Source: a virus
Direction: 5' to 3' (one strand)
DNA length: 64,000 nucleotides
Virus record (IMG/VR): IMGVR_UViG_3300020473_000015
In this document: one piece after another, positions 1-64,000 of the stretch
How positions within the stretch are numbered: position 1 is the stretch's first letter
How the letters are laid out: each line of letters begins with the position of its first letter
The notes under the pieces: model-generated
Told to the model about the DNA's origin: nothing
Seen by the model: the letters and a program-made list of their open reading frames with translations, nothing else
Databases searched by the model: none
Program-made: the position numbers and the translations under genes

Positions 1-20
1 CTTCATATGAGGACGGGAGA

Positions 21-593
21 ATGTTTAAAGATTATTTCTATCAAGCAGAATATTACTCATACGAAGACTTTAAAGTTAGAATGTGGTATGGCTATAGATC
101 CTTATTGGTTGATAATGATACAAATACGTTTGGTTTAATAACACAGGTTCGCAATTGTACAAGAGAGACGCATGCAGATCTTCTTTCACAGTCTTTTAAT
201 ACAAAGTGGAAAAAAGGATTTCTAAAAGAAATTTCTGAAGATTTTGATAAATTTTTATTAGAATACCCAGATTCTTTTTTTCTGCCACATTATTTTAAAA
301 TCCGCGTGTCAGAGAGCGGTAAAAAAATGAAGGATAATCAATACAACGCCAAGTTAAGAAATATTTTAAAAATTAATGAATTGCATGGCATCAGTAGAGC
401 ATTATTAGCTATAGGTGACATTACAAAACAATCCAACATATATCTCAAGAACGAAAATGCAGAATATCCTCGTAAAATAAAATATTTTGGAAAAAGTATA
501 AGTTCGGGCTTGCATTCTTATAAAGAACGTGATAAAGTAGCCAGTGAAGATATTAAAACATCCAATATCATGACGGATTCAGAATATCTATAA
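21..593 (+). CDS. hypothetical protein
   Basis: 190-aa ORF with GGAG SD; no motif recognised. Confidence 0.7.
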   Translation: MFKDYFYQAEYYSYEDFKVRMWYGYRSLLVDNDTNTFGLITQVRNCTRETHADLLSQSFNTKWKKGFLKEISEDFDKFLLEYPDSFFLPHYFKIRVSESGKKMKDNQYNAKLRNILKINELHGISRALLAIGDITKQSNIYLKNENAEYPRKIKYFGKSISSGLHSYKERDKVASEDIKTSNIMTDSEYL

Positions 594-612
594 AGAGGAT
601 ATCACGTAAAAA

Positions 613-1803
613 ATGATCTTTCAAACGTTTGATGATAAAAAAGATTGTATTGCTGTTTATGTAGATAATCAGCTTTTTTTGGAAAAACTGCCAAAGAGAA
701 AATCCCTAACTCACACGTGGGATTATTCCGAAAGCTTACAAAAACCAGACATTAGATATGCTAAGTATTATTGTGGGGGCAAATCCTTATCAGAAATGTG
801 TCCCGACTATCTTACAAAAGAGTGGGAAGTAGTCAAACAAAAATTAAATGCATTTCATCGATCCGCGAAAGAAGTTAAATTAAATTTAAATGAATATTGT
901 TATTTTGATCTATTGCCACCCCACGTGTTGATGGAATATGGCAAAATTAAAAATCAAATATGTGCAAATGTATTTAAGAATTATGAGAAGCCAAAAGATT
1001 ACGATTTTAGAGTGAGTCTTGCAAAAGTCCTCACAGAAATTAAAAATCAAAAATTAAATATTGATATGGAACCTCTTAAAAAGAGGCGTCACGAATTTAA
1101 GGTAAGGCAATTTTTTCGCAAGTTTAAAGAAATTGAACCGTATATATGCTATAATATGTATGGAGCTAAAACTGGAAGACTAACAGCTTCTCAGTTTCCC
1201 ATTCTTACAATGCACAAGAGTTATAGAAAAATATTAAAGCCAAACAATCATTGGTTTTTAGAGATGGATTACAATGCTGCTGAACTTCGCGTCATGATGG
1301 GACTATTGGGAAAAGAGCAGCCGCTAGAAGATGTACATGAGTGGAACATGAAGAACATTTTCAACAACAAGGGCACGAGAGAGGAAGCAAAAAAGAGAAT
1401 TTTTGCATGGCTTTACAATCCCAAATCTCAGGACAATCTTTTAAATAAAGAATATAATAGAGATTTTGTTACCAACAAGTATTATGATGGAAAACAAGTA
1501 ACGACGTTTTTTGATAGAACAATTGATTCTGATGATCATCATGCATTGAATTATATTATTCAATCAACTGCTGCAGATTTGTTTCTAAGGCAAATGATAA
1601 AGGTTTGGGAATTGTTAAAAGATAAGAAATCAAGTATTGCTTTTTGTCTACATGATTCTCTTGTCATTGATTTACATGTGGATGATGAAATGTATGTAAA
1701 TGATATAAAAAACATGTTTGCGAAAACCGAACTGGGAGAGTTTAAAGTAAATTCTTTTGGTGGAAGAAATTTTGGCGATATGAAAAGGTTAAATATTAAA
1801 TGA
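613..1803 (+). CDS. polA: compact family A DNA polymerase (polymerase domain, no recognisable exonuclease motifs)
   Basis: KTGRLT, motif A MDYNAAELRV, motif B REEAKKRIFAWLY, ALNYIIQSTAADL, motif C LHDSLV. Confidence 0.85.
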   Translation: MIFQTFDDKKDCIAVYVDNQLFLEKLPKRKSLTHTWDYSESLQKPDIRYAKYYCGGKSLSEMCPDYLTKEWEVVKQKLNAFHRSAKEVKLNLNEYCYFDLLPPHVLMEYGKIKNQICANVFKNYEKPKDYDFRVSLAKVLTEIKNQKLNIDMEPLKKRRHEFKVRQFFRKFKEIEPYICYNMYGAKTGRLTASQFPILTMHKSYRKILKPNNHWFLEMDYNAAELRVMMGLLGKEQPLEDVHEWNMKNIFNNKGTREEAKKRIFAWLYNPKSQDNLLNKEYNRDFVTNKYYDGKQVTTFFDRTIDSDDHHALNYIIQSTAADLFLRQMIKVWELLKDKKSSIAFCLHDSLVIDLHVDDEMYVNDIKNMFAKTELGEFKVNSFGGRNFGDMKRLNIK

Positions 1804-2666
1804 AAACAATCATTGGCTTAGGTAAAGCAGGGTGCAATATTGCAGATAGCTTCTCTCAATATCCCCAATATAAAATATATAAAATCGATACAGACTTAAA
1901 AGAGGACAAAAATTGCTTTAATTATCCCTCTTTTAAAACTCTGGAAGAATATGAAAGTAACTGTCCTAGTCTTAAGAAGTTCTTCAGATATGTAAAGGGC
2001 GAAGTATTATTTATTACGAGTTGCGGTAAAATCTCTGCTGCTTCTTTGAGAATATTGGAGCAGCTAAAAAACAAATGCGATATCAGTGTTTTATATGTGC
2101 GCCCAGATCGATCTTTACTTTCAGAACTGAAAGCATTAAATGACAATTTAATTTTTGGTGTATTGCAACAATATGCACGCTCAGGCTTATTCAAGAGAGC
2201 ATATTTGGTGGACAACATAAAGCTTTCCGAGATAGTTGGAGATGTGCCTTTAAGAGAACATTACAACAGCTTAAATCAATTAATAACATCGACAATTCAT
2301 ATGGTTAATGTGTTTAATCACTCTAAATCAGAAATAGACACTTTCGATGAAATCTTGGATGTTGCAAGAATTTCAACCTTCAGTATGGTCTCTTATGAAA
2401 ATAATGAAGAAAAAGTGTTTTTTGATCTTGACATCCCCAGACAGAAGTGTTATTATTATGGCATGCCTGAAGAGCTATTAAAGTCGGACGGAAGTTTAAT
2501 GAAAAACATCTCAGAACAACTTAAAATTTTGAAACAATATGATAAAATAAAGGTCAGTTACGGAATATATTCTACGAATTATGACGTGCCTTACGTTTAT
2601 GGTCTGTTGAATAGTTCTGTGGTACAAAATAATAATTTTAGACTTGACAAAGAAATAAATTTATAG
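1800..2666 (+). CDS. divergent tubulin/FtsZ-like protein
   Basis: N-terminal IIGLGKAGCNIAD (T1 loop) and IDT; GGGTGSG signature degenerate (SCGKISA). Confidence 0.65.
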   Translation: MKTIIGLGKAGCNIADSFSQYPQYKIYKIDTDLKEDKNCFNYPSFKTLEEYESNCPSLKKFFRYVKGEVLFITSCGKISAASLRILEQLKNKCDISVLYVRPDRSLLSELKALNDNLIFGVLQQYARSGLFKRAYLVDNIKLSEIVGDVPLREHYNSLNQLITSTIHMVNVFNHSKSEIDTFDEILDVARISTFSMVSYENNEEKVFFDLDIPRQKCYYYGMPEELLKSDGSLMKNISEQLKILKQYDKIKVSYGIYSTNYDVPYVYGLLNSSVVQNNNFRLDKEINL

Positions 2667-2672
2667 TATTAT
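2644..2672 (+). promoter_or_regulatory. sigma70-type promoter upstream of ssb
   Basis: TTGACA-17 nt-TATTAT. Confidence 0.7.
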
Positions 2673-2728
2673 ACAAACCAGCGATGTGAGAGAGTTATCA
2701 CATTGACTTAAAAAGGAGAAAATAAATT

Positions 2729-3490
2729 ATGGCTATTGATATGAAAAAAATGCGAGAGCGAAAAAATGCTCTTGAGAATAAAGGCGGCAACAACAATCGT
2801 TTTTGGCGACCTCAAGACGGTGAACAAACAATTCGTATTGTTCCCACTGCTGATGGAGATCCCTTCAAGGATTACTGGTTCCACTATAATGTTGGAGACA
2901 ATCCAGGATTTTTAAGTCCAAAGCGAAACTTTGGAGAAGATTGTCCATTGGATTCTTTTGTGCGTCAACTTTGGCAAGAAGGCACGGAAGATAGCAAACG
3001 AATGGCCAAAAAGCTTTCTGCACGTCAACGTTTCTTCGCACCCGTTGTTGTACGAGGCGAAGAGGATAAAGGTGTTAGAGTTTGGGGCTTCGGTAAGACC
3101 GTATATGAAACCCTCTTAAATCTAGTACTAAATCCTGAATATGGAGATATCACTGACGCCGAGAGCGGTACAGATCTTGTGCTGACTTACGGTAAACCTG
3201 CTGGAGCACAATTTCCAGTTACACAACTTACACCCCGCCGACGAAGTTCCTCGCTTTGTAAAGAACCGGAAAGATGCCGTGAATTTTTGGACGATGTGCC
3301 AGATTTTGATGAGCTATTTTCAGCTAGCCGAAAATCTTTTGCAGAGGTTCAGGCTATGCTAGATGAGTTCCTTTTGGGCGATTCTGACCCAGAAGAGAAC
3401 TCCACAGAAACTACCAAATATGATGGCGGCGAGAAGGAAAAATCTAGTACTTCCGTTGACCAAGCTTTTGCTGATCTTCTTGGTAGTTAG
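2729..3490 (+). CDS. single-stranded DNA-binding protein (T4 gp32-like)
   Basis: FWRP..IRIVP, FHY, LSARQRFFAPV, VWGFGK, DLVLT; acidic C-terminal tail; adjacent to recA. Confidence 0.8.
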   Translation: MAIDMKKMRERKNALENKGGNNNRFWRPQDGEQTIRIVPTADGDPFKDYWFHYNVGDNPGFLSPKRNFGEDCPLDSFVRQLWQEGTEDSKRMAKKLSARQRFFAPVVVRGEEDKGVRVWGFGKTVYETLLNLVLNPEYGDITDAESGTDLVLTYGKPAGAQFPVTQLTPRRRSSSLCKEPERCREFLDDVPDFDELFSASRKSFAEVQAMLDEFLLGDSDPEENSTETTKYDGGEKEKSSTSVDQAFADLLGS

Positions 3491-3505
3491 GCTGTAAACC
3501 GCAGG

Positions 3506-3535
3506 GAGGCATGGGTAACAGATGCCTCATTTTTT
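3506..3535 (+). terminator. rho-independent terminator-like hairpin
   Basis: GAGGCAT-9 nt-ATGCCTC followed by A and a T6 run. Confidence 0.65.
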
Positions 3536-3555
3536 AACATAGAATAGGAGTTAGA

Positions 3556-4659
3556 ATGGCTAAGAATAAAAAAGCTGGCAAGCTTTCTATTGCCGACATG
3601 CGCAAACTTATCAATAAGAAGGCTGGAATTAATGTAGCACACAATTTAAATGAAGATAGTCCTACAATTGTTAAGGAATGGATTCCCACAGGTTCTAGAT
3701 GGCTTGATAGTATTATTTGTAGAGGACAGTTGGCAGGAATTCCAGTAGGAAAGATTGTTGAAGTCGCAGGACTTGAAGCAACAGGTAAATCATATATGGC
3801 AGCACAAATTGCTGCAAACGCCCAGAAAATGGGTATTGATGTTGTATATTTCGATTCAGAGTCTGCAATTGATCCTGGGTTTTTAGAAAAAGCTGGTTGT
3901 AATGTGGATAATCTATTATATGTACAAGCAACATCTGTAGAGTTCGTTCTAGAAACAATTGAAGAACTTTTAGGTTCTAATGAAAATAAAATGTTATTTA
4001 TCTGGGATTCTCTAGCTTTAACACCTGCCGTTTCAGATATTGAGGGAGATTTTAATCCTCTGTCGTCGATGGCAGTAAAGGCTAGAATTCTTGCAAAGGG
4101 TATGTCAAAACTTACAGTGCCAATTGCAAATAGTCAATCGACATTTCTGGTATTAAACCAACTTAAAACAAATATCACTAGAAGCCCTTCAGAGGCTCTT
4201 ACAACGCCCTATATGACTCCGGGCGGCAAAGCTATGATTTATGCTTATTCGTTGCGTGTGTGGCTCACTGGGCGCAAAGCAAAGGCATCTTTTATCACTG
4301 ATGATAAAGGATATCGAATTGGTTCTGAGGTAAAAGTAAAACTTGAGAAATCTCGCTTTGGAACTGCTGGAAGACAGTGTAATTTTAAAATTTTATGGGG
4401 AGAGGAAATTGGAGTACAAGACGAAGAAAGTTGGCTGGATGCGATTAAAGGCTCGCCGCACCTATCGAACGCTGGCGCATGGTTTACACTTGATTATGGT
4501 GATGGCACGTCCGACAAATTTCAGAGCGCAGGTTGGAAAAAGAAACTTGAAGAACCTAAATTTAAACAGCGAGTTTTAGAGATAATGGATGAAGAAATTA
4601 TCATGAAATTTGATAAACGCACAGGTTCCGCAGAATCTTTCTACGAAGATGGGGAATAA
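3556..4659 (+). CDS. recA: RecA/UvsX recombinase
   Basis: IPTGS..LD, Walker A GLEATGKS, WDSL, NQLK, TPGGKA. Confidence 0.93.
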   Translation: MAKNKKAGKLSIADMRKLINKKAGINVAHNLNEDSPTIVKEWIPTGSRWLDSIICRGQLAGIPVGKIVEVAGLEATGKSYMAAQIAANAQKMGIDVVYFDSESAIDPGFLEKAGCNVDNLLYVQATSVEFVLETIEELLGSNENKMLFIWDSLALTPAVSDIEGDFNPLSSMAVKARILAKGMSKLTVPIANSQSTFLVLNQLKTNITRSPSEALTTPYMTPGGKAMIYAYSLRVWLTGRKAKASFITDDKGYRIGSEVKVKLEKSRFGTAGRQCNFKILWGEEIGVQDEESWLDAIKGSPHLSNAGAWFTLDYGDGTSDKFQSAGWKKKLEEPKFKQRVLEIMDEEIIMKFDKRTGSAESFYEDGE

Positions 4660-4672
4660 ACCATTTTTTGTT

Positions 4673-4682
4673 ACTAATTAAT
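4673..4682 (+). promoter_or_regulatory. candidate phage late-promoter motif
   Basis: ACTAATTAAT; motif recurs ahead of leader-bearing genes. Confidence 0.45.
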
Positions 4683-4710
4683 AGTAGCTAAAACAAGGAG
4701 GCTTTCTAGC

Positions 4711-5079
4711 ATGAAACTAACGAAATCAAGACTTAAACAGTTAATCAGGGAAGAATGGCAAGCTGCATCTGCCGAGGGAATGGAGGTCGGTGAAGAACTA
4801 CCACTGGCAAAGAAAGATAGTAGTTATATTAAACGCATGCGTGACGAAGTTAAAAAAGCTTATATTGATGAACTAGGCCAACTTCTAAGCAGAGAAACCG
4901 ACGAACCACTAAAAGGTCATCAATTTGACAAATGGGTGCAAGCATTGACGATCACCCAAGGCAAAGATGCACGAATCGGTGGGCCCTCTATTTCGCAAGA
5001 TGCGTCTGATGCACAAACCAAACTCCACCACACAACGGATACGGACCCCTCATACGCACAAATTGCTTATGAAGAGTAG
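4711..5079 (+). CDS. hypothetical protein with type-A leader
   Basis: MKLTKSRLKQLIREEW. Confidence 0.75.
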   Translation: MKLTKSRLKQLIREEWQAASAEGMEVGEELPLAKKDSSYIKRMRDEVKKAYIDELGQLLSRETDEPLKGHQFDKWVQALTITQGKDARIGGPSISQDASDAQTKLHHTTDTDPSYAQIAYEE

Positions 5080-5090
5080 AGAGCCTCAAT

Positions 5091-5627
5091 ATGAAACTCT
5101 CACAAACTAGACTCAAGCAAATTATTAAAGAAGAGCTATATGTAATAATGGCCGCACTGGACCATGAGGAAAACTTTGTTAAAAAGCTTGAAGAAGGTCA
5201 TGGCGGTGAAGGTTCAATGGCGAGAAAGCAACTTGCACGCACTGCTGAGTTGGCAACAATGATACAAGATTCTATTACAGATGAAACTAATCTTGAGGAA
5301 TGGGTTGAGTCAAAGATAACAAAAGCTCAAGATTATTTAACTTCAGTTTTAAATTATATGCGTGGTGACGAGTTGGTTGATAAGCCCACCCTTCAAGAGC
5401 GCGGATTTGGTGAGGGAACTCCACCTTCTGGAGAATTTTATAAAAAGCAAGTTATAGAGGAAGATGAGCTAGAGGAGCGGAAACTTTCAAAAGCAGAAGA
5501 CAAAGAAAAAGAGAAAGTCGTTAAAGGCATGAAAAAGAACAAATCAGATTTTGAAAAGCGATACGGCAAAGATGCTAAAAGCGTAATGTATGCGACTGCA
5601 ACCAAAATAGCTAAAGAAACAGCATAA
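5091..5627 (+). CDS. hypothetical (putative virion) protein with type-A leader
   Basis: MKLSQTRLKQIIKEEL; EGSMARKQL..EEWVESKITKAQDYL and KRYGKDAKSVMYATATK segments. Confidence 0.75.
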   Translation: MKLSQTRLKQIIKEELYVIMAALDHEENFVKKLEEGHGGEGSMARKQLARTAELATMIQDSITDETNLEEWVESKITKAQDYLTSVLNYMRGDELVDKPTLQERGFGEGTPPSGEFYKKQVIEEDELEERKLSKAEDKEKEKVVKGMKKNKSDFEKRYGKDAKSVMYATATKIAKETA

Positions 5628-5632
5628 AAACC

Positions 5633-5661
5633 TTGACAAACTTTTCCTAGTTTGTTATTAT
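5633..5661 (+). promoter_or_regulatory. sigma70-type promoter
   Basis: TTGACA-17-TATTAT. Confidence 0.65.
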
Positions 5662-5668
5662 AGTCTAC

Positions 5669-6637
5669 ATGAAAAGAATAATGATTATTGATGCGCTCAA
5701 TCAATTCTTGAGAGCGTATATTGTTAATCCAGCCTTGTCTACAAATGGAGATCCCATTGGTGGAACTGCTGGATTTCTTAAAATTTTACAGAAACTTTGT
5801 AGAGAAATTAAACCTGATAGAGTTGTTATTTGTTGGGACGGTAAAGGCGGCAGCGCAAGACGCAAAATTGTTAATAAAAATTATAAAGAAGGGAGAAAGC
5901 CGCTAAGACTTAATCGTGACGTCAAAAACCTTACAGAAGAAGAGGAACTTCAGAATAAGGTTTGGCAACAAATACGTTTAGTGGAATATTTAAATAATTT
6001 TCCAGTAACACAATTGGTTTCAGATGGCTCAGAAGCAGATGATGTAATTTCTTTTGTAGCTCAACTTCCTGATTTTGAAGATTGGCAGAAAGTAATTGTT
6101 TCAAGCGATAAGGATTTCTTTCAACTACTTGACGACAAAACGGTTGCATATAGGCCCACACAAAAAGAGGTTCTAAACAAAAATGACATTGTTGAAAAGT
6201 TTGGTATCCATCCAACTAATTTTGCACTAGCAAGAGCGATTGTCGGAGACAAGAGTGATAATCTAGACGGAATTAAGGGGATCGGTTTACCAACCATTGC
6301 AAAGCGTTTGCCATTCCTGTCGGAAGAAAAGACATACACCATTAATGAAGTTGCAGAATTTTGTGAAAACGCCAATTCTACTTTAAAGGCTTATCAAAAT
6401 ATTGTTGAGGGCCAAGATGTAATAAAAGAAAACTACCAGTTAATGCAGTTGTATGCTCCAAGCATTTCTGTGCAGAATAAAACTAAGATCAAGCATATCA
6501 TTAGAGATACTGATTTGACCTTTAATAAAACTGCAACAAATGGTATGATGCTTGAAGATGGAATTGGCAAAACAAATTGGAATGACCTTTATACATCTTT
6601 TAGAAAAATTGTGGTAGGCGGCAAAAAAGAAACTTAA
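5669..6637 (+). CDS. 5'-3' exonuclease / flap endonuclease (T4 RNase H-like)
   Basis: IIDALN, WDGKGG, EADDVI, SSDKDF, IVGDKSDNLDGIKGIG. Confidence 0.9.
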   Translation: MKRIMIIDALNQFLRAYIVNPALSTNGDPIGGTAGFLKILQKLCREIKPDRVVICWDGKGGSARRKIVNKNYKEGRKPLRLNRDVKNLTEEEELQNKVWQQIRLVEYLNNFPVTQLVSDGSEADDVISFVAQLPDFEDWQKVIVSSDKDFFQLLDDKTVAYRPTQKEVLNKNDIVEKFGIHPTNFALARAIVGDKSDNLDGIKGIGLPTIAKRLPFLSEEKTYTINEVAEFCENANSTLKAYQNIVEGQDVIKENYQLMQLYAPSISVQNKTKIKHIIRDTDLTFNKTATNGMMLEDGIGKTNWNDLYTSFRKIVVGGKKET

Positions 6638-6642
6638 CATAT

Positions 6643-6716
6643 GCCCTCGTAGCTCAGTTGGATAGAGCATCGGACTTCTAATCCGAGGGTCGCAGGTTCG
6701 AATCCTGCCGAGGGTA
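6643..6716 (+). tRNA. tRNA-Arg(TCT)
   Basis: GCCCTCG/CGAGGGT acceptor, TCGGA-CTTCTAA-TCCGA anticodon arm, GCAGG-TTCGAAT-CCTGC T arm; CCA not encoded. Confidence 0.95.
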
Positions 6717-6734
6717 CTGTTCAAGGAGATAAAA

Positions 6735-6986
6735 GTGATTTTTAAAATAAAAGTTTTTTTGATTTTGTTGGCTCTTGCTGGATGTACAGTTCACTTCGAA
6801 GAAGAGTACATTCCATGTGGATATGACGAAACGCCTTATTATAACGATCCTGATGAATGTGTTGGCCCATGTTGTATCTGGCATGCAGAGGATATTTATT
6901 ATTACAGTGAGTGTGCAGAAGTTTGGTGTTATGAAGAAAATGCATGCGCATGGCAACTGTACGAATATTCTTGCTATGCAATTTAA
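6735..6986 (+). CDS. Cys-rich lipoprotein
   Basis: GTG start, hydrophobic signal with LAGC lipobox, multiple Cys. Confidence 0.65.
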   Translation: MIFKIKVFLILLALAGCTVHFEEEYIPCGYDETPYYNDPDECVGPCCIWHAEDIYYYSECAEVWCYEENACAWQLYEYSCYAI

Positions 6987-6988
6987 AC

Positions 6989-7017
6989 TTGACAATTAAC
7001 GAATGCTTTGGTAATAT
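6989..7017 (+). promoter_or_regulatory. sigma70-type promoter
   Basis: TTGACA-17-TAATAT with TG extension. Confidence 0.6.
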
Positions 7018-7023
7018 AAATTT

Positions 7024-7539
7024 ATGAATATATTTGCTATTGAAGGAACTGGTAATAATATTGATTGGGTTAAATCCGCTCAGTCACAAGATAATTATCG
7101 TGTAGTTAAGATGATTTTGGAATCTTGCCAGATGTTGTGCACAGTGCTCAATGAACAGGCAGGAGAACAAATTACACCTTATCGCTCTACACACAAACAT
7201 CATCCATCTACCAAGTGGGTTTGTAACTCATCAGCTAACTTTGAGGCTCTTGTTGAGCACACAATGGCGATGCTAGAAGAGTACACAGAGCGCTTTGGTA
7301 AAATACATAAATGTTTGTATGTGTTGGAAAAGTGTATGGATTTGTATGATCCGTCTCTTTTTCCCTCTAGCGAGCCAACACGATTGCCGTTAGCGATGCC
7401 TTATGAATTTCATTCTGACAATATTGTCGAATCTTATCGCAAATTTTATGCTTCAAAGCCGAGAATGCGCTATCCGAAAAATAAAATTCCGCAATGGTTT
7501 GTAAATTATCGCGGCGATAAAAAATACGATATTGTTTAA
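7024..7539 (+). CDS. pyrimidine dimer DNA glycosylase (DenV-like) family protein
   Basis: MNIF, VVKMILESCQMLCT, YRSTHKHHPSTKW, PLAMP. Confidence 0.75.
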   Translation: MNIFAIEGTGNNIDWVKSAQSQDNYRVVKMILESCQMLCTVLNEQAGEQITPYRSTHKHHPSTKWVCNSSANFEALVEHTMAMLEEYTERFGKIHKCLYVLEKCMDLYDPSLFPSSEPTRLPLAMPYEFHSDNIVESYRKFYASKPRMRYPKNKIPQWFVNYRGDKKYDIV

Positions 7540-7545
7540 AAAGTC

Positions 7546-7574
7546 TTGACAATTATAAAAATTTAAGATAGAAT
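7546..7574 (+). promoter_or_regulatory. sigma70-type promoter of the tRNA cluster
   Basis: TTGACA-17-TAGAAT. Confidence 0.7.
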
Positions 7575-7588
7575 GATTAAAATAAATT

Positions 7589-7672
7589 GGCCGAGTGGTG
7601 GAATGGTAGACACAACGGACTTAAAATCCGTTATCCGCAACGGGTGTGAGGGTTCGAATCCCTCTTCGGCTA
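7589..7672 (+). tRNA. tRNA-Leu(TAA)
   Basis: ACGGA-CTTAAAA-TCCGT anticodon arm, long variable arm, GAGGG-TTCGAAT-CCCTC T arm. Confidence 0.93.
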
Positions 7673-7677
7673 CATAT

Positions 7678-7867
7678 ACCAGGGTAGCTCAGGTGGTCAG
7701 AGCGCCGTTAGTAGGAAGCCAAAGGTCCACACACGGAATCGCGTTGCAAGCGCACGGGGAATCGCCCCCACCGTAATTAGTGGCGATTGGGTCTGAGGTG
7801 GAAACACCCATGCAAGGTGGATCTATGTACGAAGCGGAGGTCGTTGGTTCAAATCCAACCCCTGGTA
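7678..7867 (+). ncRNA. tRNA body with ~120-nt structured insert in the anticodon loop
   Basis: ACCAGGG/CCCTGGT acceptor, GCTC/GAGC D arm, CCGTT/AGCGG anticodon stem, GTTGG-TTCAAAT-CCAAC T arm; 7710-7832 lies between the anticodon stem halves. Confidence 0.8.
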
Positions 7868-7889
7868 CTTTTTAATTAAGGAGGATTAA

Positions 7890-8027
7890 ATGGAATTTTA
7901 TATTATTGCTTTGTTTGGTTGCGTCGGCGTTATTGGGTATGCATATCATATGATAAAGATGCAAAAAGAAATTGAAGTCTTAAATGATAGAATGGACGCT
8001 GAAATGCGAAGGTTCGAAGAAGAGTAA
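7890..8027 (+). CDS. small membrane-anchored protein
   Basis: AGGAGG SD; MEFYIIALFGCVGVIGYAYHMIK...EEE (45 aa, read manually). Confidence 0.7.
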   Translation: MEFYIIALFGCVGVIGYAYHMIKMQKEIEVLNDRMDAEMRRFEEE

Positions 8028-8033
8028 ACAACT

Positions 8034-8106
8034 ACTCCCGTAGCTCAGTTGGTAGAGCAGGCGGCTCATAACCGCTCGGTCGTAGGTTCGAGTCCTACCG
8101 GGAGTA
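8034..8106 (+). tRNA. tRNA-CAT (probably Ile2, lysidine type; Met not excluded)
   Basis: GGCGG-CTCATAA-CCGCT arm resembles bacterial Ile2; ACTCCCG/CGGGAGT acceptor. Confidence 0.88.
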
Positions 8107-8126
8107 CTTTAACTAGGGGGCAACAA

Positions 8127-8567
8127 ATGAAAGTTGGCGATTGTTGGGAGTGCAATGCGACGTCAGTCGAAATTCACCATCATCATCCAGTGCCTCGTTC
8201 TCGCGGCGGCACCAAAACCGTTCCGCTGTGTTTAGAATGTCACGCAAAGGCACATCATCGCAAAAAACGGATGGCTTCGTCTATATTGACGAAAGAGGGC
8301 CTTGCACGCGCCAAGAAACGCGGTGTTGCACTTGGCAACCCTAAAATTACTGAGGTTGGAGAAAAAGGACGAAACACGCAAAAGAAACAGGCCGTAGCTT
8401 ATGCAAACAAAATTGAACCAATGCTAAGAAATCTTCGTAAACAAGGAATGTCTTTCGCCAGCATTGCAAAAACATTCAATGAAACCGGCATTAGCACTCG
8501 TCGTGGTGGTAAATGGCACGCAAGTACTGTCAGAAACTACTTCAATAAATTAGAGAGAAGTGCATGA
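8127..8567 (+). CDS. HNH domain fused to resolvase E-helix and Recombinase DNA-binding domain
   Basis: CWEC..HHPVPRSRGG..LCLECHAKAH; TKEGLARAKKRGVALGNP; IAKTFNETGISTRRGGKWHASTV; start moved downstream of the tRNA. Confidence 0.75.
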   Translation: MKVGDCWECNATSVEIHHHHPVPRSRGGTKTVPLCLECHAKAHHRKKRMASSILTKEGLARAKKRGVALGNPKITEVGEKGRNTQKKQAVAYANKIEPMLRNLRKQGMSFASIAKTFNETGISTRRGGKWHASTVRNYFNKLERSA

Positions 8568-8791
8568 AAAAAAGAATTCACGTCAATCAACATATAATTC
8601 GTCGCAACCACAAGACAGGAGAAAGAGAACCAGTGTTGACAGTTAAGACGTACAAATCAAATGATTATTGCCACGAGGTGGTAATTAACGGTCCTTGTAA
8701 GGTTATATACTCTCCAGACAAACCATTATCTTGTGGGGCAAGAGTTTGGATAGAAACAGAAGCAGATTTGGTTTTAAAGGAAAACACATGA
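8564..8791 (+). CDS. conserved phage hypothetical protein
   Basis: IHVNQH..PVLTVK..GPCKVIY..PLSCGARVWIET pattern. Confidence 0.7.
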   Translation: MKKRIHVNQHIIRRNHKTGEREPVLTVKTYKSNDYCHEVVINGPCKVIYSPDKPLSCGARVWIETEADLVLKENT

Positions 8792-9129
8792 AAACATTAA
8801 TAGGAATTCTATTTTTCACTCTAGGTAATATAATAGCGTGGTTTCAGTTTAATTCACAGTTTGTTTGGGATTGGTGGAAAGATAAGCCAATGTTGTCAAA
8901 TTTCATTTTTGCCATTCCAATGGGTTTGTGTTTCTGGTATGCCATTAAATATATAGTGGAAGATACAGGTCTTTTATGGACTTCAAAGCTGATTGGTTTT
9001 GGGGTTTCTAATGTTATTTTCGCGGTGCTAACGTATTTTCTTTTGAAAGAGAGCATATTGGTCCCAAAGACTTTAGTTTGTCTTTTTTTGTCTGTCCTCA
9101 TCATTGGAATACAAGTAGTATGGAAATAA
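8788..9129 (+). CDS. small 4-TM membrane protein
   Basis: four hydrophobic segments; start taken at MKTLIG. Confidence 0.65.
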   Translation: MKTLIGILFFTLGNIIAWFQFNSQFVWDWWKDKPMLSNFIFAIPMGLCFWYAIKYIVEDTGLLWTSKLIGFGVSNVIFAVLTYFLLKESILVPKTLVCLFLSVLIIGIQVVWK

Positions 9130-9195
9130 ATAATAACTTTACTCTTGACAAACGTGCAATAAACGTGATAGAGTTATCACTCGGAGGTCGCAACA

Positions 9196-10563
9196 TTGAA
9201 TTATAGCGAACAAGAAGATTTCTCTCAATTTGGAAAGTCTTTCCAAGAAAATATGTGCCAAATGATTTTTGAAAGCAGAGGCTTTGCAGATCAAATGAAG
9301 GAGGTGCTAAACATTAATTTCCTAGAGTTTAAATACTTGCAAGTGTTTGTGCGATTGATTTTCAATTATAAAGAAAAATACTCAAGACAGCCATCTGAAT
9401 CTATAATGACAACGATTCTGAGAACAGAAATAGCAAATGAGAATGAGCTAATAACGAAGCAAATTCGTGACTTCTTTGCGCGCATGTCAAAGACCGAGGT
9501 GCAGGACGAAGAATATATTAAAGACACGGCTGTGGACTTTTGTAAAAAACAAGTTTTAAAAGAGGCAATATTAAAGTCAGTACCACTACTTAAGAAATCT
9601 TCTTTTAATGATATTCAGACGCTCATTAACAATGCTATGAAGCTTGGGAATGATAACGACGATGGATATTATTATATTGAAGATTTTGAAAAAAGGTTTG
9701 AAATTAAGGCTAGAGATCCTATCACCACAGGATGGAAAGTTGTTGATGGCTTGACTAAGGGAGGCATTGGAAATGGAGAACTTGGCGTGGTTATTGCGCC
9801 GACAGGCGCAGGAAAATCAATGGCCTTGGTGCATTTGGGCGCCCAAGCCGTTAAAGAAGGAAAAACAGTAGTTCATTACACTTTAGAGTTGGCAGATACA
9901 ATTGTTGCCTCTCGCTATGATAGTTGTATTACTGGGATTCCACTACAAGAACTTTTCAATAAAAAAGAGGAAATTTATGATGAAATTAAAGATATTCCAG
10001 GAAAATTAATTGTTAAAGAATATCCAACTAAATCTGCTAGAGTGGAAACACTTCGTAATCATTTAGAGAAGTTACAACAACAGGAAATTTCGGTTGATAT
10101 GATTATTGTAGATTATGGAGATTTATTACGCTCAAATTCTAAAAATGATGAGAAAAGACACCAGTTAGAATCTATTTATGAAGAGTTAAGAGGTTTGGCT
10201 CAAGAGAATTCATGTCCGATATGGACAGCATCGCAGACGAATCGATCTGGTTTAAATGCTGAAGTTATAACAATGGAGGCCATATCAGAAGCTTTTAACA
10301 AGTGTTTTGTAGCAGATTTCATTTTCTCTATCTCTAGGACTATTCAACATAAAAATAGCAATGGAGGAAGAATTTTTATTGCTAAAAATAGGAATGGACC
10401 GGATGGCTTGGTGTATCCTATATTTATGGATACCGCTAATGTTAAGATTGATGTACTTCCGCAGATTGAGACATTTGATGAAATCAAAAAAAGCGAAGTT
10501 AAAAAACAAGAGCAGAGTTTGCAAGAGAAATATAAAAATTATAGAAAAAAGAGGGGAAATTAA
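9196..10563 (+). CDS. dnaB: replicative DnaB-type helicase (T4 gp41-like)
   Basis: APTGAGKS, TLEL, IIVDYGDLL, TASQTNR, AKNRNG. Confidence 0.9.
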   Translation: MNYSEQEDFSQFGKSFQENMCQMIFESRGFADQMKEVLNINFLEFKYLQVFVRLIFNYKEKYSRQPSESIMTTILRTEIANENELITKQIRDFFARMSKTEVQDEEYIKDTAVDFCKKQVLKEAILKSVPLLKKSSFNDIQTLINNAMKLGNDNDDGYYYIEDFEKRFEIKARDPITTGWKVVDGLTKGGIGNGELGVVIAPTGAGKSMALVHLGAQAVKEGKTVVHYTLELADTIVASRYDSCITGIPLQELFNKKEEIYDEIKDIPGKLIVKEYPTKSARVETLRNHLEKLQQQEISVDMIIVDYGDLLRSNSKNDEKRHQLESIYEELRGLAQENSCPIWTASQTNRSGLNAEVITMEAISEAFNKCFVADFIFSISRTIQHKNSNGGRIFIAKNRNGPDGLVYPIFMDTANVKIDVLPQIETFDEIKKSEVKKQEQSLQEKYKNYRKKRGN

Positions 10564-12423
10564 ATGACAGATATAGCAAGACAGATTCTTTCAGACATCA
10601 CAGTACACATGAAATATGCACGGTATCTTCCTGAAGAACAACGAAGAGAAACTTGGGAAGAATTAGTAGATAGAAATAAAAAAATGCATGTAAAGAAATT
10701 CCCTCATATTAAGGAAGAGATTAATGAGGCTTATAAATATGTGTATGCCAAGAAAGTTCTGCCTTCTATGAGGTCCATGCAATTTGGAGGTAAACCAATT
10801 GAGGTCGCCCCAAATCGAGTTTTTAATTGCGCTTTTTTGCCAATTGATGACTGGCGCTCCTTTAGTGAAGTTATGTTTTTGCTTTTGGGTGGAACTGGCG
10901 TGGGATATAGTATTCAGGCGCATCATGTGGAAAGTCTACCGGAAATTCAAACCCCCTCTACTAAGCGCTCTCGGAGACATTTAATTGGCGATTCTATTGA
11001 AGGGTGGGCAGATGCAGTTAAAGTACTGATGAAAAGTTATTTCTACGGTGGTTCAAAAATTCGCTTTGACTACAGCGATATACGACCGAAAGGTGCGAGG
11101 CTTTTAACTTCTGGCGGGAAAGCTCCAGGTCCACAACCTTTGCGAGAGTGCTTAGTTAAATTAGAGGGCCTTTTATGTCAGAAAGAGACTGGTGATAAAT
11201 TAACTCCTATCGAAGTACATGATATTATTTGCCATATTGCTGATGCCGTCTTGGCTGGTGGAATTCGAAGAGCGGCACTAATTGCTCTCTTTAGTGCAGA
11301 TGATGATGAAATGATTGCTGCTAAAAGTGGCTATTGGTGGGAGAAAAACCCACAGAGAGGGCGAGCCAATAATTCGGTGGTCCTAATGCGCCATAGAATT
11401 ACAGAAGAATATTTTCAGGATTTGTGGGAGAGAGTTAAAGCTAGTGGCGCAGGAGAACCAGGGTTTTATTTCACAAATGATAAAGATTGGGGCACAAACC
11501 CTTGTTGTGAAATTGCATTGAGACCATATCAATTTTGTAACCTAACTGAAATAAATGCATCTGATGTGGAGACTCAAGAGGAATATGAGGCAAGAGCAAG
11601 AGCAGCAACATTAATCGGTACGCTACAAGCTAGTTACACTGACTTTCACTATCTCAGAGATGTGTGGAGAAGAAATACAGAAAAAGATGCACTCATTGGT
11701 GTATCTATGACAGGGATTGGTTCTGGAAAAGTACTTAAACTTGATATGAAGGCGGCAGCAAAGGCAGTAAAAGAAGAAAACAAAAGAGTTGCAGCGTTAA
11801 TTGACATTAAGCCAGCAGCGAGAACAACTTGTGTAAAGCCAGCCGGTACAACAAGTTTAACCTTGGGTACATCTAGCGGCATTCATGCGTGGCATAACGA
11901 TTATTATATCCGTCGTTTGCGCGTTGGTAAAAATGAGGCAATTTACACTCACTTATCGATATATCACCCAGAATTAATTGAAGATGAATATTTTAGACCA
12001 CATGATACAGCAGTAATTAGTGTGCCTCAAAATGCTCCAGAAGATTCAATTCTTCGTCATGAAACTCCTTTAAAACTCTTACGTCGAGTTAAGAAGGTTA
12101 GCAAAGAATGGATTAGGCCCGGACACAGTAGAGGACAAAACACACATAACGTTTCTGCCACAATAAGTATTAAGGAAAAAGACTGGGAAACTGTTGGAAA
12201 GTGGATGTGGGATAATCGTGACTATTATAATGGTCTAAGCGTGCTTCCTTATGATGGTGGCACATACAAGCAAGCCCCCTTTGAAGATTGCACAGAGGAA
12301 GAATATAATAGTTTAATTAAAACTCTAAAAGGGGTTGACTTAAAGAACGTTATCGAGTATGATGATAATACTGATCTCACTGGCGAACTAGCGTGCGCCG
12401 GTGGAGCATGTGAAATTAAATAG
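10564..12423 (+). CDS. nrdJ: class II (adenosylcobalamin-dependent) ribonucleotide reductase
   Basis: FNCAF, GGTGVG, TNPCCEI, KPAGT, C-terminal ELACAGGACEI. Confidence 0.9.
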   Translation: MTDIARQILSDITVHMKYARYLPEEQRRETWEELVDRNKKMHVKKFPHIKEEINEAYKYVYAKKVLPSMRSMQFGGKPIEVAPNRVFNCAFLPIDDWRSFSEVMFLLLGGTGVGYSIQAHHVESLPEIQTPSTKRSRRHLIGDSIEGWADAVKVLMKSYFYGGSKIRFDYSDIRPKGARLLTSGGKAPGPQPLRECLVKLEGLLCQKETGDKLTPIEVHDIICHIADAVLAGGIRRAALIALFSADDDEMIAAKSGYWWEKNPQRGRANNSVVLMRHRITEEYFQDLWERVKASGAGEPGFYFTNDKDWGTNPCCEIALRPYQFCNLTEINASDVETQEEYEARARAATLIGTLQASYTDFHYLRDVWRRNTEKDALIGVSMTGIGSGKVLKLDMKAAAKAVKEENKRVAALIDIKPAARTTCVKPAGTTSLTLGTSSGIHAWHNDYYIRRLRVGKNEAIYTHLSIYHPELIEDEYFRPHDTAVISVPQNAPEDSILRHETPLKLLRRVKKVSKEWIRPGHSRGQNTHNVSATISIKEKDWETVGKWMWDNRDYYNGLSVLPYDGGTYKQAPFEDCTEEEYNSLIKTLKGVDLKNVIEYDDNTDLTGELACAGGACEIK

Positions 12424-12432
12424 GAGGAAAAC

Positions 12433-12723
12433 ATGAGCAGTAGTTTAAAGCTAGTTGATGAAAACTTGAATGAGGAAGAGGCCAAAGAACAATACGTTGT
12501 TAATTACCTTAAATCAATGTTGGCTATTGAAGAGGCAATGGAACCATATAAGGAACAAAAGAAGGAATTGAGAAAAGAGTTCATTGAAAATGGCTGGCTC
12601 TCTAAGGATGATATTTGGGCAGCGGTCAAAGCATTTCGACTTTATGAAAAGGGTGCCGATATGGATGACTTAAATGATATGTTTGACGCCATTGAGCGCA
12701 AGTTTGGAGCTAAGGATGCTTAA
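12433..12723 (+). CDS. hypothetical protein, possibly DsbA/GapR-like DNA-binding
   Basis: size and helical IEEAMEPYKEQKKELRKE pattern. Confidence 0.35.
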   Translation: MSSSLKLVDENLNEEEAKEQYVVNYLKSMLAIEEAMEPYKEQKKELRKEFIENGWLSKDDIWAAVKAFRLYEKGADMDDLNDMFDAIERKFGAKDA

Positions 12724-12997
12724 GCCAGTTAATCGATATATTTTGATAGAAAAGGTGGAAGCTAAAGAGGAAAAAGAAGACTCTTTAGTTTTGGTGCCTG
12801 ATGAGTATAAATTAGCTAAAAAATCTTTGCATGGGGTGTATAATGTTATAGACGCAGCGGAGGATTGCGAAAAAGTTTTAGACTGCAAGAATAAAGAAAT
12901 TGTTGTGGATGAAACTATGGTACAAGAAATAGTATTAAGCAATAAAACTTACTATTTAGTACTAGAAAACTATGTCTATGGAGTTCATATGACGTAG
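12716..12997 (+). CDS. groES: GroES-like co-chaperonin
   Basis: MLKPVNRYILIE..(mobile loop)..KTYYLVLENYVYGV parallels GroES termini. Confidence 0.6.
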   Translation: MLKPVNRYILIEKVEAKEEKEDSLVLVPDEYKLAKKSLHGVYNVIDAAEDCEKVLDCKNKEIVVDETMVQEIVLSNKTYYLVLENYVYGVHMT

Positions 12998-13020
12998 TAC
13001 AACAAGCGAGGTACATATGA

Positions 13021-13716
13021 ATGGAAAACTTATCAAAGGCTGAAGTATATCAATTAGTAAGAGAAGCTATGGCTGAAAAAAATCTCATCAAAGAGATGAG
13101 TTCTTACAATAGGGTAAGAGGCCACATTGAAGGAGGACATCCATTTGTGATTATGTCTTCTGATAGGCACGAACGGAGCCAATCAGAGAATCAACAGATG
13201 TACCAACAAATGAAGCAGGATTTTGCTGCTGCGGGTTTTCCTTTTACCGAATTAAAAGGCGGCTTTAAGGAAACCACTAAAACAGAAGTAGATCCAGAAA
13301 CAGGCGAAGAAGTAGAAGTAGAATTGGATGAGCCAATTCATGTGACTGAAAACAGTGTTTTAGTCACGACTCATGGACGAGGAGAAGATGTAGAAGAAAG
13401 TAGTGCAGAATCTTTATTTGATACTGCCGTTGAGATCTCTCGGAAATACAATCAAGAGGCATTTATCTTTGGAGAGGTGGCCACAACATCAAGAGGTAAA
13501 GATGTTAAGGTTATCAATGCATATGATAAAGACGGCAATCAAATACAAGATTCATGGGCTGGCCCTTGGACAAGTGTAGAGACTGTTTCTAAAGATGCTG
13601 ATTTTTGGTCTAGGGCTAGCGGAAAACACTTTCAACTTAAAGAGTCTAAAAAGACTTCTCAGCCAAAATCTTGGTTTGAGGCTATGAAAAAAAGTAAGAA
13701 AGGATTGAAGTGGTAG
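13021..13716 (+). CDS. hypothetical protein with leader-like N-terminus
   Basis: LSKAEVYQLVREAM..LIKE; ENSVLV..KYNQEAFI. Confidence 0.7.
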   Translation: MENLSKAEVYQLVREAMAEKNLIKEMSSYNRVRGHIEGGHPFVIMSSDRHERSQSENQQMYQQMKQDFAAAGFPFTELKGGFKETTKTEVDPETGEEVEVELDEPIHVTENSVLVTTHGRGEDVEESSAESLFDTAVEISRKYNQEAFIFGEVATTSRGKDVKVINAYDKDGNQIQDSWAGPWTSVETVSKDADFWSRASGKHFQLKESKKTSQPKSWFEAMKKSKKGLKW

Positions 13717-14420
13717 AAAATTATAGGCGTAAAATTGAAATATTTAAAGATAATATTGGTTCTGTTGAGTACGTTTCCCATATGGGTAGTGATGTTACAA
13801 TTGTTAATTCCGCTAGGGTTAGTTTCGGTAAACACGTTGATGAAGTTAGCGACCGTGATCGCAAATTAATAAAGTATTTAATAAAGCATAGGCACACTTC
13901 AACACTAGAACATTGTGTTGTAACACTTAGATTTAAGGTGCCGTTGTTTATACGCTCTCAGCATCATAGGCATCGCACATGGTCTTACAACGAAATCAGT
14001 AGACGATATACTGATTTTAATTTGGAATTCTATGAGCCTAGAGATTTTAGAAAACAGAGCAAATCAAATCGTCAGGCGTCAGTGGACGAGAGTTTTGACC
14101 CAGTAATGCCAAGTGACATTTTAAACACTTTGGCATCGCACGTTGTTAAGGAACACCATAAAAACTCTTTGGCGCTTTATGAAAAATTAACTGAGGCTGG
14201 TGTTTGCCGTGAACAAGCTCGCGGTGTCTTACCTCAGAATTTATATACAGAATATTATGGCACTTGCAACTTGAATAACCTATTTAAATTTATTGACTTA
14301 CGCATTCACGAAGGTGCGCAATGGGAAATTCAGCAAGTGGCGAAAGCGGTCTTAGAGATAACCTCAGACCTCTTTCCAATTGCTTATGAGTCTTATCAAT
14401 CAGTAAGGAAAGGAGAATAG
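13710..14420 (+). CDS. thyX: FAD-dependent thymidylate synthase
   Basis: NSARVSF, HTSTLEH, RHRTWSYNEISRRY, REQARGVLP. Confidence 0.95.
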   Translation: MVENYRRKIEIFKDNIGSVEYVSHMGSDVTIVNSARVSFGKHVDEVSDRDRKLIKYLIKHRHTSTLEHCVVTLRFKVPLFIRSQHHRHRTWSYNEISRRYTDFNLEFYEPRDFRKQSKSNRQASVDESFDPVMPSDILNTLASHVVKEHHKNSLALYEKLTEAGVCREQARGVLPQNLYTEYYGTCNLNNLFKFIDLRIHEGAQWEIQQVAKAVLEITSDLFPIAYESYQSVRKGE

Positions 14421-14421
14421 A

Positions 14422-15012
14422 ATGATTATTGGAATTCTAGCAACGTTGGCAATTTCGGTTTCACCGCCGCCAACTTATGATGAGATTAGAGAGGCTGCTA
14501 TTTATGAGTGCCACACCAAGAAGTGGCAAGATGTTGATCAAAAAATTGTTGATGATTTAATTGAAGTTGAAAAACACTTTTTTAAAGAGTATAATATACC
14601 TGTGGAGTTGAGAGGAATGCTGCTTGCAGCCGCATGTAATGAAAGTGGATACAATCCACGAGCTAAAGGAGATTGGACTACGCGCAAAGGTCGAAGAATC
14701 CCATTGGCAAAAGGTATCGTACAATTGCACTCATGGTGGACAACTAAATATATTGTGGATCGCTATGACCACATACAGTCTTCACGTGCATGGATGCAAC
14801 ACATTGTCCACCAGAGGGGCAAAATTGACAAGAGAGGCTGGTGCAAAAGGCACAATAACATTAAAAAATGGGTTGTAGCGTGGGTACAAACGACACGTGG
14901 GCGATCTAATAAAGGAAACAACTTTCGTTGTTATCAGTCTCCATCACATTATAAACATCTTAAAAGATGGTATAGAATAATTGAAGATTTAAGAGAAGAG
15001 CCTGGATGTTAA
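14422..15012 (+). CDS. putative lytic transglycosylase (lysozyme-like fold) with signal anchor
   Basis: AACNESGYNPRA..KGIVQL resembles SLT motifs. Confidence 0.5.
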   Translation: MIIGILATLAISVSPPPTYDEIREAAIYECHTKKWQDVDQKIVDDLIEVEKHFFKEYNIPVELRGMLLAAACNESGYNPRAKGDWTTRKGRRIPLAKGIVQLHSWWTTKYIVDRYDHIQSSRAWMQHIVHQRGKIDKRGWCKRHNNIKKWVVAWVQTTRGRSNKGNNFRCYQSPSHYKHLKRWYRIIEDLREEPGC

Positions 15013-15034
15013 TTTGGGCAACGGGGAGAAAAAA

Positions 15035-15277
15035 ATGATTAAATACGTGATGATAATTATAGTTTTATGTTGGGCAACAGTCGCCCCAGCAAAAGAAGCA
15101 AATTATGAAAAGATATTGGCTGAGTGGTCTAGCCAAATCACCAAGCAGCGACACCATATCAATAATGAAAATACTGAAAAACACTCTAAGAAAAATCATT
15201 TCAAGATTCTAGAGCAGTGGAAACATGGTGTTGTAAAAATTCATCAAAAGGCACACACTTGCAAAAAAGAGGGATGA
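15035..15277 (+). CDS. hypothetical secreted protein
   Basis: N-terminal signal-like segment. Confidence 0.55.
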   Translation: MIKYVMIIIVLCWATVAPAKEANYEKILAEWSSQITKQRHHINNENTEKHSKKNHFKILEQWKHGVVKIHQKAHTCKKEG

Positions 15278-16006
15278 TTGCTTTTAACGCTCCCAAAACG
15301 TCATTTAGGCAGCGTTGTTGTAGGAGGCAATCTTTCTGCACTTCTCTATTCGCACACCAATAACTTACCATTAATAATAAACAAAATTAAAAAACCTCAT
15401 CGTTTTGAGAAAATTAATAATAAAAACGCCTTGGTTCAATGGCACAAATTATATTATTTGCTTTCAAACTCTGGCTTAAATCTACTGGGCGTAAAGGCAC
15501 AAAGCACTCGAATTAAAGAGGAAGAGATCAGCATTACAACTAGAGATGCACGCGTGATTAAATACACTTATGATAAGGCCATAATATTTGATGATGAAGA
15601 AGTATTTGGGCTACCAACCCCTCAAAAAGAAAATGAAGATTTTATAGTCTTAGACTGGATTGTTACAAAATCTTGCCAAATGCATGATCATGAATTTTTT
15701 AAGACCGATGATAATCTCGTGAAAGAGGTATATTTCTACCCATCCGAAAGAATTGATGGCAATCACACAAAAAAGAAAGACTTAGTTTCAATATCTTATC
15801 TAAATTCTTCTCAACTACAAGACTTTGAATATTCCGACACTTATGTAAAATTTAAAGTTACGGATATGATGAAAAAGGCTGGCATTGGAGGCAGAAAATG
15901 TGGTGGCAATAACCAGTACGCTTTAAAGCTAGAAGTTGATCGACGAGAAGTAATAAAAGCTAAGATGCACACATATAAGAATACTGAAAAATTGGAGTTC
16001 AAATGA
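15278..16006 (+). CDS. hypothetical protein with degenerate Rossmann-like start
   Basis: VVVGGNLSAL. Confidence 0.55.
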   Translation: MLLTLPKRHLGSVVVGGNLSALLYSHTNNLPLIINKIKKPHRFEKINNKNALVQWHKLYYLLSNSGLNLLGVKAQSTRIKEEEISITTRDARVIKYTYDKAIIFDDEEVFGLPTPQKENEDFIVLDWIVTKSCQMHDHEFFKTDDNLVKEVYFYPSERIDGNHTKKKDLVSISYLNSSQLQDFEYSDTYVKFKVTDMMKKAGIGGRKCGGNNQYALKLEVDRREVIKAKMHTYKNTEKLEFK

Positions 16007-16890
16007 TCGAAAAGGGAATACAACTCACAACCAGCTTTCATCTAGCGGGTATTGTACCGGTTGCTGGTCAAAAGCTAGATTTTAATTTTCCTTGGCACGA
16101 CTGCTTGCAGCCAATTTCTAGTAATTACTTGGCCATAGAGCGCGCCGTATGGGAATGTGCTTGTGCTGGCTGTGAAACTATTTGGATTGTGTGTCATGAC
16201 GACATGCAGCCTCTTATAAGACATCGCCTTGGAGATTTTGTTCAAGATCCTTTAAAATATAATTTACCAAGAAAAAGGGCACCAAAACAATTTGAGAGAA
16301 CAATTCCAATTTATTACGTTCCGATCCATCCAAAAGATAGAGATAAAAGAGATTGTTTGGGATGGAGTGTTTTATACGGCGCACTAACTTCTTATTGGTT
16401 AAGTAAAACAATAAGTAAGTGGGTTATTCCTGATAAATATTATGCTGCATTTCCGTATGGTGTTTATGACCCAGAATTATTGTTACCATATAGAAGTAAA
16501 ATATCTAGTAAAAAAGATTTTCACGTATCTTTTAACAACCAGACAGTAAAAGATAATGAATATTTGGGATTTACTTTCGATGCAGAAGACTTTAAAGAGG
16601 CTCGTAGAATTATTAGAAAAGAGGGCACTGGAGAGTTTTCACACTACAATGCATCGAAAAGAATCCCAGTAGAAGAAAGATGGTCAGCGAGATTTTTTGA
16701 ACTTGACAAAGTGTTTAGAAATGTTATAATGGAAGACGTTAATTTGGAGCTACCGTGGTATCACAATATAGGAAGCTGGGAAGGATTAAAAACTTATTTA
16801 GGAAGTGAAAATTCTCTTGACAAACCGGAGGGTGATGTGTTAGGATATCATGAGTGGAATTTGATTGGAGTCGATAATAATGAAGAGTAA
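16003..16890 (+). CDS. sugar-phosphate nucleotidyltransferase-like protein
   Basis: GIVPVAG..LQPI..AIERAV..AGCETIWIV; C-terminal YHNIGSWEG. Confidence 0.6.
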   Translation: MIEKGIQLTTSFHLAGIVPVAGQKLDFNFPWHDCLQPISSNYLAIERAVWECACAGCETIWIVCHDDMQPLIRHRLGDFVQDPLKYNLPRKRAPKQFERTIPIYYVPIHPKDRDKRDCLGWSVLYGALTSYWLSKTISKWVIPDKYYAAFPYGVYDPELLLPYRSKISSKKDFHVSFNNQTVKDNEYLGFTFDAEDFKEARRIIRKEGTGEFSHYNASKRIPVEERWSARFFELDKVFRNVIMEDVNLELPWYHNIGSWEGLKTYLGSENSLDKPEGDVLGYHEWNLIGVDNNEE

Positions 16891-19800
16891 AATACCTTTT
16901 GTTGGGTTACATGCACATAGTGGTGTTGGCAGTCCTTTTGATGGCTTGGGATATCCTCAAGAGCATATGGACTATGCGTATGAAAATGGCTGTGACGCAC
17001 TAGCGTTGACAGATCACGGAAATATGAATGGCATGGCATATCAAGTGTTACATGCAAAAAAGATGCAATCTGAGGGGAAAAACTTTAAGCCCATTTTTGG
17101 AGTTGAGGCTTACTTCTTGCCGAGCCTTTCTGAGTGGAAAGAGGAGTATGAGAAAGCTAAAGAAGACAAGAAGGCTAAACGCGGCTTAGATGCGTCAAGA
17201 TCGGCCACGACAATTGAAGATGAGGGCTCATCAAAGACCGCAGTTAAAAACATACTAAATCGACGACGGCACTTAATCTTGTTGGCTCAGAATCAGACTG
17301 GCCTTAACAATATTTTCAAGATGGTTTCTAAATCTTTCTCAAAAGAAAGCTTTTATCGCTTTCCTCGTGTTGACTATAAAATGTTGAAAAAGCACAATGA
17401 AGGTGTTATCGCAGCCAGTGCTTGTCTCGGCGGCGTATATGCTGGAGATTACTGGGAAAACCGAGATAATGGGCGCGATGCAGTATTGAGTGCAATGAAC
17501 AAAACCACAGAAAAGATGATAGATATTTTCGGTGATAGATGGTATGGCGAAATTCAGTGGAACAACATTCCTGAGCAACATGAGCTAAATAAATATATTA
17601 TTCAAACTTCTGGCAAGTACGGGTTTCAGCTTATTTCAACTGCCGACAGTCACTATCCCTCTGCACAGGCATGGAAAGATAGAGAGCTATATAAACGCTT
17701 AGGGTGGCTTGGTAAAGGCGGTATGCCTTCCTGGATGACTTCTGAGTTGCCAGACGGCGTTGAGGAAATTGGATACGAGCTTTATCCTAAAAACGGCGAT
17801 CAGATGTGGGAGTCTTATAAGAGGTATTCAAAAGAGTGCGGATTCGAATATGACGACGATTTGGTAATGGCCTCAATCAAAGAGACATACAACATCGCTC
17901 ACAACCGCATAGAAGCGTTTCTACCGGACAATACGGTAAGACTCCCAGACTTTGTAGTCCCAGCGGGTTTTACGGCCTCACAGGCGCTCTCACAGCTTTG
18001 TTTCGAGGGTCTAAGATCTCTGAACCTACAAACAAATGAAACATATACGGATAGACTTAAAGAAGAGTTAGAAGTTGTTGAAGATCGAGGGTTTAGTAAA
18101 TACTTCCTCACTATGAATGCAGTTGTTGATAAAGCTAACTCTGTGCAAATAACTGGCCCTGGTCGCGGTTCAGCAGCCGGTTCGCTAATTGCCTATGTCT
18201 TAGGGATAACACAAATTGATCCCATTAAATATAATCTTCTATTCTCTCGTTTTATGCGAAGGGATGCACAAGATTATCCTGATATTGATTATGATGTATC
18301 AGACCCAATGGAACTTAAAGAAATGTTGATTGAAGAGTGGGGTGGAGATAAAGTTGTTCCAATCTCAAACTTTAACACTTTGCAATTGCGCTCCTTAGTT
18401 AAAGACATATCTAAGTTTTATCAGATACCTTTTACAGAAGTGAATGGCGTTACGTCGAAGATGCTTAAAGAAGCAACTCCGTTGGCCAAAAAGAAACATG
18501 GAATTAAATCAGGTGTCTACACTCCAACTTTTGAGGAAGTGATGGAATTTTCAGAGTCTTTGAAACAGTTTCTCAATAAATACCCACATGTAGCGAACCA
18601 TATTAATGTGTTGTATGGTCAGATGCGCTCTGTTTCTCGTCATGCTGGCGGTGTTGTGATAGGCGAGGACTTGAATAAGTACATGCCATTGATTAATAGT
18701 GGCGGTGTCACTCAAACACCTTGGTCAGAAGGTCAGAACGTTAGACACCTTGAGCCAATGGGCTTTATTAAGTTCGACATTCTTGGACTCTCGACACTTA
18801 AAATGATCGAGGGTGCAATTGGCCACATCTTGAAGCGCCATCACGGAGTTGATAGTCCGACATTCAAGGATGTTAAGAGATATTATGATGAGTATCTACA
18901 TCCAGAAAAGATTGACTTGAATGATCAGAAGGTTTACGAAAACATTTTCCATAAAGGAAAGTGGGCTGGAATATTTCAGTTTACAGAAAACGGCGCCCAG
19001 AAATTTTGCAGAAAGGCAAAGCCTAGAAACATCATTGATGTGGCTGCAATTACATCTATCTATCGTCCCGGACCTTTGGGTGCAGACGTTGACAAACTCT
19101 ATGTGAAAGCAAAGAAGAATCCTGAAGATATTGTATATGAGCATGATCATGTAAAGGATCTAACAGAGGAAACTTATGGATTCTTGATTTTTCAGGAGCA
19201 GATTGCTTTGTTGGCACATAGGCTTGGCAAAGACTTGAGCTTGGATGAGGGCAATAAACTTCGCAAACTTCTTACCAAAAAAGGAACGGGAGCAGTTGCA
19301 AAACAAAAGAACAAAATAAAACTTAAGTTCGTTGCAGGTTGTGTGGAGAAGGGACTGTCTAAAAGTTGGGCAGAGAAGATGTGGAAAAAGTTTGAATACT
19401 TTTCAGGGTATGGTTTTAATAAGTCACATGCTGTTTCGTACTCTATTATCTCTTATCAGTGTGCGTGGTTGTTTAATTACTATCCAGCAGAATGGATGGC
19501 AGCGTTTCTTGACAAAGAGCCTGAAACAAGAAAAGAGAAGGCAATTAATCTTGCACAAAAGTTTAAATTTAAAATCGATCCCATTGATGTAAATAGGTCA
19601 GGGACAGTTTGGGAAATTGCAGAAGATAACAAAACCTTAATTCAGCCTTTGACTTCATTGAAGGGCTTGGGAGAAAAGGCAATTGAGCAGATCATCGATA
19701 ATAGACCTTTCAGCGCTATTGAAGAGTTCTTGTTTAACGAGAATATTGTCTATAGCAAGTTGAATAAAAAGGCTTTGGATGTTTTATCTCGCAGCGGAGC

Positions 19801-20305
19801 GTTGAACAGTTTGGTGGATGATAGATTCACAGGGCTTAAACACTTTTGGTCTGCTGCTGTCGTGGATCGCCCAAAGAATCTTAAGAAGTTTGAAGAGAAC
19901 ATAGAGTTATATTCTCCAGAGGGCGACTTCAATGATGAAGAAAAGATTAATAATCTAGTCTCTCTTACTGGGGTGTTTCCTATGGATTTAGTCTTAGACA
20001 ATTCTGTGATGCAAAGATTGGATCATTACAAAGTTCCTCCAATTGGAGAGTGGGATAATGATTTGGGAGTTGCATGGTTTATTCCGAGAGAAGTAATTTC
20101 GAAAAAGACAAAGAATGGTAAAACATATTGGATTCTGAAAGTAATTGATAATACTTCTACAGTTACTTCAATTAAATGCTGGGGCGTAGACCCACAACGA
20201 GATGAAATATATATTAACCATCCATATATGAGCAAGCTGGATTACGACGAACAATGGGGGTTCAGCACGCGATCAATTAAATACAATTTTAGAATGTTAG
20301 CATAA
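16880..20305 (+). CDS. dnaE: DNA polymerase III alpha subunit
   Basis: PHP LHAHS and LTDHG, GRGSAAGS, PDIDYD, FNKSHAVSY, C-terminal OB fold. Confidence 0.95.
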   Translation: MKSKIPFVGLHAHSGVGSPFDGLGYPQEHMDYAYENGCDALALTDHGNMNGMAYQVLHAKKMQSEGKNFKPIFGVEAYFLPSLSEWKEEYEKAKEDKKAKRGLDASRSATTIEDEGSSKTAVKNILNRRRHLILLAQNQTGLNNIFKMVSKSFSKESFYRFPRVDYKMLKKHNEGVIAASACLGGVYAGDYWENRDNGRDAVLSAMNKTTEKMIDIFGDRWYGEIQWNNIPEQHELNKYIIQTSGKYGFQLISTADSHYPSAQAWKDRELYKRLGWLGKGGMPSWMTSELPDGVEEIGYELYPKNGDQMWESYKRYSKECGFEYDDDLVMASIKETYNIAHNRIEAFLPDNTVRLPDFVVPAGFTASQALSQLCFEGLRSLNLQTNETYTDRLKEELEVVEDRGFSKYFLTMNAVVDKANSVQITGPGRGSAAGSLIAYVLGITQIDPIKYNLLFSRFMRRDAQDYPDIDYDVSDPMELKEMLIEEWGGDKVVPISNFNTLQLRSLVKDISKFYQIPFTEVNGVTSKMLKEATPLAKKKHGIKSGVYTPTFEEVMEFSESLKQFLNKYPHVANHINVLYGQMRSVSRHAGGVVIGEDLNKYMPLINSGGVTQTPWSEGQNVRHLEPMGFIKFDILGLSTLKMIEGAIGHILKRHHGVDSPTFKDVKRYYDEYLHPEKIDLNDQKVYENIFHKGKWAGIFQFTENGAQKFCRKAKPRNIIDVAAITSIYRPGPLGADVDKLYVKAKKNPEDIVYEHDHVKDLTEETYGFLIFQEQIALLAHRLGKDLSLDEGNKLRKLLTKKGTGAVAKQKNKIKLKFVAGCVEKGLSKSWAEKMWKKFEYFSGYGFNKSHAVSYSIISYQCAWLFNYYPAEWMAAFLDKEPETRKEKAINLAQKFKFKIDPIDVNRSGTVWEIAEDNKTLIQPLTSLKGLGEKAIEQIIDNRPFSAIEEFLFNENIVYSKLNKKALDVLSRSGALNSLVDDRFTGLKHFWSAAVVDRPKNLKKFEENIELYSPEGDFNDEEKINNLVSLTGVFPMDLVLDNSVMQRLDHYKVPPIGEWDNDLGVAWFIPREVISKKTKNGKTYWILKVIDNTSTVTSIKCWGVDPQRDEIYINHPYMSKLDYDEQWGFSTRSIKYNFRMLA

Positions 20306-20314
20306 GGAGAAGCT

Positions 20315-20782
20315 ATGAATTTAAAAGTATATAAAATTAGACCAGAGGCACGATTGCCACTTAGAGCACACAAAACAGACGCAGGGATGGACTTATTTTA
20401 TTGTCCGAATGGAGAAAGAAGCGATATTGTTGAGAGGGATGGATTAGCTATATGCCCTCGTGAATCAAAGCTTGTGCCAACGGGCCTAAAAATTGAGGTT
20501 CCCTACGGTAACATGTTAGAAATTAAGAACAAGTCGGGCATTGCCTCAAAGAGAAAACTAATTACTGGAGCATGTGTTGTAGATCCCGGCTATGATGGAG
20601 AAGTTTATGTTAACCTTCACAACATTGGTTTACATACTCAATATATCAAACCAGGGGATAAAATAGCACAGGCAGTATTAATTCCTATCATACACTGTGG
20701 CATAGAAGAAGTTATGCTTGATGCTCTAAACGAAGGTTCAACACGTGGAAGCGGTGGGTTTGGTAGTACAGGAGACAGATAA
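20315..20782 (+). CDS. dut: dUTPase
   Basis: DAGMDL, KSG, VVDPGYDGE, RGSGGFGSTG. Confidence 0.95.
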   Translation: MNLKVYKIRPEARLPLRAHKTDAGMDLFYCPNGERSDIVERDGLAICPRESKLVPTGLKIEVPYGNMLEIKNKSGIASKRKLITGACVVDPGYDGEVYVNLHNIGLHTQYIKPGDKIAQAVLIPIIHCGIEEVMLDALNEGSTRGSGGFGSTGDR

Positions 20783-20783
20783 A

Positions 20784-21647
20784 ATGAGTTTGAGATATAT
20801 TTTGAGAAAAGGCGATAAAGGCCAAGAGGTTAAAAGATTACAGGGGTGCCTATTAACAGGTAAAGATGGGGATTTTGGCCCAAAAACTGAAAAGGCACTA
20901 AAGGACTACCAAAAAGAAAATGGATTAACTGTGGATGGCATTGCTGGACCACAGACTTTTGGTCATATGGGCATTGAAGTGCTTGCAGGTATTGATGTTA
21001 GCGCATGGAATGGGAAAATCAACTGGAAGGAAGTTGCTGATGCTGGCGTTAAGTATGTTTGGATAAAGGCCACAGAAGGACAGACACACACTAATCGAGG
21101 CCACAAAGAAAAGTTTGCTGGCGCTAGAGACGCTGGGTTAATTGTAGGTGGGTATCACTTTGGACGTCCAGACTATAATAATCATTCCGATCCAATGGTA
21201 GATGCTGAACGCGAAGCGCATCATTTTCTAAAAGTGATGGAAAAGGTTGGTTTAAATAAAGGTGATTTATTGCCGACCTTAGATGTAGAGAAGGGCATGA
21301 AAACAGATGATCAATATAATGTTGATTGGTCTCTTCGCTGGCTAGAAGTTGTTGAAAAAGAAGTTGGCGCTGGCAATAAGCCAGTAATCTATACTGCGAA
21401 ATGGGCGTGGGATCTGTTTTTAGCTAAGGCAGACAAAGAAAGCCTTAATACACTTATTGACTATCCAGTTTGGTGGGCACGCTATATTCGTAAAGACCAT
21501 CTTGTAGGACCAGGAAATAAATTGAGAGGCTGGAAAGAGTGGGATGTGTGGCAATATACGGGTCACGGTAGCTGCCCCGGCGTTAAAGGGCGTTGCGACT
21601 TAAATTGGATGGCTGGTGGCCAGTTAGAAGAAATGAGGGTATCTTGA
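20784..21647 (+). CDS. endolysin: PG-binding domain + GH25 muramidase
   Basis: DGDFGPKTEKALKDYQ..VDGIAGP; GIDVSAWNG, IKATEG, LDVE, WQYT. Confidence 0.9.
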   Translation: MSLRYILRKGDKGQEVKRLQGCLLTGKDGDFGPKTEKALKDYQKENGLTVDGIAGPQTFGHMGIEVLAGIDVSAWNGKINWKEVADAGVKYVWIKATEGQTHTNRGHKEKFAGARDAGLIVGGYHFGRPDYNNHSDPMVDAEREAHHFLKVMEKVGLNKGDLLPTLDVEKGMKTDDQYNVDWSLRWLEVVEKEVGAGNKPVIYTAKWAWDLFLAKADKESLNTLIDYPVWWARYIRKDHLVGPGNKLRGWKEWDVWQYTGHGSCPGVKGRCDLNWMAGGQLEEMRVS

Positions 21648-21952
21648 GTATAGAAAGAAAACTTAGAAGAGCGCAAGCTAAAAAATCTAAAAAAAATGCT
21701 GAGAAAGAAATGGCAACAAAAGTTGCTTTATTTGGAAAACTTCCTTCAAATTGCTTGACATGTGAAAAACCTTTTGATAAGATGGATAAACAACAGGTAA
21801 TGTCTTGGAGCGTAGTTGTGCGACAAGAAGAAGAAAAAGTTAATCTTTATTGTCCCGAATGCTGGGAGAGAGCTAGAAATCTTGTTGAGGATTTACAAAA
21901 GAGAATAGAGAGGAAGAATGACGGACCAAATAAACAAACCGAAACATTATAA
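21644..21952 (+). CDS. hypothetical Zn-binding protein
   Basis: CLTC ... CPEC; TTG start inferred. Confidence 0.6.
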   Translation: MSIERKLRRAQAKKSKKNAEKEMATKVALFGKLPSNCLTCEKPFDKMDKQQVMSWSVVVRQEEEKVNLYCPECWERARNLVEDLQKRIERKNDGPNKQTETL

Positions 21953-22163
21953 TTTTAATTGGAAGGGTGAACAAGCCATTGAAACATACGACTACATTCG
22001 TTCTTGGAAGATGGACTATCCAGAAAGTAATATTATAAAATACGTGACTAGGCACCCTTATAAGGGGAAATCTCTTGAAGATTTAAAAAAGGCGCGCTGG
22101 TATCTCAATCGCCTGATTGAAGAAGTTGAAAAAACAAAAGGAGGATCATGCGAGAAGCACTAA
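21918..22163 (+). CDS. DUF3310 (SaV / T7 gp1.7-like) protein
   Basis: INKPKHY..NIIKYVTR..K..EDLKKARWYL. Confidence 0.8.
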   Translation: MTDQINKPKHYNFNWKGEQAIETYDYIRSWKMDYPESNIIKYVTRHPYKGKSLEDLKKARWYLNRLIEEVEKTKGGSCEKH

Positions 22164-23191
22164 CATACGATGATGTTTTATTAGTACCTAAATATTCAGA
22201 TATTGAAAGCAGAAAAGAAGTTGACATTGGAAATAATATGGATGAACACATACGTTTGAGTTTACCAATTATTTCATCTCCGATGGATACTGTTACCGAG
22301 AGTGAAATGGCACATGAAATGGCAAATCACGGCGGTTTGGGAGTTATACATCGCTATAACAGTATATCAGAGCAATCTGGCTTGGTTCGGGAGTTGTACG
22401 ATTCCATTTCTTCAAGCTGTGGAGGTACACCAAATATTGCCTTTGCAGTAGGAATAACTGGTGATTATCTTGAGAGAACTTATGGTGGTTGGGAAAATGG
22501 CGCAAACATTGTTTGTATAGATGTTGCTCACGGCCACCACTTAATGATGAAGAAGGCGATTGAAAAAATAAAAGTGGAGTTTGGTCCAAAATTACATATT
22601 ATGGCAGGAAACGTTGCAACTTTAGAGGGCTTTAATGATTTAGCTGATTGGGGTGCAGACAGCATTAGATGTAACATTGGTGGTGGGTCGATCTGTTCAA
22701 CGAGAATTCAAACAGGGCATGGCATGCCCGGATTACAAACAATATTTGATTGTGCATTGTCCGACCGAGATGTAAAGATTATTGCAGACGGTGGAATTCG
22801 CTCTGGCGGCGATATAGTTAAGGCTTTTGCTGCTGGCGCTGATTTTGTGATGGTTGGCTCCTTGCTGGCTGGAACTGATGAAACACCAGGAGAAGTTGTA
22901 TATACTGGACCCGCACATTTAGGTGGAAAACAAAAAGTTTATCGAGGCATGGCATCAAAGGATGCACAAATGCAGTGGCGTGGAAGATATTCTTCCAACG
23001 AAGGGGTTGCAACATATGTGGATTATAAAGGGCCAGTTGGGAAAATTTTAGATGGTCTTAAAAATTCAATCGCATCAGGGCTTTCCTATTCTGGCGCTAG
23101 AAGTTTAGAAGAATTAAGAACTAGAGCGGATTTTGTCCGTCAAACAAACGCTGGCTTAGGTGAAAGTCACACACATATTTTGAGGCGATAA
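22148..23191 (+). CDS. guaB: IMP dehydrogenase / GMP reductase family, no CBS domain
   Basis: SSPMDTVT, DVAHGH, GSICSTR, IADGGI, YRGMAS; IMPDH vs GMPR not resolved. Confidence 0.85.
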   Translation: MREALTYDDVLLVPKYSDIESRKEVDIGNNMDEHIRLSLPIISSPMDTVTESEMAHEMANHGGLGVIHRYNSISEQSGLVRELYDSISSSCGGTPNIAFAVGITGDYLERTYGGWENGANIVCIDVAHGHHLMMKKAIEKIKVEFGPKLHIMAGNVATLEGFNDLADWGADSIRCNIGGGSICSTRIQTGHGMPGLQTIFDCALSDRDVKIIADGGIRSGGDIVKAFAAGADFVMVGSLLAGTDETPGEVVYTGPAHLGGKQKVYRGMASKDAQMQWRGRYSSNEGVATYVDYKGPVGKILDGLKNSIASGLSYSGARSLEELRTRADFVRQTNAGLGESHTHILRR

Positions 23192-23517
23192 TGTCAGAAT
23201 ACGGCAGTGATAGAAAACAGATTTGCTTTGATAGTGTTACAAAGTTGCATGCCGACCTTAAGATAAGACTGCATCATGATAATATAAAGATAAGAGAATT
23301 TTTTAATGAAATCATAAAAGCATATATCGAAAGAAACGAGCATGTAATAAGCTTTGTAGAAGAGTTGAAAGAAAAAAAGAAAATATCTAAAAATATTAGA
23401 AACAAGAACACTAAAATGTCACAAAAGCAAACACAAACAATTAAGCAATTTGGCTTAGATGAGAAAGATATTGAGGACATATTTGATATAATGGAAAAGG
23501 AGCATCCAGATTTATGA
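23191..23517 (+). CDS. hypothetical protein
   Basis: ORF coupled to neighbours. Confidence 0.65.
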   Translation: MSEYGSDRKQICFDSVTKLHADLKIRLHHDNIKIREFFNEIIKAYIERNEHVISFVEELKEKKKISKNIRNKNTKMSQKQTQTIKQFGLDEKDIEDIFDIMEKEHPDL

Positions 23518-23753
23518 AGAAATGTTTAGAAAATTGTATAAAAAAGGATAAAAAATGCGGTCAGACTGATTGTCGAGTTTGGATTGATTATGAGAAAGAT
23601 TTGAACTGTTCTCTGCTCTCAGTTAAGAAACACGGCGCAATGACTTTAGAAGAGACGGCAAAGCGATTAAACTTGAGTATTGTGAGGGTGAAACAACTTC
23701 AAGACCGCGCCTTACAAAAATTACAAAAAAACAGACGTTTAAAGGGTCTGTAA
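23514..23753 (+). CDS. stand-alone sigma70 region-4 HTH protein with Cys-rich N-terminus
   Basis: MTLEETAKRLNLSIVRVKQLQDRALQKL. Confidence 0.75.
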   Translation: MKKCLENCIKKDKKCGQTDCRVWIDYEKDLNCSLLSVKKHGAMTLEETAKRLNLSIVRVKQLQDRALQKLQKNRRLKGL

Positions 23754-23762
23754 CTATTTATT
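23753..23762 (+). promoter_or_regulatory. candidate phage late-promoter motif
   Basis: ACTATTTATT upstream of 23814. Confidence 0.45.
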
Positions 23763-23813
23763 AAAGAATACGCCAGAAGTACTGGCATTATATCATAAAC
23801 AAGGAGATTTTCC

Positions 23814-24440
23814 ATGAGTGAGAACAAGAACTTATTGAAAGAAGGTACAGTTCGCCGCTTTATGAAATTGGCCGGTACACAGGCAATTGCGAGCGACTTT
23901 TTACAAGAGACATATTACAACCGAGACGAAGAAGGGGTTTTAGAGGAAGCACCAGAAGACGAAGTTGAAGGCGAAGAGGAATTAGATGTGGAAGCTGAAG
24001 CTCCCGCTGAAGATCTCCCTGAAGAGCCACTCGGAGCAGAACTAGAGGACGCTGAAGCAGATGAAGGTGCTGATGAACTAGAGGGTTCTGTCGAAGCATT
24101 TGCACGCGATGTTTTAGAGGTATTTAAAGATGTCGCTGACAAACATGGCGTTGACGTAGAAGTCGAAGAGATGGAAGAACCAGAAGAGATTGAGGTTGGC
24201 GAAATGGAAGTTGCCCCAGAAGAGGCTGGTGAAGAAGGTGAACTAGGCCCAGAAGAAGACGTTGAAGATGAAGAGGAGGCTTTGGAACTCGCTGAAATTA
24301 ACTATGTTGATGAAGAAGCACTTATGGAAACTGTCTATAAGCGAGTTGCTAGTCGCCTTATCAAAGAAAAGCGTTCTGATAAGATGGCTGATCTTTTGGC
24401 AGAGAAAATTAGCAAGCGATTAGCTAAAAAGTCGCGATAA
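23814..24440 (+). CDS. highly acidic protein, possible prohead core/scaffold
   Basis: NLLKEG start; Glu-rich central region. Confidence 0.5.
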   Translation: MSENKNLLKEGTVRRFMKLAGTQAIASDFLQETYYNRDEEGVLEEAPEDEVEGEEELDVEAEAPAEDLPEEPLGAELEDAEADEGADELEGSVEAFARDVLEVFKDVADKHGVDVEVEEMEEPEEIEVGEMEVAPEEAGEEGELGPEEDVEDEEEALELAEINYVDEEALMETVYKRVASRLIKEKRSDKMADLLAEKISKRLAKKSR

Positions 24441-24468
24441 TAATATTATTAACATTTTGAGGTTATAA

Positions 24469-24846
24469 ATGTATGAGTTGGTATGGTTTATAGGTGGAGC
24501 TTTCACCTACAGGTTGCTTTCAAGACTTCTTGCTTTAACTCAGGCAGCTATGGTTTTTAAAAATATTGAAGCAAATATTTTAGTTATTCTTGCTGCACTA
24601 GCTGAAGACATGTCATACATCAAAAATCTTAGATACAAATCAATGCAAGAGGCAAACGTTGATATCGAGCACATAAAGAAAAACCGCGCATCAGACGAGG
24701 AATTTTTTGAAGCGTGGAAAGCATCTTGTATTCGCAATATTCATACTTCAGTCCCTAATTATATTAAGCCCTCATTTTCTAGTTGGAGTGAGGGGATGGA
24801 TATAATAAGTGATTTTTACAGGGACCGAAAAAATGAAAGAAAATAA
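24469..24846 (+). CDS. hypothetical membrane-anchored protein
   Basis: hydrophobic N-terminus. Confidence 0.6.
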   Translation: MYELVWFIGGAFTYRLLSRLLALTQAAMVFKNIEANILVILAALAEDMSYIKNLRYKSMQEANVDIEHIKKNRASDEEFFEAWKASCIRNIHTSVPNYIKPSFSSWSEGMDIISDFYRDRKNERK

Positions 24847-25135
24847 AAAAAGCAATATTTTAAAATGGTTCATAAAAGAGGGTGCTTTACGTCAAGAGGG
24901 TAATGTTTATTACGCACCTCGCGCATTTACAGCAAACTCTATAATAAGTTGGGCCAAACAAAAAGCACCCACCCTAAAGCAAGATGAGATAGAATATATT
25001 ATGAAAACAATCAGGCTTTTTTTACAAAAAAAGCTTGACTTAAAGTGGGAAGGTGATAGTATAGAGATATTGTCAAAAATTGTTGACAATCCGCATATGG
25101 AAGAATCACAGATTCAAACAAAAGGTGTCAAATGA
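24833..25135 (+). CDS. hypothetical protein
   Basis: start taken at MKENKK. Confidence 0.6.
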   Translation: MKENKKSNILKWFIKEGALRQEGNVYYAPRAFTANSIISWAKQKAPTLKQDEIEYIMKTIRLFLQKKLDLKWEGDSIEILSKIVDNPHMEESQIQTKGVK

Positions 25136-25809
25136 ATTACTCAAAAACAAAAACAAAAACAAAAGCCAAAGAAGAAAAACCACAGGAGGATTCTCTTGCA
25201 TCTTCACCAATAATTTTACTGAATACATCAAAAGATGAAAATCCTAAATTGAGAATGGTTGGTCTCTTTGGTGATTTGGTAGAGGAAAAAGTAAGTGATT
25301 TAGTTCAAGGGCTCATGGCTCTTAAAGAATATGATATAGAAGAAGAGCGCGAAGATCCAGAAGATCCAGAATCTCCTGTGAGAGCCTTGATCTATAAGCC
25401 AATTAATTTTAATATTTCAACATGGGGTGGTTGCGCTCGTGGCATGTTTGCTGTTTATGATACCATGCGCCATGTTAGGGAATATTGTGACATAGTGACA
25501 TATGGATTAGGAAAAGTCATGTCTGCTGGCGTATTGCTTTTAGCTGCTGGCACCAAAGGTCAAAGAAAAATTGGTAAGAATTGTCGAGTCATGATACACA
25601 GCGTGAGAGCCGATCAGTGGGGCGCAATTCATAATCTTGAAAACGAATTTGAGGAAACAAAATGGCTCCAAGAGCAACACATCAACGCTCTTGTTGCAGA
25701 GTCAGATATGTCAAAGAAACATTTGAAAAAACTTTTAGACAGAAAAGTAAATGTTTATCTCACCGCCAAAGAAGCGGTTGAATATGGCATCGCAGATATA
25801 ATCGTTTAA
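25132..25809 (+). CDS. clpP: ClpP-like serine protease
   Basis: ISTWGG, GKVMSAG (catalytic Ser), VMIH, YLTAKEAVEYGIAD. Confidence 0.85.
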   Translation: MNYSKTKTKTKAKEEKPQEDSLASSPIILLNTSKDENPKLRMVGLFGDLVEEKVSDLVQGLMALKEYDIEEEREDPEDPESPVRALIYKPINFNISTWGGCARGMFAVYDTMRHVREYCDIVTYGLGKVMSAGVLLLAAGTKGQRKIGKNCRVMIHSVRADQWGAIHNLENEFEETKWLQEQHINALVAESDMSKKHLKKLLDRKVNVYLTAKEAVEYGIADIIV

Positions 25810-25825
25810 AAAAAGGGAGAAAATC

Positions 25826-26719
25826 ATGGGCTGGAGACACAATCTTTATAATAAAAGATCGGCTAAGAAATATAATTGGGATCCCAGTTGGTTTGAGTCG
25901 GATGATTTTGATGACAATCTTGTAGAAAAGATAAAAGACTTTCAGATGCGCCACGATTTAGACCAAGATGGATTTTGTGGCCCAATGACGTATCGAAGAA
26001 TCCTTTCAGAAAGAGAAGCCCTGGGTGAAGACCTACAGGATGATGGTAAAAAATATATTATTTGTGACGGCGATAAGATTCCCATAGAATGGGATAAGGT
26101 CAGTAATATATATGATGTTAAAAACTACGCACTGCCAAAGGGCTGTTATCGTCGGTGGAAACCTAATAAAAGAAATATTAAAATGATTATTACACACTTT
26201 GATGTGTGTCTTTCCGCAGCGTCTTGTAAAAGGGTGTTGCAGAAAAAGGGCATATCCAGTCACTTTGTTATTGACAATGATGGCACTATATGTCAAATGG
26301 TAGATCCTCAACATGAAGGATGGCATGCTGGTAAAAGGGCAGTCAATAGAGCTTCGATTGGGGTTGATATATCTAACGGCTATTATACAAAATACCAATC
26401 ATGGTATAGGAAAAGGGGATTTGGAAGCCGACCAGTATTAAATGATGTTGTGGTACATGGGAAGAAGTTAAAAGAATGCTTGGGCTTTTATCCAATTCAA
26501 ATAGAGGCTTATAAAACTTTAGTCAAGACCCTTTGTAAATATTATGGAATTCCGCTAGATATGCCGACAGATGTTGACGGAAAAGTATTGCGCGCCGTTA
26601 GCACACCAGTGCTGAAAGGCAAATTTGAAGGTATTGCCAACCACTTTCATGTAACAAAAGGAAAAATTGATACGGCGAATTTGGATTGGGACAAGGTATT
26701 GAAAGAACTTAAGGACTAA
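25826..26719 (+). CDS. PG-binding domain + N-acetylmuramoyl-L-alanine amidase (Amidase_2)
   Basis: KDFQ..DGFCGPMT; ITH, SSHFVID, WHAG, SIGVDI, NHFH. Confidence 0.8.
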   Translation: MGWRHNLYNKRSAKKYNWDPSWFESDDFDDNLVEKIKDFQMRHDLDQDGFCGPMTYRRILSEREALGEDLQDDGKKYIICDGDKIPIEWDKVSNIYDVKNYALPKGCYRRWKPNKRNIKMIITHFDVCLSAASCKRVLQKKGISSHFVIDNDGTICQMVDPQHEGWHAGKRAVNRASIGVDISNGYYTKYQSWYRKRGFGSRPVLNDVVVHGKKLKECLGFYPIQIEAYKTLVKTLCKYYGIPLDMPTDVDGKVLRAVSTPVLKGKFEGIANHFHVTKGKIDTANLDWDKVLKELKD

Positions 26720-26724
26720 TTATA
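26715..26724 (+). promoter_or_regulatory. candidate phage late-promoter motif
   Basis: ACTAATTATA upstream of 26728. Confidence 0.4.
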
Positions 26725-26727
26725 ATT

Positions 26728-28341
26728 ATGGTTGATATAAATAAATTGGTAGACGCATATTATACCCCACAAGAATTAGATTTAAATACTCTTGTGAGGC
26801 TTATTCAAGAACAGATGACGGGCTTGCAGCCACTAAACGAGAGAGCAACAAAGCCTCAAGTTTTAAGTTGGTCTTCAATTCCCGAGATTCCAGTTTCTGA
26901 GATTGGGTGGTCGCAATTAGACACGACAGAAGGGGGTGAAGAAATTCCATCGGAGCAGCGATCCCAATTGCAGAACTTTTTAAATAATATTGGCGGCGAT
27001 GATTTACAATCTAAATTGCGATCACTCAATGAATTTTATGAAGGTGATGATGAGACGTTCGCACGAATGATTGATGGTGATGCAGGGGCTACAATTTCAC
27101 GAGTAATGTCTTACTTGGTGTTTTATAAGACCCTTACTACAATTATTACAAACTTTAATGCTTCATCTGCTGGATTTTCTTTTGAATCTTTCTTGGGCGT
27201 TCTTTTGGGAGGCCAACAAGTCCCTACAGGCGAAGGCACAATTGCAGACTTGAGAACGGGTGATGGCACTCCAATTAGTTTGAAATTATATTCTGAGACA
27301 AGCGTTGAGGTTGGAGGAAGTTACACCGACTTGGTTAACGACCTTACAGCAGAAGATTCTCGTGGTATGCAATATGTTGTTGTCACAAAAAGTCTAGAAG
27401 GCAAAGACCTTCAAAAGAAAGGAAGGTTAGATTTTTATAGATTTAATTTTAATTTAAGTAATGTTGTCGATATTCTTGCGTTATCAAATGTTAAGCAAAA
27501 CATTCGCCTGATAGAACTCCCAGTCGAGTTTATTAAAGATCCAACAATTGATTATAATGAAGGATTACCGGCAGTTGCGTCGGGAGTTTCTGTTGAAGAG
27601 TTGGAATCCATGTTTGCTGATGGGGTCAGAAAGATAATCGGAGATGATGCAAAGGCTGAAAAACTTTTGCAAGCTCTGGATTGGGCCAATAGCGACGTTA
27701 TTTTTACATCCATAAGCGGCAAGAGAATTCCTGGTCAATCTTCATTAATGCAGAGACCATTAAGGAACCTCGTGATGGATTTGGCTACATCTGCGGAGGG
27801 AGAAGAAGGTTTATATCCCGTCGAAAACGTACCAAAGATTGTCGCTGGCCTTAATATGATTAATAATCAAGTTAAGCAATACCGATCTCAGGCTGGTGAA
27901 AGAAGAAAAGAGTCTCTTGGCAAACTTCAATTTGCAAGCGCAAAGGAGTCTTTTAATTTTTACAGAAACGCTAATGAAGAAACGCGCCGACGCGCTTTAA
28001 AAAATAGTAGAGGGTATTTATTTAGAGATGATTTTAAATTAAATAAAACAAATGTCAAACAAGTAGGTTCGCTCTCTGCTAGTGCTATACCAGAAGGCCA
28101 AGATGGTGTTTATATTGGTTCTATCCGTATTGGTGTAGCCAATGTGCAGCAAATGCTAACTAAAGTTACGGCAGCGGTTAACGAAAAAGTATTTGAAATC
28201 TTCAACAACGTAAAAGTTCTCACCACTAATATTCAAGCATATTTTGCTGGCGGTCTAAAAGAAGATACTCAAGCAGACACTGCAATTGGCGCAGCACAAA
28301 ACATTGAAACAAAGACCGAAGAAATAAAATCTGAAAAATAG
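26728..28341 (+). CDS. hypothetical protein with possible PD-(D/E)xK-like nuclease motif
   Basis: AGFSFESFL..IAD..ISLKL. Confidence 0.45.
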   Translation: MVDINKLVDAYYTPQELDLNTLVRLIQEQMTGLQPLNERATKPQVLSWSSIPEIPVSEIGWSQLDTTEGGEEIPSEQRSQLQNFLNNIGGDDLQSKLRSLNEFYEGDDETFARMIDGDAGATISRVMSYLVFYKTLTTIITNFNASSAGFSFESFLGVLLGGQQVPTGEGTIADLRTGDGTPISLKLYSETSVEVGGSYTDLVNDLTAEDSRGMQYVVVTKSLEGKDLQKKGRLDFYRFNFNLSNVVDILALSNVKQNIRLIELPVEFIKDPTIDYNEGLPAVASGVSVEELESMFADGVRKIIGDDAKAEKLLQALDWANSDVIFTSISGKRIPGQSSLMQRPLRNLVMDLATSAEGEEGLYPVENVPKIVAGLNMINNQVKQYRSQAGERRKESLGKLQFASAKESFNFYRNANEETRRRALKNSRGYLFRDDFKLNKTNVKQVGSLSASAIPEGQDGVYIGSIRIGVANVQQMLTKVTAAVNEKVFEIFNNVKVLTTNIQAYFAGGLKEDTQADTAIGAAQNIETKTEEIKSEK

Positions 28342-28342
28342 C

Positions 28343-28371
28343 TTGACAATTCCTGTATAATACATTATAGT
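28343..28371 (+). promoter_or_regulatory. sigma70-type promoter of groEL
   Basis: TTGACA-17-TATAGT. Confidence 0.7.
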
Positions 28372-28396
28372 TTAAGAAGTCGATATCGGAGGATAA

Positions 28397-29965
28397 ATGT
28401 CACGAAAATATGAGTTTGGCACAAGCCTACATCAAAAAATATTAAATGGAGCAAACATATTAGCAGACAACGTTGCTTCAACTCTCGGCCCGAGAGGCAG
28501 AAATGTTATTTTACATCACCCTGATGAAAGTCCCGTAGTTACAAAAGACGGTGTGACGGTTGCAAAGTTTGTACAACTGGAAGATCCATTTGAAAATGTG
28601 GGCGCACAGATTATCAAACAAGCAGCAGCTAAAACTAATTCTGAGGCTGGAGATGGAACAACAACATCTACTGTTCTTGCTAGAGCTATTCTAGCGCAAG
28701 CGCAAAGATATTTAATGGCTGGCTCCGCTCCAGTGGAACTTAAGCGAGGTATGGATAAAGCAGTAAAAGTTATTGTAGAAAATTTGGAAGATATGGCAAT
28801 GCCAATCAAATCAATGGACGAGGTTGCACACATTGCTACCATTTCTGCTAACAACGATAAGGTTATCGGTAAATTAATTGCAAAAGGTGTTGACTTGGCA
28901 GGTAAAGATGGTGCCATTACAATTGAAGAGGCACGCTCTGTTGACACGACCTTAGATTTGGTAGAAGGCTTTCGTTTTGATTCTGGTTATTTAGCCAGTG
29001 CTTTCGTAACAGATGAAAAAAGAGGTGTCGTTAAATATGATGAGCCAATTATTTTAGTGACGGATGAGAAGATTGATTCTGTTGATGATTTGATGCCAGC
29101 ATTAGAGATCGCAGCCAGAGAAGGAAGACCATTTATTATTGTTGCAGAAAACATTGAAGGACAAGCATTGGCAGCACTTATAATGAATGCGATGCGTGGA
29201 ACAATGCGCGTTGCAGGTATTAAAGCACCGAGATATGGAGAAGAAAGACGCAATATTCTCAAAGACTTAGCCCTTTCAATTGGCGCAACATTTATAACTC
29301 GTCAAAACAATTTAAGATTAAGAGATGTTAAATTAACACATTTTGGTCGAGCCAAAACAATTGAAAGTTCAAAGTCTTTCACTACAATTGTGGGAGGCAA
29401 AGGCGCTATAGATGATGTAGAAAAGAGAATTGATCTTCTAAAAGCGGAGATAAAAGAAACTGACAGCTTGCATGAATGTGAAAAGATTCAAGAAAGAGTT
29501 ACTAGACTTGCAAGCGGCATTGCAGTAATTCGCGTCGGAGCAGCCACTGAAGTAGAAATGATAGAAAAGAGACATAGAATTGAAGATGCTCTGGAGGCAG
29601 TAAACGCGGCACAATTAGAAGGTATAGTTCCTGGTGGTGGTGTTGCATTAATCAGGGCGTCAAGTAAATTAAAAATAGAGTCTGATAATGACGACCAAAA
29701 ACTTGGAGCAAAAATTATTTGTGAAGCAGTTAAAGAGCCACTGAGACAAATGGCTTTAAATGCTGGGTATTCTCCTGATATTCTTATCTCTCTTGTAGAG
29801 AGGGCAAAAGGGAATAAAGGGATTAATTTTAATACTGGTAAATTAGCTGATTTGGTAGAATTAGGAATAATTGATCCAGTTCGGGTAACTAGATGTGCTG
29901 TTCAAAACGCTGCATCTGTGGCCTCGACTTTAATTACAACTAATCATGCCATTATAGAAGGCTGA
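28397..29965 (+). CDS. groEL: chaperonin GroEL
   Basis: TLGPRGRNV, TKDGVTVA, AGDGTTT, GIVPGGG; no GGM tail. Confidence 0.95.
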   Translation: MSRKYEFGTSLHQKILNGANILADNVASTLGPRGRNVILHHPDESPVVTKDGVTVAKFVQLEDPFENVGAQIIKQAAAKTNSEAGDGTTTSTVLARAILAQAQRYLMAGSAPVELKRGMDKAVKVIVENLEDMAMPIKSMDEVAHIATISANNDKVIGKLIAKGVDLAGKDGAITIEEARSVDTTLDLVEGFRFDSGYLASAFVTDEKRGVVKYDEPIILVTDEKIDSVDDLMPALEIAAREGRPFIIVAENIEGQALAALIMNAMRGTMRVAGIKAPRYGEERRNILKDLALSIGATFITRQNNLRLRDVKLTHFGRAKTIESSKSFTTIVGGKGAIDDVEKRIDLLKAEIKETDSLHECEKIQERVTRLASGIAVIRVGAATEVEMIEKRHRIEDALEAVNAAQLEGIVPGGGVALIRASSKLKIESDNDDQKLGAKIICEAVKEPLRQMALNAGYSPDILISLVERAKGNKGINFNTGKLADLVELGIIDPVRVTRCAVQNAASVASTLITTNHAIIEG

Positions 29966-29966
29966 G

Positions 29967-29976
29967 ACTACTTATA
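29967..29976 (+). promoter_or_regulatory. candidate phage late-promoter motif
   Basis: ACTACTTATA upstream of 30000. Confidence 0.4.
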
Positions 29977-29999
29977 AGTGTAGACCGGAGGACAAACCA

Positions 30000-30266
30000 A
30001 TGCCTGATGATGCCGTCGCTTTTGCCGAAATGAATGGGAAATTTGATCAACTTATGCAAAAATTAGATACCGTAAAAGATAAGCAGGAAGAGATGGCCGA
30101 AGATATTGGTAAGATTAAAGAAGCGGTCTACAATCCTGATTCTGGACTTTATGCTCGCCTCAGAGAGCTTGAAAGCTGGAAAGAAACATCCTCTCGCCTC
30201 ATTTGGATTATAATCACAAGTGTTTCTGGCCTCACAATAGCTACAATTTATAAAACTTTATTTTAA
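30000..30266 (+). CDS. coiled-coil protein with C-terminal TM (holin/XhlA-like architecture)
   Basis: coiled coil followed by LIWIIITSVSGLTIA. Confidence 0.45.
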   Translation: MPDDAVAFAEMNGKFDQLMQKLDTVKDKQEEMAEDIGKIKEAVYNPDSGLYARLRELESWKETSSRLIWIIITSVSGLTIATIYKTLF

Positions 30267-30272
30267 TTTTCC

Positions 30273-30301
30273 TTGACAAATATTTTTCTGTGTTATATAA
30301 T
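30273..30301 (+). promoter_or_regulatory. sigma70-type promoter
   Basis: TTGACA-17-TATAAT. Confidence 0.75.
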
Positions 30302-30325
30302 TATTCGTAAGTAAAGGAGTAGTTT

Positions 30326-30655
30326 ATGCGTGTAAATGTAACTTACTCAGTAGAATTAGATGAAATCAAACAGATACTTCAAGAAATTCTACTGAAGGTA
30401 GAGGATGACGTTGAAAATGTCAGTAAGAATTTTTTAACAGCACAAAGCAATGTAAACAGTGAGAATCAGAATGCGGCAATTGCATCTATTGAGAAATGCC
30501 GTGAAAACCTCTCTTCAATTGACCATTCTTTATTTGATTGTTGGAATATTTTGAATGGGTATCAAAAAACATTGGTGCAAATGAAACAGCTTAAAGCTAT
30601 GGAGCAGTCCGTAGCACAAGCGGAAGGTGTTGACAATAATGTTGAAGGTGGGTGA
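30326..30655 (+). CDS. hypothetical coiled-coil protein
   Basis: GGAG SD, helical heptads. Confidence 0.65.
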   Translation: MRVNVTYSVELDEIKQILQEILLKVEDDVENVSKNFLTAQSNVNSENQNAAIASIEKCRENLSSIDHSLFDCWNILNGYQKTLVQMKQLKAMEQSVAQAEGVDNNVEGG

Positions 30656-30881
30656 TTTAGTTTACGCACCTTCAGAAGTTAGCTTATTGAAGTTTAATGA
30701 CAACATAAAGCATGATGACCTTACAAAAACATATGTGGGGCCTTCTCCAATAAAGATACTTAAACTGAAGGTGCCAACAAATCTTTTATTGACAGAGACT
30801 AATTTATTAGATAAAAAATATTTAAAAGTTCTGTATAAGGGAGATGAGTGGTATGTTAATGAAAATGATATTAAAGCATAG
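30639..30881 (+). CDS. KOW/SH3-like small protein
   Basis: MLKVGDLV..KVLYKGDEWYVNENDI. Confidence 0.6.
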   Translation: MLKVGDLVYAPSEVSLLKFNDNIKHDDLTKTYVGPSPIKILKLKVPTNLLLTETNLLDKKYLKVLYKGDEWYVNENDIKA

Positions 30882-30890
30882 GAGGATATT

Positions 30891-31166
30891 TTGGTAAAGT
30901 TAGTAGAAGTATATGAAAGTTCCAAGGGGCATATACTAAGAGAGGTTTTTGTAAACCCGAAACACGTAGTTTCTTTAAGGGAGGACGCTAGATTCTCAAA
31001 AAAACTTCAGGAGGGGCAATTGCCGCCTGAATTAAGAGATGAGCATACTTTTACAAAAGTTACAATGGACAAGGGCTCAACTGGCCTTGAGATAATTGTA
31101 GTTGGCGCACCACACATTGTGGAAAAGAAACTCAGAGGAGATCAAAGGAGCTTGTTAAATGGTTGA
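30891..31166 (+). CDS. hypothetical protein, FlbD-like
   Basis: MVKLVEV..VFVNPKHVVSLRE; TTG start after GGAGG. Confidence 0.4.
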   Translation: MVKLVEVYESSKGHILREVFVNPKHVVSLREDARFSKKLQEGQLPPELRDEHTFTKVTMDKGSTGLEIIVVGAPHIVEKKLRGDQRSLLNG

Positions 31167-31425
31167 GAAAACTAAGAAACATTTTACAGTGTATGTGAAG
31201 TCTAAATGTCCTTTCTGCGTCAAGGCGCGAGAAGCACTTTGGGAAAAAGGAGTTGACCATACAATTCACATTATGGACAACAATTCGGAAGGTTTAGATA
31301 ACTTGAAGGAGTTTTATGAGCATCCAACCGTTCCCATTATTTTTTTGGAGAAGAGTGGTAGGGAAAAACTAATTGGAGGCTATACCGACTTAAAGGCTTA
31401 TTTTGAGCAGGAAAGCGATGATTGA
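31159..31425 (+). CDS. glutaredoxin
   Basis: CPFC, TVPIIF, IGGYTDL. Confidence 0.9.
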   Translation: MVEKTKKHFTVYVKSKCPFCVKAREALWEKGVDHTIHIMDNNSEGLDNLKEFYEHPTVPIIFLEKSGREKLIGGYTDLKAYFEQESDD

Positions 31426-31849
31426 GTGCAAGCTACTTCCAGTAGTTAAAAATAGATATTTTAAAACTAACCCACCTTATAAAAAGTATGGTCATTATGC
31501 ACGGCCATATTATTCGATAAAGGGGTTACATCAAACATGCTGGATTATAATTACACACATTCTTGTGGACTACGAGCATTACGTTGAACAAGGTATGACT
31601 TTGGAAGAGATTGTGATAGAGTGTATTAAGTTTTTAAACCATAGACCCAAGAGTAGATATGGTAAAAAAAGAAAGCGCAAGTCTCTTTACGGCACGTTTC
31701 GACCAAAGCCACACTTAGTTAAAGTGCTGGATAAGGAAGACAAAAAATGCCTTCAGGTTCTATTAATAACCGAAGACAAAAAGAATCCAAATTTTTGGGG
31801 AGAAGGAGAGGTAATAAATTATTCATGTCGAAGAAAAAGAAGGACATAG
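31418..31849 (+). CDS. hypothetical protein
   Basis: basic ORF. Confidence 0.6.
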   Translation: MIECKLLPVVKNRYFKTNPPYKKYGHYARPYYSIKGLHQTCWIIITHILVDYEHYVEQGMTLEEIVIECIKFLNHRPKSRYGKKRKRKSLYGTFRPKPHLVKVLDKEDKKCLQVLLITEDKKNPNFWGEGEVINYSCRRKRRT

Positions 31850-32169
31850 TATATACTTTTGAAGAAGGAACGTGGTTGACATATCTTTATAAAATTGAGA
31901 GTGATAGAAATATTTTGGAAAACCTTCTGTTCGACCCAGAAGAAGCTCTTCCAATGTATATTAGAAGCATGCTTTGTGAATATTTTAGTTTTCTTCACAA
32001 CATGGAAGAAGTCATTCACAAAATGGCAGATGAAGAAAATTATGACAAAGGTACAAGCTGTTTTATTATTTCAGAAACTCTAGCACTTCAGTTTACTATG
32101 TACATGAAGGCGTTGGTAATTTCTAAAGAGAATATTGCTAACAATAATTATTCTATTTCTCTTCATTAG
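31825..32169 (+). CDS. hypothetical protein
   Basis: start taken at MSKKKK. Confidence 0.6.
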   Translation: MSKKKKDIVYTFEEGTWLTYLYKIESDRNILENLLFDPEEALPMYIRSMLCEYFSFLHNMEEVIHKMADEENYDKGTSCFIISETLALQFTMYMKALVISKENIANNNYSISLH

Positions 32170-32183
32170 AACCTACTTACTTT

Positions 32184-32654
32184 ATGGCAGAAATTATATA
32201 TATTTCCTTTTGGTTTCTAATGGCCTATATTTATGGAGGATTGTCTGAATGGGCACTTCATAAATATATTTTACATGGTCTTGGGAAAAGGAAAAAAAGT
32301 GTATTTTCTTTTCATTGGCATTCTCACCACAAAACGTGCAGAAAGAACGAAAACAGGGATGCAAACTATACTAAGCGTCCAATGTCAAAGCCCGTTAAGA
32401 AAGAGTTATTTTCGTTATTTTTATTGATTTGGGCGCACTCTATATTTTTATTTATTCAGCCGTATTTTTTTCTTGGCCTCGTGCTTTATGTTTGTCGTTA
32501 TTTTTATATGCACCGAAAGGCACATATTGATGTTGAGTGGGGTAAAAAGAATATTCCGTGGCACTATGATCACCACATGGGAAGAAATCAAGATGCCAAT
32601 TATGGAGTTACCGTTGAGTGGCCCGACAAACTATTTAAAACAAGGAAGAAATAA
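32184..32654 (+). CDS. fatty acid hydroxylase / sterol desaturase superfamily protein
   Basis: His boxes HKYILH, HWHSHH, HRKAH, HYDHH plus TM segments. Confidence 0.8.
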   Translation: MAEIIYISFWFLMAYIYGGLSEWALHKYILHGLGKRKKSVFSFHWHSHHKTCRKNENRDANYTKRPMSKPVKKELFSLFLLIWAHSIFLFIQPYFFLGLVLYVCRYFYMHRKAHIDVEWGKKNIPWHYDHHMGRNQDANYGVTVEWPDKLFKTRKK

Positions 32655-32657
32655 TTA

Positions 32658-32903
32658 ATGAGATTATTATTGATAGTGGTTTTTACTATATTTTCTTTGA
32701 GTGTAAGTGCCGCGCCGCCAAAGAAATCTACTAAATCTAAATTTTATGATTTTGGAGAACAAATGATCGACGGTGAAATCCGAAAGCCAACAGCACTTTA
32801 TACAGACGCACGCCAAAAAGCTCAATTCAGTCGGCTCTTGAAGCTAAAGAAATCTTTTTTACCTAAACTTTTTGCAACATCTAAAGAAAAAATCTTCAAA
32901 TAG
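32658..32903 (+). CDS. cglF: CglF/GltF-like adventurous gliding motility protein homologue
   Basis: signal peptide then YDFGEQMIDGEIRKP..ARQKAQFSRLLKLKKSF, matching the recalled CglF pattern IDFEDDTIEGDLTKP..ARK..SNLIRIREDF. Confidence 0.65.
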   Translation: MRLLLIVVFTIFSLSVSAAPPKKSTKSKFYDFGEQMIDGEIRKPTALYTDARQKAQFSRLLKLKKSFLPKLFATSKEKIFK

Positions 32904-33024
32904 AGTAGATAATTATTCTTTTTTCATCTTCCGAACATATGTATTAATAGAGGTGTGAATTTTTATTCGCACTTTCCCACAAATTATATGTTGTGAAACT
33001 TTATTTTGAAAGTTTGCTAGGGAG

Positions 33025-33720
33025 GTGCATTCTTTGTCAACTAGAATAAAAGCTAAGTATGTTTTTTTAGCCTTTGTGCCATATTTTATCTTTTATTTTT
33101 TAATTCAATCTGCCATCACGACAAGCCATTATGACCTATTAACATTTTTGGATGCTAAAGTCCCATTCATTCCTCAATTTATTTGGATATATCACACGAT
33201 CATACCAGTTACAGTAATCACGAGCTTTGTATTGTTTCAGAAAAGAGAGTTATTTTTATCTTTGACATATGCCAATTTACTTGCTGGGACGATACTTTGC
33301 TTGTTTTATATATTATTTCCATCCTTTTATCCAAGAGAAGGATTTGTTGATACTACTACTATTTCTGGTCTTTTTGTTGAGTTTACGAGAGCCATCGACG
33401 GAGCGCACAATACTTTCCCTTCAGGTCATGTTACATTTTCTTGGTTATTAACTTTTTTTGTTGGATTGTCACAAAAAGGTAGACAATGTTCAATTTTTAG
33501 GGTATTATATTTTTGTTGGGCAATTTTAATTTCAATTTCCACGCTAACTTTGAAACAACATTTTTTAATAGATGTGGTTTGCGGAATCTTATTGGCTCGC
33601 ATTATTTTTCTAATATTTAGAAATATGTTTTCGGCTAGCAGCCAGAGGAATCTAATTACTATAGATGCTGACTTCATACCCCCAAGAACTTCTACAAAAG
33701 AAGTGCCAATTGATTGTTAG
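33025..33720 (+). CDS. PAP2-superfamily membrane enzyme (IPC-synthase / AUR1-like)
   Basis: FYPR, NTFPSGH, STLTLKQHFLIDV; six TM segments. Confidence 0.8.
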   Translation: MHSLSTRIKAKYVFLAFVPYFIFYFLIQSAITTSHYDLLTFLDAKVPFIPQFIWIYHTIIPVTVITSFVLFQKRELFLSLTYANLLAGTILCLFYILFPSFYPREGFVDTTTISGLFVEFTRAIDGAHNTFPSGHVTFSWLLTFFVGLSQKGRQCSIFRVLYFCWAILISISTLTLKQHFLIDVVCGILLARIIFLIFRNMFSASSQRNLITIDADFIPPRTSTKEVPIDC

Positions 33721-34249
33721 GGACACACTAAAGGAAAAGTATGTAAATTTATTTGTTAGAAATTTCACTCTCAGAGAGGGAGAAAAAACTAGCATCTCGT
33801 GCAGTGTTGCATTTTCAAACGAGTGGGATGATATTTTTATTGAAGGCACAGGCGAAGGTGCAGTTGATGCTTTGTTCACTACTATGGTTAGTGCATTTTC
33901 TGAACAATATCGCTCACTTAGCCAAGTAGGTTTTGATGATTTTGTTATGCAAGTTAAATTTAAGACCAATGTGCGTAAGACTGCATCTCCTGTTGAGATC
34001 AAAATGGCACTGAAGAATGCACAAGGAAAAGATATATATTTTTCTTCTGAATCCAATTCAATGGTAAAGGCTACAATATCAGTTGTTGTTTCAGCTTGTG
34101 AATATCTGATAAATGCGGAGAGAGCCATTGTTCAACTGAGAGAAGATATAAAGGGAGCGCGAAAGAGACGAAGAAATGATTTGATTGAAGCCTATATGAA
34201 TCAAATGGTTGATTTAGTTAGCATTACTTCATACGAAGAAATTTCTTAA
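33665..34249 (+). CDS. stand-alone LeuA allosteric (dimerisation) domain-like protein
   Basis: GTGEGAVDALF..S.SNSMVKATISVVVSACEYL. Confidence 0.55.
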   Translation: MLTSYPQELLQKKCQLIVRDTLKEKYVNLFVRNFTLREGEKTSISCSVAFSNEWDDIFIEGTGEGAVDALFTTMVSAFSEQYRSLSQVGFDDFVMQVKFKTNVRKTASPVEIKMALKNAQGKDIYFSSESNSMVKATISVVVSACEYLINAERAIVQLREDIKGARKRRRNDLIEAYMNQMVDLVSITSYEEIS

Positions 34250-34258
34250 TTTTTTTTG

Positions 34259-34287
34259 TTGACAAATACTTTATTTTTGTGTATCAT
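34259..34287 (+). promoter_or_regulatory. sigma70-type promoter
   Basis: TTGACA-17-TATCAT. Confidence 0.65.
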
Positions 34288-34293
34288 GTGAAC

Positions 34294-34335
34294 ATGAGTA
34301 AAAATAAACCTATAATGAGTAAAAATAAACCTATA
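34294..34335 (+). repeat. perfect 21-nt tandem duplication (MSKNKPI x2)
   Basis: ATGAGTAAAAATAAACCTATA twice. Confidence 0.95.
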
Positions 34336-34620
34336 GTTTGCGCCGATGGATTTACGATGAGTGTTCAAGCGAACGCACACGCATATTGTAGCCCTCGTAT
34401 CGATAGCGCGGAAAAATATACAGAAGCTGAAGTGGGATACCCATCAGAAGAAGAGCCGTTGCTCCTGAATTGGGCTGAAAACCCTGAAAGACCGACCAAC
34501 ACGGTTTATCCCTATGTACCATCGGATCGGATAACACTTGTGTGTGCCAAACACGGCGGCATCGTCGAAGGGGATTTGCCCAGCGGTATCGCATACTTAG
34601 CCGCGTCCAATTTAAAATGA
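34294..34620 (+). CDS. conserved phage hypothetical protein
   Basis: CADGFTMSVQA..YCSPR..EVGYPS. Confidence 0.7.
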   Translation: MSKNKPIMSKNKPIVCADGFTMSVQANAHAYCSPRIDSAEKYTEAEVGYPSEEEPLLLNWAENPERPTNTVYPYVPSDRITLVCAKHGGIVEGDLPSGIAYLAASNLK

Positions 34621-34793
34621 AAGTGGGCGACCTAGTTCTAGTTGGACCAGCAAATGATGGCACACCTAGTATAATTGTAAGCATGGAGGTGAAAGGCCGC
34701 CGCTTTGCAGGTTCAGTGGTGATCTTTTGTCCTGATATTCAAGATGAGGTGGTGATGGGCAAGCAATGGCTCACAGTCATCTCTTCTGCATAG
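34617..34793 (+). CDS. KOW/SH3-like small protein
   Basis: MKVGDLV..WLTVISSA. Confidence 0.7.
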   Translation: MKVGDLVLVGPANDGTPSIIVSMEVKGRRFAGSVVIFCPDIQDEVVMGKQWLTVISSA

Positions 34794-34820
34794 TTTTTTT
34801 ATTTTTTTGTTTTTTTTCTC

Positions 34821-34849
34821 TTGACAATTTCATTCTGGTGTGAGATAAT
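34821..34849 (+). promoter_or_regulatory. early promoter (TGAGATAAT class)
   Basis: TTGACA-17-GATAAT. Confidence 0.8.
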
Positions 34850-34881
34850 TATAAAAGAACGTGGTAGGAGTAAGGAACCAA

Positions 34882-35550
34882 ATGAAACGAGAATTCATCG
34901 AACGAATTAACCAAGTGTTGAGTGTTCATTCAAAACATAGTCTACTTTCTAATTGGGAGGCTGGGTTCTGCGAATCTCTTCTTGACCAAGCAAATCGTGG
35001 TCGCAATTTTTCTGAAAAGCAGTTGTCAGTGCTCAGTCGTTGCGAGGAAAAATGCTCTTCAGAGGGAATTGAAGCCGCTGAGAATTGGGCGAGAGATTAT
35101 GCTGAAAAATATCGTGCAATTGCAATGGTTTGTGCGACCTATTATAACAAATCACAATACTTCCGCAGCTTGTCCTCTCAGGTGCTTCACGACCCTGACT
35201 TCGTACCTACTCAGAATGCGTATAAGAAGATGTGCGAAAACAAGTATGCCAAGAAGGTGTTAGCATCTGTCAACAGTGCGCCTAAATACGCCATAGGCAG
35301 CACAGTGGAGCTTCGTCAGGGCCAAACCCACAACTATATCTATGCACACTTGGCTAATGTGCCATGTCTCGTCCTAGAAACGCTCTCAGAGGTTGTCACT
35401 GCTGCAAAGGGTGGAAAGCAGTATAGAATTCTTCCATATGGGAGAGCAAACACTCTTGTTGTCGAAGAGCGACATATTAAAAACAGCAAACGTAAGAAAA
35501 AGGCTAAAAAGACAGTCTTTTCCGAGACTTCCGAGGATATTCCATTTTAA
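34882..35550 (+). CDS. hypothetical protein with C-terminal SH3-like segment
   Basis: 223-aa ORF behind promoter; PKYAIGSTV motif. Confidence 0.7.
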   Translation: MKREFIERINQVLSVHSKHSLLSNWEAGFCESLLDQANRGRNFSEKQLSVLSRCEEKCSSEGIEAAENWARDYAEKYRAIAMVCATYYNKSQYFRSLSSQVLHDPDFVPTQNAYKKMCENKYAKKVLASVNSAPKYAIGSTVELRQGQTHNYIYAHLANVPCLVLETLSEVVTAAKGGKQYRILPYGRANTLVVEERHIKNSKRKKKAKKTVFSETSEDIPF

Positions 35551-35573
35551 TTCAAAAAAAGTGAAAAAAGTTG

Positions 35574-35602
35574 TTGACATTTCAGAAAAGATGTGAGATA
35601 AT
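35574..35602 (+). promoter_or_regulatory. early promoter (TGAGATAAT class)
   Basis: TTGACA-17-GATAAT. Confidence 0.8.
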
Positions 35603-35649
35603 GTGTCCAAGATAATGAGTTGCCGGGAGGCACAAAGGAGACTTTCAGA

Positions 35650-35898
35650 ATGAGTAGTGATAATGTTGTAGACTTCGCAGACTATCAAAACCGCATTGCA
35701 ATTGCCAACCTTTCAGATGGCGTTGAAGGCTCTTTTGATGATGACCTTTCTCTTACACTATTGAGGATGTATGAGAAGGGATTGATAACAGTGGGATACA
35801 GTGAGGATGGTGAGCTTCTTTTCGAGGCTAGTCCCACCGCAAGCGAAGAAGAATGGAATGATGCGAGAGATGAATTCCTTTCTAATACGCACACTTAG
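35650..35898 (+). CDS. acidic hypothetical protein
   Basis: AAGGAG SD, MSSDNVVDFADY. Confidence 0.65.
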   Translation: MSSDNVVDFADYQNRIAIANLSDGVEGSFDDDLSLTLLRMYEKGLITVGYSEDGELLFEASPTASEEEWNDARDEFLSNTHT

Positions 35899-35928
35899 AA
35901 AAAAAGTGAAAAAAAGAGAAAAAAGTAC

Positions 35929-35957
35929 TTGACTTTTTTCTTTTCGTGTGAGATAAT
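35929..35957 (+). promoter_or_regulatory. early promoter (TGAGATAAT class)
   Basis: TTGACT-17-GATAAT with upstream A-tract. Confidence 0.8.
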
Positions 35958-35998
35958 TATATTCAGAAAGGTCGGAAAACAAAGGAGCTTAATTCGAC

Positions 35999-37081
35999 AT
36001 GGCAATTGACTTTAAAACATTTCTCTCTTGCGCCCCTCATGTAGTGGCAGTCCGAAAACCCATCCTACTTCGTGGTCGTCACGGAGTCGGCAAATCCGAG
36101 GTCGTATATCAAGTGGCCGAGAGCATGGGTCTGCCAGTAGTTGAGCGTCGTGCGTCTCAGATGACCGAAGGCGACCTGTTAGGTATGCCTTCGCCTGAGT
36201 TGGTCGAAGTTAACGGCGAACAGGCTTCTGTTTTTCGGCCTTTCTCTTGGCTCATTCAGTCCTGCACAGAGCCTGTGGTATTGTTCCTCGACGAAGTGGA
36301 CAGGGCTACAACCGAAGTCCGTCAGGGCATTTTCGAGCTAACTGATAGCCGAAAGATTGCTGGATGGACTCTACATGAGGACACCATCGTCATCGCCGCT
36401 GTAAACGGTGGTGAGCACGGTTCACAGTATCAAGTGAACGAGATGGACCCTGCGGAGTTGGACCGTTACACAGTTTTCGATGTTGAGCCTTCTGTTGAAG
36501 ACTGGCTTGATTGGGGTAAAAACAATGTTGCTGGCATTGTTTGGGACTTTATTAATCAGAACCGTCAGCACTTGGAGCATACAGACGATTATGAGCCTAA
36601 CAAGGTTTATCCCTCTCGTCGCTCTTGGAAACGACTGAACGACTGCCTTGATAAAGGTGGGTTGCTTGAAGAGGCTTCACCGCTTCTATTCAACCTTGCA
36701 ACTGGCTTTGTTGGCTTCGAGGCTGCTGTTAGTTTCAACGACTTCGTAAAGAATTACGAAAGAGTTGTTACCGTCGAAGATGTTCTTGTGGACGGCAAGA
36801 TTGACGCAACAAGCACTTTCGACATCAATGAGCATTGCGCCTTGATTGAGAAGATGGATGCAAAAGATACCTTCAAGAAGGCACTTTTGGATAATGAAGT
36901 CCAGCACTTGGCAGACTATGCCGTGACGATTCCGTCAGAGGCATTCATGAAGCTATGGCAACTAATTGGAGCAGGTGACGTGTTGGAAAACACCAAACGA
37001 CTTCACATGGCTACTGCTTCCAACGGTGTTCGCGTTTCTTCCTACATCGTTGAAATTCTCACTGGTAACAAAACTGAATAA
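35999..37081 (+). CDS. MoxR-like AAA+ ATPase
   Basis: GRHGVGKS, LFLDEVDRA, MDPAELDR, SRRSW. Confidence 0.88.
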   Translation: MAIDFKTFLSCAPHVVAVRKPILLRGRHGVGKSEVVYQVAESMGLPVVERRASQMTEGDLLGMPSPELVEVNGEQASVFRPFSWLIQSCTEPVVLFLDEVDRATTEVRQGIFELTDSRKIAGWTLHEDTIVIAAVNGGEHGSQYQVNEMDPAELDRYTVFDVEPSVEDWLDWGKNNVAGIVWDFINQNRQHLEHTDDYEPNKVYPSRRSWKRLNDCLDKGGLLEEASPLLFNLATGFVGFEAAVSFNDFVKNYERVVTVEDVLVDGKIDATSTFDINEHCALIEKMDAKDTFKKALLDNEVQHLADYAVTIPSEAFMKLWQLIGAGDVLENTKRLHMATASNGVRVSSYIVEILTGNKTE

Positions 37082-37087
37082 ACTAAA

Positions 37088-37126
37088 AAGCCCCACCAAA
37101 AAAAGTTGGTGGGGTTTCACTTTTTT
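37088..37126 (+). terminator. rho-independent terminator
   Basis: CCCCACCA-8 nt-TGGTGGGG followed by T-rich tract. Confidence 0.75.
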
Positions 37127-37128
37127 CC

Positions 37129-37157
37129 TTGACAAATCATCACTTCTGTGAGATAAT
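37129..37157 (+). promoter_or_regulatory. early promoter (TGAGATAAT class)
   Basis: TTGACA-17-GATAAT. Confidence 0.8.
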
Positions 37158-37163
37158 GTATAC

Positions 37164-38408
37164 ATGAATGAGACAAATCAAACGTTTGACTTGAATCGGC
37201 ACACTGCACGACTTTTGATGCAGGAGCCGTTCTTCGCCTCTCTCAGCCGTAGAGTTTCTAAGGCTGCGAGTACTGCCATTCCAACTGCTGGTGTACGTGT
37301 CAATCCTGACACTGCTCGATTCGAGATGGTGTACAATCCCAGTTTTTTCGCGACGTTGACTGACGAAGAGCGCACTGCTGTACTCATTCATGAGTTTTAT
37401 CATCTTATCTTTCAGCATGTTACAGACCGCAAACCGTGGACAGGCCAAGATGTGAAACCAAAAGAGGCTCGCCTCTGGAACATCGCCTGTGATTTGGCAA
37501 TTAACTGTCATATCAATAACTTACCTGAAGCAGCATGCGTACCGGGAGTTGGTCCTTTTGCTGAATACTCTCGCTATCTCTCTGCGGAGGCTTACTTCGA
37601 GATGTTGAAGAAGGGTCAAGAGGATAAAGAACAAGAAGATGATGACAAAGGCGAAGAGGGCGAAGGCAACGGTTCTGGTGATGGGTCTGGCAGTGGTTCT
37701 GAAATGCCTGAAGATTCTTTCGACTGTCATGACGGCTGGGGCGAAGGCGAGTCAACTGCAAATGAGATTGCGAAAGAGCGCGTCAAAGAGTATCTGAAGG
37801 AAGCTGCGAAAGACGCACAGAATTCTGGGCAAGGTTGGGGCAGTGTCACTTCTCAGATGCAAAAAGAGATTCTGGAGCGTCTGACCACAAAGGTTGATTG
37901 GAAGAAGGTTCTTCGTTACTTCGTAAAGACTTCTCGTCGTGCAAGTCAAAGAAGCACTGTCAAACGCCTCAACAAGCGTTACGCATACATTCATGCTGGC
38001 AAGAAGGTTACTCGACGTGCCAACATCGCTATCAGCATCGATCAAAGTGGCTCTGTTAGTGACAATATGTTGGCTGCTTTCTTTAGTGAACTCAACAAGT
38101 TAGCTAAACTAGCAGAGTTTACTGTTATACCCTTTGATGATGAAGTGTTCGAGGAAAAGGTGTACGTTTGGAAGAAAGGCGAGAATAGAAAGTGGGAACG
38201 TGTATTGTGCGGTGGCACCAACTTTGATGCACCGACTGAATATGTCAACAAGCATGGCTTTGATGGTCACATCGTTCTGACTGACTTGATGGCACCAAAA
38301 CCAAAGGCTTCAAAATGTCAACGCATGTGGATGACCACAGAATACTACGCTCGACATCCGTACTTTAAAACTAACGAGCGAGTGCTCGCAATTGACGTTG
38401 AAAATTAA
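37164..38408 (+). CDS. DUF2201-type metallopeptidase-like + VWA protein
   Basis: HEFYH, WNIACDLAIN, acidic linker, IDQSGS MIDAS, GGTNF, LTD. Confidence 0.85.
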   Translation: MNETNQTFDLNRHTARLLMQEPFFASLSRRVSKAASTAIPTAGVRVNPDTARFEMVYNPSFFATLTDEERTAVLIHEFYHLIFQHVTDRKPWTGQDVKPKEARLWNIACDLAINCHINNLPEAACVPGVGPFAEYSRYLSAEAYFEMLKKGQEDKEQEDDDKGEEGEGNGSGDGSGSGSEMPEDSFDCHDGWGEGESTANEIAKERVKEYLKEAAKDAQNSGQGWGSVTSQMQKEILERLTTKVDWKKVLRYFVKTSRRASQRSTVKRLNKRYAYIHAGKKVTRRANIAISIDQSGSVSDNMLAAFFSELNKLAKLAEFTVIPFDDEVFEEKVYVWKKGENRKWERVLCGGTNFDAPTEYVNKHGFDGHIVLTDLMAPKPKASKCQRMWMTTEYYARHPYFKTNERVLAIDVEN

Positions 38409-38420
38409 TCAAAAAAATAC

Positions 38421-38449
38421 TTGACTTTCTCGCGAACTTGTGAGATAAT
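38421..38449 (+). promoter_or_regulatory. early promoter (TGAGATAAT class)
   Basis: TTGACT-17-GATAAT. Confidence 0.8.
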
Positions 38450-38482
38450 ATACAAGAACTCGTAGGAAAAGGAGAAAAATAC

Positions 38483-39076
38483 ATGAGTTTTGACGGCACA
38501 GTAAGATGTAGTTGGTGCTACAGCAAAGGCCACAATCGTAATGGGTGCGAAGAAAGAAAGAAGTATATTGCTGATAACCCAGATTCTTATGAAGCAAAAC
38601 GGGAACAAACACGTAAATCTCGAAACCGTCGATGTTCCTACTGTAGTGGAACAGGACACACTCGTCGAACATGCCCTATAATGAAAGAGGACAGAATTAA
38701 AGTTGCAAACGCTTTACAAATCAGTCGTCGTGAGATTAGACACCGCTTGATTGCTGAAGGTCTGGGAATTGGCAGCTTGGTTAGCGTTGTCGATTGGCAC
38801 AACAACCGCGTGGGAATCGTAAAAGAGATTGAGTGGAAAAACATCAACGAGTTGCAGACTTTCAAGTTCACACTCATGAGCGCAACAGATAGAACACGAT
38901 GGTATTGCGTCAATTTAGAGCGAGATAGCCTTAAAGTGCTTGGGCCTGTGTCATCTCACAGTATTGAAAGAGGCATGCCGCAAGAATGGAGAAGCGGCCT
39001 ACTTTACGATGAGAACCACTTCTTTGAAAAGGGTCAACGTCGTAAGCCTTTCCTATGGGGAGAAAACACATGGTAA
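38483..39076 (+). CDS. double CCHC zinc-knuckle protein
   Basis: CSWCYSKGHNRNGC and CSYCSGTGHTRRTC. Confidence 0.75.
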   Translation: MSFDGTVRCSWCYSKGHNRNGCEERKKYIADNPDSYEAKREQTRKSRNRRCSYCSGTGHTRRTCPIMKEDRIKVANALQISRREIRHRLIAEGLGIGSLVSVVDWHNNRVGIVKEIEWKNINELQTFKFTLMSATDRTRWYCVNLERDSLKVLGPVSSHSIERGMPQEWRSGLLYDENHFFEKGQRRKPFLWGENTW

Positions 39077-39396
39077 AAACAATTTATCTTGCAGTCCGGG
39101 AACATAAGCACGGTGTTGATAACTCTGCTCACACAACTGAGACTGGTGCAAAAAAGCAACTTGCGGCATGGGCGCGTGAAACGCTTGACGATTGGCATAT
39201 CGACGGCAAACAGTATTCTTCGTTGGACGTTTGTGGTGAAGAGCATCCAACCTTCGAAGATGACGCTCTCATCGAAGCATGGCCCGAATTGACAGGCGAA
39301 ACTGAGTTTCTGCGGGTGGAGATGCTGCATCTGCATCACGACGAGCCGAGCGAGAAAGAAAATTGGACTGCTGACACTTCCCATATTGGAGCTTAA
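39070..39396 (+). CDS. hypothetical protein
   Basis: start taken at MVKTIY. Confidence 0.6.
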   Translation: MVKTIYLAVREHKHGVDNSAHTTETGAKKQLAAWARETLDDWHIDGKQYSSLDVCGEEHPTFEDDALIEAWPELTGETEFLRVEMLHLHHDEPSEKENWTADTSHIGA

Positions 39397-39397
39397 A

Positions 39398-39652
39398 ATG
39401 GCATATCCTGAAAACAATGAAAAGAACAGACTTGAACTAGCATCTAAAATTCTTAGCGGCTGGAGCCGTGAGGACTTGGAAGTATACGTCACCACTCAGT
39501 TTGTCGATGATTATCGGCATGCACCGGACATCTTTGACGAAACATGGGACGACTTCAAAGATTCATTCGAGTGGTCACAGGAACTGCGCGAAAGTGTGAA
39601 AGAAAATTGCCCTAATCCCGGTTGTCATTGCGGCGCATGCGAGGAAGATTAG
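39398..39652 (+). CDS. hypothetical protein with C-terminal Cys cluster
   Basis: CPNPGCHCGAC. Confidence 0.6.
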   Translation: MAYPENNEKNRLELASKILSGWSREDLEVYVTTQFVDDYRHAPDIFDETWDDFKDSFEWSQELRESVKENCPNPGCHCGACEED

Positions 39653-39734
39653 TGGAATTATTGGGCTTATTGATACCAGTGGCAGCAATTGTGCTGTTCA
39701 TCTGGAGAGAAGAATCATCAAAAAAATAGGAGAA

Positions 39735-39899
39735 ATGATGACTAGAGAAGAAGAATTAAGACAACTTGCTGAATTTGTTAAGAAAAATGGGGTAACAAAG
39801 TTGCCAAAGGATGAGCGTGGACCGGACTTTGTAGCTATCAGTGCATGGGGCAAGCCACGTAGAAAAAAGGCGAAAAAGGCAAAAAAAGCTAAGAAATAA
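39735..39899 (+). CDS. small basic protein
   Basis: AGGAG SD; ends RRKKAKKAKKAKK (read manually). Confidence 0.6.
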   Translation: MMTREEELRQLAEFVKKNGVTKLPKDERGPDFVAISAWGKPRRKKAKKAKKAKK

Positions 39900-39900
39900 C

Positions 39901-39929
39901 TTGACAGATGCAGTGAGGTTTGATATACT
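39901..39929 (+). promoter_or_regulatory. sigma70-type promoter
   Basis: TTGACA-17-TATACT. Confidence 0.7.
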
Positions 39930-39935
39930 GTACAA

Positions 39936-40091
39936 ATGAGAGTTGGGGATTTAGTAAAATATATAACAGGCTGCACTGCCATAGTCTTATGGGTGAATCA
40001 TGCTGGCGGCACAGTAAAAGTTGTCAATGACAACGGAAGGATAGCTTGGCTAGTCACTTCTGACTGTGAGGTAATCAGTGCAGCAAGGTAA
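39936..40091 (+). CDS. KOW/SH3-like small protein
   Basis: MRVGDLVKY..CEVISAAR (51 aa, read manually). Confidence 0.7.
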   Translation: MRVGDLVKYITGCTAIVLWVNHAGGTVKVVNDNGRIAWLVTSDCEVISAAR

Positions 40092-40147
40092 ATTAATGGC
40101 TTTGGTCATCTTGGCATGGATGGTGTTATTCCTAATAGCGGAGGTAC

Positions 40148-40354
40148 GTGACAAATGAAACTCATGTGACAATAAAAATATCGAAAAGAAAAGCGGCCAA
40201 GTGGATATATGATCACATAAACAAACCTTCAATGACTCTCTTGAAGGCAACAAATAAAAGGAGTCTGGTAAAGTGGCGCGACGAGGACAGCGGCCCGTTT
40301 TTCTTTTGTATTCAAGATGAAAAAAAAGTTAAACGGCGTGAAAAAAACTCTTGA
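40148..40354 (+). CDS. hypothetical protein
   Basis: GGAGG SD; stop TGA lies inside the next TTGACA. Confidence 0.55.
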   Translation: MTNETHVTIKISKRKAAKWIYDHINKPSMTLLKATNKRSLVKWRDEDSGPFFFCIQDEKKVKRREKNS

Positions 40355-40379
40355 CAAACCTTGTTTTATATGAGATAAT
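40351..40379 (+). promoter_or_regulatory. early promoter (TGAGATAAT class)
   Basis: TTGACA-17-GATAAT. Confidence 0.8.
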
Positions 40380-40413
40380 ACTTATAGAAACAATCGAGAA
40401 AGGATTCAAGAAC

Positions 40414-40854
40414 ATGACAAACATTCCTACTTTCCCTGCTCCTTCTGCTTCTGTTGTTGAGATGGCGACCGGAAAACGCGCTCGCCTTCGTGCCGCTCGT
40501 CAGTGGATTAATGAGGCTCGCGCTACGTTGGCCGATGGTTCTGTTGTTGCTCCTTCGACTCGCTTGGCTATGAATGTCATGAAGTCAATTGTCGATGGTA
40601 TGCCAGCCGTCGATGTTGCCGTACAAGATGGCGAGTGGCAGTACGCTTTTCGCGTGAATGCTGCTATCGAAGCTGACAAGCTGCGCTCTGAGCGTTTTCA
40701 GGCTTTCATGGCAGAGGACCAGCCTTCAGAGGTTGGAATAGGTGTCTGTGACAGTTGTGGCCTTGTTGGTGCATCGGTGCGTAATCACTATGCACCAGAC
40801 GGAATGGGCTTTCCTACTCTTGTTTTTCAAAATTGCATCGATGGGTGCAAATAA
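40414..40854 (+). CDS. hypothetical protein with C-terminal Zn finger
   Basis: CDSC..CIDGC. Confidence 0.65.
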   Translation: MTNIPTFPAPSASVVEMATGKRARLRAARQWINEARATLADGSVVAPSTRLAMNVMKSIVDGMPAVDVAVQDGEWQYAFRVNAAIEADKLRSERFQAFMAEDQPSEVGIGVCDSCGLVGASVRNHYAPDGMGFPTLVFQNCIDGCK

Positions 40855-40869
40855 ATTTCAAAAAAGTAC

Positions 40870-40898
40870 TTGACAAATCTCATTTAATGTGAGATAAT
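40870..40898 (+). promoter_or_regulatory. early promoter (TGAGATAAT class)
   Basis: TTGACA-17-GATAAT. Confidence 0.8.
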
Positions 40899-41011
40899 AC
40901 ATTCAGAAACAATCGAAAAAAAAGGAAATAAAATGATTGTAATTGCTCTATCTATGTTCGCCGTCGCTTCAATTCTAACCAGCGTATTTGTCGCTCCAAA
41001 GGGGTGCTAAT

Positions 41012-41509
41012 ATGAAAGCAGACGATATTTTAATGAAAAAGTGGTGTTTTGGGACTGGTCGAGGTCGAGTGAAGGCTCGTGAAGAGGCAGTGCAGGTAAA
41101 CGGAGAACTCCAAACCTACCGAACCTACCCCAAGTACAGGACGATTATCTTCAAGGTGGAGAAGGCTACCAAGAAGGGTAAACAATGGACTGTCGAGGGA
41201 AAGCAGTATTCTTCTTTGAACGGTAAGCCAAAGACAACTAAACTTGTGTTGAACGAAAAGAATGGTCTGCTCTATGTTCCAAACCAGAAACGCCCGTTTC
41301 TCAAGATTCAGAATCCGGGCCTATTGACAGAAGATGGCTTACCACCTGTTGGAAGTCTCATTACTGTCAACAAGAAGCATGCCATTGTTACGGCAGTGGG
41401 GCGCAATGAGTTGACTGTGTTTGTCAACAACAAAATTCAGACGATCACTTGTCGTCCCGGTACAATCAAGTGGCATTCTGACAAAATTCTAGCAAATGCG
41501 GTGAAATAA
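41012..41509 (+). CDS. hypothetical basic protein with C-terminal KOW-like segment
   Basis: PPVGSLITV..AIVTAV. Confidence 0.6.
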   Translation: MKADDILMKKWCFGTGRGRVKAREEAVQVNGELQTYRTYPKYRTIIFKVEKATKKGKQWTVEGKQYSSLNGKPKTTKLVLNEKNGLLYVPNQKRPFLKIQNPGLLTEDGLPPVGSLITVNKKHAIVTAVGRNELTVFVNNKIQTITCRPGTIKWHSDKILANAVK

Positions 41510-41510
41510 T

Positions 41511-41876
41511 ATGTTTGATTTAGCTTACGACGACTACTCTTTTGATACTGACGAAGAAATGTTCTTTGAGAGTGATGAAGATAAAGTACACGAGATGATT
41601 GAAAAATTCATTTCAGAGGAAACAAAGAAAAAAGAGTCTGTTCGCATCCATCAAAGTGGACGTGGCAGACCAAGAAAACACTTCACCAAGACAGTGACAT
41701 TCGTTGAGATGGAGGCTTCAGGATGGCTTAAAAAGGCTCCCAGAGGCCGCCCAAAGAAAGGCGAGGTAAGAGTCGAGGTAATGGTTCCAATTGGCGTAGA
41801 GATTGCTCCAGAGCGTTTCTACACGTATGAAAATGGTGTTTTGACGGAGACTTGGACAAGCCATGAACAACGCTAA
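41511..41876 (+). CDS. protein with acidic N-terminus and two AT-hook motifs
   Basis: GRGRPRK and PRGRPKK. Confidence 0.65.
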   Translation: MFDLAYDDYSFDTDEEMFFESDEDKVHEMIEKFISEETKKKESVRIHQSGRGRPRKHFTKTVTFVEMEASGWLKKAPRGRPKKGEVRVEVMVPIGVEIAPERFYTYENGVLTETWTSHEQR

Positions 41877-42348
41877 AAGCTATAATACGGGAAAGCAGAA
41901 CGAAGCAGACTCATGGACAACGATGCGTCAGCATGGTTTTGTTCGCCCAACGTCGCAGCAAAGAAAGAATCTTGTCAAAGCCTACGCACAAGTAGGAAAA
42001 GAAATACGAGCGAAAGGCTTTGATTTGATTAAAGAATCCGATACAGAGACAATTAATAATCCAGACCAATTGGCAGAAGCAGTCGAAAACATTACACTTT
42101 TTGAACTGAAAACTGCTGGTAGGGAAAGGAAGTCGCCTGTAGAGGAGAATTGGTCTGGATTGGGATTCACCTTGACAGGCGCAGAGAAGCACAACGCAGA
42201 AGTGCTGAAAGATAAGTTTAGGTTTATCTTTCTCAATTTGAAGAATGGTGCTTTGCGTGAATGTAGGCTGGATGAATTCTTTTCTTCTGGTGTAGCGAAC
42301 ACTTACCCAACATGGTCAGTTTTTATCACAAAAGGCTTGACAAGCTGA
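41863..42348 (+). CDS. PD-(D/E)xK nuclease-like protein
   Basis: GFDLI..FELKT..FTLT..E. Confidence 0.55.
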   Translation: MNNAKSYNTGKQNEADSWTTMRQHGFVRPTSQQRKNLVKAYAQVGKEIRAKGFDLIKESDTETINNPDQLAEAVENITLFELKTAGRERKSPVEENWSGLGFTLTGAEKHNAEVLKDKFRFIFLNLKNGALRECRLDEFFSSGVANTYPTWSVFITKGLTS

Positions 42349-42365
42349 ATTCCACATGGTATAAT
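42337..42365 (+). promoter_or_regulatory. sigma70-type promoter
   Basis: TTGACA-17-TATAAT with TG extension. Confidence 0.75.
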
Positions 42366-42366
42366 A

Positions 42367-42570
42367 ATGACACCAACAAACGATTCGGAGAACAGTATGG
42401 TTGATAAGATTATTCGTTACGAGAATGGAGAAATGAACACCACAGAAGTGGTTGAATTCTTTCAGGAACTAATTAACAATGGTTTAGCTTGGAGCCTTCA
42501 AGGACACTATGGTCGAACAGCCTCTCAGTTGATCGATCTTGGCCTTTGCGCTCACTCGGAGGAAAAATAA
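42367..42570 (+). CDS. conserved phage hypothetical protein
   Basis: FFQELINNGLAWSLQGHYGRTA. Confidence 0.7.
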   Translation: MTPTNDSENSMVDKIIRYENGEMNTTEVVEFFQELINNGLAWSLQGHYGRTASQLIDLGLCAHSEEK

Positions 42571-42938
42571 TGGGTTATCGTTCAGAAGTTGCTTTAGCAG
42601 TAAGTAAAGAATTAATGCCACGTTTCTTGACAGTCTTTGCAAAATGTCCAGAGGCTCAGGTGATGGTCTTCAAGGATCATGATAAAATGGATGAGGATTA
42701 TGATGGTGAAGGCACATTTTTTGTTTATTGGAGTGGCATCAAGTGGTACGAGAGCTTTCCAGAGGTAAGCGCTATTGAGAAATTTCTTGCAGAGTGCGAA
42801 CTTGATGACTTTGAGGATTTAGCAAATTCATATGAACATTATCGTTTTGTACGTTTAGGCGAAGAGCACGACGACGTTGAAATAATGGGCGACCTGTGCT
42901 CTTGGGACATTAACTTTAGAAGGGAATTGACGTTTTGA
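42570..42938 (+). CDS. conserved phage hypothetical protein
   Basis: MGYRSEV..KWYE..FVRLGEE. Confidence 0.7.
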   Translation: MGYRSEVALAVSKELMPRFLTVFAKCPEAQVMVFKDHDKMDEDYDGEGTFFVYWSGIKWYESFPEVSAIEKFLAECELDDFEDLANSYEHYRFVRLGEEHDDVEIMGDLCSWDINFRRELTF

Positions 42939-43028
42939 ACAGTGAAGAAATAGGCTATTTTGTCTTGTCGTTTGTATTAATTGCTGTAATTACAATGGTA
43001 CCGACATTCTTTGAGAAAAGAGAATAGA

Positions 43029-43226
43029 ATGAAAATTGGCGACCTAGTAGAACTATCCAGCAAAGGAAGGGGGATTCTTTGGTGTAGGCGATACAGAGAT
43101 AGAACGGGAATTGTAGTGGATGTTGCAGCACAGAACCAAAGGCTTCACACAGTTAAAGTTGTCTTCATGAACGCTGGAAGTGTATGGATTCATCGTAGTT
43201 ACGTCAAAATGGTTGCTAAAGGGTAA
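43029..43226 (+). CDS. KOW/SH3-like small protein
   Basis: MKIGDLV..GIVVDV. Confidence 0.7.
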   Translation: MKIGDLVELSSKGRGILWCRRYRDRTGIVVDVAAQNQRLHTVKVVFMNAGSVWIHRSYVKMVAKG

Positions 43227-43236
43227 AATGAAGTTT

Positions 43237-43267
43237 TTTCATGTAGAAACTATATATCTACATGAAA
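43237..43267. repeat. perfect 11-bp inverted repeat overlapping a start codon
   Basis: TTTCATGTAGA-9 nt-TCTACATGAAA. Confidence 0.85.
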
Positions 43268-43429
43268 TTAAACGAGATTGTTAGATACAGAGAAAGCAAA
43301 GAATATGGACATCTTACAGGAAGGGTCAAAACAATTCATGGTCGAAAATGGCTCACAGTTGAATGGTCAGATGGTGTCAACGTTCGCGAGCACGTCGATG
43401 ACTTGATGTTCGAGGGCGAGAAAGGGTAA
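43262..43429 (+). CDS. KOW/SH3-like small protein
   Basis: MKLNEIVRY..GRV..TVEWSDG..HVDDL (55 aa, read manually). Confidence 0.6.
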   Translation: MKLNEIVRYRESKEYGHLTGRVKTIHGRKWLTVEWSDGVNVREHVDDLMFEGEKG

Positions 43430-43471
43430 AACTCGTATCGGAAATTTTTTTCCCTTTTATTCAAAATATAC

Positions 43472-43500
43472 TTGACAAACAACACATTTTATGAGATAAT
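43472..43500 (+). promoter_or_regulatory. early promoter (TGAGATAAT class)
   Basis: TTGACA-17-GATAAT. Confidence 0.8.
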
Positions 43501-43532
43501 GTATACATCAACAACTGGAAAAGGATTGAAAA

Positions 43533-43739
43533 ATGACCAGAAAAGACTTTAAAATGATTGCAGACATCCTCAAATTGCACACCACTAGCCATACTGCACA
43601 AGCATTGGCCTTAGACTTCGCACAGGCATTTCAAAAGACAAATCCTCGTTTTGATAAGAAACGGTTTCTTGATGCTTGTGGTCTTGAATATGTACGTTTA
43701 GGAAATGGTCGAGAGCTTCACATCATCGAAGGCAAGTAA
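43533..43739 (+). CDS. conserved phage hypothetical protein
   Basis: MTRKDFKMIA..NPRFDKKRFLDAC. Confidence 0.75.
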   Translation: MTRKDFKMIADILKLHTTSHTAQALALDFAQAFQKTNPRFDKKRFLDACGLEYVRLGNGRELHIIEGK

Positions 43740-43842
43740 ACCATGCAATATGCGGATTGGGACGCAATATATGCCCTTCTATGGTGGGCAGCAATAGTTA
43801 TACCATTGGGCTTTCTAATTGAATTCATAGAGGAGAAATACT

Positions 43843-44028
43843 TTGACTAAACACCCATTGGAAGCAGGAGCCTTAGTGCAGCGCAGTTTGTATCGTGGAT
43901 ATTATCAAGTGCTTCAAAAATATCGGCACGGAATTGACCACACCGGAGGTTTAAGGCTCGATCTCCTTTGTTTATCCACAGGCAAAATAGTCAGGGCTAT
44001 ACGTCCCAGCCGTGTAAAAGTGGTATAA
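43843..44028 (+). CDS. KOW/SH3-like small protein
   Basis: LEAGALV..RPSRVKVV. Confidence 0.55.
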   Translation: MTKHPLEAGALVQRSLYRGYYQVLQKYRHGIDHTGGLRLDLLCLSTGKIVRAIRPSRVKVV

Positions 44029-44029
44029 A

Positions 44030-44215
44030 ATGAAGGTTGGTGACTTAGTGCGCGTAACAGGTCACGCTCGATATAAAGGACAAATTGGCATCGTAACTCA
44101 TATATTGCCGGGAGCATCGGGAACATATGAATTGTATTGGGTACACACACATAAAGATACATACCCATTTTTAAAAACAGACTTGGAGATAGTTGTTAAT
44201 GAGAATATTGATTAG
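44030..44215 (+). CDS. KOW/SH3-like small protein
   Basis: MKVGDLVRV..GQIGIV..DLEIV. Confidence 0.75.
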   Translation: MKVGDLVRVTGHARYKGQIGIVTHILPGASGTYELYWVHTHKDTYPFLKTDLEIVVNENID

Positions 44216-44426
44216 TCTAGCACTGTTGATGCTTACAGGATGTGCCATAACCGTTCAGGCACCAAAAGAAGAGTTGAGATTCTTTCATGATGAAAACAGA
44301 GGAAATGTTAGGTTTGTTTGTTGGAAAACAAATGATGTAGGATGGCAATGCAATCGCACAGACCTCAATTGGCCAAAAGAATGGTCGAGGGCAAGCAAAA
44401 CAATAAACCCAAAAAATAGCAAATAA
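44199..44426 (+). CDS. small lipoprotein
   Basis: LTGC lipobox. Confidence 0.6.
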   Translation: MRILISLALLMLTGCAITVQAPKEELRFFHDENRGNVRFVCWKTNDVGWQCNRTDLNWPKEWSRASKTINPKNSK

Positions 44427-44427
44427 C

Positions 44428-44601
44428 ATGAAAAGAGGCGATTTAGTAAAATATACCGGAAGAGATGATACTGTTCATTATGGGGTTGTGATTGAGGTGG
44501 ATGAACGAACTTATGGTCCAGTGTTAGCGATACTTCAGGGCGAAAACTATAGCATGTGGTTTCAACGGCGCAATTTGGAGCTAGTCAATGCAAGTAGGTG
44601 A
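44428..44601 (+). CDS. KOW/SH3-like cassette protein
   Basis: MKRGDLVKY..LELVNASR (read manually). Confidence 0.75.
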   Translation: MKRGDLVKYTGRDDTVHYGVVIEVDERTYGPVLAILQGENYSMWFQRRNLELVNASR

Positions 44602-44749
44602 TTTGGTTAGGTATAAACAAGGCTCGTTGGACATGGTGGGCATCATCACAGGACAGAGATGTCATGGCGATTATTGGGTGCAGTTTGTTGACGGCACCAA
44701 ATCCCTTTGTCGCCATCGGTGCTTGGAGGTAATCAATGCAAGTAGGTGA
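44588..44749 (+). CDS. KOW/SH3-like cassette protein
   Basis: MQVGDLVRY..CLEVINASR (read manually). Confidence 0.75.
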   Translation: MQVGDLVRYKQGSLDMVGIITGQRCHGDYWVQFVDGTKSLCRHRCLEVINASR

Positions 44750-44900
44750 TTTAGTGAAATACTCTTACCACAAAAAAGTGGGTACAGGCATAATTGTGGG
44801 CTTTGATGAAGACGATGACCCAATAGTCAGAGACAATCGTAGCGGTGTTATCGCCGCATCATGGCGAAAAAAAGTAGAAATTATTAATAAAAGTTCTTGA
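44736..44900 (+). CDS. KOW/SH3-like cassette protein
   Basis: MQVGDLVKY..VEIINKSS; stop inside next TTGACA. Confidence 0.75.
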   Translation: MQVGDLVKYSYHKKVGTGIIVGFDEDDDPIVRDNRSGVIAASWRKKVEIINKSS

Positions 44901-44925
44901 CAATTACTTCAATTCATGAGATAAT
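44897..44925 (+). promoter_or_regulatory. early promoter (TGAGATAAT class)
   Basis: TTGACA-17-GATAAT. Confidence 0.8.
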
Positions 44926-44955
44926 ACCTATAGAAACAGTCGAGAAAGGCAAAAC

Positions 44956-45189
44956 ATGCAAGCAACACCAATTCAAAATGCTCTCACAGTGCGTAACGCA
45001 GAAACTTTGCCCGATGGCGCAAAAGTGGTCACAATCGATGTAGCAGACTACATGGATTTTATCCGCACACCGCATGCCATTGAATACGATGGCGAAGTTT
45101 ATGGTCGCACTGGTTGGAATAGCGATAAATTCGTCGCATATTACAGAACAGACAGAAAAGTTGCGAGGGCAATCAGTGCAAGTCGGTGA
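44956..45189 (+). CDS. hypothetical protein ending in the cassette junction
   Basis: YGRTGWNSDKFVAYYR; ends AISASR. Confidence 0.7.
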   Translation: MQATPIQNALTVRNAETLPDGAKVVTIDVADYMDFIRTPHAIEYDGEVYGRTGWNSDKFVAYYRTDRKVARAISASR

Positions 45190-45352
45190 TTTGGTACGGA
45201 TTAAAGGCGCTAGTATGGTTCACCTTGTTAAGCGGGTCGAATCTGTCGCTAATTTCTATGAGAGCCTGCCACCTACAACGTGGGTGATCTTGGATGGTCA
45301 ACCTGTGCCGTACAAAGCGAGCAAAGTGGAGGTAATCAGTGCAAGTCGGTGA
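45176..45352 (+). CDS. KOW/SH3-like cassette protein
   Basis: (M)QVGDLVRI..VEVISASR. Confidence 0.75.
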   Translation: MQVGDLVRIKGASMVHLVKRVESVANFYESLPPTTWVILDGQPVPYKASKVEVISASR

Positions 45353-45503
45353 TTTGGTGAAGGGTAAACTATGGGAAGAGTTGGGCATAGTAGTCTGTGT
45401 ACCTCCAATGCCTTCTATGATAGAAGTTTGCTGGACTGGAGAAAAGCCCAGAAGACAAAAGCATCTTTCGGGGGAACTGGAGGTAATCAGTGAAAGTCGG
45501 TGA
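45339..45503 (+). CDS. KOW/SH3-like cassette protein
   Basis: (M)QVGDLVKG..LEVISESR (read manually). Confidence 0.75.
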   Translation: MQVGDLVKGKLWEELGIVVCVPPMPSMIEVCWTGEKPRRQKHLSGELEVISESR

Positions 45504-45702
45504 TTTAGTACAATTTGATTATGTCAATGGTCACACTAGCGAAGTCAACAACAAGATGGGATTGTACTTAGGTCCAAAGCCTTTGAAGCGCGAGGACGGA
45601 AAAATAATTAACAACTTCATGATTCAGCTTCTTGGAGAAACAACCCCAAGATTGTGTGATGGTTCAATGATGCGTTGGTTGAGGGTAGTAGAATGCAAGT
45701 AG
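45490..45702 (+). CDS. KOW/SH3-like cassette protein
   Basis: (M)KVGDLVQF..LRVVECK. Confidence 0.75.
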   Translation: MKVGDLVQFDYVNGHTSEVNNKMGLYLGPKPLKREDGKIINNFMIQLLGETTPRLCDGSMMRWLRVVECK

Positions 45703-45908
45703 GTGATTTAGTAAAGATTAAACGCGCCACTAATGGCGTACCACGTGGCACGTCGGCACTTATTATTAAGGTTCAGACTGCCAAAGACTTGAACAATGAG
45801 CCATTCCCCTTGTATATGGTGTCAATGAGCGTGAAGCCTTGGCGCACTGGACCGTATGAACGACAATATTTAGAAAAGGATTTGGAGGTCATCAGTGCAA
45901 GTAGGTGA
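45693..45908 (+). CDS. KOW/SH3-like cassette protein
   Basis: MQVGDLVKI..LEVISASR. Confidence 0.75.
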   Translation: MQVGDLVKIKRATNGVPRGTSALIIKVQTAKDLNNEPFPLYMVSMSVKPWRTGPYERQYLEKDLEVISASR

Positions 45909-46059
45909 TTTAGTAAAACACACATTGATTGAACGCCTTGGAATTGTGTTGAGGACACCAGAAGAAACAGGCAATGGTGATCATGAGGTATATTACAGTT
46001 ATGGCATGAAAGGGTATTGGAATAAACGTTGGATGAAATTAGTTCAAGAAAGTACTTGA
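45895..46059 (+). CDS. KOW/SH3-like cassette protein
   Basis: (M)QVGDLVKH..MKLVQEST; stop inside next TTGACA (read manually). Confidence 0.75.
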   Translation: MQVGDLVKHTLIERLGIVLRTPEETGNGDHEVYYSYGMKGYWNKRWMKLVQEST

Positions 46060-46084
46060 CAAATTATAATTTCTATGAGATAAT
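46056..46084 (+). promoter_or_regulatory. early promoter (TGAGATAAT class)
   Basis: TTGACA-17-GATAAT. Confidence 0.8.
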
Positions 46085-46696
46085 GTATATAGAAAGGTTG
46101 GAGGAACATGTACGACTGGAAAAAAGAAATGGATGCGAATTACAAACGTGTTAAAGCCAATTGGTGGCAAACAGGTAATCGCACGTGTCAAACTGCGGTA
46201 AGCGCAAGTTTTCAACTAGGGAAAGGAAAAGATTCGGAGAGCACAAAAGAATATAATGAAAAGTAATTGGAAACAATTGTTATATTCAGTGCTGTTAGTA
46301 ATAGCAGCATTTCTCTTTGCTCATTGGTATCTCGTAACAGTAGAAGGTTTATAGAATGGAATATTTCGTACAAAGAATTAATCATGATCACTGGGTAAAC
46401 ATCTGTGGTCCATTTGGCTCAGAAGGTGAAGCTCGCATGTACGCTAGGAGTTGTACAAACAATTCTGTTTATGGTAAGCGAATTCGTATTGCTACAGGAT
46501 GTGGACGTGTTGTTGATATTCTGTAATTATCTTTAGAGGTTGGGAGGTTAGCACAATCAATGTATTTTTAAAGGTACATAAATAAGCTAGGTGTAGAAAG
46601 TGGGATTAGGGTTAGTAGTATAAAGTCTATATATACAACCCTGTCAAGTGAAAACATTCTACACTTAGCTGTGCATTAATTCTACACATATATTTG

Positions 46697-46725
46697 TTGA
46701 CAGTCGCTAGGTGATATGTTATAAT
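46697..46725 (+). promoter_or_regulatory. sigma70-type promoter
   Basis: TTGACA-17-TATAAT. Confidence 0.65.
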
Positions 46726-47309
46726 GGAGAAAAAATGTTTCAAACACTAGGTACAATAACGCACGATATGTTGTTGTTAATATTACCTTTTGGTAGCGGT
46801 TACTTGTGCGATGACGAGGGTGAGCCATGCGAAGACTCACTAAAGGTTACGCTAATGTTACAATCAATATTTGTATTGACTAACCCGCATGACGCAAAAA
46901 AGGTAGAAATTAATTAGTAATGATTACAACCACTTAGTTTAACTTTCTCTAGGTGGAGATAGAAAAAGATCGGAGAGTAATGAATAATAATAAAGAAACT
47001 ATCGAATTGTTGACAGTACTAAGCGTATTAGTTGCTACAATGATAATAGGAGCATTCGACTTATGTGGCATGATATAAGACATCTATACAGGTACGCTTT
47101 ACATACTGCCTATGGTCAGTAGCGTAGCGCAAGTTGTGTTAGGAATATCTATGGGTATAGTAAGCTGGACATGGCTTAAAGGCTTAGGAGAGAACACAGA
47201 TGAATAAGGAACTGATAAAGAAGTTAGCCTCACAGATAGAATCAACGATAGTAGGTATGGACATTGCGCCAACAGTAGTGACAGTGGTAAAAAAAGTAAA
47301 GAAAAAGGC

Positions 47310-47338
47310 TTGACAAATGAAATAGCTTGTGTTATAAT
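47310..47338 (+). promoter_or_regulatory. sigma70-type promoter with no obvious ORF directly downstream
   Basis: TTGACA-17-TATAAT with upstream A-tracts. Confidence 0.65.
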
Positions 47339-47508
47339 AAAAGCATGAAGTAAGAATAAAGACACCACCACTACCCCACCGGATATACCCGAATGTATGT
47401 CCTAGTAGGAAAATATGCGCGATTTGGGACGACTATATACACATGCATAACGCAGCCCAATTTTCCAGAATTAAAAAAATCCCCACAATAATTTTTGAGA
47501 CTTTACTA

Positions 47509-47518
47509 ACTACTTATA
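47509..47518 (+). promoter_or_regulatory. candidate phage late-promoter motif
   Basis: ACTACTTATA at the start of the leader-gene block. Confidence 0.45.
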
Positions 47519-47555
47519 ATACAGCCGATTAAGGCATATTAAAGGAGAGCACACT

Positions 47556-47636
47556 ATGAAAACACTACACAGACTAGTTAACTGGCTTAACCCGCTACAT
47601 TGCTGTTGCGAATGTGGCTGTTGTAAATGTAAATAA
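47556..47636 (+). CDS. 26-aa Cys-rich micro-protein
   Basis: AAAGGAG SD; MKTLHRLVNWLNPLHCCCECGCCKCK. Confidence 0.6.
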   Translation: MKTLHRLVNWLNPLHCCCECGCCKCK

Positions 47637-47650
47637 AGGAATTTATACAA

Positions 47651-47920
47651 ATGAAACTTACTAAATCACAATTAAAACAATTTATTAAAGAAGAATTACT
47701 TAACGAGATTGGAGAAGAAGGCCAATCGGGAGAGTGGGAGGATGAAGGCGAATTTAAAGCGGGAGATTTTGTTGAGGTAGAGATATATGATGATGGGTAT
47801 GAAAAGAATATAGAAAAACTTGAAAACCCAGCCGCATTTACGCCGACTCATGGAAGATACACATCTGAAAAATTCTTAGCTAAAATTGTACAAGTATCTA
47901 AACGAAAGTACGAGGATTAA
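47651..47920 (+). CDS. type-A leader + KOW-like segment
   Basis: MKLTKSQLKQFIKEELLNE; FKAGDFVEV. Confidence 0.75.
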   Translation: MKLTKSQLKQFIKEELLNEIGEEGQSGEWEDEGEFKAGDFVEVEIYDDGYEKNIEKLENPAAFTPTHGRYTSEKFLAKIVQVSKRKYED

Positions 47921-47922
47921 AT

Positions 47923-48468
47923 ATGAAACTTAAACAATCACAGTTACAAAAAATTATTAGAGAAGAATTTAAGGCAGTACTCAATGAAGCAGAATTCGAT
48001 GCAACAGACGAAATGAAAAAAGATTTCGATGAGGACTTAGACCATATGAGAGAGGCAATGCAAAACGTAGCACTTTCAGTAATTGATCAATACTCAGCTG
48101 ATTCAGAAAAATATGGCGAATTTACAAAAGAGGCAGCGCGGAAAGAAATAACCGAAGTTCTAGAAGCAACGCTAGTTAACTTTCTAGAAGACGCTTTAAC
48201 AATGTCTCCTGGCTTAGAAACCATTCTAGATCAAGAGTTTGATGAAGCTGATGATCCTGCACGTGCAGGCGTCATTAATGAATTTTTTGGTGGCAAATGG
48301 GATAAAAGTTGCCATTATACATTTGATGATGTAAAAGACGAATATTATGATTCTGGCGGTCAACGCGTTGGCGTATGGGTAATTAACGGACAGAAAAAAC
48401 ATTCATCTCAGATGACTGAAGCTGAAATAATGGATAATGAAAAAAGAATTCGTGGGGAATGGTGCTAG
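47923..48468 (+). CDS. type-A leader hypothetical protein
   Basis: MKLKQSQLQKIIREEFKAVLNE. Confidence 0.75.
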   Translation: MKLKQSQLQKIIREEFKAVLNEAEFDATDEMKKDFDEDLDHMREAMQNVALSVIDQYSADSEKYGEFTKEAARKEITEVLEATLVNFLEDALTMSPGLETILDQEFDEADDPARAGVINEFFGGKWDKSCHYTFDDVKDEYYDSGGQRVGVWVINGQKKHSSQMTEAEIMDNEKRIRGEWC

Positions 48469-48471
48469 CTA

Positions 48472-49725
48472 GTGCGTCTTTCTAAAACAAAACTTAAGCG
48501 AATCATTAAAGAAGAAATGCGAATTGCTATAGCATTGCATGAGAATGCTGTAGCATTGCATGAGAATGCTGATCTTATGCAAAACGCCACGCTGCTCAAT
48601 ATTAGAGATTTTGGTTATATTCCAGAAGATCCAAATTTTGATCAAAAGGCCGAAGCCGAACCCGCATTTGGGGATATTAAGCGGCATCTTGAAGCTGATG
48701 AAGGCGCAATTGCAATTGCAAAAAGTGGTAGCAAATACGTTTTTATTATGCTTGGCTTAAGCGAGCCGCATGGGCCCAATGAAGTGCGTAGTGTTGGCCA
48801 TGTCGATTCAAGATATACTTCAGCTGAAAAGGCGCTACAGATGTTTAAAGATCATGCGGAAAAATTTGTCGACGATGAGGTTGCAAAGAATGCTGTCATG
48901 AATACCACCTTAGAAGATCTAGATAATTTGCAAAATGAAGATATGCTAGTAGTAAAATCTAAGAAAAAAGTTTCCGATACACTTTCTTGGCTTCAAAGCC
49001 TCTCCGCGCAGCCAGTTGAAAAAAGTAGCTCTAAATCTGAAGATCGATATCATGATGAACCATACCATCATCAACCTGGATTGGTTGGTGGTGCAGCACG
49101 ACATCGAAAAAGAGTTTCTAAATATTATAAAGAAAGCAAGCTAACCAAATCTAATATTAAAGACTTAATCAAAGAAGAGCTTAGATCCGTCATGATTGAA
49201 GAGGGGCTGTGGGATAGTATTAAGAAACGTGCGAAGATAGCGTATAATGCGCCCGGAAGGCTAGCAAATAAAGCTGCCAATAAAATATATGATATGACTG
49301 CATCGAAAGACGTGCCTACCATGACGACTGGACCGGCAGACAAAGTTTCTAAAATGGAACAACCATGGGAATATGAAGAAGCTACACAAGATGAAAAAAC
49401 TAAATTTGATGTAGCCATGGCTATAGCTGGATTGTTAAGCCTAGGTCTTGGCGCTGCAGCTGCAGGTGGTGGCGCAGCGAAAAAGGCTGCAGGGCAAACA
49501 GCACTAAAACAATACCTAACGGATAAAGCTATCGATGCACCTGCAATTGCTGCTAGTACTTATGCTTCCTATCAACTAGCAATGCAAAAAGCTGGAAAAA
49601 AACCTGTTGGCAAGCAGCGCTTCGAAGCGGCCAAAGCGGCTTTAAAAAATATCGCTATAGAGGCAATGCCTGGAAATAAAGCAATTGGTATTGGTGCAAA
49701 AGCTAGCGCGACAGCTGCTGGTTAA
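48472..49725 (+). CDS. type-A leader protein with second internal leader and Ala-rich hydrophobic C-terminus
   Basis: MRLSKTKLKRIIKEEM; internal KLTKSNIKDLIKEEL near 49138. Confidence 0.75.
   Translation: MRLSKTKLKRIIKEEMRIAIALHENAVALHENADLMQNATLLNIRDFGYIPEDPNFDQKAEAEPAFGDIKRHLEADEGAIAIAKSGSKYVFIMLGLSEPHGPNEVRSVGHVDSRYTSAEKALQMFKDHAEKFVDDEVAKNAVMNTTLEDLDNLQNEDMLVVKSKKKVSDTLSWLQSLSAQPVEKSSSKSEDRYHDEPYHHQPGLVGGAARHRKRVSKYYKESKLTKSNIKDLIKEELRSVMIEEGLWDSIKKRAKIAYNAPGRLANKAANKIYDMTASKDVPTMTTGPADKVSKMEQPWEYEEATQDEKTKFDVAMAIAGLLSLGLGAAAAGGGAAKKAAGQTALKQYLTDKAIDAPAIAASTYASYQLAMQKAGKKPVGKQRFEAAKAALKNIAIEAMPGNKAIGIGAKASATAAG
48530..48571 (+). repeat. perfect 21-nt tandem duplication (ALHENA x2)
   Basis: TAGCATTGCATGAGAATGCTG twice. 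Confidence 0.95.
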
Positions 49726-49765
49726 CCTGAAAATAATAGTATTTATTAAGGAGAGGTATATACAA

Positions 49766-49978
49766 GTGAAACTAACTAATGTGAAACTTAAACAATTAAT
49801 CAAAGAAACCCTACAAGAAATGTATCTTACAAACACACCTAGTGGTGATAAAGATTTTCTACATAATGAAGATGGCTATGAAATAATAAACAATATTAAG
49901 GCGGCCATGGCAGATTATGATGAAAGCGATCCATGGGCTACTGTCGACGCTATTAAAGAATTACTTACATTTGAGTAA
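49766..49978 (+). CDS. type-A leader hypothetical protein
   Basis: GTG start after AGGAGAGG; KLTNVKLKQLIKETLQE. Confidence 0.7.
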   Translation: MKLTNVKLKQLIKETLQEMYLTNTPSGDKDFLHNEDGYEIINNIKAAMADYDESDPWATVDAIKELLTFE

Positions 49979-50526
49979 GAGTGTCTTTTTCCATTATAAT
50001 AAGACCCTTTCGCAATATTCTTTGATGCCTCAAGCGGTCTTAAATTCTTTAAACTCCACGCTTCCCTAATTTTTGGATCATCGCCATCACTAATACCATA
50101 ATACGCCAAAGGTATAATATGATCAATATGCCAATACGTACCATAGTTATCCCAATTCATTTCTGGCGTAAATTGCGATTCTAGATGCTCCTGAAGCTGT
50201 CTAGGGTTGAAATCGAAGTACTTACTGCTTGACCGGTCTTTCTGTACACCCTGCGTGTTTAAAAACTCTTTTAATCTTTTCGTACAATTTTTTCGTATTT
50301 TGACATGTGGCAGTTTTCTTCTCCGTCGACGCTGCATTCGCCTGGAAAGTTTACCGGCTGGGGTTTTACGCCACTCTTGTTTTTGTGCATATTTGCAAGG
50401 TTTGCAGATAGCCCTAAAATATTTACAATAGCCGTTTCCGGATTTCCGTTTTTTTCGACGAAGTTCGAAATGTTCGGTAGTTTTCGGTAGTGTGGTGTTG
50501 CAACTAGTGCAAGTTTTTGTTTCCAT
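49915..50526 (-). CDS. free-standing HNH homing endonuclease
   Basis: CTSC..CKPC Zn finger; WHIDHIIP..NLRPLEASKNIAKG; own promoter TTTACA-17-TATACT at 50561-50533 on the minus strand. Confidence 0.8.
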   Translation of the reverse strand: METKTCTSCNTTLPKTTEHFELRRKKRKSGNGYCKYFRAICKPCKYAQKQEWRKTPAGKLSRRMQRRRRRKLPHVKIRKNCTKRLKEFLNTQGVQKDRSSSKYFDFNPRQLQEHLESQFTPEMNWDNYGTYWHIDHIIPLAYYGISDGDDPKIREAWSLKNLRPLEASKNIAKGSYYNGKRHSYSNVSNSLIASTVAHGSLSS

Positions 50527-50618
50527 AGATCTAGTATACATGAGTTATTTGCGTTTGTAAAGAATAAAGTGAAAAAAAATTTTGAATATTCTATTTATTA
50601 TTGCTTCTGGAGGCCCAC

Positions 50619-50867
50619 ATGAGCTTAAACATAGCGAACCTTAAAAACATCATCAACGAGGAACTAGACCGCGCAACTAAAGACGTAAATTATACCGGCG
50701 ACATAGATGCCGTACAAGAGTGCATAACTGAAATACAAAATTTCTTAGCCGAATCTAGTGACCTATATATTAATTCATCTTTAGAGTTGAAAAAAAATAT
50801 TTTACTTGATTTACTTTCCTTATTACAGCTTATTGAGAACTATTCTAACAAATGGTCTGACATGTAG
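50619..50867 (+). CDS. type-A leader hypothetical protein
   Basis: MSLNIANLKNIINEEL; TCTATTTATT motif at 50590. Confidence 0.65.
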   Translation: MSLNIANLKNIINEELDRATKDVNYTGDIDAVQECITEIQNFLAESSDLYINSSLELKKNILLDLLSLLQLIENYSNKWSDM

Positions 50868-50903
50868 GAAAAAAAATTTTTGGTTTTTGGCCATACTTAT
50901 TAT

Positions 50904-51167
50904 ATGGCCCTCTCGAAAAAAACTAGAATCAAGCAAGAAAAGGTCGTACTGAACAAAAACCAACCTAACAATATTGAAGTCGCCATTGGAGAGGTCCATA
51001 GAATCGAAAATAAAGTATATTACGTCATTAGTTTTGGTGGTGACAAAGAAATTATAATATCAGGACCAGATGAATATGAAAAATTCATAGATTTAATTAT
51101 TAATCTAGACTGGGATCCTGAAGATACTTGGATCAGACCTAAACAAAAGAAGCGACAGTTTGATTAA
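50904..51167 (+). CDS. hypothetical protein
   Basis: start taken at MALSKK. Confidence 0.55.
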   Translation: MALSKKTRIKQEKVVLNKNQPNNIEVAIGEVHRIENKVYYVISFGGDKEIIISGPDEYEKFIDLIINLDWDPEDTWIRPKQKKRQFD

Positions 51168-51605
51168 TTACTTTTTGTGCTTTTTGCCCTTCTTTCCTCT
51201 TCTTTTCTTTTTATTATTATAATAGTGATTGTTTATAACTCTTCTATTTTTAATAACAGTCCTATTTCTTACAATCGGCTTAAGCCTCGGATGTCTTTTT
51301 CTTACAATTGGTCTTTTACGATATATACGATGTTTTTTATGACGATATACTTTTCCTCGATATCTGATTCTATTAATATGTCGACGTCGTATGGTGTGAT
51401 ATCTTACCTCTCTGACTGATGGCCTGAGAGATACTCGATAGCTTGGAATTTGTACTAAATAACCATCCCAGCAATCATCGATGTGTGAAGTATATACAAC
51501 TTCGTGTGGTGTAACCAACCCATCGCCATAAAACAATTGAGGCTGACATTCAAACGTACCAAGCGTTAAACCGCTTGATAATATAAATATTAAACATGTT
51601 CCCAT
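51168..51605 (-). CDS. secreted Arg/Lys/His-rich protein
   Basis: hydrophobic N-terminus, very basic C-terminal half. Confidence 0.55.
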   Translation of the reverse strand: MGTCLIFILSSGLTLGTFECQPQLFYGDGLVTPHEVVYTSHIDDCWDGYLVQIPSYRVSLRPSVREVRYHTIRRRHINRIRYRGKVYRHKKHRIYRKRPIVRKRHPRLKPIVRNRTVIKNRRVINNHYYNNKKKRRGKKGKKHKK

Positions 51606-51688
51606 GATTTTCTCCTTTATGTTACTACTTTAAAATGCAAACTACGTGCCAAGTTTTAAAATATACATAATTATGATATAATTATATC

Positions 51689-51883
51689 ATGAAGAATGTG
51701 ATAAGTCTACAAGAAAGTCGAATAAAACGAGATATAAAAAACGCTTATACAAAACTGAAAGAGGTTCGAACTTTAATATCCTATGGAAAGCATGAAATGG
51801 TTGATGAAGCGTATGAATTGGAAAATAGAATATTAGATTTGGAAGAGCAATTATTAGATTTAGTAGAATCGGACTCTTTTTAA
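51689..51883 (+). CDS. hypothetical coiled-coil protein
   Basis: MKNVISLQESRI. Confidence 0.6.
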   Translation: MKNVISLQESRIKRDIKNAYTKLKEVRTLISYGKHEMVDEAYELENRILDLEEQLLDLVESDSF

Positions 51884-51962
51884 ATTTTTATTAAAAATTA
51901 GTGTTTATTATGTTAATATGATCTCAGGCCTTAGTATTATAACGTTATAAGGAGGTGTACAT

Positions 51963-52145
51963 ATGGCTACAAATGCAGAAATCAAAAGAGAAGTTGAAGA
52001 TCTTAAAAATCGTCTTGCAAGCTTACAATCCAGCAATTCTCGACTATTTGATGAGATGGCAGCGCTCAAGAGCAACTATAGTAACTTAGTTGAAGACATG
52101 AATGCTCGTCTTGAGGTAGTACATAACAAAATTTTTCGTAAATAA
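51963..52145 (+). CDS. hypothetical coiled-coil protein
   Basis: AAGGAGG SD, heptad pattern. Confidence 0.7.
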   Translation: MATNAEIKREVEDLKNRLASLQSSNSRLFDEMAALKSNYSNLVEDMNARLEVVHNKIFRK

Positions 52146-52218
52146 AAAAGAACCCTCAAGAATAAGAAAAATCATAGATACAATAAAAATGTTTCTATTA
52201 ATAAAATAAGGAAAAATT

Positions 52219-52425
52219 ATGCAACAACAACAAATGAGCATCGACTTAAAACAAGCGGAAAATGTTGGATGCGAAGAGTGTGGCCATTTATATTTCACCC
52301 CCGTAGCGATGATGAAAAGGCTTTCTGCTCTTGTATCTCCAACCGGACAAGAACTTAAATTTCCAGTTCAATGCTTCCAATGTGTCGAATGTGGTCATGT
52401 TTTAGAGCCACCAACCCCTCAATAA
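52219..52425 (+). CDS. Zn-ribbon protein
   Basis: CEECG..CVECG. Confidence 0.7.
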   Translation: MQQQQMSIDLKQAENVGCEECGHLYFTPVAMMKRLSALVSPTGQELKFPVQCFQCVECGHVLEPPTPQ

Positions 52426-52483
52426 AAAATTAATTAATTTTAATACGTTAACGTTAAGTGTGGTGCGCTGGTCTATATATAAT

Positions 52484-52690
52484 ATGCCTTCACCACGCTT
52501 TAACGTTGGCGATTTAGTCCAGTTTGATTCCTTTGGTCATACCATAGGCATTGTAACTGATGTAAAAAACTCTCCTAGCTTTGATCCCCCTGAAAAAATA
52601 GCTGATGTATTGGTATATTGGTCTGATGGCATAGAATTCTGGTGTCTGGACTTTTGTTTAGTGATTGTTTCGAAATATAAAACTAATTAA
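52484..52690 (+). CDS. KOW/SH3-like small protein
   Basis: FNVGDLV..IGIV..VYWSDG. Confidence 0.65.
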   Translation: MPSPRFNVGDLVQFDSFGHTIGIVTDVKNSPSFDPPEKIADVLVYWSDGIEFWCLDFCLVIVSKYKTN

Positions 52691-52695
52691 TACTA

Positions 52696-52908
52696 GTGAT
52701 GAAACTTGATTTAAAAACAGCAATAATGATAAGCACTTTATTATTCACAGTGTCTGGCTTTTATTATACAACCATAAGTGATATTAATGTGCTATCATTA
52801 AAGATTCAAGCGCTTGAGAGCGAAAATCGCATGCAACAAAAAAGATTAGATTCACTAGATAAAAAAACAAACCGGTTGAATAAACAACTCAAGGATTTGA
52901 AAAAATGA
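52696..52908 (+). CDS. TM + coiled-coil protein
   Basis: hydrophobic N-terminus; ACTAATTAAT motif at 52682. Confidence 0.6.
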   Translation: MMKLDLKTAIMISTLLFTVSGFYYTTISDINVLSLKIQALESENRMQQKRLDSLDKKTNRLNKQLKDLKK

Positions 52909-53342
52909 AAAAATTATTATTAATGGCGCTCATGCTTTTGCTTGCATCGTGTGCTACAACAAGCGCTAAAAAATATTCCTATCTAACAATGGGTGAGGTT
53001 GAAGATAAGTGTAAACCAGATCAGTCGTGGAATATGAGTATACTGGGACTGAGATCATATGTTGTTCTAAGTCAAGGTTGTCTGAGTTTTGAGAGGCTCT
53101 TTATTATACGAATGGATAACGAATCATACACAGAAGAGATTCGAAATTCCACCATAGAAGTGCTAAAAGCGCATTTTATACATTTTGTTGATAGTAGGGG
53201 CTATTTTGAAGACGTTGAGTTAGGGCCTGGAAAAGTAAAGTGGTATCTTAAAAGACTTAAAACAGAGATAGATAAAGGTGTTATTACTCACTTTTTTGAC
53301 CTAACTTATAAGAAAGCAGATCCCCAAAAGGGACAAAAATAA
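52905..53342 (+). CDS. lipoprotein
   Basis: LLASC lipobox. Confidence 0.65.
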   Translation: MKKLLLMALMLLLASCATTSAKKYSYLTMGEVEDKCKPDQSWNMSILGLRSYVVLSQGCLSFERLFIIRMDNESYTEEIRNSTIEVLKAHFIHFVDSRGYFEDVELGPGKVKWYLKRLKTEIDKGVITHFFDLTYKKADPQKGQK

Positions 53343-53366
53343 ATAAAATTAAAGTGAGGATAAACA

Positions 53367-53987
53367 ATGAAACTACTATTTGAAAATTGGCGAGAATTCT
53401 TAAAAGAAGAAAATGAAATTGTGAAGACAAATAACGCGGTGGTTATTTTTTCTGATTGGGCGAAGGGTCATATTGAAAAGGGACACAAAGAGCCGGGAAA
53501 GGGTTCAATATTTGCAGACTTTGATCTTTCTTTGGTTAATTCTGCTCTAGAACAAATTGAAATAAATCCAAACAAAGCAGTATATACCATTAGTGTTCCA
53601 AGTGTCGGTTATAACCTAGTTCTTCCAGACAACGAGGCATCACAATTGGAAGGTGCTCAAAAAACAGAAGTAGAAAAGGAAGAAAGACAGGGACCAATCA
53701 CAGTTAATGCATATACGACTTCTCAACCACTAGAGAGCTTTAAAACGGATGAATTATCTGTTGTTATTAGACCAACAAGTGAATTACAATATGTTCCAGA
53801 GGATCTTCAACAAGATCCAGCGGTTACACAGGCGCTTGATCAAGGAAATTTATATTCCGTTCTTTCTGCATGGCCAGGAAGAGGAGATGTACCACCGGCC
53901 TCTCAATGGGGCGATGATTGGGCTGTTATTATTCCAGATCGAGCTATAGAGAGCGATGGGGAAGTTGTCGATGAAACTCCTATTTGA
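53367..53987 (+). CDS. type-B leader hypothetical protein
   Basis: MKLLFENWREFLKEE. Confidence 0.8.
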   Translation: MKLLFENWREFLKEENEIVKTNNAVVIFSDWAKGHIEKGHKEPGKGSIFADFDLSLVNSALEQIEINPNKAVYTISVPSVGYNLVLPDNEASQLEGAQKTEVEKEERQGPITVNAYTTSQPLESFKTDELSVVIRPTSELQYVPEDLQQDPAVTQALDQGNLYSVLSAWPGRGDVPPASQWGDDWAVIIPDRAIESDGEVVDETPI

Positions 53988-54405
53988 AAATTGGCGAGAA
54001 TATTTGAAAGAAACTATAGAGAATCTTCTATGCCCTGCAGCAACTCAGGATCTGGAGCTTAATACTAGAAACAGAGACGCTGCAGTTCAAGCAGAGCACA
54101 TTCAGTATGGACCTCTAAACGTTGATGAGCCTGGAGACTATTGGCAAAAAATTGCCGAGGCATGGAACACCTCAGAAAAGGCTGCGCAAAAGTCTTTGTG
54201 TGGTAATTGTGTCGCTTTTGATATTTCTCCTCGCATGAAAGATTGTATGCCCGGAGAAACCTCAGACAAAGATGGGGAACTTGGATATTGTTGGATGCAC
54301 CACTTTAAGTGTCATTCTGCTAGATCATGCAGAACGTGGGCCAAAGGTGGTCCGATCACTGAAGATATTAAATCTGCAGAATGGCAGGAAAAAAATGAAC
54401 GATGA
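53971..54405 (+). CDS. type-B leader Cys-rich conserved phage protein
   Basis: MKLLFENWREYLKE; CGNCVAFD, YCWMHHFKCHSARSC. Confidence 0.8.
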   Translation: MKLLFENWREYLKETIENLLCPAATQDLELNTRNRDAAVQAEHIQYGPLNVDEPGDYWQKIAEAWNTSEKAAQKSLCGNCVAFDISPRMKDCMPGETSDKDGELGYCWMHHFKCHSARSCRTWAKGGPITEDIKSAEWQEKNER

Positions 54406-54656
54406 AACTCCTACTTGAAAAATGGCGAAAGATTATAAATGAAGAAGTTGTTGATTTTCCAAGTGAAATTACAGCCGTCGAGCGCTATGCTAATTATATA
54501 GAGTATATAAATTTAGCAATTGAACAAATAATCTCTCTAGAAGAGATTTTTGAGAGACAAGGTTCAACCACAGAAGATTTAGTTGAGATTAAAGAAAATC
54601 TTATACAGTTGCGAGATGACGAAACGCTAAAATACGATATGGAGGGTTACGAATGA
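54402..54656 (+). CDS. type-B leader hypothetical protein
   Basis: MKLLLEKWRKIINEE. Confidence 0.75.
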   Translation: MKLLLEKWRKIINEEVVDFPSEITAVERYANYIEYINLAIEQIISLEEIFERQGSTTEDLVEIKENLIQLRDDETLKYDMEGYE

Positions 54657-55294
54657 GATTACTATTTGAAAATTGGCGAAAATTCTTATTAACAGAAAAG
54701 CTAATGCTTAAGCCTGGGCCTGATGGGTGGGACAAGTATAAAGAATTAGTAGCAAAAGCTTATGATGAGGCTCCTATATTTGATGAGGGCGCCGTAGGCG
54801 CATTTGAAGCAATAGAGCCATTTGTGCATAAAATGTTTGATCGTATAATTGGTTTTGGAATTGATATTGATTTTGTTGATGATAATCCTTATGAGAGTTC
54901 CGAAGAGATGTGTAGAGATGTGTCTGAAAACAAGATATTAAGAATATGGAAAGGAGGCACAGATCATCAAATATTTGACGCGAAAACAAATTTAAAATTA
55001 CGGGCTGTGCATGATTATATGACACATTGTCAGGGTGGAACTAGTTTTGACCTGCAGGGCGAAATTGCCTCTTATAATCGGCATATGAAGACCGTTCCTC
55101 CTTCAGCAGCAGGAGCTTTATTTACAGAAGTTGTAGGTCAGGCAGCATTTTTCCTTGATAGAGGATATTTCCCTCCACAAAAAATAGCTATTTTACCGGG
55201 GTTTGATTTTTTCAACGTTGGTGAAGTAGATCCAGAAATTACAGGATATAAATTAGATGCAGAAAGGAAGGAACTAGTTAAAGTAGGAGAATAA
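54653..55294 (+). CDS. type-B leader conserved phage protein
   Basis: MRLLFENWRKFLLTE; RAVHDYMTH..GE..FTEVVGQ. Confidence 0.8.
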   Translation: MRLLFENWRKFLLTEKLMLKPGPDGWDKYKELVAKAYDEAPIFDEGAVGAFEAIEPFVHKMFDRIIGFGIDIDFVDDNPYESSEEMCRDVSENKILRIWKGGTDHQIFDAKTNLKLRAVHDYMTHCQGGTSFDLQGEIASYNRHMKTVPPSAAGALFTEVVGQAAFFLDRGYFPPQKIAILPGFDFFNVGEVDPEITGYKLDAERKELVKVGE

Positions 55295-55299
55295 GAATA

Positions 55300-55509
55300 G
55301 TGAAACATCTTGAGGAAAACAATGAAACGTATATAAGCCACTTTTTGTTTGCTGGAAAGATTGGAATTACTTTAATGTTTCGTGGTGCTATTTTTTTATT
55401 GCATGCTGTTTTTCCAATATGCAAAATTCCTGCGCGGTTTAATCTTGAAAATACTGTCGACAAACTATATGATTGGTATGTACACACAATAAAGAGGAAA
55501 AGAAAATGA
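55300..55509 (+). CDS. small membrane-associated protein
   Basis: HLEENNETYISH..LLHAVFP. Confidence 0.6.
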   Translation: MKHLEENNETYISHFLFAGKIGITLMFRGAIFLLHAVFPICKIPARFNLENTVDKLYDWYVHTIKRKRK

Positions 55510-55952
55510 GACGCTTAACTATAATAATGTTAAGTGTGTTTTTTATTGGGTGTGGGCCTCAATATGCAAAAGACCCGAATGCTAATGTATTAGTTACAAT
55601 TCAATACGAAGATGGGCCTGAGAGAATTAGGCTCGACGATGATTGTAAGCCTCAGTTAGATTGTACAGGGAAATCAGAGGCAGAATGTGCTGTTGCACTA
55701 TATCACGATTCTGAGCGTTTTGTGAAGGAAGGTGAAAAATTAATTGCTAAAAAGCTATACTTATCTGCAAGGGTTGAATTTATGCAAGCTCTCACAAGAC
55801 TTTCTGAAGCGGAAATAAGAATTGAAAGAGCTAAGTTAAACAACTATGAAGATTATAAAATTGTTATGCAATTTAAATTAGACCATAAAGTAAAACAAAG
55901 AATCATGTTCTGTGAAAGGTTAATACGTTTTACTCAGTGGCAACAGGGATAA
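55506..55952 (+). CDS. lipoprotein with TPR-like helices
   Basis: FIGC lipobox. Confidence 0.6.
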   Translation: MRRLTIIMLSVFFIGCGPQYAKDPNANVLVTIQYEDGPERIRLDDDCKPQLDCTGKSEAECAVALYHDSERFVKEGEKLIAKKLYLSARVEFMQALTRLSEAEIRIERAKLNNYEDYKIVMQFKLDHKVKQRIMFCERLIRFTQWQQG

Positions 55953-55955
55953 AAA

Positions 55956-56900
55956 ATGAAATTATTATTTGAAAATTGGAGGAAATACTTGAAAGAGGAA
56001 GAAATTCTTTACGAGAGGATTAATTTACTCTCTAGTAATAAAAGATTTGTTAACGATACCTTAGAAGAAATTGCATCAGAAGATCCTAGACGCCAATTTC
56101 CACTTTCAGACGAAGAACTAGAAAAAATAAAAAGTGTTGCGGGCCTTGATGGAGATCCAGATTTTTTAGGATCCGGCTCAAGAGGATCTGCATGGCAATT
56201 TGGTGATAAGGTTTTAAAAATCACAGCGGACAGTTCTGAAGCGCGTGCTGCTAATTTATTAATTGACAAAGAGCATCCAAATGTATATAAAATATTTTTA
56301 GTTGTGCAAAGAGACCCAAAGCACCTTGAAACGTTAAGGCATGCGCCATATATTGTTGTTTATGAATTATTAGATTATCCAAACAACGCCATGGTAGATA
56401 CTACAAATAATTTATATCACAAGCTTAAAACAAATAATATTTTTTATAATTGGGATGAAAATTATTTAGAGAAAGCAAAAGGTTCGATGAGTGCTTTGTT
56501 GCAATATATTAACAAACATCCAGAATCTTTAGAACGCGAAGAGAAAAAAGGATCCGACATAAGACCTACTCTTGAAAATTTAGCTGCTCAGATTGGATTA
56601 GATAAACTTGAGACAAAATTATTAATCACTTTGTGGATTTTTAGCCGCGGTGCATACAACGATACTTTAGATAGCCCACTTAAAGCGTTGGAACATGTAA
56701 GAGAAATATTTGGAAGCGTTAAAACTAATTATTTAAACCAATTAGCTTTAGGTTTGACCTGGTTAAATAAGAATGGTATTAAATTTCCTGATTTAAAAAC
56801 TTCCAATGTAATGGAAAAAGATGGTCAAATAGCTATCATTGACATTGGTTATTCACAGGTAAGAGAGAAGAAAAATATTCCAACGATTGGGGAACTATAA
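55956..56900 (+). CDS. type-B leader + protein-kinase-like fold
   Basis: LGSGSRGSAW, VLKIT, helix-C Glu, FPDLKTSNVM, IIDIG. Confidence 0.8.
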   Translation: MKLLFENWRKYLKEEEILYERINLLSSNKRFVNDTLEEIASEDPRRQFPLSDEELEKIKSVAGLDGDPDFLGSGSRGSAWQFGDKVLKITADSSEARAANLLIDKEHPNVYKIFLVVQRDPKHLETLRHAPYIVVYELLDYPNNAMVDTTNNLYHKLKTNNIFYNWDENYLEKAKGSMSALLQYINKHPESLEREEKKGSDIRPTLENLAAQIGLDKLETKLLITLWIFSRGAYNDTLDSPLKALEHVREIFGSVKTNYLNQLALGLTWLNKNGIKFPDLKTSNVMEKDGQIAIIDIGYSQVREKKNIPTIGEL

Positions 56901-57449
56901 ATGAAATTATTATTTGAAAATTGGCGACAGTATTTAACTGAAAATCAAGAAGAGAACAAGGCAACAAAATTTCCAGCAATTGTCACCTTCGATTTTGATG
57001 ACACTTTGTCATTATCTCACTGGGGTGAAGAAGAAGATGATTGGGTCTACGACGGGCCTCATCAAGAAATGATGGATATACTAATGGATTATCACAGGAA
57101 AGGCTCTAAAATATTTATTGTTACCTCAAGACACAAAGAACTTCAAGACGAGGAGGGGAAATGGTTTAAACATCTTCCAAACACCAATCCCCCTAGAAAG
57201 TACTTTGAAGAATTCCAAATGCCAGTTTGGAAATTTGTTAAAAAACATGGATTGCCAATTCAAGATGTCATATTTACTAACGGAGAGGTAAAAGCAAAAG
57301 CTGAAGATGGCTTAATTGAAATAGGTTCGGATGTACATCATGATGATGATCCAGAGGAAATAAGAGCAGCTGAAGAGGCTGGAATTAAAGCTATTGTCTC
57401 CGATCCATATGGAGATTATAAAAGACTTGAAAAGGGTTTTGTAAAATGA
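56901..57449 (+). CDS. type-B leader + HAD-superfamily phosphatase
   Basis: FDFDDTL, IVTSR, K, HHDDD. Confidence 0.8.
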   Translation: MKLLFENWRQYLTENQEENKATKFPAIVTFDFDDTLSLSHWGEEEDDWVYDGPHQEMMDILMDYHRKGSKIFIVTSRHKELQDEEGKWFKHLPNTNPPRKYFEEFQMPVWKFVKKHGLPIQDVIFTNGEVKAKAEDGLIEIGSDVHHDDDPEEIRAAEEAGIKAIVSDPYGDYKRLEKGFVK

Positions 57450-58249
57450 AATGGAAAGATTATTTAGAGGAAAATATTGATCCGGATGACGTAGATATTA
57501 AAAATGTCGCGGTCAAAGATAATTTAGATCCTGTAATATGGGATGATCGATTAAATTTAAAGAATTATCTTGCGGAACATTTATATAAAATAGCCAAAGA
57601 TTTTTTTAAAACATTGGATTTAGATTGGAACTTAGTTGAAGATGTAACTCTAACTGGATCTCTAGCAAACTACAATTGGTCTAAATATTCTGATGTGGAT
57701 TTACATTTGATCGTTGATTATGCAGAAGTAGATGAAAATGAAAAGCTTGTTAAAGATTTTTTCAGAAACGCTAGCGCAATGTGGAATCGTACTCATAAAA
57801 TAACAGTGAAGGGTCATGATGTGGAATTGTATGTCCAGGACTCAAAAGAGCCACACCATTCAACAGGAGTGTATTCTATAAAGTATGATAGATGGAATAA
57901 CACTCCAACAAAATATGATCCACAAATAGATAAAGAATCATTAAAGAAGAAGTCTGCAAAATGGATGAACGATATTGATGAGGTATATGAACTGCTTGCA
58001 GTAAAAGATTATAAAACCGCAAATGAACAATCTGAGCGTCTTATGAAAAAATTAAAAAAATATAGACAAGGTGGATTAGAAAAAGGTGGAGAGCATTCAA
58101 TTGAAAATTTAGTTTTTAAAGTTCTAAGACGTAATGACTATTTACAGAGACTCTCTAATTTAAGAATTGTATCGTATGATAATATGATGACTGTCAATGG
58201 AGGAATAGGAAGTGAAATTATCAAAATCAGTCTTAATGAAACTAATTAA
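57446..58249 (+). CDS. short leader + Pol-beta superfamily nucleotidyltransferase
   Basis: MKWKDYLEE; TGSLANYNWSKYSDVDLHL, VELYVQD. Confidence 0.8.
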   Translation: MKWKDYLEENIDPDDVDIKNVAVKDNLDPVIWDDRLNLKNYLAEHLYKIAKDFFKTLDLDWNLVEDVTLTGSLANYNWSKYSDVDLHLIVDYAEVDENEKLVKDFFRNASAMWNRTHKITVKGHDVELYVQDSKEPHHSTGVYSIKYDRWNNTPTKYDPQIDKESLKKKSAKWMNDIDEVYELLAVKDYKTANEQSERLMKKLKKYRQGGLEKGGEHSIENLVFKVLRRNDYLQRLSNLRIVSYDNMMTVNGGIGSEIIKISLNETN

Positions 58250-58358
58250 AGAAGAGCTTGCAACTCTTTATGAATGACCTGAAAATCCTTTGGGGTCTCC
58301 AGAGGAAAGTGTTGTTATGATTGCCGAAGATGAAGACGAAGACGAAGAAGAGGTATAA
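58212..58358 (+). pseudogene. type-A leader ORF interrupted by an in-frame TGA at 58275-58277
   Basis: (M)KLSKSVLMKLIKEELATLYE*PENPLGSPEESVVMIAEDEDEDEEEV*. Confidence 0.55.
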
Positions 58359-58360
58359 CT

Positions 58361-58615
58361 ATGTGTTTAGTTTGTATTGAATATGAAAAGGGCAAATTAA
58401 AAATTAATGAGGCCCTCAGAAACATAGAAGAAATGAAAGAAGTTGTTGGTCAAGAACATTATGATGAAACTATGGCATTTCTCACTCAAGAATTGTTAAA
58501 AGAACAATGGAGTGAATATGATTTCGGTCGTGACATCGAAGATAGTCTCTTTGAATATGATTTTCATAGTGGCGATGATGACGACCCATGGGAAGAAACA
58601 GGGTTCGGGGACTAA
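58361..58615 (+). CDS. hypothetical protein
   Basis: MCLVC start, acidic tail. Confidence 0.65.
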   Translation: MCLVCIEYEKGKLKINEALRNIEEMKEVVGQEHYDETMAFLTQELLKEQWSEYDFGRDIEDSLFEYDFHSGDDDDPWEETGFGD

Positions 58616-60720
58616 TGAAGTTTTTTGAAGGTTGGAATCGGTTCTTAAATGAGTCCGAAGATGTAGACGTTTATGCAAAAACCAAACTACAAAAGCCCAA
58701 AGGTCAGGAAATAGAAACTGATGAGTATGATGCGCCCTATGAATATGATGATTCACCCGAAAAATCAGCAGAAACATATTTTGGCAAAAGTCCTGACAAT
58801 CTTCCGTGCGTAAGAGATCTTAGAGATCAATCAAAAGATGTTTTTCCTCCAGATTTTTATAAATGTATGGAGGCTGCAGGCTATACTAAACTTGGAGCAG
58901 GCTCTTTTAGAGCAACTTTCGATGTTCCAGAAAATCCTGAGCTAGTTTTAAAGATTGTCGGCCCTGCAAATAGCTATCCAGAACAAATAAGAAGCAGAGA
59001 GATGAACAAAGAGGAGGCTAAAGCCTCTTATCAAACCGCGTCTGAATTAATTCCTAAAGTTTACAATAGTGCTAAAGATTATTTTTGGATTATATCCGAA
59101 AAAGTGACTCCAATAGAGGATTGGAAGGCGATGCAGGAGTTTTTCCCCATATGGAAAGAGGAGCCTCTTGAAGAATTTCAATATTGGTTCCAAAAATTAA
59201 TTGATTCTAGAACAATACCTAAAATTGCTGCGGAGCGAATAAATAAACGAGCAGAATATACAGTAAGTTATGGCGACGGTGAAGAATTGGTCAACGATCC
59301 TCTCATATTAAACATTCGTGACCTTCTAGCACAATTTGATTTACCTGCATGGGACATTAGACCACATAATGTTGGTTATGCTGTTAGAAATGGTCAAAAA
59401 CAGTTTGTTATATTAGACCCAGGCTTTGAATTGGGGAAAGATGTCGGCACTATTAAAGGCCAAGCTGTGGATCCAGGAAGGGGAATATCAGCTATCTTTG
59501 ACGATGATAAGAAATATGTTAAGACCTGGAGTCCAGAAGCTCGTAAGACCACAGTCGTAAAAGAGAATTTAAATAAAAATTGGCAACTTTTCTTAGAAAA
59601 TGAAGAAAATGAAGAAAATGAAGAAAATGTAAAGGGTCCGGACGACTTTTTCTACGATATTTCGAAATCTCCGAACAAAATCACTATTAATGTGCTTGAT
59701 ATGGATAAAAACCCCGTTGATAGCAAGAAAAAAGACACAAAATCCTTTATTTCAATGGAAAAACGCACAGATGTGCCAAATTGGGAAGTTTCCTGGTCAT
59801 CTTCGCCCGAAAACAGCAAAGAAGTGGGCAAAACCATGTATTTAATGGCTCTAGAGCTAGCTGAAGAGGGATTAGCGCCCGATTCTTACGAAACTAGCCC
59901 AGATGCACTTAAAATTTGGCACATATTCATGAAAAACAATGAATTTGGGGTTGAAAAGCAGTTAAAAGACGGTCATGAGGGTCAAGATGAGTCAGATCCC
60001 TTCAATTTTGTGTTTTTTAAGCCAAAAAGTGGCATTTTAGGCCAATATCAGCACCAAATTAACGAAAAAGAGGCAAAAAGTGACGAAAAAGCGGGTTTTG
60101 ACCCCGAAAAAGAGGAAAAAGTCGAATATTTCGACCCAGAACAGTTTAATTGGGAAGATTTAGACGATATTGACGAACTATATGAGCGCTTAACCAGAGA
60201 TAATGACACAGATATGGTCTCAAAGGTGATTATTGCCGATGATAGCGGCAAAATATTGATTTTAAAGCGCTCAGATAAGGGAAATATGTGGGATTTGCCC
60301 GGAGGACACCTAAAAAAAGGTGAAAATCCGCTTGATGGGGCCCACAGAGAGACAAAAGAAGAGACAAATCTTGATATTTCGGATTTAAGTGCCTTAAATA
60401 CGCATGAAAACGTTCATTTTTTCAAATGTGGAGCACCAAAAGGAGATATATCACTCCAACCAGAGGAGCATACTGACTTTATGTGGGTAAATCCGAAGGA
60501 AATTGACCAATACGACATGAAAAACCACCAAAAAGAAGCTATTTTAGGTGCATTTGAGCCTTTAGAGGAACAAAATGAGCCATATCAGAGGTTTTCTAGG
60601 GGTACATACAAGAAATTTATAACAAAATTGGCCAAACAAGGCCCAAATAAGTATAGTATAGGTGGGAAAATGAAAAAAGCAGCTGCAAAACACCTCAAAA
60701 GTGGCCCACCGGGAGGCTAA
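58615..60720 (+). CDS. type-B leader + kinase-like + GNAT-like + Nudix multidomain protein
   Basis: MKFFEGWNRFLNE; LGAGSFR, LVLKI, DIRPHN, ILDPG; GKTMYLMALE..PD..SPDALKIW; Nudix box GGHLKKGENPLDGAHRETKEETNL. Confidence 0.8.
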   Translation: MKFFEGWNRFLNESEDVDVYAKTKLQKPKGQEIETDEYDAPYEYDDSPEKSAETYFGKSPDNLPCVRDLRDQSKDVFPPDFYKCMEAAGYTKLGAGSFRATFDVPENPELVLKIVGPANSYPEQIRSREMNKEEAKASYQTASELIPKVYNSAKDYFWIISEKVTPIEDWKAMQEFFPIWKEEPLEEFQYWFQKLIDSRTIPKIAAERINKRAEYTVSYGDGEELVNDPLILNIRDLLAQFDLPAWDIRPHNVGYAVRNGQKQFVILDPGFELGKDVGTIKGQAVDPGRGISAIFDDDKKYVKTWSPEARKTTVVKENLNKNWQLFLENEENEENEENVKGPDDFFYDISKSPNKITINVLDMDKNPVDSKKKDTKSFISMEKRTDVPNWEVSWSSSPENSKEVGKTMYLMALELAEEGLAPDSYETSPDALKIWHIFMKNNEFGVEKQLKDGHEGQDESDPFNFVFFKPKSGILGQYQHQINEKEAKSDEKAGFDPEKEEKVEYFDPEQFNWEDLDDIDELYERLTRDNDTDMVSKVIIADDSGKILILKRSDKGNMWDLPGGHLKKGENPLDGAHRETKEETNLDISDLSALNTHENVHFFKCGAPKGDISLQPEEHTDFMWVNPKEIDQYDMKNHQKEAILGAFEPLEEQNEPYQRFSRGTYKKFITKLAKQGPNKYSIGGKMKKAAAKHLKSGPPGG

Positions 60721-60752
60721 ACACTAGTTATTTAGGAGAGGAGAAGCTTAAA

Positions 60753-60956
60753 TTGCCATTTCTAACCGATATTCCCCCAGAATTGATCGATTTTTTGATT
60801 GAAAAAGAGAAAAAAGAGCAAGAAAAGGGCCATGAAATGCCTTTTTTACAGCTTCCAGTGCCATATATGCCCGAAATTGAGGGCCAAAATAGCCAAAAAA
60901 ACCCCCAAAATGACCAAAATGACGATAATCAAGGGGCTATAATTATAGATTTATAG
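60753..60956 (+). CDS. hypothetical protein
   Basis: TTG start after GGAG; PFLQLPVP..IIIDL. Confidence 0.55.
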   Translation: MPFLTDIPPELIDFLIEKEKKEQEKGHEMPFLQLPVPYMPEIEGQNSQKNPQNDQNDDNQGAIIIDL

Positions 60957-60978
60957 TGTGTGTTTTAAGAATTTTAAG

Positions 60979-60988
60979 ACTATTTATG
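60979..60988 (+). promoter_or_regulatory. candidate phage late-promoter motif
   Basis: ACTATTTATG upstream of 61011. Confidence 0.45.
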
Positions 60989-61010
60989 AGGTAAAAAGGA
61001 GACATTTCAT

Positions 61011-62117
61011 ATGCGCGTCACAAAAACTGAACTTAAAAGGCTCATTAAGGAAGAATTAGAAGCAGTTTTAAAAGAAAAGGTGGGCGACGATCTCGACTCA
61101 GATCTGCAGCATGCGGAGCATTGGTATGAGCATTGGAAAAATATACATAATAATACCAGTGATAAAAACGGCCAGATGTGGGATGACTCCAGAATGCAGA
61201 TGCAGCACTATTTGGCACAAATTACAAATATTAAAGCCGCGAAGAAGGCCGCAGCTGCGAAGAAGAAAGCTGCCGCGAAGGAAGCGATGAAGGCTCGTCG
61301 ACAAGATGCTCTATCAACCATGGACACGCCACAAGAGGCAATGGAATATTGGTGTGGGAAAGATTGTCCTCCAGACACTCCAGTGCCGGAAGATTGGAAA
61401 GAGAGGACAAAGGCGGCACTATTGAAACAATTTTCTGGTGGCGACTGGAAAGAGGGCAAAGTTGAGGAGGGGGACATCGAAGTAGACTGGATGCCCGAAC
61501 CTAATGATTGGGTTGGTTCTGGATATAGAGAAGTTGCTAGCGCAGTTAAAAACATTACTGGCTTAAAATCTCTAAAGGGGGGCTGGTGGAGAAAGCCGCT
61601 ACCAGAAGGCAAATGTAATGATCCAGAATTTTGTTATACAGAAGGTCGTAGAGCGGGTAGAATGAAACGCAATCACCCTGTTCGAGTTGCATTCCGAAAA
61701 TATTATAATGCAAGAAAAGGAAAGAAAAGAAAGCCAAAAAAAGAAGGCCCAATGAAATTTTATACAAAAGGTAATCAGGCTTCAGCTGGTGCAATTGAGG
61801 CAATTAAAAAAGGCGAAGAGGCAGTATTGGTGGTTGATGATAACCAAAAAGAAGTGAGTCGAATTAAAGACATTGATGAAGCCATTGGTATAGTAATGGG
61901 AAATATTAATGCTTCTGATGATAAAGGCGACAGAAAGGCGAGTCGAGCGGCTAGAAAAGAACTTAGAAGGCTTAAAGTCACGAAGCGCGCTCTAGCTAAA
62001 AAAGCAAATAAAAAAGCTGGCTTGGGAGATCTCTATAAAAGAGCAGGAAAGAGAAAACGCGTTCCCTCATCACAACTAACCAAAAAACAACAAAATTTAC
62101 AAACCAAGGCTAAATAA
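61011..62117 (+). CDS. type-A leader Lys/Ala-rich protein
   Basis: MRVTKTELKRLIKEELEAVLKE. Confidence 0.8.
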   Translation: MRVTKTELKRLIKEELEAVLKEKVGDDLDSDLQHAEHWYEHWKNIHNNTSDKNGQMWDDSRMQMQHYLAQITNIKAAKKAAAAKKKAAAKEAMKARRQDALSTMDTPQEAMEYWCGKDCPPDTPVPEDWKERTKAALLKQFSGGDWKEGKVEEGDIEVDWMPEPNDWVGSGYREVASAVKNITGLKSLKGGWWRKPLPEGKCNDPEFCYTEGRRAGRMKRNHPVRVAFRKYYNARKGKKRKPKKEGPMKFYTKGNQASAGAIEAIKKGEEAVLVVDDNQKEVSRIKDIDEAIGIVMGNINASDDKGDRKASRAARKELRRLKVTKRALAKKANKKAGLGDLYKRAGKRKRVPSSQLTKKQQNLQTKAK

Positions 62118-62119
62118 CA

Positions 62120-62734
62120 GTGTTTATTACAAAAAATAAACTCCGCACAATTATTCAAGAAGAATTGGAGAATGTTGTTGATGATTTACAAAACATTTGG
62201 AAAATGTTGGGGGCAAAAGACAAGGCTGCGTTTGCTAGTAACGTTAAAAAAGTAAAAAATACAATACAAAGAAAACGCACATCGTCTTCGCGCAACAAGT
62301 GCCCAGAAGGAGAAGAACAAGTAGGTACATTGGAAGGCGGCGAAGTTGTATGTTGGCCTATAGGTTGGGAACCTCCAGAACCAAAAAAATTAACACAAAG
62401 ACAACTTAACATGCCCAGAACGAGTACAAAAAAAAGTAAAACAGTGGCACACAAGCCTGCTCCTGAAGAATTGCCAATAAATATTGATGGGGATGAAGAT
62501 TCAGCGCTTTGGACGGTTTTAACACACAAAGGACAAAACGCATCAAAAGAGGAAAACGCTAGAAATATTCAAATATTTAAAAAAGTATTCGGGGACGGAG
62601 ATTATGATGAAGAAGATATTGCACTTGTTAATAAATTATTAGATTCTCCCGAATTCGCTTGGACAAAAAAAGCTAGATACAACCCAAGAAGAAAGTGGGC
62701 TGTAAAGATGCTGCGGCAGGGTGGAAAAAAATAA
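62120..62734 (+). CDS. type-A leader hypothetical protein
   Basis: (M)FITKNKLRTIIQEELE. Confidence 0.75.
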   Translation: MFITKNKLRTIIQEELENVVDDLQNIWKMLGAKDKAAFASNVKKVKNTIQRKRTSSSRNKCPEGEEQVGTLEGGEVVCWPIGWEPPEPKKLTQRQLNMPRTSTKKSKTVAHKPAPEELPINIDGDEDSALWTVLTHKGQNASKEENARNIQIFKKVFGDGDYDEEDIALVNKLLDSPEFAWTKKARYNPRRKWAVKMLRQGGKK

Positions 62735-62736
62735 AT

Positions 62737-63081
62737 ATGAAGCCAATTCTTGAAAATTTTAGAAAATATCTAAAAGAAATTAAAAATAGGTGGGAATTTG
62801 ATGTCCTAGTGCGCTTAGATAAGGACGCAAACCTTTATGCAGATATTTTTGAGAAAATTCGCGCTATTCCTGGTGTAACAATTGTTAAAACCGAAGAAAA
62901 ACAAAGAAATATTTCTCAAACTCAAAAAGCAGCTGTATTAGAGATTAAATGTATTGTTGGTGATACTGGAATGGGGAACTATGCACTGTTTTTAAAGAAA
63001 CAACTAGCCAAAATAAAAGATGAAGAAGGTGATAGAATTTTAGGCGTACAATTCACTACACCTCCAGAAGATATATCATAA
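62737..63081 (+). CDS. type-B leader + small ferredoxin/ACT-like domain
   Basis: MKPILENFRKYLKE; IFEKIRAIPGVTIV. Confidence 0.7.
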   Translation: MKPILENFRKYLKEIKNRWEFDVLVRLDKDANLYADIFEKIRAIPGVTIVKTEEKQRNISQTQKAAVLEIKCIVGDTGMGNYALFLKKQLAKIKDEEGDRILGVQFTTPPEDIS

Positions 63082-63137
63082 AAATAAAAAACATTTGCTT
63101 TTTATTGTATTCTATTAATAGTTACTTATAGGAGGTA

Positions 63138-64000
63138 ATGTATGTGTCGTTATTACGACCTATAATCCCATTAGTATTATTAATAGCACTTTTATCAGCA
63201 TGTGGTGATGATAAACAAGGGAATTCTTTACCTCAAAATAATATTACCTATCCAGATATAATTTCAGATACACAAGATACGAGTAACACAGAAGATGTCG
63301 AAGACACTAAAGAAATAGAAGAAGATACGTATTCTATTTGGACAGATCCGTGTGTTGAATGCGCATGGTATTTTTGTGCAAATTTAGATGTAATGTATCA
63401 AAAACAAATTTGTGTTAATAATTGCGAAGATCCAGCGACAGTAGTTTATGAAAGTGAGTGCAAAGAGCACCTTGAATGTAATCCCGCTCAACAACTATTA
63501 GAAACAGCAATTCCATGTACAACAGAAGATGGATATCCAGGATTTAAAGACAAAATATGCAATAAAGGTCAAATACAATATACAAATTGTAAATCAGACT
63601 GTTCAGAAGAGGTGTGTGACCTCGTAGACAACGATTGCGATGGTGAGATCGATGAAGGCGTTATAAACGCCTGTGGACAGTGTGGAGACGTTCCTGAAGA
63701 GGTTTGTGACTATATAGACAACGATTGTGATGGTGTAATTGACAATGGCGTTGCAAATGCATGTGGAGGCTGTGGAAAAGTACCAGAAGAAGTTTGTAAT
63801 GGTATTGACGATGACTGCGATGGTGAAGTCGATGAGGGTCAATTAAATGCGTGTGGAGAATGTGGTCCACTAGAAGATGAAATTTGCGATGGTATTGATA
63901 ACGATTGTAATGGATTAATCGATGAAGACTTGGTGGGAGAATGTTCTACAGACTGTGAAAAAAATCTACAATATTGTGTTGGTGGACAGTGGATATGTAC
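63138..64000 (+). CDS. lipoprotein with MopE-type Cys/Asp repeats (truncated by window edge)
   Basis: GGAGG SD, LLSAC lipobox; EEVCD.xDNDCDG.IDE repeats; missing from the ORF track because no stop lies within the window. Confidence 0.85.
   Translation, partial: MYVSLLRPIIPLVLLIALLSACGDDKQGNSLPQNNITYPDIISDTQDTSNTEDVEDTKEIEEDTYSIWTDPCVECAWYFCANLDVMYQKQICVNNCEDPATVVYESECKEHLECNPAQQLLETAIPCTTEDGYPGFKDKICNKGQIQYTNCKSDCSEEVCDLVDNDCDGEIDEGVINACGQCGDVPEEVCDYIDNDCDGVIDNGVANACGGCGKVPEEVCNGIDDDCDGEVDEGQLNACGECGPLEDEICDGIDNDCNGLIDEDLVGECSTDCEKNLQYCVGGQWIC
63606..63932 (+). repeat. four 90-nt (30-aa) coding repeats, the last partial
   Basis: units begin at 63606, 63696, 63786, 63876. Confidence 0.9.

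Follow-up and report, generated by a model that had tools for sequence, protein, structure and literature searches.

The window (the whole 64,000-nt stretch of DNA that was analysed, IMG/VR record IMGVR_UViG_3300020473_000015) comes from an uncultured, marine, T4-like phage that carries genes for UvsX, a gp32-like SSB, DnaB, RNR and DenV, and whose closest cultured relative is only ~33% identical (UvsX). ARAGORN calls the tRNAs Arg(tct), Leu(taa) and Met(cat) on the flanks of a segment that its default run on the window leaves uncalled. This segment, at positions 7678-7867 on the plus strand, is a complete class-I tRNA body in which acceptor, D, anticodon and T stems are all present, while the two halves of the anticodon stem (CCGUU 7705-09 / AGCGG 7833-37) are separated by 123 nt (7710-7832) rather than the normal 7. 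The inserted domain of ~105-120 nt is sited at the front of the anticodon loop. G+C content is 55% in the element versus ~36% in the surrounding genome region; the discriminator in the window is A7867, and CCA is not encoded. The features of the locus are as follows.

7546-7574, plus strand: sigma-70-like promoter TTGACA-17-TAGAAT, 11 of 12 consensus positions matching (a consensus match only), upstream of tRNA-Leu and the element
7589-7673, plus strand: tRNA-Leu(UAA), 4 nt 5' of the element; the same neighbour is found in lineage D (see below)
7678-7709, plus strand: 5' half of the tRNA body, with acceptor strand 7678-84, U8 A9, D arm 7687-7703, G26 and anticodon-stem strand 7705-09; 100% paired
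7833-7867, plus strand: 3' half of the tRNA body, with anticodon-stem strand 7833-37, variable loop 7838-42, T arm 7843-59 and acceptor strand 7860-66

The position of the promoter suggests that the element would be co-transcribed with tRNA-Leu. At gathering thresholds, Rfam 15 matched only the neighbouring tRNAs in the window; at E<=10 (window) or E<=5 (lineages D and E) the element drew spurious sub-threshold matches only, and no Rfam intron, ribozyme or riboswitch family matched it. The Rfam and ARAGORN scans proposed in the sequence-only reading thus leave the element unmatched and, by default, uncalled. Two small open reading frames follow it on the same strand. One, of 45 aa (7890-8027), starts 23 nt past the element behind a strong AAGGAGG ribosome-binding site; its N-terminal half is hydrophobic, and it matches no family. 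The other, of 146 aa (8127-8567), lies directly after tRNA-Met; its matches, to HNH endonucleases and to recombinase/invertase-type proteins, are weak, and it could be a free-standing gene of the homing-endonuclease kind in the tRNA cluster, comparable to segB in T4.

Homologues were collected from the nearest related record, from loci round the DenV-like gene, by pattern scans and with a covariance model (R1) run over whole related viral records. The DenV-like gene, which served as the anchor for finding relatives, encodes a pyrimidine-dimer DNA glycosylase (PF03013; phrog_624; window 7024-7539, plus strand), lies upstream of the tRNA-Leu promoter and is conserved in ~35 related contigs. The pattern used to scan metagenomes was too strict for members of the D-G type. 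The element was found in seven sequence lineages, on the window, seven IMG/VR contigs and three marine metagenome contigs (11 independent contigs), which include the following.

Lineage A: the window, G001, L078
Lineage B: L009, L077
Lineage C: L073, L076
Lineage D: L081/L099, a complete 190.6-kb contig
Lineage E: L102
Lineage F: L101
Lineage G: L100, a complete 284-kb contig

Each carrier genome has a single copy. The copies of lineages A, D and G are placed within tRNA clusters, and the gene order Arg(tct)-Leu(taa)-element-Met(cat) is common to the window and L081. Model R1 found no copy in the complete relatives G004, G008 and G009, and blastn with three versions of the insert gave no match among cultured phages. 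Because the element, with its insert between the anticodon-stem halves, recurs in independent assemblies, it is neither an assembly artefact or chimera nor a one-off, two outcomes that the sequence-only reading had named as possible refutations.

Flanking genes are unrelated between carrier contigs, with DenV-like, thioesterase, phosphomannomutase, PP-loop ATPase and NUDIX genes among the neighbours. On the 284-kb carrier the PP-loop ATPase (L100:3416-4033, minus strand; 205 aa; PF01171, TilS family) is encoded just downstream of a tRNA-Lys/tRNA-Met(cat) pair; it is a candidate phage lysidine synthetase, which would convert a CAU tRNA to the reading of AUA. Within the element, lineages A and F share the tRNA body (83.6% identical), the discriminator, R7718 and the 3' junction, while the inner core of lineage A, its long GCAA hairpin included, agrees with that of B and C (93%). 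This mosaic pattern suggests recombination within the element between phages.

A curated alignment of the seven lineages formed the basis of the stem and covariation analysis. It bore out the complete tRNA body of the sequence-only reading, with stems that are paired and contain eight covarying pairs in total: three in the acceptor stem (where position 4-69 is A-U, C-G or G-C), two in the anticodon stem (both double changes in lineage G) and three in the T stem (up to five pair types). The only broken pair in the tRNA stems is C.A at 31-39, in two lineages. Among canonical tRNA features, a constant discriminator and the elbow (G18 G19 with U55 C56) are not kept: the discriminator is A in three lineages and U in four, G18 G19 are missing from the D loops of lineages E and F, and the T loop of lineage F has A56.

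The sequence-only reading had found the body reminiscent of bacterial tRNA-Ile(GAU), a likeness that proved generic, and a comparison of its isotype with 64 phage tRNAs gave no clear winner. The alignment indicates valine instead. In all seven lineages [U/G]AC followed by a purine, a valine anticodon, precedes the 3' strand of the anticodon stem, and in five of them it does so at the exact canonical distance for positions 34-37. The valine identity set consists of A35, C36, A73, G20 and G45 (PMC9976931); of this set A35, C36 and G45 are kept, A73 is found in three of the seven lineages and G20 is not kept. In addition, A1-U72, the variable loop and lineage F's T stem recur in the tRNA-Val(UAC) of a related phage. 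Given the kept [U/G]AC-purine, G45 and this likeness, the body probably descends from a phage tRNA-Val(UAC), and recognition of the element by ValRS or another anticodon reader is possible.

The insert is more conserved than the tRNA that carries it. Mean pairwise identity is 85.0% in the insert core versus 72.8% in the tRNA body, and 69 of 102 core columns are invariant versus 33 of 69 in the body. The parts of the insert, in window coordinates, are these.

7710-7722, plus strand: 5' junction A-GU-AGGAARCCNN; AGUAGGAA and CC are invariant in all lineages
7723-7728, plus strand: 5' strand of the outer helix, pairing with 7819-7824; all six pairs are kept, and 7725/7822 is G.U in six sequences and A-U in three
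7733-7736, plus strand: 5' strand of helix Px, pairing with 7771-7774; a base pair that is A-U in lineages A-C is C-G in D-G
7741-7753, plus strand: GCAA-tetraloop hairpin, in lineages A-C only; the closing pair is U.G, or C-G in lineage C
7755-7770, plus strand: hairpin Hb (7755-59/7766-70), with a 6-8-nt loop of variable length that ends in UCGC
7771-7774, plus strand: 3' strand of helix Px, from the covariation alignment
7779-7793, plus strand: invariant block AGUGGCGAU-K-GGGUC, which contains GCGAU 7783-87
7805-7819, plus strand: hairpin He' (7805-08/7816-19), with a 7-nt loop Y-AUGCA-R and three covarying pairs
7819-7824, plus strand: 3' strand of the outer helix; G7819 is ambiguously shared with He'
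7825-7832, plus strand: 3' junction AYG-(0-2 nt)-AC-(1-2 nt), variable; it holds [U/G]AC and a purine at tRNA positions 34-37

Single-sequence folding energies are no better than those of shuffled sequences (z of -0.68 and -0.05), so that the case for structure is comparative, not thermodynamic. Five of the 18 proposed insert pairs covary, against a 1% background of random column pairs (seven lineages; the test is post hoc and ignores phylogeny), and this covariation falls in three insert helices. Two of the three covarying pairs of He' are double compensations private to lineage F, while in Hb the pair 7756/7769 is G-C, G.U or A-U and 7755/7770 is C.A, U-A or C-G. As judged from the alignment, the structure of the insert is under selection. 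This holds even in lineage F, which has lost the elbow (no D-loop GG, and A56) yet shows two compensatory double changes in the insert, so that there the insert is under selection where the elbow is not. Together, the homologues in seven lineages and the covariation in both body and insert answer a check that the sequence-only reading had proposed.

The comparison revises much of the fold proposed in that reading. In the stem AGGTCCAC/GTGGATCT (7723-30/7817-24) the lower five to six pairs are kept, with one change from G.U to A-U, while the two uppermost are disrupted in lineage F, and the partners with which 7816-19 covary are 7805-08. The stem AATCGCC/GGCGATT retains an invariant core, AUCGC/GCGAU, but most relatives have an extra U that interrupts its 7-bp form, and the core is best read as a pseudoknot formed from the loop of the covariation-supported GGGG/CCCC hairpin. 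A pseudoknot between the Hb loop (AUCGC, 7761-65) and GCGAU (7783-87), with 4-5 invariant complementary pairs, is thus likely; as neither strand varies, we infer this pairing from complementarity. The loop of Hb also holds a small indel: the window reads AAUCG at 7760-7764 where L003:3737-3742 reads AAUUCG, one U fewer than in the otherwise identical G001 and in lineages B and C. A further hairpin of the sequence-only reading, GGTG-GAAA-CACC (GGYG-GAAA-CRYY in the alignment), is unsupported because it has C.A in four of nine sequences. The GCG-rich hairpin of that reading, the one with the GCAA loop, is confined to lineages A-C and replaced in D-G by the 6 nt A-GNAA-M (AGNAAM).

At the ends of the insert, GU (7711-12) can pair with AC (7829-30). 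The 5' link tolerates a change in length, since in lineage D (L081:1501-1690, minus strand) 11 extra AU-rich nt (UUAUAUAAAGU) lie between the 5' anticodon-stem strand and the AGUAGGAA motif. Variation along the element is greatest at the 3' junction. The near-direct repeat reported at the two ends, GTAGGAAGC (7711-19) and GTACGAAGC (7827-35), is confined to lineages A and F, with weak counterparts elsewhere; it does not define the element. A target-site duplication or IS insertion was considered and rejected on the same distribution of the repeat. Three other structures were also discarded: a long AAUY/GAUK hairpin, which is broken in several lineages; an RNAalifold 'rod' model that fitted lineages A-C and is contradicted by D-G; and a hammerhead-like CUGA...GAAA, whose would-be core positions differ between lineages.

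Taking these data together, we lean towards reading the element as a stable, non-decoding scaffold derived from tRNA-Val, with the inserted, partly pseudoknotted domain as its working part. The RNA would be transcribed with the neighbouring tRNAs from the sigma-70-type promoter, trimmed like a tRNA by RNase P and 3' exonucleases, and supplied with CCA by the host enzyme; tRNA-like trimming and CCA addition are proposed on the grounds of the intact, covarying acceptor and T stems and the place in tRNA clusters. To judge by its junctions it would stay unspliced, and it would presumably be kept out of the ribosomal decoding site, so that the tRNA-shaped part and the inserted domain could jointly bind or occupy a host or phage factor. 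We infer transcription, processing and lack of splicing alike from the DNA. No protein gene is conserved beside the element across the lineages, which counts against this reading with its proposed binding partner. More speculatively, the kept A35-C36-purine leaves room for recognition, even charging, by ValRS or another anticodon-reading protein.

The unspliced scaffold has to be weighed against excision of the insert, which the sequence-only reading had listed as a small intron or ribozyme alongside a tRNA-scaffolded ncRNA. In its simplest form the element would be a tRNA-Val(UAC) gene with a novel class of small intron, ~106-118 nt long and removed either by self-splicing through an unknown chemistry or by a protein endonuclease and an RNA ligase, and the tRNA so matured would serve an AT-rich phage in reading GUA/GUG. 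In its support, GU (7711-12) and AC (7829-30) are invariant, so that consistent excision would always give N-G-U-A-C-R-R, with anticodon UAC (U34-A35-C36 and then a purine). These invariant borders fit a conserved splice junction equally well and thus count against the unspliced scaffold. Moreover, the insert is conserved and structured, which recalls the 'highly conserved introns' of Lak-phage tRNAs (PMC6784885); the neighbouring Arg(UCU), Leu(UAA) and Met/Ile(CAU) tRNAs are of the kind that typically supplement AT-rich codons; and the 11-nt extra segment of lineage D would fit a variable intron 5' end.

The details of the borders speak against excision. We applied the eight-site splice test of Williams 2020 to every lineage, and in none of the seven does any site combine U(-1), omega-G and a loop with U33 and R37. 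U(-1) and omega-G occur together only in lineages B, C, D and E (site 3); in B, C and D this site, after U7712, would give a loop of 7 nt, but the loop has G33, with C37 in addition in E. In lineages A, F and G the two do not coincide at any site. U33 would be restored only in B and C (GAC) and in E (GGA, C37), each time at a site that does not have omega-G. The G33 that the sequence-only reading had noticed after deletion between its repeats is found in all lineages wherever GU and AC are joined. Nor is the length of the predicted loop consistent, being 7, 7, 7, 7, 6, 7 and 6 nt across the lineages at the GU/AC borders (7 nt in five, 6 nt in two) and 8 nt with other borders. U33 is near-universal in tRNAs, and a varying discriminator and elbow are a further point against a decoding product.

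The insert also does not look like a known intron, in agreement with the sequence-only reading, which had seen neither group I nor bulge-helix-bulge hallmarks. The Rfam group I model (Intron_gpI) gave no match at E<=10 in the window or E<=5 in lineages D and E. The supported helices (Px enclosing Hb, the loop pseudoknot, He' and the outer helix, together a partial fold) are arranged in an order other than the P3-P9 of a group I core. At 106-118 nt the insert is about half as long as the smallest group I introns known (Azoarcus, ~205 nt). On inspection there is no bulge-helix-bulge motif; the anticodon stem is adjoined by a 1x2 (or 1x1) internal loop and then the 2-bp GU/AC helix, and host signals are bacterial (a sigma-70-type promoter and a Shine-Dalgarno sequence). 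In intron mode ARAGORN does return a forced tRNA-Met(CAU) call with a 98-nt intron; it has C33, a long variable arm and a G.A mismatch, and we rejected it.

Overall, the absence of a canonical loop, the variable 3' junction, the unconserved discriminator and elbow beside a conserved insert, and the non-group-I topology of the supported helices favour the scaffold, and since no pair of sites restores a canonical loop we regard the small intron, the main rival, as unlikely, though it deserves real weight. A related proposal, that the insert is a new, very small (~105-120 nt) self-processing ribozyme, one that cleaves a phage pre-tRNA or frees itself from it by a chemistry that is neither group I nor group II, draws on the high conservation of the insert, which is expected of a ribozyme as well and to that extent counts against the scaffold; we consider this quite improbable.

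Doubtful too is the view that the element is an aminoacylatable mimic for non-ribosomal use, charged by ValRS via A35/C36, with an insert that blocks the ribosome or docks an enzyme using the aminoacyl ester; it is a special case of the scaffold explanation with a distinct prediction, and we hold it to be a slim possibility. The correctly spaced [U/G]AC-purine of five lineages, the G45 of all seven and the intact acceptor stem would suit such a role, as would the precedent of the TYMV-type TLS-Val, in which A35/C36 can suffice for valylation and N73 is variable (PMC9976931). Against this, A73 is confined to three lineages and G20 is absent, pairs 3-70 and 4-69 are unlike those of E. coli tRNA-Val, the AC may merely pair with GU, and no gene for a cupin, a methyltransferase or another conserved enzyme adjoins the element. 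Finally, a decaying or selfish tRNA-Val pseudogene with an old insertion, functionless and persisting by hitch-hiking or recombination, would account for the sporadic distribution (with complete relatives that do not have the element), the non-canonical anticodon loop, discriminator and, in some lineages, elbow, and the mosaic between lineages, but it is very hard to reconcile with the compensatory changes in the tRNA stems and three insert helices, which show purifying selection on structure, or with 68% of core columns being invariant though the flanking genes are unrelated.

Returning to the unspliced scaffold, we compared the element with RNAs already described. The Lak megaphages (Devoto et al. 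2019, PMC6784885) have 'enigmatic', highly conserved and unclassified introns in their tRNA genes, which are the one printed precedent, and the nearest in print, for inserts in phage tRNA genes. In both cases the inserts of phage tRNA genes are near-identical between genomes and have no Rfam class. The likeness is drawn here from the published description: the Lak introns were called from tRNAscan eukaryote-mode predictions, without an analysis of structure or covariation, and their carriers are gut Prevotella megaphages, unrelated to the marine T4-like phages studied here, in whose element no excision gives a canonical loop. Group I introns in tRNA anticodon loops resemble the element in being structured inserts, and a U precedes one candidate 5' border; they differ from it in that it has no covariance-model match, no P3-P9 topology in its supported helices, an inconsistent omega-G and a product that would carry G33, and in size (106-118 nt versus ~200 nt or more). 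A 2014 review records group I introns of phages from protein-coding genes only (Hausner 2014, PMC3984707).

The T4 species 1 and 2 RNAs (rnaC and rnaD) are likewise small stable RNAs of unknown function in the tRNA cluster of a T4-type phage, and in rnaC a T arm and an acceptor-like stem can be recognised; unlike the element, they do not form a full cloverleaf, and model R1 matches only the tRNAs of T4, neither rnaC nor rnaD. The TLS-Val of TYMV (PMC9976931, PMC7749636) is a viral tRNA mimic that is non-decoding and has valine determinants of the A35/C36 type and a variable discriminator, and the element shares with it the A35 and C36 beside an anticodon-type stem. However, the TLS-Val forms the 3' end of an RNA genome, is pseudoknotted and has an ordinary anticodon-like loop, whereas the element is a free-standing gene of a DNA phage whose acceptor stem is a true one and whose anticodon loop houses a large domain. 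YrlA (Rfam RF02553) similarly joins a tRNA-like module to a second, protein-binding module but is circularly permuted relative to the element. An RF02553 match at the locus (22.5 bits versus a gathering score of 69) is spurious, as it spans the T arm of tRNA-Leu and the D arm of the element, and no Ro60/TROVE (rsr) gene was found in two complete carrier genomes (G003 and G041).

Codon supply and evasion of defences that cut tRNAs are the usual explanations for tRNA genes in phages. In the present case the tRNA shape is retained, while a separately selected, likely pseudoknotted domain without a match among known RNA families stands in for the decoding loop. If unspliced, the element would be a natural counterpart of the laboratory 'tRNA scaffold' used for stabilising RNA modules and a new type of viral tRNA mimic. 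If spliced, it would represent a new intron class, and UAC would be a sensible extra tRNA for an AT-rich phage; were the insert a self-processing ribozyme, it would be smaller than any autonomous tRNA intron known so far and the first of its kind in a phage tRNA. Either way, the element is invisible to standard tRNA and ncRNA annotation.

A tmRNA was also considered and rejected: the element has C3-G70, not G3.U70, and a full D arm, and ARAGORN calls tmRNAs in related phages and none here. In these related phages the tmRNA genes lie beside the tRNA cluster (L013:858-1177; L085:2629-2964, minus strand; L086:373-794), and their tags end in ...LAA or ...ALAA.

Follow-up and report, generated by a model that had tools for sequence, protein, structure and literature searches.

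In the present study, an array of overlapping mini-genes was found in a 64-kb stretch of phage DNA (the window), and we consider it likely that the array as a whole reflects dual-coding junctions at which in-register homologous recombination exchanges SH3/KOW-like mini-genes of the early region. Herein, we propose that the locus may be part of a hyperplastic early region in a clade of uncultured phages of about 190-205 kb, and that this region would encode many translated mini-proteins of 50-71 aa from one uncatalogued family of SH3/KOW-like five-stranded beta-barrels. The same 20-30 nt would stand at every boundary in every related phage, so that homologous recombination could cross over in register and whole cassettes could be lost, gained or exchanged with stop, SD and start left intact. 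Promoter modules would form a second type of boundary. The breakpoints are observed directly, and the enzyme would probably be the UvsX-like recombinase of the phage (E 9e-53), which is conserved at 73-84% identity in four array-carrying phage contigs.

First, the 20-nt junction core ATGCAAGTMGGTGATTTRGT, with up to three mismatches, was found in seven copies, all on the + strand (at 44588, 44736, 45176, 45339, 45490, 45693 and 45895), against 0.02 copies expected by chance, and none of 100 shuffles reached seven. The junctions connect eight family genes and one unrelated gene (Table 1), and in every one of them one ORF ends (...LEVI[SN]A/ESR-stop) and another begins (M[QK]VGDLV), as the original prediction had proposed. 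The LEVI codons, which encode the last strand of the upstream protein, hold the GGAGG SD of the next gene, whose ATG or GTG comes 6 nt further on, and the upstream stop TGA is made from the Gly4-Asp5 codons (GGT GAT) of the downstream gene. The overlap is 14 nt at six of the seven junctions and 10 nt at 45693, because the gene upstream of the latter ends ...RVVECK-stop at a TAG in a different frame. The predicted prevalence of the 14-nt overlap and the predicted role of GGAGG as downstream SD are therefore both borne out, and the geometry does supply the SD and overlapping stop and start with which an inserted cassette was expected to be equipped automatically. Both chains also end as anticipated, with the terminal stop TGA lying within the TTGACA box of a promoter (44736-44900 and 45895-46059). 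Between 44400 and 46100 the sole repeats are the junctions and two promoter modules, in agreement with the claim that the cores are dissimilar at the DNA level.

Table 1. Family genes, junctions and promoter modules in the window (positions count from its first nucleotide)
Feature	Coordinates	Strand	Remarks
Isolated family gene	34617..34793	+	Profile match
Isolated family gene	39936..40091	+	Ends ...CEVISAAR-stop
Isolated family gene	43029..43226	+	65 aa
Isolated family gene	44030..44215	+	61 aa
Family gene, head of chain A	44428..44601	+	57 aa; HMM E 1e-14
Junction 1	44575..44607	+	SD, next start codon, upstream TGA; 14-nt overlap
Family gene	44588..44749	+	53 aa; HMM E 7e-18
Junction 2	44723..44755	+	14-nt overlap; exact match to the consensus of the original prediction
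Family gene, last of chain A	44736..44900	+	54 aa; ends ...VEIINKSS-stop, TGA in TTGACA
Promoter, sigma70-type	44897..44925	+	TTGACA-17-GATAAT with TGA-GATAAT; module boundary
Non-family gene	44956..45189	+	77 aa, beta-rich; ends ...ARAISASR-stop in junction 3
Junction 3	45163..45195	+	14-nt overlap; SD degenerate, GAGGG
Family gene	45176..45352	+	58 aa
Junction 4	45326..45358	+	14-nt overlap
Family gene	45339..45503	+	54 aa; AlphaFold2-modelled sequence; missing from L041
Junction 5	45477..45509	+	14-nt overlap; MKVGD / SESR-stop type
Family gene	45490..45702	+	70 aa; ends ...RVVECK-stop at TAG
Junction 6	45680..45712	+	Variant: 10-nt overlap, upstream TAG in another frame
Family gene	45693..45908	+	71 aa; missing from L041
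Junction 7	45882..45914	+	14-nt overlap
Family gene, last of chain B	45895..46059	+	54 aa; ends ...QEST-stop, TGA in TTGACA
Second promoter module	46056..46084	+	TTGACA-17-GATAAT; closes chain B
Distant family member, beyond early island	52484..52690	+	Start approximate

A stop/start overlap with an SD inside the upstream coding sequence characterizes the wider family as well, the 14-nt form being present at 80-87 of 124 family starts. From this geometry, each chain is probably translated with termination-reinitiation coupling and served by one sigma70-type promoter upstream of it. The arrangement resembles the co-oriented coupled genes reviewed in PMC12548453, in which stop and start overlap and the SD lies inside the upstream gene; it differs from them in the length of the overlap, which is 14 nt and conserved where 1 or 4 nt would be usual, and in its serial repetition through up to 13 genes with the same sequence at each step. 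The overlap geometry is not uniform across the family (14, 10, 4 and 1 nt were all found), which counts to some extent against the explanation that we prefer. It would also complicate a scheme in which each chain is a single repeat protein, 'beads on a string', made by programmed frameshifting at every junction, with the overlap serving recoding. Fused two-domain proteins do exist (P0042, ...LEVVKQVKVGDLV..., P0065 and P0124), as do single polypeptides with three to five related domains (P0050, P0122 and P0145). However, the shift required would be +1/-2, no slippery heptamer or stimulatory RNA structure was found at the junctions, which fold no better than shuffles (z -0.9 to +1.1), and an SD and start codon stand at canonical spacing in every junction, so that we regard frameshifting as very improbable.

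Second, cassette order and number vary among close relatives, with breakpoints in the junctions, which is the outcome that the original prediction had named as its check. In a syntenic relative whose core genes are 76-95% identical (G002), both order and content of the array differ: the region 45176-45895 is missing between the orthologues of 44956 and 46108, and the 44956 orthologue is closed by the same promoter arrangement as chain B. The orthologue of 44428, a gene whose start is uncoupled in the window (ATG AAA AGA GGC GAT), is 61% identical and lies 9 kb off from the other orthologues; that of 44736 (87-90% identical) ends ...VEVINASR-stop and is coupled to a different cassette; that of 45490 (69%) has an ATGA overlap followed by a different cassette; and that of 43029 lies downstream of the 45490 orthologue, an order not seen in the window. 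None of 16 testable neighbour comparisons was kept. In relatives whose copy of the anchor gene 44956 is 95-96% identical, at least five different genes follow it, and the homology blocks shared with contigs L038-L044 stop at 45195-45197 in junction 3. DNA homology between orthologous cassettes begins and ends in junctions, and homology to relatives at the first promoter module begins 8-11 nt upstream of the promoter.

The closest view of such an event is provided by a contig of about 95% nucleotide identity to the window (L041), which shares the blocks 44896-45195, 45171-45361, 45478-45715 and 45896-47564. Each of the six real ends of these blocks lies close to the start of a junction, at -12 to +22 nt (P about 3e-5 for random placement). 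The L041 copy of 45176 is 86% identical in nucleotides and bounded junction to junction, and its orthologue of 45490 (94% nucleotide identity) is joined straight to that of 45895 (98% amino acid identity) in a clean joint, with the crossover inside about 20 shared nt. All relatives are short-read metagenome contigs, and a junction is a repeat of 20-35 nt, at which assemblers might jump between co-occurring strains. Nevertheless, an assembly artefact is extremely unlikely: usual reads and final k-mers exceed the repeat in length, identical arrangements were found again in independent samples (L038/L040 and L042/L043), many cassettes of the relatives are not matched by any in the window, which makes the content differ whatever the linkage, and junction-dependent codon choice co-varies with the coupling state.

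Gene 44956 is the unrelated gene of the array. It has no family HMM match, its predicted fold differs from that of the family, and a fold search returned no convincing match, in accordance with the claim that a non-KOW gene is joined through the same junction. Its last 6-7 residues (...RAISASR-stop) are the junction tail, which is absent from distant orthologues and modelled with a pLDDT of 42; the tail is grafted junction sequence. This grafting cannot itself have been a homologous event, the tail having arisen without homology on its left side; it counts against our explanation and lends some weight to sequence-independent illegitimate recombination with random joints, among which selection keeps those at gene boundaries and the junction has no mechanistic part. 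This is how most mosaic boundaries in phages are generally explained (PMC3029335), and breakpoints at gene boundaries would be expected under it as well as under our explanation. Despite this, the joints are in perfect register, free of indels and duplicated junction pieces, and the crossover interval always equals the shared 20-30 nt; with 14-nt overlaps, a random joint that keeps stop, SD and start is very improbable without homology. We therefore consider illegitimate recombination an unlikely account of the array, and homologous crossover within the junctions the better one.

Third, the conservation of the junction DNA is explained by dual coding together with the SD, and it is for this reason that about 30 nt are nearly constant. 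Among 124 family starts, 87 coupled and 37 uncoupled, a third base of codon 3 that gives Arg in the upstream frame was found at 83 of the 87 coupled and 29 of the 37 uncoupled starts (p 0.006). The Gly codon GGT is obligatory upon coupling, whereas GGC, GGA or GGG is used at 17 of the 37 uncoupled starts, and GTG starts are more frequent in the coupled set (48/87 versus 5/37, p 2e-5). Coupled and uncoupled starts are alike in the Asp and Leu codons outside the overlap. Contig L044 illustrates the relation: there the anchor gene is uncoupled, with TAA preceding the ATG, and GTT GGC is found at the next start. Positions without constraint in either frame are as variable as those at uncoupled starts, and no significant concerted evolution was observed at free sites (identity 0.563 within versus 0.542 between genomes, p about 0.1). 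The original prediction had regarded the junction as a homology block for recombination and had taken conservation beyond the two overlapping motifs as a criterion; this part is not supported, since dual coding and the SD account for all of the conservation seen in the junction DNA. There is therefore no evidence that recombination is what maintains the junction, although recombination does make use of it, and of the predicted junction-mediated gain, loss and shuffling it is the variation in cassette number and order, with breakpoints inside the junctions, that stands.

The possibility that selection maintains the junction as a site of cassette exchange in its own right, a coding counterpart of PeSL or attC through which a shared pan-library of mini-binders is reshuffled in co-infection, possibly via excised circles, is accordingly a tentative one. 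Cassettes turn over very rapidly compared with the divergence of their flanks, as the neighbours of the anchor gene indicate, cassette types number in the thousands, and the junction has also taken up genes from outside the family. In addition, position 2 (K or Q, with E or A in the upstream tail) is more homogeneous within than between genomes (0.65 versus 0.46, p 0.002), as would be expected if junctions were homogenized. However, this homogeneity could also come from lineage-specific expansions, no dedicated recombinase sites were seen, and the free synonymous sites in and around the junction show no excess conservation. Exchange at a junction constrained by its coding and translational roles remains the reading that we favor.

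Fourth, the cassettes belong to a large family that neither Pfam nor PHROGs covers. Its cluster representatives number at least 7,232, and there are 15-18 copies per phage genome. Sixteen members had been claimed for the window, of which the family HMM recovers 13; the other three (30642, 43262 and 43843) are weaker candidates. The proposed SH3/KOW-like fold agrees with structure prediction: the AlphaFold2 model of cassette 45339 (pLDDT 94.8) has the five bent antiparallel strands in about 50-60 residues of such barrels, and Foldseek aligned it with TM 0.75-0.85 to the KOW domains of Spt5/NusG and to HspQ, NdhS and PWWP. Weak profile matches to uL24, NusG, Spt5 and PWWP were also obtained. The known barrels (NusG/Spt5 KOW, uL24, HspQ, NdhS and PWWP) share with the family five strands and an N-terminal G-D-x-V strand, but the present proteins stand alone at 50-70 aa, have no functional residues in common with them, and fall below Pfam thresholds. 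The best score for Pfam KOW (PF00467) was 18.4 bits against a gathering cut-off of 22.3, only two of 97 family members had any match at E <= 0.01, and gene 44030 is the only window member with a weak match (E 0.002, under the cut-off). Comparison with the Atlas profiles returned unnamed clusters only, plus SH3-like families below threshold; INPHARED gave no nucleotide match to the region and no tblastn match to a cassette; the nearest record (G001) lacks the array region; and no match to the junction or family motifs was found in the literature. The phage that carries the array is large, aquatic and uncultured. A search of bacterial and archaeal genomes for the junction pattern gave only four MAG contigs of unrelated taxa, which are probably binned phage DNA and allow no host inference.

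To judge by the purifying selection on their cores (dN/dS 0.07-0.21), the cassettes are coding, and they are stable, individually conserved orthologue groups rather than locally hypervariable sequences; gene 44736, for example, has 41 orthologue clusters at 64-94% identity. The term 'diversifying library' used in the original prediction thus fits the content of the array and not the sequences. We also asked whether the window array arose by recent tandem duplication and rejected this, since the cores are about 24% identical and contain no DNA repeats; one intra-genome cassette pair at 71% identity was found in G002. Ten TTGACW-17-GATAAT promoters lie between 34.8 and 46.1 kb, and in this early-promoter context the proteins are probably early host-directed binders with a constant scaffold and variable surfaces; the possible anti-defence or host-takeover roles raised in the original prediction likewise derive from this context.

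Among known systems, the closest analogue is the modular shuffling that PeSL (promoter-early stem-loop) cassettes mediate in T4-type phages, within their hyperplastic regions (Arbiol et al. 2010, PMC2839356; Comeau et al. 2014, PMC4122927). In both cases a short repeated motif between small non-essential early ORFs is the crossover point for insertion, deletion or replacement of single genes, the moved genes retain working expression signals, and the hyperplastic region lies within a conserved genome; single small-ORF indels and replacements bounded by a repeated motif were indeed observed here between close relatives. However, a PeSL is intergenic, about 100 bp long, and supplies transcription signals as a promoter and a terminator, whereas the junction is about 30 nt of coding DNA in two frames, has no stem-loop, supplies translation signals (SD, start and stop) and links paralogues of one family. 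The promoter modules at 44897 and 46056 form a more PeSL-like second boundary, but no terminator hairpin precedes either sigma70-like promoter. For lambdoid and other phages, modular exchange at short conserved boundary sequences has also been proposed (PMC3029335), where mosaics would arise by homologous recombination at short sequences shared at gene boundaries; such sequences usually cannot be identified at other phage joints, whereas here they are explicit at every joint and explained by dual coding. The array further resembles an integron in its order, its small promoterless mobile ORFs, its upstream promoter and its differing content between close relatives. Unlike integrons, its cassettes are overlapping paralogues, and no attC-like structured site was found at the junctions, where there is only a 5-bp AATCA/TGATT complementarity. 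No IntI-type tyrosine-recombinase integrase was seen among the large ORFs scanned in the window, and exchange appears to proceed by general homologous recombination.

The joints of phage mosaics mostly lack homology, and how viable recombinants arise so frequently is a long-standing question. In the present locus the crossover sequence is explicit at every joint, and ordinary constraint (two reading frames and an RBS) explains it, so that the same 30 nt solve recombination, expression and gene integrity. The difference from PeSLs is that the homology block is a coding overlap, one that, from its geometry, probably couples translation. The locus may serve as a natural and easily testable model for short-homology cassette exchange, and synthetic gene arrays with stoichiometric coupling could be designed on the principle of the junction. 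The results also indicate that a family of early phage mini-proteins, very large and uncatalogued, is built on a constant SH3/KOW-like scaffold; its members are promising candidates as host-directed binders. A bolder reading, which we hold to be possible and rather doubtful, is that the junction is a universal adaptor kept for this purpose, by which a large marine phage clade trades single mini-binder genes in register from a pan-library of thousands. If so, any inserted gene, even an unrelated one, would be expressed at once by translational coupling, and the system, as an equivalent of integrons and PeSLs at the level of translation, would drive rapid re-tooling of early host-takeover or counter-defence functions. 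Finally, the isolated family gene 39936 carries a decayed junction (GAGGTAATCAGTGCAGCAAGGTAA), which starts a non-family ORF (40078-40158) encoding a hydrophobic product of 26 aa.

The core of the junction, the dual-coding block of about 30 nt that joins neighbouring mini-genes, was observed seven times in the window against 0.02 expected, and the only repeats in 44400-46100 were the junctions and two promoter modules. Every junction combines the end of one ORF (...LEVI[SN][AE]SR and stop) with the start of the next (M[QK]VGDLV), and GGAGG lies 6 nt 5' of each start codon. At six junctions the overlap is 14 nt, and the codons for Gly4 and Asp5 (GG-TGA-T) supply the stop TGA; the spacer at 45693 has one extra base, which shifts the frame of the upstream gene and results in a TAG stop and a 10-nt overlap. 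Gene 44956 (the anchor gene) has a junction at its end although it lies outside the family. From this geometry, termination-reinitiation coupling would operate along the chain, and models of such coupling have been described in a review (PMC12548453). The 31-nt junction pattern was also found in 16 other viral contigs, in chains of up to 13 junction-linked genes. No RNA structure was present at the junctions. In most of them (e.g. 45483-45503), the 5-bp complementarity AATCA…TGATT flanks the start codon; it is too weak for significant folding and probably arises incidentally from the Ile and Gly-Asp codons.

The dual-coding constraint was evident from 124 family starts, 87 coupled by the 14-nt overlap and 37 uncoupled. 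First, the Gly4 codon was GGT in all coupled starts, where it is obligate because it is needed for the TGA, and GGC, GGA or GGG in 17 of the 37 uncoupled starts. Second, 83/87 coupled versus 29/37 uncoupled starts had A or C as the third base of codon 3, so that the upstream frame reads Arg (p 0.006). Third, GTG starts were used in 48/87 coupled versus 5/37 uncoupled genes (p 2e-5). Sites that the second frame leaves unconstrained (the Val and Ile third positions within LEVI, and codons Asp5, Leu6 and Val7) varied freely across the 124 starts, with no difference between the two groups. The metagenome locus L044 provides a natural control: a frame change places the TAA of the anchor gene just 5' of the ATG, and GTT GGC stands in the gene that follows. 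Since free sites vary, codon biases track the coupling and RNA structure is absent, the two reading frames and the SD explain the conservation of the junction. The original prediction regarded it as a conserved recombination block; DNA conservation in surplus of what the overlapping protein motifs require, which would mark such a block, is absent. The greater uniformity of K/Q at position 2 within than between genomes (p 0.002) is the only hint of homogenisation, and at the free sites the same comparison was not significant (p about 0.1).

The other part of the prediction, that cassette number and order vary among relatives with breakpoints in the junction, was borne out in a distant relative, the rearranged syntenic phage G002, and in close ones such as the locus L041; all relatives compared are metagenome contigs. 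A metagenome scan anchored on gene 44956, independent of the junction, recovered 16 loci, and the anchor gene was 95-96% identical at seven of these. At least five different kinds of cassette, including that of the window, follow it 3'. The arrangements were found again in independent samples (L038/L040 and L042/L043), evidence against chimeric assembly. Across 44896-45195 and 45896-47564, identity between L041 and the window is about 95%, and cassettes 45176 (86%) and 45490 (94%) are shared; cassettes 45339 and 45693 are missing from L041, which has at least six others. All six real block ends between L041 and the window fall within -12 to +22 nt of a junction start (chance about 3e-5 if placed at random), and at its 45490|45895 joint L041 equals window 45490 until the shared TGCAAGTAGGTGATTT and 45895 thereafter. 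The junction tail on the anchor gene is confined to the close clade, more distant orthologues having other endings. G002 is complete (190.6 kb), with core genes 76-95% identical (UvsX 84%), and is syntenic around the array, where cassette order and content differ. Its 44736 orthologue (87-90% identical) is coupled to another cassette, its 45490 orthologue is followed by that of 43029, and its 44428 orthologue is 9 kb distant from the others. The 44956 orthologue ends in ...KVAFSS and stop within a TTGACA promoter directly next to the 46108 orthologue, and cassettes 45176-45895 are therefore missing there. The 26 pairs of orthologous cassettes on different contigs allowed 16 neighbour comparisons, and no neighbour was conserved in any of these; DNA homology starts and stops inside junctions. 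Thus, whole cassettes are gained, lost and swapped with joints inside the junction. The UvsX-like enzyme of the phage, 73-84% identical in four other array-carrying phage contigs, is a candidate agent of homologous recombination at these sites. Among known systems, PeSL-mediated modular shuffling (PMC2839356; PMC4122927) comes closest; there the homology block is an intergenic promoter-terminator, whereas here it is coding and translational. The "short conserved boundary sequence" model is usually not demonstrable (PMC3029335), and the array locus is an explicit instance of it. In L039 (2187-2930, +), two other cassettes lie between a pair of partial look-alikes of cassette 44736 (72% and 80% identical to it), an arrangement that may reflect intra-cassette recombination or duplication.

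The window is one-stranded phage DNA encoding a DnaE-type polymerase, ribonucleotide reductase, DnaB-like helicase, GroEL, endolysin, three tRNAs and a UvsX-like recombinase; no INPHARED cultured phage matched the array region. The array sits within an island of ten promoters, all with TGA preceding GATAAT, which are host-type and hence presumably early. Both chains (last genes 44736-44900 and 45895-46059) terminate at the TGA within the -35 TTGACA of the following promoter, which is a second standard module boundary. A TGA inside the -35 box ends three genes in the window and G002 (…AGT[TA]CTTGACA / …TCTTCTTGACA).

Features of the window outside the mini-gene family
Feature	Position	Strand	Remarks
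TTGACW-17-GATAAT promoters (n=10)	34821-46084 (34.8-46.1 kb)	+	0.06 expected
UvsX-like recombinase	3556-4659	+	phrog_97, E 9e-53
GroEL-like chaperonin, phage-encoded	28397-29965	+	phrog_5725, E 3e-137
26-aa hydrophobic ORF (MQQGKLMALVILAWMVLFLIAEVRDK)	40078-40158	+	GTG start in decayed junction behind family gene 39936; non-family micro-peptide, appears plugged into the same adaptor
Anchor gene 44956	44956-45189	+	
77-aa ORF, lipoprotein-type signal (…LLMLTGC…)	44193-44426	+	between family genes 44030 and 44428

The family HMM identified 13 members in the window and, like the fold comparison, excluded gene 44956. AlphaFold2 (97-sequence alignment) predicted a five-stranded barrel (pLDDT 94.8), with three residues past the last strand outside the fold. 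Foldseek (TM 0.75-0.85) matched KOW domains of Spt5 and NusG, HspQ, NdhS, PWWP and uncharacterised viral proteins; PDB-sequence profile matches were weak and of the same kinds, and neither Pfam nor PHROGs covers the family. The putative function would be early, host-directed binding. Among 1.84 billion representatives, a profile search found 7,232 family proteins (E <= 1e-3), including proteins with two fused domains and multi-domain repeat proteins. Complete relatives have 15-18 copies each, and for a single cassette there are 41 orthologue clusters (64-94% identity). The cassette cores are under coding selection, and their dN/dS between orthologues (0.07-0.21) indicates that the mini-genes are real, individually conserved genes. 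P0042, P0065 and P0124 contain two family domains in one ORF, fused exactly at the junction (e.g. …LEVVKQVKVGDLV…), the expected product of a frame-restoring junction change. In P0050, P0122, P0145, P0043 and P0044, 3-14 related domains stand in tandem per polypeptide (MKFKVGDKV…LELV…EEEKV linker), and the same barrel thus exists also as a true repeat protein.

What the first reader, a model, noticed from the sequence alone, without database searches (positions are those of the whole stretch)
47651..63081. About 20 unrelated proteins share one N-terminal leader: candidate capsid-targeting tag for an injected protein payload
Seen: type A (MKLxKxxLKxIIKEEL) at 4711, 5091, 47651, 47923, 48472, 49766, 50619, 58212, 61011, 62120. 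Type B (MKLLFENWRx(Y/F)LxE) at 53367, 53971, 54402, 54653, 55956, 56901, 58615, 62737, with a short form at 57446. What follows the leader is unrelated between genes (kinase, HAD, NTase, Nudix fusion, Cys-rich and Ala-rich domains). Most leaders end in or near an (L/I)-x-E motif, and several sit behind the candidate late motif. Established: T4 internal proteins carry a ~10-aa N-terminal capsid-targeting sequence that the gp21 prohead protease removes after Glu in L/I-x-E sites. Inference: this phage has a modular address tag that lets any domain be packaged into the head and delivered at infection, at a much larger scale than in T4.
Basis: partly seen in the sequence, partly recalled or inferred. 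Interest (0 to 1): 0.85.

Follow-up and report, generated by a model that had tools for sequence, protein, structure and literature searches.

The report
Shared head-loading tags on phage proteins
About 18 unrelated proteins of this large uncultured marine phage start with one of two 14-residue tags. The tags look like the peptide phage T4 uses to load proteins into its head and then cuts off, so these proteins are probably packed and injected with the DNA, but no experiment shows this.

Summary
The window holds 11 copies of leader A (MKLTKSxLKQIIKE|EL), one of them internal and one a 21-residue leader-only ORF. It holds 7 clear copies of leader B (MKLLFENWRxYLxE) plus one degenerate copy at 58615. 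The claimed short form at 57446 is not supported. The bodies behind the tags show no similarity to one another.

Both tags are widespread in IMG/VR fragments of about 180-200-kb marine phages: 624 hits, and 515 non-redundant cargos in 296 sequence clusters.
- Conservation starts exactly at the ATG and ends at residue 14.
- Both tags end in [L/I]-x-Glu at residue 14, almost never Asp.
- This is the T4 gp21 cleavage motif and the layout of the T4 capsid-targeting sequence.
- A complete syntenic relative has a T4-type head module, and all 11 leader-B records at least 80% complete carry a gp21-family protease.
- In two relatives a leader-A gene sits directly after the protease gene.
- Tagged genes share a promoter-like motif with structural genes.

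Most likely (about 50%) these are cleavable head-loading tags. Packaging, cleavage and injection are unproven. The mostly acidic, often enzymatic cargo is unlike T4 internal proteins. The scan had already noted leader B on other DNA (e1-5337083). I found no paper describing it.

The parts
4711..5079 (+). Leader-A gene, 122 aa, body unknown; lies beside the UvsX-like gene
   Evidence: HMM 33 bits; no Pfam or PHROG hit
5091..5627 (+). Leader-A gene, 178 aa
   Evidence: HMM 24 bits; C-terminus hits phrog_12788, function unknown
47507..47520 (+). Late-like promoter motif variant (AACTACTTATAA) ahead of the mini-ORF at 47557 and the first tagged gene
   Evidence: 12.0 bits with a PWM built from motifs upstream of G002 structural genes
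47651..47920 (+). Leader-A gene, 89 aa, acidic
   Evidence: HMM 36 bits
47923..48468 (+). Leader-A gene, 181 aa, acidic
   Evidence: HMM 24 bits
48472..49725 (+). Leader-A gene, 417 aa, GTG start, with a second internal leader A at 49138-49188 ahead of an Ala/Lys-rich C-terminal module
   Evidence: HMM 19.5 and 15.4 bits
49766..49978 (+). Leader-A gene, 70 aa, GTG start
   Evidence: HMM 20.6 bits
50588..50601 (+). Late-like motif TCTATTTATTAT, about 30 nt before the gene at 50619
   Evidence: PWM 13.5 bits; CTATTTA
50619..50867 (+). Divergent leader-A gene, 82 aa
   Evidence: HMM 15.4 bits
53367..53987 (+). Leader-B gene, 206 aa, body unknown
   Evidence: HMM 28 bits; no family hit
53971..54405 (+). 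Leader-B gene, 144 aa, Cys-rich body
   Evidence: HMM 33 bits
54402..54656 (+). Leader-B gene, 84 aa
   Evidence: HMM 18 bits
54653..55294 (+). Leader-B gene, 213 aa; folded domain of unknown fold with invariant His/Asp/Glu residues
   Evidence: HMM 23 bits. In the AF2 model residues 1-14 have pLDDT<50 and form a detached helix (3-11), while the body has pLDDT>90. Mycobacteriophage homologues align only from residue 33.
55956..56900 (+). Leader-B gene, 314 aa, weak protein-kinase-like C-terminus
   Evidence: HMM 32 bits; Pkinase E 9e-6, below the Pfam cut-off
56901..57449 (+). Leader-B gene, 182 aa, HAD/PNKP-phosphatase-like
   Evidence: HMM 36 bits; weak Pfam hits
57446..58249 (+). Nucleotidyltransferase-domain gene, 267 aa; the claimed 'short form' leader is not supported
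   Evidence: No HMM hit; NTP_transf_2 at 21.3 bits against a cut-off of 21
58212..58277 (+). Leader-A-only ORF, 21 aa, ending in L-x-E and a stop; a 20-22-residue counterpart (depending on start codon) sits at about 84478 in relative G002, in the syntenic block between the NTase and Nudix-fusion homologues
   Evidence: HMM 21.5 bits here and 17.4 bits in G002
58615..60720 (+). Degenerate leader-B gene (MKFFEGWNRFLNE), 701 aa, C-terminal Nudix domain
   Evidence: HMM 7.2 bits; NUDIX E 2e-20
60977..60990 (+). Late-like motif GACTATTTAT, about 30 nt before the gene at 61011
   Evidence: CTATTTA at 60980
61011..62117 (+). Leader-A gene, 368 aa, basic Lys/Ala-rich (pI 9.7), resembles an internal protein
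   Evidence: HMM 25 bits; pI
62120..62734 (+). Leader-A gene, 204 aa, GTG start, basic (pI 9.3)
   Evidence: HMM 22.8 bits; pI
62737..63081 (+). Leader-B variant gene (MKPILENFRKYLKE), 114 aa, conserved in G002
   Evidence: HMM 25 bits; aligned to G002

Best explanation
Leaders A and B are detachable N-terminal address peptides, analogous in function to the T4 capsid-targeting sequence. Each forms a short amphipathic helix that docks a newly made protein onto the scaffolding core while the prohead assembles. The T4-gp21-type prohead protease then cuts after the invariant Glu14 ([L/I]-x-E). The 14-residue tag leaves the head, and the mature protein stays there to be ejected with the DNA into the next cell. 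Because the tag is short and self-contained, recombination can put it on almost any gene. This gives each phage about 20 candidate packaged proteins, in a hypervariable gene block. Shown here: the tags, their modularity, peptide-level selection, the Glu-specific end motif, the presence of the protease and head module in relatives, and the promoter-motif link. Inferred only: docking, cleavage, packaging and injection.
For: 1) The tag is a discrete peptide. In 523 non-redundant tagged ORFs from IMG/VR, conservation starts at the ATG, and upstream DNA shows only a Shine-Dalgarno sequence. For leader B conservation collapses after residue 14; leader A keeps residues 15-16. Synonymous codons vary at every conserved position, for example Leu and Arg across two codon families.
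2) Both unrelated-looking tags place [L/I]-x-E with Glu at residue 14: A 220/228, B 215/295, against a background of 1.2% per position. Glu, not Asp, fills that position: A 227 E and 0 D; B 241 E and 4 D. E/(E+D) is 0.52-0.67 in the following 20 residues.
3) Published T4 data match this. gp21 cuts after L/I-X-E. The CTS is MKTYQEFIAE. Its residues 4 and 7 target, residues 8 and 10 govern processing, and Asp at residue 10 blocks cleavage (PMC9026906, PMC8442874, PMC9958956).
4) G002 is a complete 190.6-kb genome syntenic with the window. It has TerL, a gp20 portal, a gp21 homologue with His and Ser kept at the two positions where the PDB chain 5JBL carries Ala (5JBL, E 1e-13), and a gp23 capsid protein (E 6e-27). 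By eye, its capsid protein has LLRE|A near the T4 FLTE|A cleavage site (T4 sequence from memory), and a 424-aa scaffold-like protein has 23 [L/I]-x-E sites. Peptidase_S77 is present in 11 of 11 leader-B records at least 80% complete.
5) In G051 and G023 a true leader-A gene lies directly after the protease gene. The conserved 147-aa protein at that position starts MKKxELKKxLKPLIKECIKE, which resembles leader A.
6) The motif ACTATTTAT precedes G002 head and tail genes and also leader-A genes. CTATTTA lies within 70 nt upstream of 29/223 A genes and 22/289 B genes, against my rough composition estimate of about 1%. The sigma-70-like -35 element is not enriched. The window has 16 strong sigma-70-like promoters, 12 of them between 34.8 and 47.3 kb and the last at 47310, and none inside the tagged block.
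7) In an AF2 model, residues 1-14 are a detached low-confidence helix in front of a confident domain. Leader B is strongly amphipathic.
8) Homologous bodies occur with tag A, with tag B, or (in mycobacteriophages) with no tag.
9) The tag is essentially absent from 185,579 bacterial and archaeal genomes: one match, consistent with my rough estimate of about 0.5 by chance.
Against: There is no virion proteome, no cleavage assay and no cultured close relative. The link to gp21 is lineage-wide, so the co-occurrence is not an independent test. Cargo is mostly acidic (median pI about 5, 65% below 5.5), unlike the basic T4 internal proteins. Identified bodies include guanylate kinase, HD, Nudix, RNase T-like and HAD enzymes, and N-terminal motifs (QIYCDMDGVLVDF) suggest 5'-nucleotidase-like bodies. 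Such enzymes could simply work in the cytoplasm. Two tagged genes sit in the replication module (4711, 5091). A sigma-70-like promoter lies 340 nt upstream of the block. Similarity of leader A to the 147-aa protein encoded directly after the protease gene is below significance (E 1.6-9). There is no detectable sequence homology to the T4 CTS, only a shared layout.
Confidence: 0.5

Rival explanations
1. The tags dock proteins to a hub in the cytoplasm rather than to the capsid, for example a nucleotide-metabolism or replication complex, the phage GroEL, or another phage-built body. The Glu14 motif would then be part of the binding helix or a site for another enzyme.
For: Many identifiable bodies are nucleotide or phosphate enzymes. 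Cargo is acidic. Two tagged genes lie among replication genes. The phage encodes GroEL.
Against: No candidate hub gene was found. The strict Glu-over-Asp choice and the fixed [L/I]-x-E at residue 14 in two different tags fit a Glu-specific protease better than a binding surface. Leader-A genes lie inside head modules, and the structural-gene promoter motif is enriched upstream of tagged genes.
Confidence: 0.2
2. The tag is a removable pro-peptide or timing device that keeps enzymes inactive or short-lived until a protease acts, with no packaging. That protease could be the prohead protease or a host enzyme.
For: The tag carries a conserved protease-type site, is detached from the fold, and sits on many enzymes.
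Against: T4-type prohead proteases are known to act inside proheads (PMC9958956). A 14-residue helix outside the fold is unlikely to inhibit about 300 unrelated folds.
Confidence: 0.1
3. The shared 5' end is mainly a DNA-level recombination or expression cassette, like the PeSL cassettes of T4-type phages, and the peptide itself has no role.
For: Codon choice in the tag is skewed relative to the gene bodies, as expected from common descent by DNA copying. There are scars and orphans: a leader fused to the end of the upstream ORF at G002 74997, and the leader-only ORF at 58212. The tagged block is hypervariable: about 34% aligns to G002, against about 64% for the rest of the window (my tally of the rows). 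PeSL precedent: PMC2839356, PMC4122927.
Against: Nothing is conserved upstream of the ATG beyond a Shine-Dalgarno sequence. Amino acids are 90-100% conserved through synonymous changes. Trp8, Glu6 and Glu14 are invariant.
Confidence: 0.05

Closest known systems
Capsid-targeting sequence (CTS) of phage T4 internal proteins IPI-III and the Alt pro-peptide
   Same: Both are N-terminal, 10-20 residues long and start with MK. Both have aromatic or hydrophobic targeting residues followed by [F/Y/I]-[L/I]-x-E. Both sit on otherwise unrelated proteins in a phage with a gp21-family protease and a gp20/gp23 head. Both prefer Glu over Asp at the cut position (PMC9026906, PMC8442874).
   Different: The tags here are 14 residues, not 10, and show no detectable sequence homology to the T4 CTS. 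There are two distinct tag classes. There are about 20 tagged genes per genome and about 300 cargo clusters, against a handful in T4. The cargo is mostly acidic and often enzymatic. The phage has a DnaE-type polymerase rather than a T4-type replisome. There is no experimental proof.
Long pro-peptides of ejection and inner-body proteins in giant phages (phiKZ, 201phi2-1, SPN3US)
   Same: In both cases a gp21-related protease cuts after Glu at a three-residue motif, and the pro-peptides are thought to target proteins into the prohead (PMC5694885).
   Different: Those pro-peptides are mostly over 100 residues, are not one shared portable tag, and use the motif S/A-x-E.
PeSL mobile regulatory cassettes in hyperplastic regions of T4-type phages
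   Same: Both involve a short shared element at gene boundaries in a hypervariable gene block, which may guide gene shuffling (PMC2839356).
   Different: PeSLs are non-coding promoter and stem-loop DNA. Here the conserved unit is the coding sequence, selected at the peptide level, with no conserved upstream DNA.
N-terminal encapsulation peptides of bacterial microcompartment enzymes
   Same: Both are short amphipathic N-terminal helices followed by a loose linker, placed on diverse enzymes, that dock to the inside of a protein shell (from my own knowledge; not tested here).
   Different: Those peptides are not cleaved, and they dock to a BMC shell rather than a capsid. I did not look for BMC shell genes.

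Membership tests
T4-type capsid-targeting sequence processed by a gp21-family protease | Short pro-peptide (10-20 aa) at the extreme N-terminus of otherwise unrelated proteins | tested here: met
   92-94% of 624 hits start at Met, a median of 6-8 codons after the previous stop. 515 cargos fall into 296 clusters. The window bodies are mutually dissimilar.
T4-type capsid-targeting sequence processed by a gp21-family protease | Pro-peptide ends in the gp21 site L/I-x-E, with Glu required | tested here: met
   Glu at residue 14 preceded by L/I at residue 12 in 96% of A copies and 73% of B copies. E:D is 227:0 and 241:4.
T4-type capsid-targeting sequence processed by a gp21-family protease | Same genome encodes a gp21-family (Peptidase_S77) prohead protease and a gp20/gp23 head | tested here: met
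   Met in the syntenic complete relative G002 and in 11/11 leader-B records at least 80% complete. The window's own assembly is not held, so its own head genes were not seen.
T4-type capsid-targeting sequence processed by a gp21-family protease | Sequence homology to the T4 CTS MKTYQEFIAE | tested here: not met
   By eye against the published sequence, only the layout is shared: MK start and a [F/Y]-[L/I]-x-E end. The length differs and no alignment can be made. No statistical comparison was run.
T4-type capsid-targeting sequence processed by a gp21-family protease | Tagged proteins are present in virions with the pro-peptide removed, and the tag suffices to load a foreign protein | not testable with these tools
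   Needs virion proteomics with N-terminomics and reporter fusions.
PeSL-type mobile DNA cassette | Conserved non-coding promoter and stem-loop DNA flanking the swapped genes | tested here: not met
   Information content upstream of the ATG is about 0 apart from the Shine-Dalgarno sequence. Window upstream regions are dissimilar.
Sec/Tat or lipoprotein signal peptide | Hydrophobic core of 7-15 residues after a basic N-region | tested here: not met
   The leaders are charged amphipathic helices with mean hydrophobicity -0.2 and no hydrophobic core.

The most novel reading that the evidence does not exclude
An abundant clade of 180-200-kb ocean phages uses two interchangeable, sequence-readable address tags to load a fast-evolving set of about 20 proteins per virion into the head. 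These include enzymes such as Nudix and nucleotidyltransferase domains, with weaker kinase-like, phosphatase-like and possibly ADP-ribosyltransferase-like bodies. The whole injected protein set of uncultured phages could then be predicted from sequence. The two tags may specify different sites or copy numbers in the prohead core.
Probability: 0.4. Interest if true: 0.85.

Novelty: new variant of a known kind. Interest (0 to 1): 0.7.

Why it matters
If the tags do load proteins into the head, they would mark, in raw metagenomic sequence, which proteins a phage delivers at the moment of infection. That class includes known anti-defence and host-takeover factors and is otherwise found only by virion proteomics of cultured phages. 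It would extend the T4 capsid-targeting principle from a few internal proteins to hundreds of cargo families in an abundant uncultured marine lineage. It would supply a natural, portable packaging tag. It would also explain the hypervariable gene block as a swappable payload region. The E-not-D rule at residue 14 gives a sharp, cheap test.

Tried and rejected
- Complex prediction of the G002 147-aa protein encoded directly after the protease gene (alignment A4) with a 91-aa leader-A protein: no verdict, score 0.00. This is not evidence either way.
- Search for cultured carriers. blastn and tblastn of the block and of 21-residue leaders against 50,697 phage records found nothing; the short queries have low power. 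The nearest cultured head-module relatives are Microcystis phage Mel-JY01 and Flavobacterium phage immuto, with 43-44% portal identity. Neither has exact leaders. An HMM found only two short leader-A-like N-termini in immuto.
- Full-text search for the motif letters: no paper.
- Foldseek of the 213-aa cargo model against the PDB: no match.
- An HMM of the N-terminus of that 147-aa protein picks up leader-A proteins only at E 1.6-9, which is suggestive but not significant.
- ART-PolyVal hits on two B-tagged proteins from other contigs are below threshold (E 0.06, 0.11).
- gp21 co-occurrence as an independent test: rejected, because all leader-B contigs belong to one lineage.
- DNA-cassette model: rejected, because there is no upstream conservation.
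- Signal-peptide reading: rejected on composition.

Full report
**What is there**

The window is part of a large uncultured phage. Genes run almost entirely on the + strand.
- The first 46 kb hold replication and auxiliary genes: a PolA-like fragment, UvsX-like recombinase, 5'-3' exonuclease, DnaB-like helicase, ribonucleotide reductase, DnaE-type Pol III alpha, two lysins and GroEL.
- From 47.6 to 63.1 kb lies a tightly packed block in which most ORFs start with one of two leaders.
- HMMs built from the copies separate signal from noise sharply. Leader A gives 11 hits at 15-36 bits, against 6.6 for the best noise hit. Leader B gives 7 hits at 18-36 bits, against 6.9.
- The copy at 58615 is degenerate (7.2 bits). 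The claimed short form at 57446 is not detectable.
A second leader A lies inside the 417-aa ORF, at 49138. The ORF at 58212 is a 21-residue leader-only ORF, and relative G002 has a 20-22-residue counterpart in the syntenic block.
- After removal of the first 20 residues, the 18 bodies have no BLASTP similarity to each other.

**Where else it occurs**

A strict leader-A pattern hit 71, partly on the same contigs.
- HMM scans of those 181 loci (1.5 Mb) gave 270 A hits and 354 B hits at 14 bits or more. Of these, 92-94% begin with Met, a median of 6-8 codons after the preceding stop. Only 17 are internal.
- The 515 non-redundant cargos of 30 residues or more form 296 BLASTP clusters, 217 of them singletons. 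Only about one in six of the 63 cluster representatives scanned has a Pfam family. Those found include guanylate kinase, Nudix, HD and RNase T-like exonuclease, plus a weak protein-kinase hit (E 1.5e-6).
- Closely similar bodies carry tag A in one phage and tag B in another, for example 87% identity over 91 residues. Mycobacteriophage homologues of the 213-aa body have no tag and align only from residue 33.
- Within that family, 93 of 120 metagenomic homologues keep leader B at the N-terminus, and most of the remainder keep a diverged or slightly offset form.
- The leader-B pattern is essentially absent from one genome each of 185,579 prokaryote species. The single match fits my rough estimate of about 0.5 by chance.

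**Peptide or DNA?**

- Upstream of the ATG there is no conservation beyond a Shine-Dalgarno sequence (window copies).
- Inside the tag, the amino acids are 82-100% conserved at the key positions, while several synonymous codons are used at each. Codon usage is nevertheless skewed relative to the gene bodies.
- So the tag spreads by DNA copying but is held by selection on the peptide.
- The block is hypervariable. About 34% of it aligns to the closest complete relative, against about 64% for the rest of the window (my tally of the rows).
- Scars exist, such as a leader fused to the end of the upstream ORF in G002. The tags may therefore also serve as recombination joints.

**Anatomy of the tags**

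- The two tags differ in sequence but share a frame: M-K at positions 1-2, hydrophobic or aromatic positions, then [L/I] at 12 and Glu at 14.
- This holds for 220/228 A copies and 215/295 B copies. The background rate is 1.2% per position.
- After residue 14, conservation in B vanishes into an acidic linker. Leader A continues weakly and often has a second L-x-E at residues 20-22.
- Position 14 is Glu, not Asp: 227:0 in A and 241:4 in B. In the next 20 residues and in the bodies, E/(E+D) is 0.52-0.67.
- Leader B is strongly amphipathic as a helix.
- In an AF2 model of the 213-aa protein, residues 1-14 are a detached low-confidence helix in front of a confident domain.

**Link to head assembly**

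The window's own assembly is not held. IMG/VR record G002 (190,629 bp, CheckV 100%) is syntenic with the window at about 70-77% nucleotide identity. G002 has 13 A tags and 8 B tags. It also has a T4-type head module:
- large terminase;
- a gp20-type portal;
- a gp21-family protease (5JBL, E 1e-13), with His and Ser kept at the two positions where the PDB chain carries Ala;
- a conserved 147-aa protein directly after the protease gene;
- a 424-aa acidic protein with 23 [L/I]-x-E sites, which looks like a scaffold;
- a gp23-type capsid protein (E 6e-27). By eye, its pro-peptide ends LLRE|A near the site where T4 has FLTE|A (T4 sequence from memory).

Peptidase_S77 was found in all 11 leader-B records that are at least 80% complete. 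All these contigs belong to one lineage of about 180-200-kb phages, so this agrees with the model but is not an independent test.

More specific evidence comes from gene position. In G051 a genuine leader-A gene, basic and Ala/Gly/Lys-rich, sits between the protease gene and the gene for that 147-aa protein. In G023 a leader-A gene directly follows the protease gene. The 147-aa protein itself starts MKKxELKKxLKPLIKECIKE, which resembles leader A, although the similarity is statistically weak.

**Timing**

- In G002 the motif ACTATTTAT lies 25-47 nt upstream of head and tail genes. It also lies upstream of three leader-A genes.
- In the window it, or a one-mismatch variant, precedes 47557/47651, 50619, 58212 and 61011.
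- Across relatives, CTATTTA lies within 70 nt upstream of 13% of A genes and 8% of B genes, against my rough composition estimate of about 1%. The sigma-70-like -35 element is not enriched.
- The window has 16 strong sigma-70-like promoters (TTGACA-N17-TGnGATAAT). Twelve lie between 34.8 and 47.3 kb, the last at 47310, and none lies inside the tagged block.
- That the motif is a late promoter is an inference.

**Comparison with the known system**

In T4, the 10-residue CTS MKTYQEFIAE loads IPI-III, and any fused protein, into the scaffolding core. gp21 then cuts after L/I-X-E. CTS residues 4 and 7 govern targeting, residues 8 and 10 govern processing, and Asp at residue 10 blocks cleavage (PMC8442874, PMC9026906, PMC9958956, PMC5694885). 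The tags here reproduce that layout and the Glu rule in a lineage with the same protease family.

They are not homologous in sequence to the T4 CTS. They come in two classes. They sit on about 20 genes per genome. Their cargo is mostly acidic (median pI about 5), with a minority of basic Lys/Ala-rich proteins that resemble T4 internal proteins (61011, 62120).

**Verdict**

- The best explanation is a cleavable head-loading tag, at about 0.5.
- The main rivals are a non-capsid docking tag (0.2), a pro-peptide or timing device (0.1) and a pure DNA cassette (0.05).
- I found no paper describing these leaders.
- The scan itself had already noted leader B on another marine phage genome (e1-5337083) and similar tags elsewhere. 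Those notes are unchecked and were not used as evidence.

Noticed in passing
window 47557-47637 (+): A 26-residue Cys-rich mini-ORF (MKTLHRLVNWLNPLHCCCECGCCKCK) with its own Shine-Dalgarno sequence lies just before the first tagged gene. A near-identical peptide is encoded upstream of a leader-A gene in G002 (about 94.1 kb).
   Followed up: partly
window 58212-58277 (+); G002 about 84478 (-): A leader-A-only ORF of 21 residues here, ending L-x-E and a stop. G002 has a 20-22-residue counterpart in the syntenic block. It may be a free tag peptide, a decoy or a regulator rather than a simple scar.
   Followed up: partly
window 30273-47330 (+): An array of 16 strong sigma-70-like promoters, 12 of them between 34.8 and 47.3 kb. 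Most have an extended -10 element (TTGACA-N17-TGnGATAAT) and most sit ahead of small ORFs. This is probably the early region, and the array stops just before the tagged block.
   Followed up: partly
window 49915-50541 (-): A 208-aa ORF on the opposite strand, inside the tagged block, has an HNH-like signature (WHIDHIIP...N...N). It may be a homing endonuclease. Not checked against Pfam.
   Followed up: no
window 63138-64000 (+): A lipoprotein-like ORF with tandem Cys-rich CxxCDGxDNDCDG repeats of the kind common in Myxococcota. Not tested here.
   Followed up: no
L187 (IMG/VR record 3300032138_000002), 604-aa open frame: One open frame carries three internal leader-A copies without Met (at positions 157, 346 and 523). 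It may be a polyprotein of tagged modules cut at each I-K-E.
   Followed up: no
L214:6295-6870 and L134:4421-5179 (Flavobacterium phage immuto, MW353175): This cultured phage has a related T4-type head module and two proteins starting MKKSELVKLIKEEL and MKKSQLRQIIKEAL. These are 12-residue forms of leader A, so the phage is a possible experimental system.
   Followed up: partly
L071:4104-4460, L035:4509-4871: Small leader-B proteins with a YHG[GS] motif give sub-threshold hits to ART-PolyVal, the ADP-ribosyltransferase of polyvalent phage proteins. If real, this would parallel T4 Alt.
   Followed up: partly
window 54653-55294: The 213-aa cargo family has a confident AF2 model with no PDB fold match and invariant His105, His120-Asp121, His125, Glu137, His144 and Glu159. 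It may be a new metal-dependent enzyme, shared with cluster-C-like mycobacteriophages.
   Followed up: partly
G002 164525-164758 (-); L133 (Mel-JY01) 16563-16790: A ribosomal protein S21-like gene is conserved inside the head module, between the 147-aa gene that follows the protease gene and the next structural genes.
   Followed up: no
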